Numbered from the stretch's first letter, positions 1 through 64,000 are shown. The stretch is 64,000 bases of DNA from Dipteris shenzhenensis (GCA_047967505.1 CM106538.1); one strand, 5' to 3'. The notes: generated by a model from the letters alone, not told the origin. A program made the numbers and translations.

Positions 1-3000
1 GGAAAGAAATTAGATGTTCTTTGGATAAACTTGGATGGCTAAGTGTAAAGAGGGCAATGGGATGCACCACCATTAGAGCCCGAAAGCGCACAAGAGGCAA
101 GGGGGCAATGGTCAGAGAATTTTTGGGCACCCCACCAGACAAGGCCCTTGCCACGAAACCCGATTGTCAGACTCAAGAATACACCCATGATTGCAGTGCC
201 TGCATCCAACGCAGCCGATAGCACATAGTTGTAGCGCTTCCACCAGTCTTTTCGATATCGTAAAATATAGTAGTTAAAGACCATGCCCACCACAAACCAA
301 GATGTGTAGTTGATAGTTCCTGCAGCTGGCATCCAACCCACGGCCCCGAGCAACACAGGAACATTTATGAGCTTGATCCAAGGTGCAGCTCGAGGGAAGG
401 CTTTTGCTAGCAACCACACTACCATGGGACCCACTAGCCCAAAAATTAGCACCCAATACATGAGATTCTTGTAAGGGCCTTGACTTCCAAAAGTCCTATC
501 AGGACCCAACACCCCCCACACTATAGTGGTGTCATAGGCCACAACATCCCAAGGGCAAGTCCATGGACTTGATTTCTCAAGCTTTCCATCCACATTGCAC
601 ATGTGGGGTATTTCATACAACCACCATGCCGTACCGAGGTCCACTGTCCCTGCGACTATGGTACCTATCACCTGCAAGATCCTAGGTTAGCTTTGTATTG
701 GCCAGATTTATGTGTGAGTAGTAAGTTATTATACGTTAAGAAGCAAAGCAACTCACCTGGACCAAGAACATGCTCCGAGGAGGGATTTTCATATAATGTC
801 CGAGCTTGAAGTCTACCAAGAAATATATGGCCTGCTGCATGCTCATGTGTCCGAACAACTTGAGACCCTGGTTTGCGATGGGATTCCCAGGAAAGAGGTA
901 ACCCCCCACGAACTGCATCGTTACCATCAACGACGGCGTCTGCCCACCACACAGATACCCACATCTTTACCTATTCATCTAGAGTATATACACAATCAAT
1001 CAAACCAAAGCAAGAGAAACCAATTAGACCACGTACCATGTTTGTGGTCGCTGCGATCACCCCGATGGGTAGCGTAAAGGCTGCAGCTATGGCGCAGCCC
1101 ACCACAACTCCCCACCATGGAATGCCTACTTGAGCCTTGAACTGCACACAAATCACCATAACCCCCACCACGCACATCAACAAGAGCCCCATAAACCATC
1201 TGGCTGGGATATCCGGGTAGTGGCTCATCAATCGGGTATGCACATCCGGACGCCGCTTCCCCGCGTAGTGGTGCAGGGTTTCCCTGATGTTCAAAACATA
1301 AGCTTTAGAAGCGTTTCTCAAGCTAGTGAGAACCCGTTTTAACGCTGCAAATGATCCTCAGACAAGGCCTTACGCTCGACAAAGACTGATATTAGCTACT
1401 CACGTGCCGTGAAAGAAAACGAAATGAGTGATCGTAGCCAATGGAGCTGCGAACCATAAGGCGAGGCTAATTGCAAAGAAGGTACTCAAGTACAAGTCTC
1501 CTTGCGTGAGATCTCGTCGCAAAGCAGCTGTGACGTTGTATGGACCCCCGGCTGCCGTGAAGAGCCCCGACGAAATGATTGGAAAATTCTGAGCTTTGTA
1601 GGCGTTTTTCCAGTAATACGCAAGGGGTGTTACTATGTAAACTACGGCTCCAGCTCCTACCGCCATATTAACGAGGACGGACGCAGGGTACACGAGTGGG
1701 CTACCTAAGAACGACGCAACCGCAGCCCAGTCTAGTGTGAATGCCCCGATTCCGAGTCCTGTGTACCCGGAACCTATCTGTTGGGCCTTTATGGACCGCG
1801 GCCAGATCAAGCATGCCAGTGACATGCAAGTAAGGAACGGCATAAAGTAGCCCGGGAGAACGTAGTATGCAAAGCTCACGATCGTCATGATGTAGAAGCT
1901 TTGAATCCGCGACAGGCCCGATCTTGCTTTCTTTTCATCGGGTTCATGCAATGTCCTGCAGGCCATCACACCCAGATATTTACTTCCATTCGTCCAAAAC
2001 CGGGAAGCTCTCCGAAAATTGAAGGGCACCAAGACTCTTACCTGAACAGACTGACCTGAACCATAGTAGCCGGCCACCACATGTGTGCAGGATCAATCAA
2101 CTGCTTTCTCATTAAGCCGGCCCAACCATATCCAATCAGCTGCAAAATTTATCTTCAGCTAGAGTGAGCTTTGAAATGCTATCTCATGTTTGCATAAATC
2201 AGGGCGGATATAAGTACTTCTTGTAGATACTAATTACCTGGCTTGAAAGAACGAGAACGAGAGCTACAGCGAAAGTAATCCGTAAGTGGTAAAATATCTT
2301 GATAAGGTTCACCATCTCAACAGCAAAAGCCCCTCCATAACCAAATGCATTCCCTGCATTGGCGAAGATAGTGATAAGCACATGTTCCTTGACACTGAAA
2401 GGTCCTGGATTTAGAGAAAAGCTCCAATCACGATCCTTTAAGAAGGGGATCCGGACCACCGTTTTGGGAAGAGCATATGCCAAGAATTGGCCTATAGGTA
2501 GGGCTGCTAAAGTGGCCGACAGTGCGGTAATCTGCATGGGTTCACTTCGATACTGGAAGAACTGATTGACAAACGCTAGCCCAGCGCAAGAGACCAGGCC
2601 AAGAACCCACATTCGGACTGTCCATACGGGGAGGGTTGGATCATCAGTGGTCGCTACTGTCATGGCGACTTCCTCAACAGGTGAGGTGTCGTCGTCTGAA
2701 AAGGCGGTTTTTTCAGCATCGTTACTTTTTCCAAGTGGAATCATCTCGACATCTGTTGTGATGATAACCATTTGGAAGCGAAATATCCTAAGGCGTTAGT
2801 ACAGGCAACAGGATCCTAAATCTAGATGCTATCACAAGCTCTGCTCTCCTGTACTGGCATTGGAGAGCAAGAGAGATGATTCGAAATTTTTGGCACAGTA
2901 TTTTCCTTGGGCATCATAGACGATAAATATAACACAAGGAATACGAGCAGGAGGGAAACTTCCACGCATAAAAAGGATGAAAGGATCTCGAGGGTCGATA

Positions 3001-3767
3001 TATTAAGTGTACGCGCCGAGCCTGTCGAGTAAAATGGCGATGATGGCGAGGGCGAGAGGCTCAGGGTGGCTCTTCTCTCTATTTCTTTAAGGGGAGGTTT
3101 AAGAATTGCACGAAGAGAAGAAGCCACGTGGATTGCAAGGAAGGCAAGGAGAAATGAGGGCAAGGAAAGGAAGAGCTGCCACGTGGAAGGAGATGAGAGT
3201 AAGGAGAGAGGCTCCCTCCCTCCTGAATCCCCAGCTCCCTGCGCGAGCCACCAAAGAAGAGATGCATGCAAGCCTCAAAGTGCGAGCAAACGGAGTAGGC
3301 GGGTTGACTCCTCAGTCGACAGTTGTTGGCGTTCCAGCTCCAAGTGCAAAGGTCTCCAACTCTCCAAGAGCATCCCCGTTCTGTTCGAGCTCTCCAAGGA
3401 CTCTGTCGCCTCCAGGTCACTCGTATGCAATATTTTTTTGGCCATTGCACAAAAATCGATAGTGACAACCACCCTAGTCATTTCTCTAATGCAGGTGATC
3501 CACCTATTCCAGGTTAATTGGTGCTGCTCTCTCAGTAACTATCAAGAAACGACAGTCGGCACAAACAACTACATCACTCAACACTCAGCCTCTGTAAAAA
3601 ACATACCGTGTTGCTCCAAACCGTGTGCTAGGCGGTGCGTTTCTCAAAAGTGTATATGCTCAATACTCGAGCTCTCGAGCTAGTTGGATGCCTTCTTGGG
3701 GGGAGCACTACTAAGAAACCCTATGTAAAAACAACCCTCAACTAAAATTCCCCCCAATAAAAACACC
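1..3767. repeat. Left arm of long inverted duplication (pairs with 36587-40353; runs off the window start)
   Basis: Position x maps to 40354-x. The ORF track is mirrored. Mismatches seen at 216/40138, 3082/37272 and 3682/36672. Identity stops after ...CCAATAAAAACACC at 3767. Confidence 0.97.
39..2771 (-). CDS. OPT: Oligopeptide transporter (OPT family), copy 1; six exons 2771-2238, 2139-2042, 1955-1404, 1283-1037, 939-757, 671-39; 748 aa
   Basis: OPT motifs [62 protein letters not shown]. Five GT-AG introns give one open 2247-nt CDS. The intron-3 acceptor was chosen by homology; an in-frame alternative lies 39 nt upstream. Confidence 0.95.
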
Positions 3768-5429
3768 CCTATTTACTTATAAACTAAGTGATTTTTTCTT
3801 ACATTGAATTAAAACCCCCCTCATGTTATTGTAATCCTTTTTTTTTTTTTGAAAAGTTTAATTAAAATACCCCTCCTTTTGAATGCATGTGGTAACTAAG
3901 ATTTTGTGAGGTGAAACCCCTTAGGATGCCTTCTCTTACACGCTGCTCGACCTATATTTCTCCTTCCACATAGGTTAATACTTCACAACAAGACAATCTA
4001 CTGAGACGGATCACTACCTTTCTTGATACTCCAAGCCTTCCAAGAACCTCTGTACTCTAACCATGCGCTATAAGAGGACATATGTGAAGCACATACAGAT
4101 TTTGAATGTATTCTTAATGTGGGTTATGATGCCGGAGCTTCTAATTTTGCCACCAATCCCTCATCAAGATCGAGCTAGCGGTAGTAGCGGGGATTTTTTT
4201 AAGTATGTTTTTTAAAGAAAAGAACATGTTTTTCGATTTTAAAATGCTTTTGGACGATCAAATTGCAAAAAATGCATTTTTAAAAACCAATCAATAGGCA
4301 ACCCGCTGATCGACAAAATACCACTTGGTGTATCATAACACCGTGTAGTATTACGCTGTAAATATCGTACAGTAGAGTATAAGACCGCATGGTTAAAAGC
4401 ACTGCATAGTGAATATGTTTACCATGCGGTATCAAATACACCGATCGGTGTACCATTACACTGGGCAGTGTATTTGGATTACACCGGTCAGTGTAGTGCT
4501 ACACCGGTCGATGTAGTCAGTCGGGGCACGTGGTGTGCATGCAAGTTGTTAAATACACCGGCCAAAGTAGCGACATACTGTCCGATGTGTTCAGTTTGGT
4601 CTATAAAAGTTGCGGATCACGTCATTTTCATTCACTTTTACCATGATTTCCCATTGTATTCTACAGTTTTCCGTCGTCCCCTTCGGGAGAGCTTCTAGCC
4701 TTGCTTTTTTATTAGTCAATTAGGGTCAGGTGATGACTCCCTTCGATTGGCCCGAGTGACGTTCTATTAGGTAGTATCATGATCAAGGCCGGGTCAGACA
4801 GCTGGATTCACTCTACTTTGGTCTACTATCATATATTAATCATATATTGTAGATAGATGTCAATAGAGCCGGTTATTGTCCGGATGATATCTCGCTTTGG
4901 CCAACTGGATTCATCTCAACGACGCCCTTCCCAATGTGCTCAAGATGTGTGATCACATAATCACTGATCTAGATCATGCTGGTTCATTGAATCATGATTG
5001 ATGTTATATGTTTTCCTATTCATCTTTTATAGCCTATCCTCCTTCGATAAGGTCTCTTGGACCAATTACCGCTACCTACATTTTGCTTGCACCTCGATCG
5101 CTTGTATGAGCTATGCTATTGCTTATAGGGTCCATGCTATAATTATCCATTAGAAATTCATGTTAGCATGTGTGCATAGATATCAATTTTATTTCTAACG
5201 AAATTCATGTGCATAGATATCAATTTTATGCGTGTTTTGTGTTTTTGTACATATAACAATTTGATTTTTGCTTTCATCGTATCATAGTAGAGATTGTTGT
5301 GTTGATTATGTGATTTTTTCACTTTTGTTTTTGTAATGATTGTTGAGTGTTAACATAATGCATTACGATTGGGCCTTGGCATGTGAAAATTACTTAATTA
5401 CTTCTGTGTTGTTTTTTGTACGTACGTTA

Positions 5430-5458
5430 GGGGAGAATTGGGGTCTCAAAAGGGCCTC
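5430..5458 (+). mobile_element. Candidate left terminal inverted repeat (29 bp) of a DNA transposon
   Basis: (TTA)GGGGAGAATTGGGGTCTCAAAAGGGCCTC is the reverse complement of 50244-50275 with one mismatch. Confidence 0.7.
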
Positions 5459-5629
5459 ATAAGGAATGGATTAGGGAATGCTTAGTGGGCTAATGCAAGG
5501 GGCTTGGAGGGTCCCAAAGCGGCCTAACCAACCCAACCTAGGTGGGTTAAGCCCACATTTGAGCCCACCTCTGCCCCCATCAATGAGGGGAGGGGGCCAC
5601 TTTTTGAAATTTGAATTTCAAATTTCGAA

Positions 5630-6100
5630 TCTCCCTCCCTCCCTCTCTCTCTCCCCCTCCCTCCCTCTCTCTCCCTCCCTCTTCTCGCTCCTCCCTCCTT
5701 CCCTCCCTCCCTCCCTCCTCCTCCCTCTCCCTCTCCCTCTCCCTCTCCCTCCCTTCCCCTCCCCCCTCCTCTCCCCTCCTCCGTCTCGCTCCTCCTCCTC
5801 CCTCTTGCCTGTCCCCTCCTGCTCCTTCTAGCTCCTCCTACCTCCTTCCTCTTCCCTCCTTCTCCAGCTGCCCAGGCTCCCTCTCCTCTGCTCCTCCCTC
5901 TTGCAAAATCTCTCCCCTCCTCCTCCCTCCTATAGCATCTCTCCCCTCCTCCTTTTGCAGTAGCTCCTTCCTTCCCTTCTACACCTGTCGCCCTACTCTC
6001 CTCCTCCTCTCCCTCTTGCCCTCATCTGCTTCTCCTCCTCCTGCTTCCTTGCTACTCTCTCCCTCTCACTACTCCATCTTTGCCAGCCCTCTCCTATAGT
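5630..6100. repeat. C/T-rich low-complexity tract
   Basis: CCCT/CTC runs; the overlapping Pro/Ser/Leu ORFs are compositional. Confidence 0.85.
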
Positions 6101-6136
6101 TTAGCCTGCATCACTGATACCTCTCCTTGAGTACTC

Positions 6137-7175
6137 ATGGCACCATTCGAGGACATATCCAACAAGTACCATGTGAACCTACAATTGGAGGAAGAATATG
6201 CAAGCACACCAGATATGGTGGAACTCCTCAAAGTGTGCTCCACAGCCTTCGATTGTAAGGGAAGAAGCATCTTGACCTTTGGGTGGATGGAAACTTGTAT
6301 CCTTTAGACCCTGCCACCCAAAAGAGTCCTTCTTTTCATACAGTGCATGATGTTGTTCAGTTTGTTGGCAAGGGACATCCTGGATTTCTTGGTTATTACA
6401 ATCGATTGAACCATTCTCAGACATTGGCTATGCAAGCAAGCGAGGTGCAGAGAGCCCAAGCAGAAGAACTTGCACATTTGGGAAATATTACTATTGTGGC
6501 AATGCATAATAGTATGCAGGATCTCCAATTGCAAAACAAAGAACTTAGTGACAAAGCACATGCACTGGACTTGGAGTGACATGAATTGGAAGAATCAATC
6601 CAGAAGCTTGCTGAAAGAAAACAAGATTTGGAGAGGTCTATCTATGGCCAAGTTCGATGTGATGTGGAGAAGGAACGAGAGAAGTCGATAGAATGAGTAC
6701 AAAAGTTGAAGGGAACACCTTTGGGACTGAAGGAGAGGAAAAGACAATTGCAATCTATGGATGCATTATCAACCAATAGTGGTGCCCTAAAGAGGAGAAT
6801 ACGAGGTGCAAGGTTAGTTTCCCAAAATTTCTTACTCCAAAATATTTGTGGTGTTGCATTGTTTCCACTAAGACTCATTTATACTCTACTTTAGAAATTT
6901 CATGGAGGATGTGATGGGAACAATGGAGATGGATGATAGTGATCCTTCATATGTTCTAAGAAGTTTAATAAAGCCAAGTGATGCCATGGAAGTGTTGAAG
7001 GACCCGAGATAAAAAGGGCTACATGAAAAAGTTGCTAGAGAGGTAATGAAGGATTCCAAGGGCCTCATGCAAGCAAAGGAGGTGCTTGGAGCTTGTGATG
7101 CTGCTGGTGTAAGTCATGAAGCTTACAACTCTATTTTAAAAAATTTCAAGTCTGCTATGGAGGAAAAGTATAAGA
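6137..7175 (+). pseudogene. Degraded coiled-coil ORF reading inward from the TIR; probable transposon gene 5' part
   Basis: ATG at 6137 (MAPFEDISNKY). After a frameshift a heptad-like stretch continues through TGA stops (..LQNKELSDKAHALDLE*HELEESIQKLAERKQ..). A probable short intron lies near 6806-6894. Ends ..EVLGACDAAGVSHEAYNSILKNFK.. abruptly near 7175. Confidence 0.5.
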
Positions 7176-7304
7176 TATCAACACCTATTTCATTAATTTT
7201 GGACTTTTTGTGTTGTTTTTGGACGAAGCCCAAAAATCCTTCCCAAATGAAAACTTTACTTTGTGAAAATATCCTTCCCAAATCAAAATTTTACTTTCTG
7301 AAAA

Positions 7305-7600
7305 TATTCTTCCTAAATCAAAAGTTCACTTTGTGGCACTATCATATTCACATAAAAATATTGTTTTTTCAATCTGTACTTTGGCACCAACATGTAAGAA
7401 TTTGAAATAATCCTATATTAGAAATTCTAGCTATATCTAAGTTATTTGTTAATTTAATTATTTTTAATATTTTTCCTTGACGTTTTTCCTTCCCAAATCA
7501 AAAGTTCACTTTGTGGCACTATCATATTCACATAAAAATATTGTTTTTTCAATCTATACTTTTGCACCAACATGCAAGAATTTGAAATAATCCTATAATT
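7305..7600. repeat. Two-copy direct repeat, 180-bp period
   Basis: AAAGTTCACTTTGTGGCACTATCATATTCACATAAAAATATTG... begins at both 7321 and 7501. Confidence 0.9.
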
Positions 7601-7914
7601 TTTAATATTTTTCCTTGACGTTTTTCGTTGACGTGATAAATTTATAAATCCATGAAAGGAGACTTAAATATTTCATGAAAATAACATTGTCACTTGCAAT
7701 ATGCACAAAATTTTTAAAACATTTAATAAATAGAAAAAAGGCATGATGCCATAAGACCCAAGTTTTGTATTGAACCAAAGAGGTATAATAGCAATTATAG
7801 CTATTATTATATGATTACATTGAGAGACGTTGCTCTCAGCTAGAGTCTTTATATCCAAAATGATATAGATTGAACATACGTTTACAATTTAAATTGTTGC
7901 TCTTAAAGAGCCTC

Positions 7915-8330
7915 AATTTGTGCCATCTGCATAATTTGACTCCCCATTGTCTTATTGCTCAATGTCACGACAGTCCCTTGCCAGGTGCCATCTGCATAAT
8001 TTGACTCCCACTTGTCTTGCCCCCTTGGGTGCATTGACTCCCCATTGTCTTATTGCTCAATGTGATAGTCCCTTGCCAGGTGCCATCTGCATTAACTCCC
8101 TATTGTCTTGCCAAGCCTTGACCCTTAGGTGACATCCAGTGCAAAATATAGGTGCCATCTGCATTAACTCCCACAAGTTATCTTGCCAAGCCTTGCCCCT
8201 TGGGTGCATTGACTCCCCATTGTCTTATTGCTCAATGTGATAGTCCCTTGCCAGGTGCCATCTACATTAACTCCCTATTGTCTTGGAAAGCCTTGACCCT
8301 TGGGTGACATCCAGTGCATATTTTGACTCT
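7915..8330. repeat. Complex tandem repeat (~175-bp unit with subrepeats) just 3' of the transposase ORF
   Basis: GTGCCATCT(G/A)CAT occurs five times, TGACTCCCCATTGTCTTATTGCTCAATG three times, and CCCCTTGGGTGCATTG at 8021 and 8196. Confidence 0.85.
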
Positions 8331-8434
8331 CATTTGACATACGAGGTGATGACTTTGATTATAATTGTCTTGGATTGGCTCCTTGCCTAGTACCCAAATA
8401 AAATCCTTCAATGGACTTCAATACAAAGCTTTAA

Positions 8435-11400
8435 TCATGGACATTCTTCATTTGTGTTGTCTCCTTCTACTTCCTCCATGGCGAGCATCCTTAAAAATTC
8501 GTGTATATGCAAAATAGTTTGCTGTGGTATTTTTATTTTTCCTTCTACCTCATATCCCATGCGCTTCTTTGATTTCTTTGCCCTTGAATTCCAAGACACT
8601 ATGATTGTCTCCGTCGAAACTTGAGAGACCGCTTCATCATTTGGGACCCACTCCTTCATTATACAATTAGTATATAATGTGTTGTTATCCATATTCTCCT
8701 TCCTGCCCTTTGGCTCATACCATACCGCTGTAAATGTTGTAGCTCTCCCTTGGTCATCTCTTTGCACATCAACTACTTTTGCAACCCAAAACTTCACATT
8801 CTCATATTCATCATCCGATGGCCGAACCACAACAAAACAATCCACCTCTATATCTACTTGTGGCATAAACTCTCTCTTCTTCGGTCCACAATATGGACGT
8901 GGGAGTAATGATACAAATTCATTTTCAAAGACTGGAGCTGGGCGCAAATCGTTATGAACATTTGGCCAAAACATATTGCATTCTTCCTTGACATCCTTTG
9001 AGTCTCGCATTCTCTCAAGGTCCTTTATTAAATTTCGTGTCTTGTTAATTACAGTGGTAGTGTGTTCTCTCCAAATAGGCTTCGAATCAGGATATCTCCG
9101 GAGCATTTTCTCTTTGTATGTAATAAATGCTTTTAATCCTTCTATTTCACAATTAGACCTCTCATTGAATTCTTGTATAGGAGCCCATGTTGGATACCTT
9201 TCCTTGCTGGGAATTGAAGTTAAGAGACTGTAAGGTTCTTCAGGTTCCCATTTTGTATCATGAGAATACTGTTGCCATTGCATTACGGGTTTTTCATCTT
9301 TAAAAAAAAAATGAAAGTAGTGTGGATTGGTATGACCTGTCAATGCATCACCACCCGTTTGTATGAAAGGTAGAATGAAGCTCTTCCAATCATACATTCT
9401 TTCGAGCCTCTCACATACTGTACTTTCCTTACGATTACCAACTTGCCTGCCACATCTTCTTACCAAGTCATCTATTGTCTCCACAACCTTGCATTTAAGC
9501 TCCCTTGAGATTGTGCTAAAAACCTGATCGATATCCTCATGTGTATGCCCAACATACAAAAATCCACATTCCACCTCATTGAAGATTCGATGAGCAACTA
9601 GCATGGAGCAGAATGCAAACATGAGTACATTCTTATTTTCTCGCCAGCAATTATCAGCTTGTATTCTCAAAGTCGGTGGTAGGCGACCTTTTTCTACATG
9701 TACATTGCGAATTGCCTTCATAATAGATGTTACAACTTGATTGCTATCATGTAGATGCAAGGAATCAATCCATATATCTGCAAAGAACTTAATTCCATGC
9801 ACTAACACTCCACATAGATGTGTCTTTAGAAAGTGCTTTCCTTGTAATTTAGGTGGAGTGGCAACAAAATGAGGCAATGTTGTTGTATTCTGATCCATGC
9901 CATCTACAATAAGGCACATGTAGTCATCGGGATGCAAAATAGCTTGCTCCTTCCAAAATGCATATTTTTGTTTGGAATGTCGAATAAGGTCATGATGAGA
10001 TTTTCGGTGTCTTTTGTATAATTCCCTTTGATTTGGACATGTTGCACTCTCAATCGCTCGCTTTAAATCATCACAGACATTGCACTTTGACATTTTTTGC
10101 CTCCTTGGGAGAAGGTATTCATTTCTTTCGCTTCCTCTTCTTTGCCACACATGTCCTCTACATTCCTTGATGTCTGCAAGATCAATGAAGCACATACATC
10201 TTCGCTTGCAACATAGATATCCCAATGCATTTAACATGTTCTCCTCCTTCATTACTCTCTTCCTCTTTGGTTGCTTTTGTGGATCTGCCTGGATTCGCTT
10301 TCTCTTCATGCATATGTATGACCGTTTTCGTTCCTCGTGCACGTTGTTATCTATATTTATGCACTTCTTCTCCTCACATTTGTTTGTAACCAAGCATCCA
10401 TGATTGGTCGTTGCATCCTTGTCCATATCACAATCAAAGTTAAATATTGAATAATCCTCTGTTGATCTCATCCTCGTTTTTGACATACTCTTAGGACCAT
10501 TCAATGAATTCAATATTCTACGAGAGTATTGAGAACCTTGAAACTCTTCCACTCCTGAGAGAGCATCACTCATTGGGACATCTTGCATGGCTTTCACAAA
10601 TCCACAAGCTTGATTGACACCAGGTTTGTTAATATGCATGAACTCATCCACACTTGACAAGACATCGCTATTGAAACCTTTGCCCTTCTCACTATGCAAG
10701 AATTCATCCACCCCAGATAAGGCTTCGCTTCTAAAATCATTTTGTTTCTCAGAACCAATGAACTCATCCACTCCAGATAAGATGTCACTTCTATAATTGA
10801 GTCTATTGAAATCATCCACATTTGAAGTGATAGAGCCTAGCACATGGGCACGCTTTTTAGGTCCTTTGATATTGTAGTATACGTTGTCTTTATCATTGAA
10901 AACCATGTGCCTCTTTCTCATGTTTAAAAATTGCATGCTCCATCTCATATTCTTGCCTACCTCATAGTAGGGATCACATAAGGATGTTATGTTATCAACC
11001 ATACCATCATCAGTGGCTTTTAGAATCCTCATCTATGCAAATGACCATTGCTCCACTTGTTCAAATCCCAATACTTCACCTTCTGCTACAGTCTTATTTG
11101 CAAATGATCTCATTTGTAAAATGTCCCCTATAGTAAAATCCAAGGTGGTGCACTTTGTATTCTTGATAACGTCTGTTGCATAAGTCTCATCTTTGTCCCA
11201 TGCTATAAATGATTTGTTGGATGTATTGTAGGGCATAACATCTCCAAGTGTTTCCATATCTCCACATTTATACTTTCGCTCAACATGTGCACTAAGAATC
11301 TTTGATACAGTAACTGCCACCTTATCTTCGCTAAGTCTTCGAAAGTGGCAAACTGAATTGGGATCACTATCATGGATTGTAGCAAATGCAACTACTTCTC

Positions 11401-11478
11401 TTTTGCTACATAAAATCACATCCATCCCTGGAACAAAATCTATAGCCATCTCCTTTGTGAGAGTCCTTCGCAAGCAAG
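8435..11478 (-). pseudogene. Large DDD-type (RNase H-like) DNA transposase, Sola-like; single in-frame TAG at 11035-11033
   Basis: ORFs 11473-11033 and 11032-8435 are in the same frame. Motifs CLIVDGMDQ, LRIQADNCWRENKN and FLYVGHTHEDIDQVFS (three acidic catalytic candidates). Cys/His clusters CCKRRC and KCNVC..H. A splice acceptor precedes 11478. The superfamily assignment is from recalled motifs, not a search. Confidence 0.75.
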
Positions 11479-11569
11479 CTGCAGTAGCAACAATTACATA
11501 AATATTAGTCTCTTTTTAATAATCTACTCATTTATTATAATTTTAATTAGTACCTAATTTATTGGTGGG

Positions 11570-36591: not shown

Positions 36592-39500
36592 TTTTATTGG
36601 GGGGAATTTTAGTTGAGGGTTGTTTTTACATAGGGTTTCTTAGTAGTGCTCCCCCCAAGAAGGCATCCAACCAGCTCGAGAGCTCGAGTATTGAGCATAT
36701 ACACTTTTGAGAAACGCACCGCCTAGCACACGGTTTGGAGCAACACGGTATGTTTTTTACAGAGGCTGAGTGTTGAGTGATGTAGTTGTTTGTGCCGACT
36801 GTCGTTTCTTGATAGTTACTGAGAGAGCAGCACCAATTAACCTGGAATAGGTGGATCACCTGCATTAGAGAAATGACTAGGGTGGTTGTCACTATCGATT
36901 TTTGTGCAATGGCCAAAAAAATATTGCATACGAGTGACCTGGAGGCGACAGAGTCCTTGGAGAGCTCGAACAGAACGGGGATGCTCTTGGAGAGTTGGAG
37001 ACCTTTGCACTTGGAGCTGGAACGCCAACAACTGTCGACTGAGGAGTCAACCCGCCTACTCCGTTTGCTCGCACTTTGAGGCTTGCATGCATCTCTTCTT
37101 TGGTGGCTCGCGCAGGGAGCTGGGGATTCAGGAGGGAGGGAGCCTCTCTCCTTACTCTCATCTCCTTCCACGTGGCAGCTCTTCCTTTCCTTGCCCTCAT
37201 TTCTCCTTGCCTTCCTTGCAATCCACGTGGCTTCTTCTCTTCGTGCAATTCTTAAACCTCCCCTTAAAGAAGTAGAGAGAAGAGCCACCCTGAGCCTCTC
37301 GCCCTCGCCATCATCGCCATTTTACTCGACAGGCTCGGCGCGTACACTTAATATATCGACCCTCGAGATCCTTTCATCCTTTTTATGCGTGGAAGTTTCC
37401 CTCCTGCTCGTATTCCTTGTGTTATATTTATCGTCTATGATGCCCAAGGAAAATACTGTGCCAAAAATTTCGAATCATCTCTCTTGCTCTCCAATGCCAG
37501 TACAGGAGAGCAGAGCTTGTGATAGCATCTAGATTTAGGATCCTGTTGCCTGTACTAACGCCTTAGGATATTTCGCTTCCAAATGGTTATCATCACAACA
37601 GATGTCGAGATGATTCCACTTGGAAAAAGTAACGATGCTGAAAAAACCGCCTTTTCAGACGACGACACCTCACCTGTTGAGGAAGTCGCCATGACAGTAG
37701 CGACCACTGATGATCCAACCCTCCCCGTATGGACAGTCCGAATGTGGGTTCTTGGCCTGGTCTCTTGCGCTGGGCTAGCGTTTGTCAATCAGTTCTTCCA
37801 GTATCGAAGTGAACCCATGCAGATTACCGCACTGTCGGCCACTTTAGCAGCCCTACCTATAGGCCAATTCTTGGCATATGCTCTTCCCAAAACGGTGGTC
37901 CGGATCCCCTTCTTAAAGGATCGTGATTGGAGCTTTTCTCTAAATCCAGGACCTTTCAGTGTCAAGGAACATGTGCTTATCACTATCTTCGCCAATGCAG
38001 GGAATGCATTTGGTTATGGAGGGGCTTTTGCTGTTGAGATGGTGAACCTTATCAAGATATTTTACCACTTACGGATTACTTTCGCTGTAGCTCTCGTTCT
38101 CGTTCTTTCAAGCCAGGTAATTAGTATCTACAAGAAGTACTTATATCCGCCCTGATTTATGCAAACATGAGATAGCATTTCAAAGCTCACTCTAGCTGAA
38201 GATAAATTTTGCAGCTGATTGGATATGGTTGGGCCGGCTTAATGAGAAAGCAGTTGATTGATCCTGCACACATGTGGTGGCCGGCTACTATGGTTCAGGT
38301 CAGTCTGTTCAGGTAAGAGTCTTGGTGCCCTTCAATTTTCGGAGAGCTTCCCGGTTTTGGACGAATGGAAGTAAATATCTGGGTGTGATGGCCTGCAGGA
38401 CATTGCATGAACCCGATGAAAAGAAAGCAAGATCGGGCCTGTCGCGGATTCAAAGCTTCTACATCATGACGATCGTGAGCTTTGCATACTACGTTCTCCC
38501 GGGCTACTTTATGCCGTTCCTTACTTGCATGTCACTGGCATGCTTGATCTGGCCGCGGTCCATAAAGGCCCAACAGATAGGTTCCGGGTACACAGGACTC
38601 GGAATCGGGGCATTCACACTAGACTGGGCTGCGGTTGCGTCGTTCTTAGGTAGCCCACTCGTGTACCCTGCGTCCGTCCTCGTTAATATGGCGGTAGGAG
38701 CTGGAGCCGTAGTTTACATAGTAACACCCCTTGCGTATTACTGGAAAAACGCCTACAAAGCTCAGAATTTTCCAATCATTTCGTCGGGGCTCTTCACGGC
38801 AGCCGGGGGTCCATACAACGTCACAGCTGCTTTGCGACGAGATCTCACGCAAGGAGACTTGTACTTGAGTACCTTCTTTGCAATTAGCCTCGCCTTATGG
38901 TTCGCAGCTCCATTGGCTACGATCACTCATTTCGTTTTCTTTCACGGCACGTGAGTAGCTAATATCAGTCTTTGTCGAGCGTAAGGCCTTGTCTGAGGAT
39001 CATTTGCAGCGTTAAAACGGGTTCTCACTAGCTTGAGAAACGCTTCTAAAGCTTATGTTTTGAACATCAGGGAAACCCTGCACCACTACGCGGGGAAGCG
39101 GCGTCCGGATGTGCATACCCGATTGATGAGCCACTACCCGGATATCCCAGCCAGATGGTTTATGGGGCTCTTGTTGATGTGCGTGGTGGGGGTTATGGTG
39201 ATTTGTGTGCAGTTCAAGGCTCAAGTAGGCATTCCATGGTGGGGAGTTGTGGTGGGCTGCGCCATAGCTGCAGCCTTTACGCTACCCATCGGGGTGATCG
39301 CAGCGACCACAAACATGGTACGTGGTCTAATTGGTTTCTCTTGCTTTGGTTTGATTGATTGTGTATATACTCTAGATGAATAGGTAAAGATGTGGGTATC
39401 TGTGTGGTGGGCAGACGCCGTCGTTGATGGTAACGATGCAGTTCGTGGGGGGTTACCTCTTTCCTGGGAATCCCATCGCAAACCAGGGTCTCAAGTTGTT

Positions 39501-40353
39501 CGGACACATGAGCATGCAGCAGGCCATATATTTCTTGGTAGACTTCAAGCTCGGACATTATATGAAAATCCCTCCTCGGAGCATGTTCTTGGTCCAGGTG
39601 AGTTGCTTTGCTTCTTAACGTATAATAACTTACTACTCACACATAAATCTGGCCAATACAAAGCTAACCTAGGATCTTGCAGGTGATAGGTACCATAGTC
39701 GCAGGGACAGTGGACCTCGGTACGGCATGGTGGTTGTATGAAATACCCCACATGTGCAATGTGGATGGAAAGCTTGAGAAATCAAGTCCATGGACTTGCC
39801 CTTGGGATGTTGTGGCCTATGACACCACTATAGTGTGGGGGGTGTTGGGTCCTGATAGGACTTTTGGAAGTCAAGGCCCTTACAAGAATCTCATGTATTG
39901 GGTGCTAATTTTTGGGCTAGTGGGTCCCATGGTAGTGTGGTTGCTAGCAAAAGCCTTCCCTCGAGCTGCACCTTGGATCAAGCTCATAAATGTTCCTGTG
40001 TTGCTCGGGGCCGTGGGTTGGATGCCAGCTGCAGGAACTATCAACTACACATCTTGGTTTGTGGTGGGCATGGTCTTTAACTACTATATTTTACGATATC
40101 GAAAAGACTGGTGGAAGCGCTACAACTATGTGCTATCAGCTGCGTTGGATGCAGGCACTGCAATCATGGGTGTATTCTTGAGTCTGACAATCGGGTTTCG
40201 TGGCAAGGGCCTTGTCTGGTGGGGTGCCCAAAAATTCTCTGACCATTGCCCCCTTGCCTCTTGTGCGCTTTCGGGCTCTAATGGTGGTGCATCCCATTGC
40301 CCTCTTTACACTTAGCCATCCAAGTTTATCCAAAGAACATCTAATTTCTTTCC
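36587..40353. repeat. Right arm of long inverted duplication (pairs with 1-3767; may extend further right)
   Basis: Reverse complement of 1-3767 with three substitutions seen. Confidence 0.97.
37583..40315 (+). CDS. OPT: Oligopeptide transporter (OPT family), copy 2; exons 37583-38116, 38215-38312, 38399-38950, 39071-39317, 39415-39597, 39683-40315; 748 aa
   Basis: Same motifs and GT-AG introns as copy 1. The only coding difference seen is a synonymous Ser TCA/TCG at 40138. Confidence 0.95.
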
Positions 40354-41139
40354 AAATAGGCATTTGCTCTTCAATTATTTTACCTTTACATTCCTTGGTT
40401 GAAGGTTCATTGGGTCTAATTAGTAGTCACTAATCTTTCAACTAAAGGTAGAACTAAGGCAATTGCTCTTTATCTCTTCCTACTTTGCAGTAATGGCCAT
40501 TAGCATACCCATATCACCAACTTTCAAAGTTTCGTACATCTAAACTTGCTAGCTAATTATTAGTTCCTCTTTGGAAGGCATCACATGGGCCATTAGATTG
40601 TCTAGCCATCCAATTGACTCCCTTGCTCATTGTCTCCTATTAGGTAGACCATCCTCCACCCAAGATTTCTTATATCTTAGCTATTGAAGAGGTTCTCCAA
40701 CTTTTGATGATATTTAAACATGTAACAAAGGCCCTACCTACTCTTGTAGCCTACCTTTAAAATGTTCTCTGGTATGGCTCCCTTCCCAATAATTGATTTC
40801 CCCATCTTTTATCACAAACAACTTGATGTCCATACTATGAACATAATTGGAATTAAAAAATTGCACATTATTTAATAGTATTGTGAATTTAACAAACATA
40901 ATAAAATTCTTTTATACCAAATGTCGAATCTCTTGATTTATATTGTTAATAATCATATCATCTTGAAATAGCTATAATAGAAAGCATCTCATCTTGGACA
41001 TTGCATTTGTCAATAAAGCCATGATCATCTCATTCGTCATCTATCTAGTTGTCTAGCTTGTGTATGTTGGCTTTCTTCTTTTCTTTTCTTATAATGGTTA
41101 ATTTATGACCAAGAGATTCCTCGTATAACAATTGAAGAA

Positions 41140-41151
41140 TCTCTCTCTCTC

Positions 41152-41242
<91 letters not shown>

Positions 41243-41243
41243 C
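41140..41243. repeat. Compound microsatellite (CT)n(CTAT)n
   Basis: Read directly from the sequence. Confidence 0.95.
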
Positions 41244-41954
41244 CCCTATCGTGGACACCAATATCAATGTTTCCTATGAATGCTTTTTCTTCAGGGTTTT
41301 TCTCAAGACCATAGCATCGACATTAATGCAACAGTTACATTCATCCATATTATTATGGTATATATTACCATCAGTATGGGCATTAATAATACTCTAGCAA
41401 ACATTGATATTAGAGTCGATATTGCATTTGGAACAAAAAGAGTGTAAAAAAAAGCATCGATAATTCGTAAGAACCTTAACCATTGGTGGCAATTTTGGAC
41501 AATGTGGGTGTCACCTTGTACCTTGCAATAATAGAATCAAATACATATGTTTTCATAACCAAATATATTTTCTATAAATGTAGTCCTCCATTCTTTAATC
41601 AATTGTAGCATCACTAGAATCAAATTGACAAGTGGGACATGATGATGTGGACTGACAAACATGCTCGTTGATCGCAACATAGTTCTCACCACAACAAAAT
41701 TTTTAGAAATCCGTCATCTCTGTATAGCTTCCTTTATTGCATCAACGTTGCTAGTATCATTAGAGCTATTGTGCAGTAGCATCATATCAAATGGACTTAA
41801 GATGCTACTACAACGCAGGTTTTTTCTACATGTTTTTTATTAAAAAAAACTCTTACATACTCTTTAATTTCATAAATCTCAAATTAATTCTTTAGAAATG
41901 TAATTTCATATCATGTCAAAGAAATTTACATAAAAACCTACTATCTTGCACATG

Positions 41955-42510
41955 GGACTTTACAAATCCCTTGTCGTACATGGATCTGATACCTTAAGGG
42001 ACCCTAAACTCCTATATGGCATTCAAATCCCTTATGGGACATGGATAAAATCTCAATAGGGACTCCAAAACTCCTATGTGGGATTTTGAATCCTATAAGG
42101 GATCCTAAACTCCTGAATGTGGCTTGAATTCCCTTGTGAGACATGGATCAAAGCCTACAAGAAACCCTTAAAACTCCAATGTGGTACTTCAAATCCCATA
42201 AGAGGCTAGAAAATTCTGATAAAGGACTTTAAATCCCATAAGGAACCTTAAAACTCCTATGGAGACTTCAAATTCCATAAGGGACCACCAAACTCCTACA
42301 AGGGACTTTAAATATCCCATTTCAAAAATCAAATATTCCATGCAAGATGTTGATTCACTTCCATGATGGGCTTCTAAACTCATACGTGGGACTTTAAATA
42401 TCATGTTTAGGACTTCAAATGTTTCATGTGGAATATTGATCCACTCCTATATGGGAGTCCTAAACTTGTATGTGGGACCTCAAATGTTATGTTAAAGACT
42501 TCAAACATTC
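41955..42510. repeat. Degenerate ~21-bp minisatellite
   Basis: Recurring GGGAC(C/T)TTAAA(CT/AT)CC(T/C)AT-like units at ~21-bp spacing. Confidence 0.65.
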
Positions 42511-43864
42511 ATGTAGGATATTGGTTTGATCAATCTAGGGATATTGGTTCATTTGCATAAGCATTTCCAAGTATCATGCAAGTAATGACACAAAAAGGAG
42601 GAACTACCATGAGGGACCTTAAAGTCTCATATGGAAGCTATACAGGGCCTAAAAGAGGATAACAATAGGATATTTCACTTAGGGACATTTTTTCTATTGG
42701 GTGGTCTTAATATTTGATTGTTTTTTTCCATTTCAAACTTTTTTAATACTTGCAAGATTCCAAAGAACATAAGTATACAAGATCACCAAGCTGGAGAACT
42801 AAAAAGTTTCAATACTTCATACGGAGCTCCGAGCTAGTGAATTGATTCAATATTTAAAATAAATACTTCTATTTGGTTGCCAAAATAGTTTTATTTTTCC
42901 CTTCTACTTGTTGCCAAAATAGTTTTATTTATTTCTTAGTGAGTTTATGGGAGATTGGTTCTTATAAAAAATGCAATCAATAAGCTCATGTATTATGTGT
43001 AGAAATGCTTGGATATTGGAAACCTATACTGTTGTTCTAGGATATCCATGTCTTATGATACATGAACTCAAGTTATTTGATGTTCACAAGAAATACATAA
43101 TGTTTACATTGTGGGAATCAAGATGCAATGTGCAATGGAATAGGCTTGCAATAAGGAAAAGATTATTATAATGAATATGACAAATGTTCATTCTAGATAA
43201 GGGGATAGTTTATTTATCTAGTTTTTGTGATACATGAGAATAAAATTTAATATAGTGAAATCAAATACACAATGCAATTTATTGTACTATAATTTCAATT
43301 ATTAAAAATAAAATTATATTTTAGCTACTATGATGGAAATACTTCTCATGATTACATTACATCACATTATTTGTCATCATCTATAGGGTTCATTTCAATT
43401 TCTTAGCAATTACTCTCTCATAATGGCATTTTAGACCCAAAGTATGATAGTTCATGGGTTCTCATTTGCCTTGATGTGAGTGTGTTATAGGTTGTAGCTA
43501 AAATTTTTGAGTGTAGAAGGTAGGTGTTGAGAGAATAGAGGTCACGGTTTGTTATGGAATCGATGGAGAAAGTATATGATGATAGGAGAACTTAGTTACT
43601 AATAGTTAGAAACTCAACACTCCATTGAGTATACACACCATTGATAGAGAAAAGGAAACTACATTTGTATATATTGAAGGATTTGATACAACCAAGCCAC
43701 CTTAGCTTTCAATGAAGACTCAGTGATAGGCTTCCTAACCTAGCAAGCTAGGTGAGAGGGAGAGTGTGAACTCGCAATGTCACTCTCTTCCCTCCTCTTT
43801 GTTACAATGCTTTTCTAAATTACTACAAAATCATTGTCTAAAGGTGGGTCGCTCGTCCCACCAC

Positions 43865-44620
43865 CACTACTAACACGGATCCTATTGCGACACTTAAGTA
43901 TCGACATTTAGCGTGTGCGGGGCGCTAATCATCGGTATTGGAAGTGGGGTTCGTTAAGAGTCGCTATATAGCGACTTTAGTAAAACGTCACTATATAGCG
44001 ACGTTTGCCTAAAGTCGCTATATAGCGACTTTTATCAGATTGGTAATGGTCATTATATAGCGACACTGAGATAGTTTTTTATAGAGACATTTTACAAAGA
44101 GTTTTTTTTCCCATACCAACCTTAAAATATAGTTTTTTCCAATGACAAATTTTTTTATATTTTCATACATGTTTGATCCTTTGAGAGAATAAAAGTACGA
44201 GAGCATATACATCAAGCCGAGATCAAGCCTTTGAAGCACATATATTCATGTCTAAGTTTAAGATGAAAAAATTCAATGAAGAACATTTACATCAACGGTT
44301 TCACAAGTCTAACGTGCCAAACAAGTCTATCTCTAACTCTATACCGAGTTGATCTCCTATATCATCATCATACTCTAGCATCGTACATTCACCTAAGAGT
44401 ACTTGATCATCTTCTTTAATAAAGTGTGGTGATTCTTGATGATCTTCATCTTCTTCCTTAATATCATGATCTCCATCTTCCTCCCATATGATGTCATTAT
44501 GTGCATCTTCCTCTTGGCTCATATTGTGATCTTCATCTTCTTCGCTAGACTCATCTGGATGAATTGGATCCGGCATTGGTATTGGCATCTCCATATCCAC
44601 ATCTCCATTGGCTTCTGATG
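43865..44620 (-). mobile_element. CACTA terminus with palindromic subterminal repeats and acidic ORF tail
   Basis: CACTACTAAC at 43865; GTCGCTATATAGCGAC palindromes at ~43960-44030; Asp/Glu-rich ORF 44600-44301 resembling the tail at 31312-31440. Confidence 0.7.
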
Positions 44621-47050
44621 GAGAAAGATGAAACTGAGTACCTGAAGGGGTGAATGTGGAACAACTAAGGCAATTTGCTCGAGTTCCTATCCCCCTAGAT
44701 AAAAATCCTACCTGACCTATTGACTACATTGACTTGCACCTCTAATGCTTGAAAATATTCCAATGGAAGAGTTGTGTGTTGGTCGAAAGAAACCTCATAC
44801 ACATGAAGGCAAATATGACAGATGAGTTTTGGTGATCCTATTCTTCTAGTGGATGACCTATTCACTTTGAGTATGGAGCAAATAGAGTGGAAGTATCTCT
44901 AGAACCCAAGCAAAAAAGTCCAAATCTAGTTCTAACATGAAGGTAAAATTTAGACTTTAAAAGGCACTGATGACGAAGACCCATATAGTCATCTTCAAAG
45001 TTTCTTGTGACCCACTGCAAGCTTGGACCCCACTAGTTGTGTTTGTTGCACTAAGAACTCACATCCAGTGAGGTACATTGGCCAAACTCCATTCCCATCC
45101 ATAGGGGGGTCACTAGGAAATATGTAAGATAGCAGCTGCGATCAATGGAGGGGGTTTTATATTTTTATGGAGTTACAAAAAATATACATACATATGGTGT
45201 TTTTTAATTCAAAAAGTGAACATTTTCATACATAAGGGATATAGAAGGGGTGTATATAGGTTATATAAACCTATAGGAAGGGGTTTTGTTTAATACCCCT
45301 TGATCGCATGTGCTAATCCACTCTTGCAGAGTCTGTACCTATTCATGTGCTACCTAGTTGAGAACCTTCGGATCCATTCTCGTCTTTTGCACATTATCTA
45401 GTGCAATTTGAAGTTGGGGGATGGCTGCTATGAGATTGATATTCTCATCCTTGGACCTAGAATTCAAGGATTACAATCTATCCTCTTTGTACTTCAGATT
45501 GCCATGGTCTATAGCTCGGTGTGATTTTGGCACAGTAGGGAGTGGTTTTCCACTAGGTTTTAGTGATTTTGGTGCAATAGGGATTGGTTTTCCACTAGCT
45601 TGTTATAGACTCATCTTCTTGCTATCTAGCTTCTCCTATAGACTGTGTCACTTGGTAGTGAGATCACCCTGTGGATGCCTTAAACCAACTATGTGCTCCT
45701 CAAAAAATGGAGTTAGCTCTTCCCCATCCTATGTCTGAAGAAACAAGTTGTGATCTAACGTTTGGGGAGGAATCTAATAATTTCCCACTGTGATTTAGTG
45801 GCATGGCAATCCATATGATCATCCTCTATAAACATAGGATCGAGTGAAAATGGCTCAAGAGGAGCCAAGAAGTTGAAAGCCTAAGGGAGGACAAATTGCA
45901 CCTTAAAGGGATGCTAGAGAATTATTCCCAACTCCAATCTTTGATCCAGCTAATCTAGGTACCTAATGAGCACCCACCCAAGTTGCCCTAAAGATAGGAG
46001 CCACCAGACAATGATAAGTCTACAGGCAATACTGGTGTGCGCCACCTATCATAAACAACTTGGATAGGTCCCTCAGAGCAGAAGCCTACAATAGGTAATG
46101 GCAACACTCCAAGAACAACTAAGTAGTTGAAGTTGTGACTGCACATGCCCTTTTATTGTTGCATCCACTAGGCTGAGCAAAATTTGAGTGTGCAGAGATG
46201 TGGGATCCCAGACCCACACCAGTTTTGTAGAGGAGGCGGGATTTCAAGCGTTATTTTTTATGGAGAATAATTTTGAACTTGGGACCCAAACATTGCCCAA
46301 GCAAGTTCTTGAATCTGAGCCCATACATTCAAGACAAGATCTTCTTGATGCTATGTGGATATCCCAAGTCCTGCATGAGTACTCGACCACAAGCTTTTAC
46401 CTATCCTTACAAGGCTTGGTGATAGATTGAGGAAATTGATTTTAGTCTCCCTTCTCCCCCATAGCCTCTCCACCAGGGCATATTAGGGCTGGTCCAACCC
46501 AAAATCTCAATACACAACTGTGCCATACGTACCTTCAATCCTTTTGTCTAGGATCGAGCGAACGATGCCTTATTGTTGCCTAGATCCATAAACTCCCTAA
46601 GCCATGTATTCTCGAGCTCCCATACTATTATGCAAAAATTCTATGAGAGTTGGAAAAACTCATAACTAGCCATACTACTGAGTAGCAATGTGGAACAACA
46701 TATGCAATCTATGTAAATATCCACTTACCAAGTGGTAGGAGATGTCAAACCTATCGACGACCCCAACACCAAGTTATGGGGTCAGTGGATTGGCTAAATT
46801 ATCTAGACATGCCATCACTAGACATCAAATTTCTCTACTTGTGGGCTTCCCTTGAGCAACAGAAAAGATTAAACCCCTTTGACTCTCCATCTCTAGGCCC
46901 TCGTCCTCCAGTGTCCCTCCTTGACAAAGCTACTAACATTGCACAACAACCATGTTGCTTCAATCCCCGTGCATTTGAGAAATGGTTGGTACATGTAAAT
47001 ATGCAACCATGACGACTCGATGAAGAAAGACAATGGTGAGCAACAATGTA

Positions 47051-47303
47051 CACTACAAGGCATAGATCCTTTTCCGACGAAAATACCGACGTTTTTTACA
47101 CTTTTTTATTTTAAACGGGTGCAAAGGTCGTTATTTACGTTGTTATAAGCATCAAAAAAGAACGGTCGCTATATAAGCGTTGCTATATAGTGACGCTAAT
47201 AAACATCCCTATATAGCGACACTAGTAAACATTGCTATATAGCAACATTGGTAAACATCGCTATATAGTGACGATTAATAGAACTTTTAAAAAAACATTA
47301 GTG
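47051..47303. mobile_element. Short CACTA end/fragment
   Basis: CACTACAAGG at 47051; multiple GCTATATAG(C/T)GAC repeats at 47166-47275; TAGTG at 47299-47303; no matching TSD. Confidence 0.6.
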
Positions 47304-47304
47304 G

Positions 47305-50056
47305 GGCTAAACAGGGCCATAGCATCCTCCAAGTGGTAAATCCCCTATTTGGAAGTGCCTTTGTGGTCTCAACTTCTTTTTGCCTAAATCAGAATCCCCC
47401 TCTTTCTGTTTTCCCCTCTTGGCATCACCATGTCCATTTTCAGGCTCTTTTTCCTTGGCCCTCTTCAATGGCATCACTTTAGGATCTTCTAAATGTATTG
47501 GAGAAACATCGGCATGCTTTTCATCTATCTTTCCCTTCCCTTTTTCCTTAGGTGTTAAACCACTTGTTCTAGGCATTCCCTTTATCTCTATTCCATAGTC
47601 ATTTGCCCGATTATTCAAACTGCTTGGCAAGGGCAACATGTCTCCACCTCTACAAGGAGGATTATCACAATTCGGACTAGTATGGCCCCAATCCCCACAA
47701 TTATAGCAGTGATAGGGTTCAAAACTCCTTTAATTACTTCTCTACCTACTCCTGGATCTTGTCTATATCCTAGATTTTGATACAATGGCCTGGTTTCTCT
47801 ACATTGTCCTCTTCCTACTCCACCCAAAAGGTCCAGATTGAGATTTTTTAACATCTCCACTACCTCATGCATTTCTTTAGGTAGACTATCATTCTCGGTA
47901 TTCTCTGTTTCTGCCTGTGCAACCAAAGTGTTCATAGAAGCCTATTCCTCTCTCCTAGGCATTTGTTATTAAGCTCTGATGGCCATCTGCTCCATTCTAT
48001 CATCTTCCATTCTTTTGACTTTGCCAAGTCGATTGCTTCTTGAAATGTGGCTACAAGCTTCAATTCTATCCTCATCCATAGAGGGCCTCTAAGTACAACA
48101 ATGAATTCTCCTCTTTTAGCATGGAAGGTGATTGCTCATTCCCTAGTGCCACGCACCATCGATCCCACAAGTGGCCAAAGTCCTGAATGTATGAATCAAG
48201 GGGTTCTTTTTGCATGAAATTTTTTATTTCATGTCACAACATATCTAGATCTTGTACCCTCTTGTAGTGCTGTAGAAAGTCATTCATTGCTAATCCAACT
48301 GTTACCTCTACCTGTAGATTATTTGCCGCTTGCGTGGCTTCATAGGCATGAAACCATTGCCTGACTTCATCTTGCACACAATACGTAAGGATTCGTAGCA
48401 TGAAGGCTGGGTCTTTCCAATTCTTGATTAAACAAGTGATTTCCAACTGTTCCATGAATTTCCCAGCATCCTTCCTAGGAGTTCCATGAAACATGGGAAA
48501 ATATTGAGCCATAATTCCTATAAACATCCACCAACAACTTCGTTCTTGTAAATTGAAGGTCCAGAGTTTAATCCTCTATGGAGGCACCAAAAACATGATG
48601 AGACGAGCAAATCTAACTTGAAATTCCTTCATAGCTAGGAACACAGTCATGTTTGCAAACACACTGAGAAGAAATGCAATCTCGATGCAAAATCAAATCA
48701 CCATAACTGGAAACAAATACCATATACCAATAACTGTCGAAAATGCAAAGATCACTTGAAGCATATAACAGTCACAATTTCTTCAAAATCATGAACTCGT
48801 AATAAGGAGAACCCCTGGTAGGATCAGATATGACCTTTCTTGCCAAAGACTAGATGCCTTGGAACTCAAATGGGATCTTGGACCTTGCCTGCATTGCAAC
48901 TTTTGCACGGCTTTAAAGAAACTCTTCAAACAATCAAAAGAAACCTCCCTTTACACTTTTTTCTTCTTACTAATGCCAACAACCAAATGAAAGGTCGCAA
49001 GCTATTGAGTTGATCACTATGCACAAGAAAGTCATGCCATAAACTTCACTTCACCCAAGATTTTCTCTAAGCCTTCAAAAGAAAATTGCTTAAAGACAAA
49101 GGTGACCCTTGTCATTATTTATAGAATCATGCTTGTTCCAAAATTTCTCTCACTCTCATCAACATCGTTTTGCTAGCATACAAACTATTAGAGCACATTG
49201 ATCTAGGAGATATGGCTTCAAGTTGTAACCTATGGCAACCATTAGTCGCTCACACGAACCTTTAAAGGAGTTCCCAAACCTCCTGCCATCCCTTAACCTT
49301 CATGCAACCGACCGGTTGTGTCTTGTCATAGCCACCAACCAAGAAGATTTCTTGCAAACCATCTGCCTTTTGCAAATGATCCAACTCTTTCTCTTGCTTT
49401 AGCTTTAATCACAAACAGTAGCAAGCCATTTGCAACTCTATCTACCACCCATGAATTCGACTAGAATTGTTTAGGTCTGAGGTGACACAAGCTCCTGCCA
49501 CTTCCAATTCTTTTCAAGACTCTTGCAGTCCTCTACAACACTCAGTTGTTGCTTCTACGAGTGTCCATGAGCCAATGATCTGCTTCACACATTCGTGTTG
49601 CTATAGCTTTTATCATAGAGCGCTTATAATGTTTGTTGTGACCCCATCATCCTTGGCTGGTTCTTTTGACCAAGGATCATGCTCTAGAATTAGCAGGACG
49701 ATAGAAAGCATGTGCTACACAACTGATTCATGAACAGTTTGCACAGATAATGGGGGACGGGTCACCTCTTGCTTGAGTTGCTGATATTCTTAGTACTCCA
49801 TGCAAATATTGGAAATAACCCTAACCACCATGCTCTGTTGTAGAAGGGTATTCACGACCAATTTCCTCATGGGCTGATGATAGCCTCCTATGATCTTAAA
49901 CCAACAAAACTTTCCCCAAGCAACAATCAACTATGAACTCGGGACCTGATAATCATGTGTAAATCACTTAGGCACAGCAAAGCTTCTTTGGACCAAAGAT
50001 CAGCCACACAATGGCTCCATTTATTATTATGCACCATGCAAATCCTTTCTCTTACA
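47305..50056 (-). mobile_element. Degraded Gypsy-like LTR retrotransposon 5' part (putative LTR ~50056-48596, PBS-like TGGTGCCTCC, gag remnant)
   Basis: Gag-like FPMFHG..DAGKFMEQLE..VRQWF (48527-48234); CCHC knuckle CYNCGDWGHTSPNC at ~47708-47667; many stops. LTR limits tentative. Confidence 0.6.
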
Positions 50057-50243
50057 TTGTAACCTCACACACACACGTAGGGCTATCAATCAACAATTTT
50101 GATCTTCCATCAACTAGCAAAACTCTGAATGAGAATCAGCCAATCACCTTCAACTAGCAAAACTCTACACCACACCTTCTAGCACTCTCATTGATACACC
50201 TCAAATCACTCTCTAATCCCTTGAAATTAGAAAACACTAATTG

Positions 50244-50272
50244 GAGGCCCTTTTGAGACCCCGATTCTCCCC
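50244..50272 (-). mobile_element. Candidate right terminal inverted repeat (29 bp)
   Basis: GAGGCCCTTTTGAGACCCCGATTCTCCCC(TAA); 28/29 match to the reverse complement of 5430-5458. Confidence 0.7.
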
Positions 50273-52462
50273 TAATGACCTTGACCTGTGAGTCAACACT
50301 AACAACCAAGATGGGCAACTCCCACTATCAACTGAAATGAACACAAGGCTCATGAAGAATGTGATCAACTTCCCTCTTCAACTTGAGACGAGCACAAAGA
50401 TGGTCATGAACCAAGGCTATCCACCCTTCTTATAGATGGCCAACTGGTAGGTGCTTTTCTCTTCCTTTACTTTTCATTCCTTGCTTTTCCATGCAAATCC
50501 TTGGCTTGATTGGCTATTTTCATCCACCAATGGGAGCCATCCCTTTAATTCCTTTCTTTATGGTCCTCTCTTTACGGAAAGTACTCCTTACCTATAGTCT
50601 CTTCAAGAAGAGCATGGGTCCTTCTTTCAGTGCATAACTGACCACTCCCTTCACTGCCCTTTCCCCACGAGGGTTTGAAAGCACATAGTCTTCACTCACT
50701 TGAGCATCCATTCCATGTACCATAGGCAAGACCCAAGGCCCACATCGAAAGCTCCAATGGCTATCCAATCATCTCATTGGTGTCAAATTCTTGTCATTAT
50801 TTCCTACAATCAGGGCTCTCATACAAGCGAATTTATTTATGAAATATATAGTAAATACAAAACATTAGTTTCAAAAAATCGAAGAGGTGGCTATCGTGCT
50901 ATTCACTAGCTACCATTGTCTACCCTATCCATGTGAGCTACACATGTGCCTATCAATGCTAGTTTCTCCTATACATAGGTGCTCCTATACGTGATCTGCA
51001 TGGCATTTGCATCCGATACAAAAAGATATCAGTCGCACAAAAAAAGCCCATCAACTAGAGCGAAAGTGGGTTGGAAAGAGATAGACTAAGAGACAAAGGG
51101 ATTAAGAGAGAGATATACATACATAGAGATTAAGAGAGATACAGAGAGATACTATCACAGATACTATGAGAACAAATAGAGATATGGCCATGGAGCCTCA
51201 TCATTGCATCTCTTTTTGGATAGTTGGTGGTTACGGGAGGACAATCAGGGAGACACCAATTCTGCATGTGCATCCAAACACTAATCATTCTCCTTTTCTC
51301 CTGGTTATCTAGTTTTTCTACTATTTTTCTTTCTCAAAGAATCTCTCTTGTTTGTCTTCTCTAGCATTCCTTTGGATACCTACCATCCTCTTTCTCAAAT
51401 CTCCTCTCTTATTTGCACTCACAGAACACTCCAAGATCTCATCTCTTGTTACTCCTCTCTTGTGGTTGATGTAGTTCTTTGCAAAATGAGCAAATAGATA
51501 ACTATTGCAAAAGATGATTTTTCCTTTCAAAGAGGACGTTTTGGAGCTCAATCTTGACACTATGACAGAGACAGCTGACCTAGAAGGTGTGTCTATGACC
51601 TTGAAGCCTATGACATTGAATCTTACTGACATAAAGCTTGAACCTACTGTGAACCTCCCTGGCGGTGCAATTGGATTTTTGTTGGATCCCAATGTGAACA
51701 AATCCTCTAGAGTCTATAGAGATAATATGAGTAACAGAGTGGAGATAAACTTGGAAGATTAAGGTGAAGAGATTAGGCAGCTTATCACTAGTGTACTATC
51801 CTTGATCCGGTCTCTACCTTTGAACACTAGTTTGCATGTAGTGTTGCATAGTGTTGCTATTGTCTTGCCTCCATGTGCTTGTAAGTCTGCCATGTTTAGA
51901 AAGGAGCAAAATAATGACTATCATCCATGGACAGAATATGTTACTTGTAGCAATGACTGTTTTGAAGGGGTCATTCATTTCCATATGTGTGTTGGGCTTC
52001 TGCGATGCATCAACTTGGAATTCTCCTTCTATTCTAGGATGCATTATCATAATGAAATGCAATAGAAAGGGAGATTGAAACAATCTTGTCCCATTGTTTG
52101 TTTTGTTGTGCCGAGTTTGGTAATATTGCTTGTCGCCATTGGGTGAGACACAAAATGTATTTTAGCATGCCTTGTTGTGATCTACTATTGCATTCCGAGG
52201 GACCACATTGCTACCACTAGATGCGCTATACATCTTGGTAATAATTTCCATCCATATGAAGAGGGTACTAGTAGAGGTAATGTGGAAAGCATAGAGGAGA
52301 AGTTGATTTCCCTTTACCACCCCCAAGTAGTTGGAGACAAATGTTGGTAAAGATGTGGTTCTAGATGTGCTGATGGTTGACAATCAAGGGGAATAGCAGG
52401 AGATTACCAAGTTACTAGAGTATGCAACTCCTTTATCTAATAGTAAATGAATTGAAAAATGT

Positions 52463-52859
52463 TTGGAACATGCAAAGAAAGCCAAAGCATGTCATCATTT
52501 TTGTCTATTTTTGTCAGGCAATGCTAGAACAGGCAAAAAGTTCACATTGTTTCTTTTAGTGCAAGCATTGCACCCAAGAGAGTGCATGTCTGATGTTGAG
52601 CTACCCAAGGTTCTACTACTAGCCTACACAGGGGAAATCCATGTACAACATAGGGGGGACAACTATCCACTTTGCTCTTCATTTGCCTTTGCTAGCAACA
52701 ACTAGCTACAAGAGCCTTTGCACAGAGAAATCGCAAATGCTCACGCACCTCTACAAGGATGTCCAATTAATAGTGTTCGATGAAATTTCACTAATAGGCC
52801 AAAGCACATTCATTGCAGTAGACATGTGCATGCATGAAATCAAACATAACCACTTGTAA
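52463..52859 (+). pseudogene. PIF1-type helicase fragment (Helitron/Helentron-derived)
   Basis: Degenerate Walker A FLSGNARTGK, motif Ia LAYTG, NIGGTTIHFAL and Walker B IVFDEISLIG, across a frameshift. Confidence 0.75.
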
Positions 52860-54300
52860 CCTTTTTAGGACAATTGACATGTTCAAAATTTCCATCAAGG
52901 GTCCTAGTACTGGGTTGGACTTGGTTAATAGTTTGAGACTAGGAAGCAATTTGAAGGACATGTGGGTTCATTTTTATCACGTTCATAGAGTCCTTGGTTG
53001 GCCCACAATGCCTGCTCATGTGTATCACTCTTATGTCCATGAACTATTAACTATTGCCACTTGTGAGTTCAGGGTGGAAGATCAATGTCAATTTGCACAA
53101 GAAGAATTTTGGAGAATGCTTAATGATGTCATGCAAAAAATGGGTTTGAGAAATCAAATTCAAAGGTTTCATGGTTGATGAGCTAGTTAGCAGTTCACAC
53201 TATCTACTTTGGGGGAGCAAAGAAGAAAGTGCCAAATAAAGAGAGATGTTTTGTTTTCCATTGAGAGAAAACCATGGTGAGGCATACTTAGAAATGCATT
53301 TGAACTTTTTCTGAAGTGGAGCACAAGCCCTTATCCAAAAAATGTTAGAATGCCCCATCTGAGAATGCTACTGAGGTCTGTAAAAATGAAATCAAATTTT
53401 TTTTGCAAGCTGGACATGCAGTGTAGGGTGAGATTCTTGCCTTCAAAACATGGTTGGCTTGGTTGGATACATGAGCTTTCATTGGGATTCGTGGTTTTCT
53501 TTGCAGGAGGAATCTAGTGTCTTCATCCGAACAACAAATCCATCTGAGGCTAAGCGCGCAAACATGAGGGCAAGTGTAGGATACAAAGACCAGATTTTTG
53601 TGTTTGAGGCAACTAGAGATGACTTGTCCCTTGCAGTCTTGCAAAGTGTGAAATATAATGCATTTTTGAAAGGGATAAGATCTAGATGTGGCCCTGGTAT
53701 GGCTGACATGGTGGAACACTTTTATAACAAAGGTGCTACATCATCTTCAAGCAAATGACTGGTTGAGTTGATAGAGGATTCAATGCAAGAGATGGGTGTA
53801 AGGTCCCCAGAAATGCAGCATGCATGCAATAATCCAAGCATTGTTAAAAAAAAGGCATCCAATGCATGTCCATCCAAATGAGGACTTGGAGGAGGACAGC
53901 CATAGTCTAGAATATGTGACAATCATAATGCACAGGCAGCACAACCCATAAGCTCATGGGAAAGGAGGCAGTCAAACTATGGTCATGAAATCATAGGTGT
54001 CCAAAACACTGTGGGCAATTTGCATGATGGAACCAAATAGAAACATGACTCATTTTGGATGCTTGCCTAGCTGAGGAAGAAGATGTGGATGATCCATTTG
54101 CAAAGGAGATGGGAAGAGTGCTTTTGGAGTGCTAGACCCATGTTTTGGGGGGTGACATAGATATCCCGATGGTATTATGGAAGGATTTGTTCAGTTTTTT
54201 AATGTGTCAAATACTCACTCTTGGAATGTTGATGAAATCCTAGTGATAGGTGTGCTAGGACCGATGCTAGGAGTATGGCCAATGGATGAGGGGACAGACT

Positions 54301-57300
54301 TGTTGAGATATCAAGCTCTATCCCCGACATATCTCCTGGATGACTATCATTTATGTCACCGCCTATGATAGTTGTACTCGTGGTGTAGTTAGACTACCAC
54401 GTATGTTTTGGTTTGGGTTCACATATGAACCACGTATTCTAGGGTTTGACATATAGGGTATTTCCCTCTTCTATTGTAATTGTTGTTGTGTGCAAAAGTG
54501 AAGAAAGGCTTCACCCTCCAACCTTGTGTCCTCTCTCTTTTGTGTGTTGTGAAGAAAGCTGAACTTGAGTCTCCTATCTCTCTCCCTTATTCTTTACATG
54601 GTATCAGAGCCTTGTTCGTGGTAAGGAGCTCAAGAAAGCAAGCCAAGTTTATGGTGTCCTGGTAAGAGGACCAGTGTTGCTTTCCTATTTCGAGTTTGGG
54701 AGCAAATCTCTGCAGGTAGCACAGCCAGAAGTGTAGGAGTGCACTGCTTCAGATTGAGAGGCCCTTCGCGGTGTGGTGACTTTATTTTTTTGATTTGAGG
54801 CCATTTCGGGGCCCGTTTTGAAGGCGGAAGTTCTTCGCAGGCACTCAGAAAAAGGCCCTGTTTTTGCTGTGCGACCACTGCGCACGGCCAGTCGGTGGAA
54901 AGGTGCCACAGAAATTGCATCGTATGCCTGTGTGCAGAGATATTGGGAGTTGCAGATTCATGCATGTTGCCTGTTGATGCAAAATCGTCACTAGGAAGTG
55001 ACTGTGTGGTGAAATACCACTTTCGTCAGTGTTGTAGATCTGCCCCTGTGAGGCTTTTTGCAGAAGTTTTGCTATTTGCCCTTCTGAGGCATTTGCTGTG
55101 TTTACAGGTTGCTGTTGCAATTCGTGATTTGTAAAATGTCTGAGAATCTGTCTACCATTGTCAGTGAGAAGCTTGACAAGAACAACTTCCAAGCATGGAA
55201 GTTCAGGATGACAAACTTCCTTATGGGAAAGGGAGTTTGGGATTACATCAGTGGTGAAACTACAGAACCAGTTTTGGGTGCTGCTCCCACTCCTGCTGAA
55301 TTGAAGGCCTTTAAAGAATGGCATGAAAAAGCCAGAAAATGCTTGTATTGGCTGTCTGTTAGCATTTCAGATTCTATGATTGTGCACATACAGGATGTAG
55401 AGACACCTAAGGAGGCATGGGATACATTGGTGAAGCTATATAGCACAAATACCAAAGCACGAAAGATGCAGCTAAAGCAGGAGTTGCACAATGTGCAAAG
55501 GAAAAATATGAATATAAATGAGTATTCCTTGAAGGTGAAAGGCCTTGCAGATTCTCTTGCCTCCATTGGAGCACCTGTTGATGATGAGGACTTAGTGTCC
55601 GTGACCTTGAATGGTCTTGGGAAAGATTATGCACAATTTCGGACATCCATTGGAGTCCGTGAAACATTTCCTGATTTTCAGGAACTTATTGCTCTCTTGC
55701 TGAGTGAAGAGCAAAGGAATGGTGGTTCAGCCACCTCAACTTCTCAAGAGACTGCTTTCTACTCGAATACAGGTAGAGGCAGGGGTAGAGGAAGAGGCCG
55801 TTTTGGTGGCCGTGCAGGAAATCAGAACCAACAGCAACAACAGGAAAACCAGTCCTATGGAGGAGGACGTGGTAGTTCTAGAGGCAGGGGGAGCCAAAGA
55901 GGCCGTGGTTCATGGCAAAGGAACTAGCAAGTAAATAGCAGCACAGAATGCTATTATTGTGGAAAGCCTGGACACAAGGAGAATACATGCTATAAAAAAC
56001 AGAATGACATCAAAAGTGGGAAGTTGCAGCAAAGCAACTATGCATCATCAAGTGGGCATGGTGACGACAGAAATGAGCACCTTTTTGTGATGCAGCATAT
56101 GGTTAACTCCATGTCAGGAGATGCTGCAGCTTGCAATGATGTTTGGTATGTTGATTCAGGTGCCTCTAACCACATGACCAGTCATGGTGAGTGGTTTCAT
56201 GATGTTAGAAATTTGGATAAGCCAGGTTATGTTGAAACAGGTGATGATACTGCGCACCCAATTACGCAGGTTGGTAAAGTGCCATTGGCTATGTAGGATG
56301 GCAAAACAAAGTACTTGGCAGCAGATGTATTTCATGTTCCAAAAATCACTAAGAACCTGGTTTCAGTTGGCCAGATGGTTGAGCAAGGTCTGCAGGTTAG
56401 ATTTAATCCTGATGGATGCTTCGTTGAGGACTTGAAAAATAAGTGCCGCTTGGTTGTGAAAGGCAACAAAAATGGCAGAATGTTCACCTTGGATGTTGAT
56501 ATGCCTGAGGTGAAAGCTGCTATGTTTGCGCATGGGAGAGGTGTCATTGCAGATATTGAGATATGGCACAAGCGCATTGGGCATGTGAATATACAAAGGC
56601 TGAAATCTATGCAAACGAAAAACATTGTTGCAGGTTTGCCTAAATTCAGAGTTGAGGGAATGCAAAAGGTATGTGAAGCATGCCAAATGGGTAAGCAGGC
56701 CAGACATGCATTTCCCAAAAATGCTAAGGTGAGCAGAAGACCTTTGGAAGTGATCCATTCAGATGTTTGGACAACCAAAGCTGCTTCTATTGGTGGATGC
56801 CATTATTATGTGACGTTTATTGATGACTACACTAGGAAGGTGTGGATTTATTTTATGAAGCACAAAAGTGAAGTGTTCAGCCATTTCAAGGCTTTTCAGG
56901 CCATGGTTGAAAAAGAGAAAGGTGTGCATATTAAAGTGCTAAGATCTGATGGAGGGGGAGAGTACTTTTCAGAAGAATTTTGTGAATATCTGAAAGAACA
57001 GGGAATTCAAAGGAAGTACTCATGCAGGTCTACCCCTCAGTAGAATGGGGTTGCAGAAAGGAAGAACAGGCATATTGCAGAAGTAGGACGGGCGATCCTA
57101 AATGAGAAAAACATGCCTGATTATCTTTGGGCTAAAGCAGTAGCAACTGCTGTTTATATTATGAATAGAACTCCCACTGCAGCTGTCCATGGCATGACGC
57201 CTGAAGAAATGTATACAGGCCAAAAACCAGATATTTCTCACTTGAAGGTATTTGGTTGCATAGCGTATGTTCATGTTCCTGATGAGAAGAGAACCAAGCT

Positions 57301-59749
57301 GGATCCAAAGGCAGAAAAATGCATCTTTATTGGATATGCTCAGCACCAGAAAGGGTATCGCTGTTATAACCCTTCCACTCGCAAAATGCAAGTGAGCAGA
57401 GATGTTGTTTTTGATGAAATGAGCAGCTAGTATGCACCAATTGTTATGGTAGGAGATGCAGATGCAGGAAATGGGAATGCTGCAATAAATGCAGAGCAGC
57501 AATCTCAAGCCTTGAGTGGACCCAGAGAGTCCTCTACTAGTGGATCTAATGCATGGACAGGGAGATTGAGATCTAGTGAATCGTCACATGGCAGTCCTGA
57601 TAGTGTTGTGCAGGTATCACATAAGGGAAAAGAAAAAGTGGACCATACTCCAGTGTTTGATGTGTCTGCTGGTAGCTCTCATGTTGATGGAGAGTCAAGC
57701 GGCTCTGAAATGAGCCTTGATGAGGAACTTGGGATTCCTTCTGTTGTTACACCTGGTGCAAGGAAAAGCAGGCATGATTTAAAGACTCCTGCAACTGATC
57801 CAGTTGTACGGAGGTCCACTCGTATTAAGTATCTAGTTGACAGGCTGAGATATGATGGGTATACAGCACATCACTATGCTTATATGGTCAAGGTTCTAGA
57901 GGAGCCAGAGCCCACATGTTTTGAGGATGCAGCAGGGCATAAAAATTGGGAAGCAGCTATGGATGAAGAGATGGCTGCCTTGGATGCAAACCACACTTGG
58001 GATTTGATGCCTTTGCCTCATGATAAGAAGGCTATTGGCTGCAAGTGGGTTTACAAAGTGAAGCACAATGCTGATGGGTCTGTTAGCAGGTACAAGGCAA
58101 GATTGGTTGCCAAAGGTTTTGTGCAGACATATGGAATTGACTATGAGGAAACTTTCAGCCCAGTTGCAAGGATGGCAACCGTGAGAGCAGTAATTGCTAT
58201 GGCTGCTGCAAAGGGATGGTCTTTGCATCAGATGGATGTGAAAAATGCCTTCTTGCATGGTGATTTGCAGGAAGAGGTTTATATGATGCAGCCAGAAGGT
58301 TATGAGGATAATTCACACCCCGATTTTGTATGCAGGTTGCGCAAAGCCTTGTATGGCTTAAAACAGGCGCCGAGGGCATGGTCAGACAAGATAGGGCAAT
58401 ATCTTGTCACTATTGGATTTCAGATTTCCAATTCAGATTTTTCACTTTATGTGAAAAGGACAAACAGAGGGATTGTGCTTATAGTCATCTATGTTGATGG
58501 CTTGATTATTACAGGTGATAGTGATGCAGACATTAATGAAGTGAAGCTGCTGTTGAAGCAGAAATTTGAGATGAAGGATTTGGGAGAGCTGCGTTACTTC
58601 TTGGGCATTGAGGTTATTAGATCCCCGAGTGGGATATGGCTGTTGCAAAGGCAATACGGTTTGGACATGCTGTCCAAATATGGGATGACAGGCTGTAAGC
58701 CTATTTCTGTTCCATTGGAGCAGAATGTGAAGCTCAATGCAGAGACAGGTGAGCTTCTTGAAGATATTACTATGTACAGGCGCGTAGTAGGTAGCTTGAT
58801 TTACATGACTATAACCAGACCAGATTTGAGCTATGCTGTGGGGCTGGTGAGTCAGTTTATGCAGGCACCGAGGAAGCCACATTTGGATGCGGCTAGGCGC
58901 ATACTGCGGTATGTGAAGTCCACATTGCATTATGGATTGCTTTATGAAGCTGGGTGTGCATTACAGGTACATGGATACACAGATGCTGACTGGGCTCGTA
59001 GTGTCTCAGACAGGAGATCTACTAGTGGTTTTATGTTTTCCCTTGGGAGTGGTGCCATCAGTTGGAGCAGCAAGAAGCAGCCAACAGTTGCCTTGTCGAG
59101 CACAGAGGCTGAGTACAGGGGTGCAGCAATGGCTGCATGTGAGGTAGCTTGGTTACGGAAGCTACTTGCAGATATGGGACAGTCAGTTCATGCAGCAGTT
59201 GTCATTCATTGTGACAACATTAGCAGCATCATGCTTGCTAATAACCCAGTTTATCATGCTAGAACGAAGCACATTGAGGTGCATTATCACTTTGTGAGAG
59301 AGAAGGTTCTAGCTGGTGAGATTGATCTTGTCTATGTCAGCACTGAGGAGCAAGTGGCTGATATCTTTACGAAGGCATTGGGTACCGAGAAGCTTCGCAG
59401 ATTTAGGAGCTTGCTTGGTGTACGTGAGATGGATTTGAGCTTGAGGGGGAGTGTTGAGATATCAAGCTCTATCCCCGACATATCTCCTGGATGACTATCA
59501 TTTATGTCACCGCCTATGTTAGTTGTACTCGTGGTGTAGTTAGACTACCACGTATGTTTTGGTTTGGGTTCACATATGAACCACGTATTCTAGGGTTTGA
59601 CATATAGGGTATTTCCCTCTTCTATTGTAATTGTTGTTGTGTGCAAAAGTGAAGAAAGGCTTCACCCTCCAACCTTGTGTCCTCTCTCTTTTGTGTGTTA
59701 TGAAGAAAGCTGAACTTGAGTCTCCTATCTCTCTCCCTTATTCTTTACA
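54301..59749 (+). mobile_element. Full-length Ty1/copia LTR retrotransposon; 298-bp LTRs 54301-54598 and 59452-59749; TSD AGACT
   Basis: TG..CA LTRs differing at 2 sites; PBS TGGTATCAGAGC at 54599; PPT GAGGGGGAG before 59452; AGACT at 54296-54300 and 59750-59754. Confidence 0.98.
55136..59494 (+). pseudogene. Copia gag-pol polyprotein (gag-CCHC-protease-integrase-RT-RNase H) with four in-frame TAG stops
   Basis: One reading frame throughout. CYYCGKPGHKENTC, WYVDSGASNHM, WHKRIGH/CEAC, HSDVW, RSDGGGEY, YKARLVAKG, QMDVKNAFL, YVDG (normally YVDD), TDADW, EAEY, ADIFTK. Stops end at 55927, 56296, 57043 and 57430. Confidence 0.95.
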
Positions 59750-59769
59750 AGACTTGCACCAACACAAGG

Positions 59770-60115
59770 TGCATATTGTGACATGAAGTTGGGGGTAATA
59801 AACTTCACACAACTCTTCACTTCCTACTGCTTTCAAACTGAGTGATAGAGATATTTATCACTGGGAAATGGACATTAAAAAGAAAATTTTATACCGAGAC
59901 CACACCATACTTTCCTCTCTTAGATGAGAATGGAGATGGTAACATCCCAAGTGATGTTTTACTCAAGCATAGGGAGAAGGAAAGGATCAACGGAGGCCAT
60001 AATCTCAGCAAGCCAGTCTATGCCACAGAGAAGAGTGATACGTTGTTGAAAGAAGATCTTGTGGCTCAACATGACCTGAACTGATATATATTGAGGAGTT
60101 TGAAGGGGCTGATTG
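59770..60115 (-). repeat. Diverged inverted homolog of 27815-28170 (probable LINE 3' region)
   Basis: Shared GATCTTCTT.CAACAACG, CATCACTTGGGATGTTACCAT and ATTACCCCCAACTTCATGTCACAA; ORFs 27849-28082 and 59842-60084 translate to similar peptides. Confidence 0.75.
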
Positions 60116-63100
60116 GGTCGGATGGGTAGGTTTTAGGGAAACATTGCACCTCCTTCATAGATACCTTTACAATTAGCTCAAAACACTACAAAATATCATA
60201 AGACACAAAGACCCATAACTGTCAGTAGAGACATGATATCAAATATTCAAACACATATTGAGATGTGCCTTAAAATGGGCTTCTCTATAATATAAGTTTC
60301 GTAAGAAACAGAGAAGCAGTCGGAAAGATATGGGCAATTTACTGGATGGCGGTAAAAACTATCTGAAAAAGAAATAGTCACACACAAAGAGTCATAGATT
60401 TTTGGTTTGACATTTAATGTAATAATTTAAGACACAGGATATTTTCTTTAAGAGAGCTTTGTGTTGATATAAGTTTTGTCCAAATCGGACCACCAAGCAA
60501 AAAGTTATGAGCAAAATACTGACAGGGGGTCAAACTATCATGAAAAACACCTAGTCCTTCTATTGGTGCTGACTTGGGAGAACACTACCTCCATGCTTAG
60601 ACTTCATCAATGATCCAAGTCCCATAGAGGTCACCTAAGAGGGAAGGAAGAGCTCCCTTTGTGGCTTGGGAAATAGATAAACCATGTATGCTAAATGAGC
60701 GGCCGAATAGACAACACTTTTGAGCATTTTCGAAGAGAAAGCAATGGAAAAAGGAAAGAGACACTCAAGAGAGAGAATCTGAAGTGACCTTTATTACCAA
60801 TAGAGTGAGACTCCACTCCAATGCAACTCAAAATACTACAAACACAAGGGATAAGAAGAGGCTTCATACATACAAGAGGGAGCGGAAGCTTCAAGACTAC
60901 TCAAAGAGAGAGAATGAACTAGAGAGAGATGGACTCAAGAGTCTGCATAAGAGAATATCTACAAGGAGAGAAGGCTCATGGAAGAGGCTTGAGGAGACTA
61001 GAGCTACAGTAACAAGAGGCCTAATGGTGGACGAGATGATGAACAAGGGAGGGGAGGGCTCCTTTTATAGAGATTTTATCACCCTCCTTCACCCATTTAC
61101 AATTGCTGCCTGTAGATTCCTTTCCCCATCAATCACATAAGCCCGTATGTCACCATCCATGTCCTTTTTGGTTACTCTTGCCATGTGTCCCATCAAAAGA
61201 TGCTCAAGACTCTTCAAATATTGAGAAAGTCAAGAGTCTCCCCCACATGGAGCCCATAGGGACCCTTTCTTTTCCATATGTCCACATCCTCCTTATTCCA
61301 CATAGGAATTCTAGAAGGATTCCTCTTGACTTCACACTCCTCTACATGCCTTCCACACGCTTGGCATGTGGCCTCTCTTATATTATTGGAACACATGGAC
61401 ATGAGCCCACCTCTTTGTAAGAAAACAATACAATGTCTGTGCTCAACAAATAACAGGATATCGTATGCAAGAGAGAAAGGTAGATAGTATGGAGAATCAA
61501 AATTTTGATTACTGTAAAACAAATACAATAGATGGCACTACCTCCAAGCCATGCGCTCGTGTGTGAGAAGCTTCGATGGCATGCTAGAAACAGTAGAGGA
61601 TGGAGGCTGGATGCTAAGGAATCAAGGTTGTTGTAGCTAGTGATGATAATGGGCTTCACAGGCTTGCTCTTATATAGCCACCAGTCATAGTCGGTTAGAC
61701 CCAATTAGGAGACCGACCCAGTCGGCCCAAAACGACCAACTGGAGGTCGGTCTCGAAATAGGCCACCGACCACACATTAGAGCCGTGGCACAGAATAGAG
61801 CAACTAGCCTACGGTCCCCATTTGGCCTAGAGCCAAAGCCCTACATTGTTCTCGGGATATGCTGTAAACGTTCATCTGCTCAGAGTAGGAAGAGAGAACC
61901 ATAGTACTGCCATGTTACTTCATCACAGCAAAGAATTTTCTTGCTTTTATAAATGTAGATAAACGAAGCCTGCTTCGTTTAGTTAGGCGATGAATTACAC
62001 ATGGATATCCATGCACGACTGTTCACAGGTACTCGATGCTTTCAGAGCTATTTGGTGGGAGAGATGAAGTAAACTTTGATATGACCATCCACTAGCTGGT
62101 CCCTTAAGGGTGAAGAAATGTCGACAGTTACTTGGACGAGCCCATCTTGCTCTATTGTGCAAGGTTTGGATGAGTCGCATACTAAATCGATAAATGTAGA
62201 CCTCATTCTTTTTTTCACAAAGTCCATGAGGCAGTTGAAGAAATAGGCCTCAGGCGGTGTAGGTACACGAAGCCCATGAAGATCTGGCTATCTTGGGACA
62301 CGGCTAATGAACATACGTGCTGAGCCAGTATACACCAAAGACCCGTCATCATCACCCATTGAGGCCAATGATCTTTGTTTTGTGATGGCTTAACAATAGT
62401 GTATTTGGCACAGTCTGATAGCCTCTAGAGAAACCATATACGAAGCTAGAGAAGATTAGTTAGACCCTGAGGCTGTGATGCTATGAAGAAAACTCAGTCA
62501 ATATTGTGATATGCAATGTAGTCTAGAAATAGTCCTTTAAAAAAGCGAGGATGGGCTACTCGTAGTGAGCATTACTGATGTTACTACATCTCTCACTATC
62601 TACATACCAACGTCTGTGCATTGCATGTTTTTTTAGTATTACGCTATGTCTCTAAGAGGTAGGTGGAATATAGATGCTGGGGGGAACTAGATAATCACAC
62701 GGCTTGGAGAGTATATGCAAAGCAGTCTATGTATAGGTAAATGTGTAAAAGAGACGACATGAGACAGAGTAAATTGGCCCCAGTTATGTGTATGCCTAAG
62801 CTAGATCATGTGCAACTATTTCAGAGAAATAGAGGCTAAGCATAACCATAATTGATAAACATAACTCAGGGAAGGACCTGTGTGAAAAGGAAAAAGTCAG
62901 AGCATTTTTACTATGGAACAAGGAGAAAAAGATAGAGAGCACATGGAGATAGCGGAGAAAATGAAAATGCTTAGTTACAGATAATGGATTAGGGGTTTGC
63001 TGGGATTCAAACATTGACACCTATGACAATAATGAGAATCGATTGATGCTTATGTGCAAATAGGATTTGTAACCAATAGCAAAAAGCAGTAAGATAGGCC

Positions 63101-63439
63101 ATTATATGGATACTTTTTGTATGTTTTGAGGAACTTTGGAAATTTTAGCTTAACACTAGACTATTTTTACATATTGCTTTAAACACTTTATACCTTGATG
63201 ACTAGCTCTCAAATTTTTGCTTTTCCTCATTAGACATCAAAGTACACATAGACACGCTTTCATCGGATAATTTAGAGCTTTCTAATCCCAACTTCACATT
63301 CTATGCATTATGCCAACATAGAATGGATTTTTAAAATACATCCAAGAGATAATTTGAAAGCTTTTTTAAAAATTTACTATATCAACTTTCAACACTCAAC
63401 TTTTTTTTAGCCAGATCTAAGGTCCCCTACCCATGAAGA

Positions 63440-63440
<1 letters not shown>

Positions 63441-63485
<45 letters not shown>
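63441..63485. repeat. (TG)n microsatellite
   Basis: Read directly from the sequence. Confidence 0.95.
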
Positions 63486-63490
<5 letters not shown>

Positions 63491-63825
63491 CTAGTACCCA
63501 TAAAGAAAAAGAACTTGAGCTTTAGAGTTTTTTTTCTCAAATTATTATTAGCTAATCCCACAAAAGTAAAAAGTTTCCCTATCAAATCAAAATCTTATGC
63601 ATATATAAAAGAAATGTACACTTTGCCTAATCTTAATTCTATTATTTCCTTGGCCAATATAGACCAAAAGCTTAGGTTTCCTGTTAAGAGACTATTTATA
63701 CTATTGAATTTGAGAATTCCTAGTCAAAGAACCTTGGAGACAAGAGATAAGACCTGGTACCCATAAAAGTGCAAAAAAAATTTCTCTCTCTAAAACAAAA
63801 CCAAAAATATATAGATATTAACAAA

Positions 63826-63832
<7 letters not shown>

Positions 63833-63906
<74 letters not shown>
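63833..63906. repeat. (TC)n microsatellite
   Basis: Read directly from the sequence. Confidence 0.95.
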
Positions 63907-63909
<3 letters not shown>

Positions 63910-64000
63910 AGAAGTTTTAGAATCTATTCGAGGGGAAAATCAACATCACCAACCTGATGTGTAGGTGGTGGAGGGGTTGTCTCTGAAATGCGAATAGTTG

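Follow-up and report, generated by a model that had tools for sequence, protein, structure and literature searches.

The locus considered here raises the question of whether two short inverted repeats lying 44.8 kb apart in a fern genome are the two ends of one DNA transposon and, if they are, whether that transposon ever moved with everything that now separates them. The window—the whole stretch of DNA that was analyzed—spans 64,000 nucleotides from Dipteris shenzhenensis (GCA_047967505.1 CM106538.1). An earlier note on this DNA had proposed a possible giant cargo-carrying transposon, either one element inflated by nested insertions and host-gene capture or the ends of two family members. We regard a single insertion with a TA target duplication, later inflated passively, as about an even prospect. 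The interval is probably a disrupted, immobile element and not a carrier of captured cargo.

Terminal repeats and their flanks

The features that define the two ends are as follows.

5430 to 5458, plus strand: left terminal inverted repeat (TIR), 29 bp, exact; an X1 repeat-family contig begins at ~5443 and flank depth is ~0
50244 to 50272, minus strand: right TIR, 29 bp, one mismatch
5428 to 5429, no strand: TA, candidate 2-bp target-site duplication on the left, preceded by T at 5427
50273 to 50274, no strand: TA on the right side, followed by A at 50275

The left terminus is the exact 29-mer GGGGAGAATTGGGGTCTCAAAAGGGCCTC and the right terminus is its reverse complement with a single difference (T/C at the 10th base). 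With up to three mismatches allowed, the 29-mer has only these two matches in 64 kb, an outcome seen in none of 100 dinucleotide shuffles. Both ends read inward as TTA followed by GGGG, extending the match to 32 bp (TTAGGGG...). The two halves of the repeat, each searched separately, returned the same two sites and nothing further in the 64-kb window, and a blastn-short search of the window with the 32-mer gave no weaker third copy. The termini thus face each other and neither has another partner, even a weak one, within 64 kb, which favors a common origin in one insertion. Public metagenome, viral and genome contig collections yielded 0 loci matching a 24-base pattern of the terminus with N at the variable base. 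The two repeats are genuine transposon-type termini, and the pair ~44.8 kb apart with one mismatch that the earlier note described is confirmed.

Outside the repeats, the left flank ends in ACGTTA and the right flank begins with TAATGAC. With the element taken as 5430–50272, TA is the sole direct duplication among five boundary registers and nine lengths (2–10 bp), and the same register test bears out the earlier statements that TA reads as a direct 2-bp duplication and that the ends have neither a Harbinger-type 3-bp nor a Sola-type 4-bp duplication in common: no 4-bp duplication appears in any of the five registers (GTTA vs TAAT), and there is no common 3-bp TWA duplication (TTA on the left, TAA on the right). 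The symmetry of the flanks reaches beyond TA to TTA/TAA, a 3-bp extension with a chance of ~1 in 64, and such a TA at both ends argues for one insertion.

The sequences just inside the two repeats are dissimilar, as the earlier note had read them; the best local score between the inner 300 bp of each is 13, within the range of 200 shuffles (10.6 ± 1.5, largest 16). The right end carries 17-bp subterminal direct repeats (50110–50126 and 50150–50166) that are absent from the left end. That the two ends have nothing in common beyond the TIR itself counts against a single insertion, and the unrelated subterminal regions, with a subterminal repeat at the right end only, are among the points in favor of a second reading, the main rival, which we consider possible but doubtful. 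Here the left end would be that of a transposase-bearing copy and would face a right-type end from a different copy or subfamily; each would have had its own target duplication and have lost its partner by deletion or rearrangement, with the convergence a local clustering accident or the second end brought in by an inverted duplication. The lack of a common 3- or 4-bp duplication suits this arrangement, as Sola elements make 4-bp ones, and with 3-bp duplications TTA and TAA would both qualify as legal TWA sites. Against it, the symmetric TTA would be unexpected of independent insertions that duplicate 4 bp (~1 in 64).

The transposase gene and the family edge

Two features occupy the first six kilobases inside the left terminus.

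5459 to 8434, plus strand: left non-coding arm (contig cover, self-comparison, Pfam scan)
8435 to 11515, minus strand: transposase gene, a 1,027-codon stop-to-stop frame matching PF25273 (DUF7869) at E 6.9e-53

The left arm includes C/T-rich low-complexity sequence at ~5630–6100 and a 176-bp tandem duplication (8016–8143 / 8192–8318), and no Pfam family was found in its frames (five from 6259–7402 and two over 5524–6099). The left flank itself (3768–5429) has no homology elsewhere in the window. In public sequencing runs, words of 3800–8400 were found in two runs only (shares 0.17 and 0.12). Contigs were mapped over 1–11600, and those of the public runs X1 and X2 cover 5443–11600 with summed depths of 18–195 in X1 and 1.6–29 in X2; gaps in this cover are not evidence of absence. 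In the left arm the contigs span 5443–5626, ~6130–6280, 6825–7179 and 7692 onward, with a copy-number joint at 8005->8181. The best-matching contig pieces differ from the window by 1–14 letters per 270–923 bases (~98–99.7 % alike), and two 30-letter loose-end consensus strings from the same mapping have no match in the window. Depth over 4258–5418 of the flank is ~0 in X1 and X2. The contig cover of 5443–11600, against a flank depth of ~0, shows that a multi-copy family begins at the left terminus.

The gene that this family carries is nearly intact, its 3,081 bases holding one in-frame stop (11030–11032) and no frameshifts. Within the DUF7869 core lie D377, D460 and the motif H-T-H-E-D-I-D at 496–502 (numbering of the 865-aa frame); in the numbering of the core, D377, D460, D500 and D502 are D78, D161, D201 and D203, and alignments of 16 and 26 sequences show D78 and D201 to be invariant and D161 and D203 nearly so. 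In an AF2 model (pLDDT 82.8) the catalytic aspartates fall at the ends of strands 72–79 and 155–161 and at the start of helix 200–215, giving a spacing of D-83-D-40-D. Nearly all fold neighbors of the core are RNase H-like enzymes, headed by mariner Mos1 (Z 8.2 over 182 residues) and Metnase (Z 7.9), with retroviral integrases (Z 8.0), IstA and TnsB tied with them. A search of PDB sequences with the family profile gave 0 matches at E <= 10, and our literature search found no paper that names DUF7869. The modeled fold and the aligned residues identify the predicted product as a D-D-D transposase of ~1,000 aa with an RNase H-like core, in keeping with the ~1,010-codon DDD transposase that the earlier note had placed in the interval. 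The spacing and the Mos1 and Metnase neighbors would also fit, weakly, an enzyme that duplicates TA, the integrases being tied.

Relatives of the transposase have a patchy, eukaryote-wide spread. They are encoded in 151 of 364 candidate metagenome stretches, from which 80 loci were kept (contigs of 1–12 kb, 23–56 % identical). Around these 80 loci nothing convincing was found in the way of flanking inverted repeats with duplications or of shared contig boundaries: the longest repeats, of 27 bp (L007) and 29 bp (L050), have no duplication of 2–10 bp, and other long repeats are microsatellite or internal palindromic motifs. The viral contig collection held no relatives, and the genome contig collection held three short MAG contigs with relatives, which are probably eukaryotic contamination.

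To our knowledge a cut-and-paste insertion always delivers both ends. Together with the young-looking gene at the left end, this implies that the right end should be near, and 50272 is the sole candidate. Two separate copies would require two one-ended copies within 45 kb, exactly convergent, though the left copy looks young, and the density of the family suggests that such a chance encounter would be unlikely. Moreover, searches of the 64-kb window turned up no remnant of another transposase and neither of the missing ends. In favor of two copies, the 6.2 kb from 5430 to 11600, made up of the transposase frame and a 3-kb arm, is already near the mean length of bivalve Sola1 elements, 5,445 bp in the available part of PMC10294476.

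The interior of the interval and the second OPT gene

Beyond the transposase gene the interval holds the features below, and the last line gives a twin outside the TIR pair.

11610 to 20936, no strand: 182-bp satellite, ~51 units (TRF from 12429 to 20936, self-BLAST from 11610)
20937 to 25600, no strand: G-/GA-rich DNA, low-complexity and tandem (maximum GC 0.665, maximum GC skew 0.66)
26004 to 27756, plus strand: degraded non-LTR-type (LINE-like) reverse transcriptase, RVT_1 (E 1.3e-23; one frameshift, one stop)
29736 to 36586, plus strand: copia-derived debris (Pfam, self-BLAST)
36587 to 40353, plus strand: OPT oligopeptide-transporter copy 2, arm B, the reverse complement of 1–3767
40354 to 50243, no strand: 9.9 kb of unassigned DNA adjoining the right terminus (Pfam scan, repeat search)
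1 to 3767, minus strand: OPT copy 1, arm A, lying beyond the left TIR and truncated at the first base of the window

The satellite and the second OPT copy are thus present as the earlier note had listed them. The satellite array (9.3 kb, mostly in a higher-order repeat of ~545 bp, or three units) begins ~100 bp from the transposase frame, on its upstream side; its indels make un-gapped autocorrelation uninformative. An X2 contig of 253 letters places its first 225 on 11377–11600 and extends ~28 letters beyond; if these continue as the window does, they would enter satellite-like sequence. Family copies appear to have sequence of this kind next to the transposase gene, on its upstream side. The promoter-side end of the transposon would then appear to enter the 182-bp satellite, and the satellite was possibly seeded from the transposon. 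The low-complexity DNA at 20937–25600 resembles the C/T-rich block of the left arm as a low-complexity reverse complement only. The inverted similarity between 5630–6100 and its G/A-rich part at 23.4–25.6 kb was considered as a nearer right end and rejected, as it reflects low complexity only and no terminus follows it.

Two copies of a copia 5' LTR plus leader, at 29736–30264 and 36178–36586, are 90.6 % alike; they were rejected as the LTR pair of one element since both are the 5' LTR and leader of a copia family, of which an intact member lies at 54301–59749. A nested 2.7-kb element (31444–34114) has repeats that are 97.9 % alike and, on the minus strand, carries a gag of copia type. No Pfam family reached the cut-off in 28 frames from 40354–54300, 28535–29656 and the left flank and arm, including the 12 frames from 40354–50243; four weak sub-threshold matches among the 28 were disregarded. 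Any part of 40354–50243 may be native element sequence or an extension of the OPT-region duplication.

The two OPT arms, 32.8 kb apart, differ at 3 of 3,767 bases (99.92 % identical), and arm A lies 1.66 kb from the left terminus. The junction at 36586/36587 falls inside the copia 5' leader and has a 5-bp overlap, the microhomology GGTGT. We favor a recent segmental duplication because a near-identical arm lies outside the TIR pair and because the junction in the copia leader is one of microhomology; OPT copy 2 looks like the product of a repair- or replication-type event that followed the arrival of the element, not of capture by a transposon. The host-gene capture suggested earlier is therefore not borne out.

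Nor does the giant cargo-carrying transposon of the earlier note hold up, as nothing indicates that the 44.8-kb unit moved whole. That the interval is a mobile giant or "macro" transposon with the satellite, the retroelements and the OPT gene as cargo we consider highly improbable. Convergent TIRs with TA on either side and a nearly intact transposase gene within would agree with it, as would the sizes of some Sola elements, for which >15 kb is on record in the available part of PMC10741241 and ~10–11 kb is given for plant representatives (PMC12973397 Table S2). Against it, the OPT copy is explained by duplication, with a junction that is not a transposon end; the family covers 5443–11600 in X1 and X2 whereas OPT arm A (1–2709) has depth 0 in both; the interior retroelements are fragmentary, as passive decay predicts; and nothing shows that the large unit occurs a second time. 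The wider version of this idea, in which DUF7869 is a lineage of large TA-duplicating D-D-D transposons, differing in this from canonical Sola with its 4 bp, structurally nearest to mariner, with a native satellite and still mobilizable when tens of kilobases separate the ends, and a 44.8-kb macrotransposon could move the OPT gene and 9 kb of satellite, seems to us improbable. The idea of a giant DNA transposon of the plant lineage that carries a host transporter gene is not supported, and a recent local inverted duplication is the better explanation of the gene copy.

The identity of the arms also bears on whether the assembly is sound. A strand or haplotype switch at the copia leader (36586) would mean that all sequence past 36587, the right terminus with it, truly lies to the left of the window, inverted. 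Identity of 99.92 % over at least 3,767 bases, a junction in a dispersed repeat (a typical place for a false join) and the truncation of arm A by the window edge are all compatible with such a partial artefact. We think it unlikely, as arms 32.8 kb apart make no simple fold-back and their three differences mean that the assembly contains two separate sequences.

With one insertion as the preferred explanation, one cut-and-paste transposon of the multi-copy DUF7869 family would have inserted in a T-TA-A context with a 2-bp TA duplication, and the two 29-bp repeats would be its ends. The ends would then have been pushed apart, from roughly 10–20 kb to 44.8 kb, by satellite growth, low-complexity DNA, the LINE-like element and copia fragments, the inverted segmental duplication of the neighboring OPT gene being the latest step. 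That much of the interior is secondary (retroelement pieces and an OPT arm with an outside twin and a microhomology junction) speaks for this history. On the other side, ~38 kb of secondary DNA is much for a copy with a nearly intact gene, a nested LTR pair is already 2.1 % diverged, and arm B may reach past 50272 and so have brought the right terminus, arm A being cut at the window start. A region so rearranged, with duplication arms inside and outside the pair and broken copia copies, would likewise suit two separate copies. If the ends do belong to one insertion, TA would be the first duplication length for the uncharacterized DUF7869 transposase family.

Comparison with known systems

Likened through published descriptions, the DUF7869 family is probably of the Sola kind. 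Sola elements encode a large D-D-D transposase without an older Pfam family (none in 2017, in the available part of PMC5751038), and here the recent DUF7869 alone matches; both have an RNase H-like D-D-D core, patchy eukaryote-wide relatives and an occurrence in non-seed plants. Sola elements are also large, at ~10–11 kb in plants (PMC12973397) and more than 15 kb for some in the available part of PMC10741241. Their TIRs vary in sequence and measure 11–1,124 bp (26–32 bp in plants), and the 29-bp TIR here, starting GGGGAGA, falls within this range. In three of four plant clusters TIR_left starts GGGTG, as does the printed representative sequence of the fourth (PMC12973397 Table S2); by eye, the likeness to the TIR here is limited to the first ~8 bases. 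The difference lies in the target site. Sola makes 4-bp duplications according to the available part of PMC10741241, as seen in four of four plant clusters, moss and fern included (PMC12973397 Table S2), whereas the pair here, taken as one element, has TA only. Should DUF7869 enzymes prove to be Sola transposases, duplication of 4 bp would be expected in place of GTTA and TAAT, and this weighs against one insertion; a TA duplication, if true, would set DUF7869 apart from Sola or mean that the 4-bp rule of Sola is not universal. Searched files of the supplement to PMC3985635 (Majorek et al.) held no usable Sola entries, their only such text being solani/solanacearum.

Tc1/mariner elements resemble the pair in having TA on both sides, TIRs of ~30 bp and a second D-D spacing of ~40, and Mos1 and Metnase rank first structurally for the core, a likeness that may reflect the common RNase H-like fold only. 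Their transposases, however, are of ~340 aa with a paired-like HTH, about a third of the length of the enzyme here, which has no DDE_1, DDE_3 or Transposase_1 Pfam match and no solved chain related by sequence. The TIR here is presumably unlike Stowaway-type termini.

TTA and TAA, which here adjoin G-rich termini, are the triplets that PIF/Harbinger elements target. In those, however, the triplet is identical on both sides, whereas here TTA faces TAA, and neither a DDE_Tnp_4/Plant_tran transposase nor a Myb-like ORF is present in the 17 + 28 frames scanned.

Starship, Teratorn and similar elements are giant cargo-carrying transposons that are mobile as whole units and are found repeatedly with their cargo. 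The Pfam scan of interval frames gave no tyrosine recombinase or piggyBac-type enzyme. The interval resembles these systems in having tens of kilobases between its termini and host-type genes within, but differs in that its "cargo" gene belongs to a local inverted duplication, of which it forms one arm, while the remainder is repeat debris.

Inverted termini and the interval between them

The terminal inverted repeat (TIR) pair of the window is real and marks a member of a widespread, uncharacterised D-D-D transposon family. The pair, its contents and an intact retroelement beyond it are as follows.

5430-5458 (+): left terminus, 29-mer GGGGAGAATTGGGGTCTCAAAAGGGCCTC
From the left terminus inward to the transposase frame: left arm, ~3 kb, including a C/T-rich block
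8435-11515 (-): transposase frame, 1,027 codons with a single in-frame stop and zero frameshifts
11610-20936: satellite (9.3 kb), ~51 units of 182 bp, from self-BLAST
Satellite end to ~25,600: G-/GA-rich low-complexity DNA
26004-27756: degraded RVT_1 reverse transcriptase
29736-36586: copia-derived debris
36587-40353: OPT oligopeptide-transporter copy 2 (arm B of an inverted duplication), inside the TIR pair
40354-50243: unclassified DNA (9.9 kb) by the right terminus
50244-50272 (-): right terminus, the same 29-mer GGGGAGAATTGGGGTCTCAAAAGGGCCTC with 1 mismatch (T/C, 10th base)
54301-59749: intact young copia with gag, integrase and RVT_2 frames, outside the TIR pair

When up to 3 mismatches are allowed, the 29-mer matches the window twice, at the two termini (at least two matches in 0 of 100 dinucleotide-preserving shuffles); each half queried separately returns the same two sites only, and short-word BLAST with a 32-mer found no weaker third copy of the terminus in the window. 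Read from outside to inside, both ends are TTA followed by GGGGAGAAT. When five boundary registers were tried at every length from 2 to 10 bp, TA alone was directly duplicated, in the register that takes the element as 5430-50272; the flanks read TTA versus TAA at 3 bp and GTTA versus TAAT at 4 bp, and no 3- or 4-bp duplication is common to both ends in the five registers. The inner 300 bp of the two repeats are dissimilar (local score 13 versus 10.6 ± 1.5, largest 16, in 200 shuffles), and a 17-bp direct repeat that is subterminal at the right end (50110-50126 and 50150-50166) is absent from the left end. These results uphold what the earlier note had described, namely a 29-bp pair with one mismatch, TA as a direct 2-bp duplication, unrelated sequence just inside the repeats and neither a shared 3-bp TWA nor a 4-bp Sola-type duplication, and its list of interval contents (including a ~1,010-codon DDD transposase, the 9.3-kb satellite and OPT copy 2) is likewise confirmed.

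The transposase and its repeat family

DUF7869 (Pfam; E 6.9e-53) is the one family recognised in the transposase frame. Its relatives at E ≤ 1e-3, 46 of 1,093 candidates, all carry DUF7869 (46/46); the top identity is 48% across most of the query, with a few partial matches at 49-54%, and the sole named protein among them is an uncharacterised sea-urchin protein. Atlas neighbours are eukaryotic (arthropods, tardigrades and cnidarians). Three bacterial MAGs (an actinobacterium, a Rhizobiaceae bacterium and a Limnohabitans) also contain DUF7869 relatives, on contigs of 2.5-3.4 kb that are most likely mis-binned eukaryotic sequence. Within the window, tblastn with its own transposase gave chance-level matches only (E 2.3-6.0) elsewhere than 8435-11515, and the 46 homologues matched nothing outside that frame at E ≤ 1e-3.

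Alignments of 16 and 26 sequences retain the motifs D-G-M-D-Q, A-D-N..R-E-N-K-N and G-H-T-H-E-D-I-D-Q, with CxxC motifs upstream of them. In an AlphaFold2 model of the core (421 aa; pLDDT 82.8, pTM 0.83), D78, D161 and D201/D203 sit where they canonically do in an RNase H-like fold. Foldseek returned weak matches only, RNase H-like and including IstA, integrases, TnsB and Argonaute; an exhaustive structure aligner ranked mariner Mos1 top (Z 8.2, rmsd 4.0, 182 residues), followed by RSV integrase (Z 8.0), Metnase (7.9) and IstA (7.9), all four effectively tied, and a family profile search of PDB sequences gave no match. The enzyme is thus a D-D-D cut-and-paste transposase without a close solved relative.

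Pfam recognised no protein family in the frames scanned from the left arm. Two public sequencing runs, X1 (a 2-Mb contig set) and X2 (an “algae metagenome”), share part of 3800-8400. When their contigs are aligned to 1-11600, where values are contig word depth rather than copy number and gaps in cover are not informative, cover spans 5443-11600 (summed word depth per bin 18-195 in X1 and 1.6-29 in X2) and depth is ~0 over the adjoining flank, 4258-5418. The family edge lies at or very near 5430, since the leftmost X1 contig spans ~5443-5626 at depth 38.7, compared with 44-83 across the bulk of the gene; the contig break near this edge is probably caused by the T/C variable base at 5439. The left terminus belongs to a multi-copy family, and the contig pieces form two sets, ~98-99.7% like the window (1-14 differences per 270-923 bases) and ~85%, and therefore at least two subfamilies. 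The 3′ untranslated arm of the transposon also holds a 176-bp tandem duplication (8005-8318) whose copy number differs among family copies, one X2 contig jumping 175 bp from 8005 to 8181.

Origin of the interior DNA

The satellite sets in ~100 bp upstream of the transposase frame and matches itself best at ~545-bp steps, a three-unit higher-order repeat. A 253-letter X2 contig places its first 225 letters on 11377-11600, and the remaining ~28, beyond the compared stretch, would lie in satellite-like sequence provided that the order of the window continues. This apparent run from transposon into satellite suggests that family copies natively carry the beginning of the satellite, and the array may have arisen from subterminal repeats of the transposon itself. 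Further inward, G/GA richness is extreme at 21900-25600 (GC 0.665 and GC skew 0.66 in 22001-24000; tandem units of 72-464 bp), interleaved by two similar AT-rich, TATA-like segments (~21740-21950 and ~23830-24000).

The intact copia has 298-bp LTRs (99.3% alike), AGACT as a perfect 5-bp duplication and the primer site TGGTATCAGAGC, which we take to be of tRNA-Met type. Older fragments of its family lie at 29736-30625 and 36178-36586; a reading of the repeats at 29736 and 36178 as an LTR pair was rejected, because each aligns across the LTR end of the intact copia into its leader and is thus 5′ LTR plus leader. Between them, a 2.7-kb element (31444-34114) has 335-bp direct repeats 97.9% alike and a copia-type gag as its sole frame (32298-32813, -). 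In the 9.9 kb by the right terminus, 12 scanned frames gave no family reaching the Pfam cut-off.

OPT copy 2 has its twin, arm A (OPT copy 1, 1-3767), outside the TIR pair and 1.66 kb from the left terminus. Reverse-complemented, arm A reproduces 36587-40353 except at three bases (positions 216, 3082 and 3682 of arm A; 99.92% identity), so the duplication is very recent; the unit comprises the whole OPT gene and ~1 kb upstream, with the arms 32.8 kb apart, and may be longer than is visible, as the window start cuts arm A. The OPT exon shows ~50% identity to OPTs whether these come from seed plants, ferns or conifers, and its identity to one public-run protein reaches 79%. This pattern makes the host a streptophyte that lacks a close annotated relative, at a guess a non-vascular plant or a streptophyte alga. 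The arm B junction (36586/36587) falls ~50 bp beyond the LTR end, within the second copia leader, with GGTGT (5 bp) common to both partners; it is not a transposon boundary and carries the hallmark of end joining or of template switching. Given this junction and the near-identical arms, OPT copy 2 is a segmental duplication rather than transposon cargo. The proposal of a giant cargo-carrying transposon with host-gene capture is thus not borne out, and we hold a truly mobile cargo-carrying unit to be very improbable. The inverted duplication may have arisen by a genuine recent rearrangement or through an incorrect join; a mis-join in the assembly is an unlikely account of the paired ends.

One insertion or two, and affinity with known superfamilies

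We judge the chances about even that both ends stem from one insertion, with the TA duplication inside T-TA-A, and that they would later have been pushed apart passively by secondary interior DNA. This reading is favored because the ends are convergent and mutually the sole possible partners in 64 kb, because cut-and-paste delivers both ends and the left-end gene looks young, so that a right end is expected close, because TA stands at both ends with symmetry reaching one base further, and because a large part of the interior can be shown to be secondary. That the ends belong to two different copies is less probable, if a serious contender: a 4-bp duplication would be expected if the family is Sola and none is common to the ends in any register, the subterminal regions show no likeness, the region is rearranged, and the unseen portion of the inverted duplication could have brought the right terminus in; against it stand the same convergence, exclusive partnership and young-looking gene. 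The symmetric TTA would be incompatible with a single 3- or 4-bp duplication and would fit a TA duplication in T-TA-A, two independent TWA-type insertions, or chance (~1 in 64).

According to PMC10741241, Sola elements have DDD transposases and 4-bp duplications at their flanks, are mostly 2-9 kb (some >15 kb) and are present in the moss Physcomitrella, whereas the Tc1/mariner duplication is always TA. The Table S2 entries of PMC12973397 include four Sola clusters of plants (two mosses and one fern), each with a TSD_length of 4 and a TIR of 26-32 bp; GGGTG starts the TIR_left in three and the printed representative sequence in the fourth (PMC12973397), and the printed sequence cells hold at least ~9.9-11.2 thousand characters. 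Clusters 4008 and 4009 of that table share a near-identical terminus between Rhytidiadelphus loreus (moss) and Cibotium barometz (tree fern), and their printed TIR and representative sequences look exchanged between rows; the shared terminus could reflect horizontal transfer, contamination or an error in the table. As of 2017, Pfam had no family for Sola (PMC5751038), and our literature search found no paper naming DUF7869; it is plausible that DUF7869 corresponds to Sola. Unlike Sola, the TIR pair here is without a 4-bp duplication, and its 29-bp TIR (GGGGAGA...) resembles the plant Sola TIRs, by eye, at the first bases only; the element is a cut-and-paste TIR transposon of probable Sola affinity.
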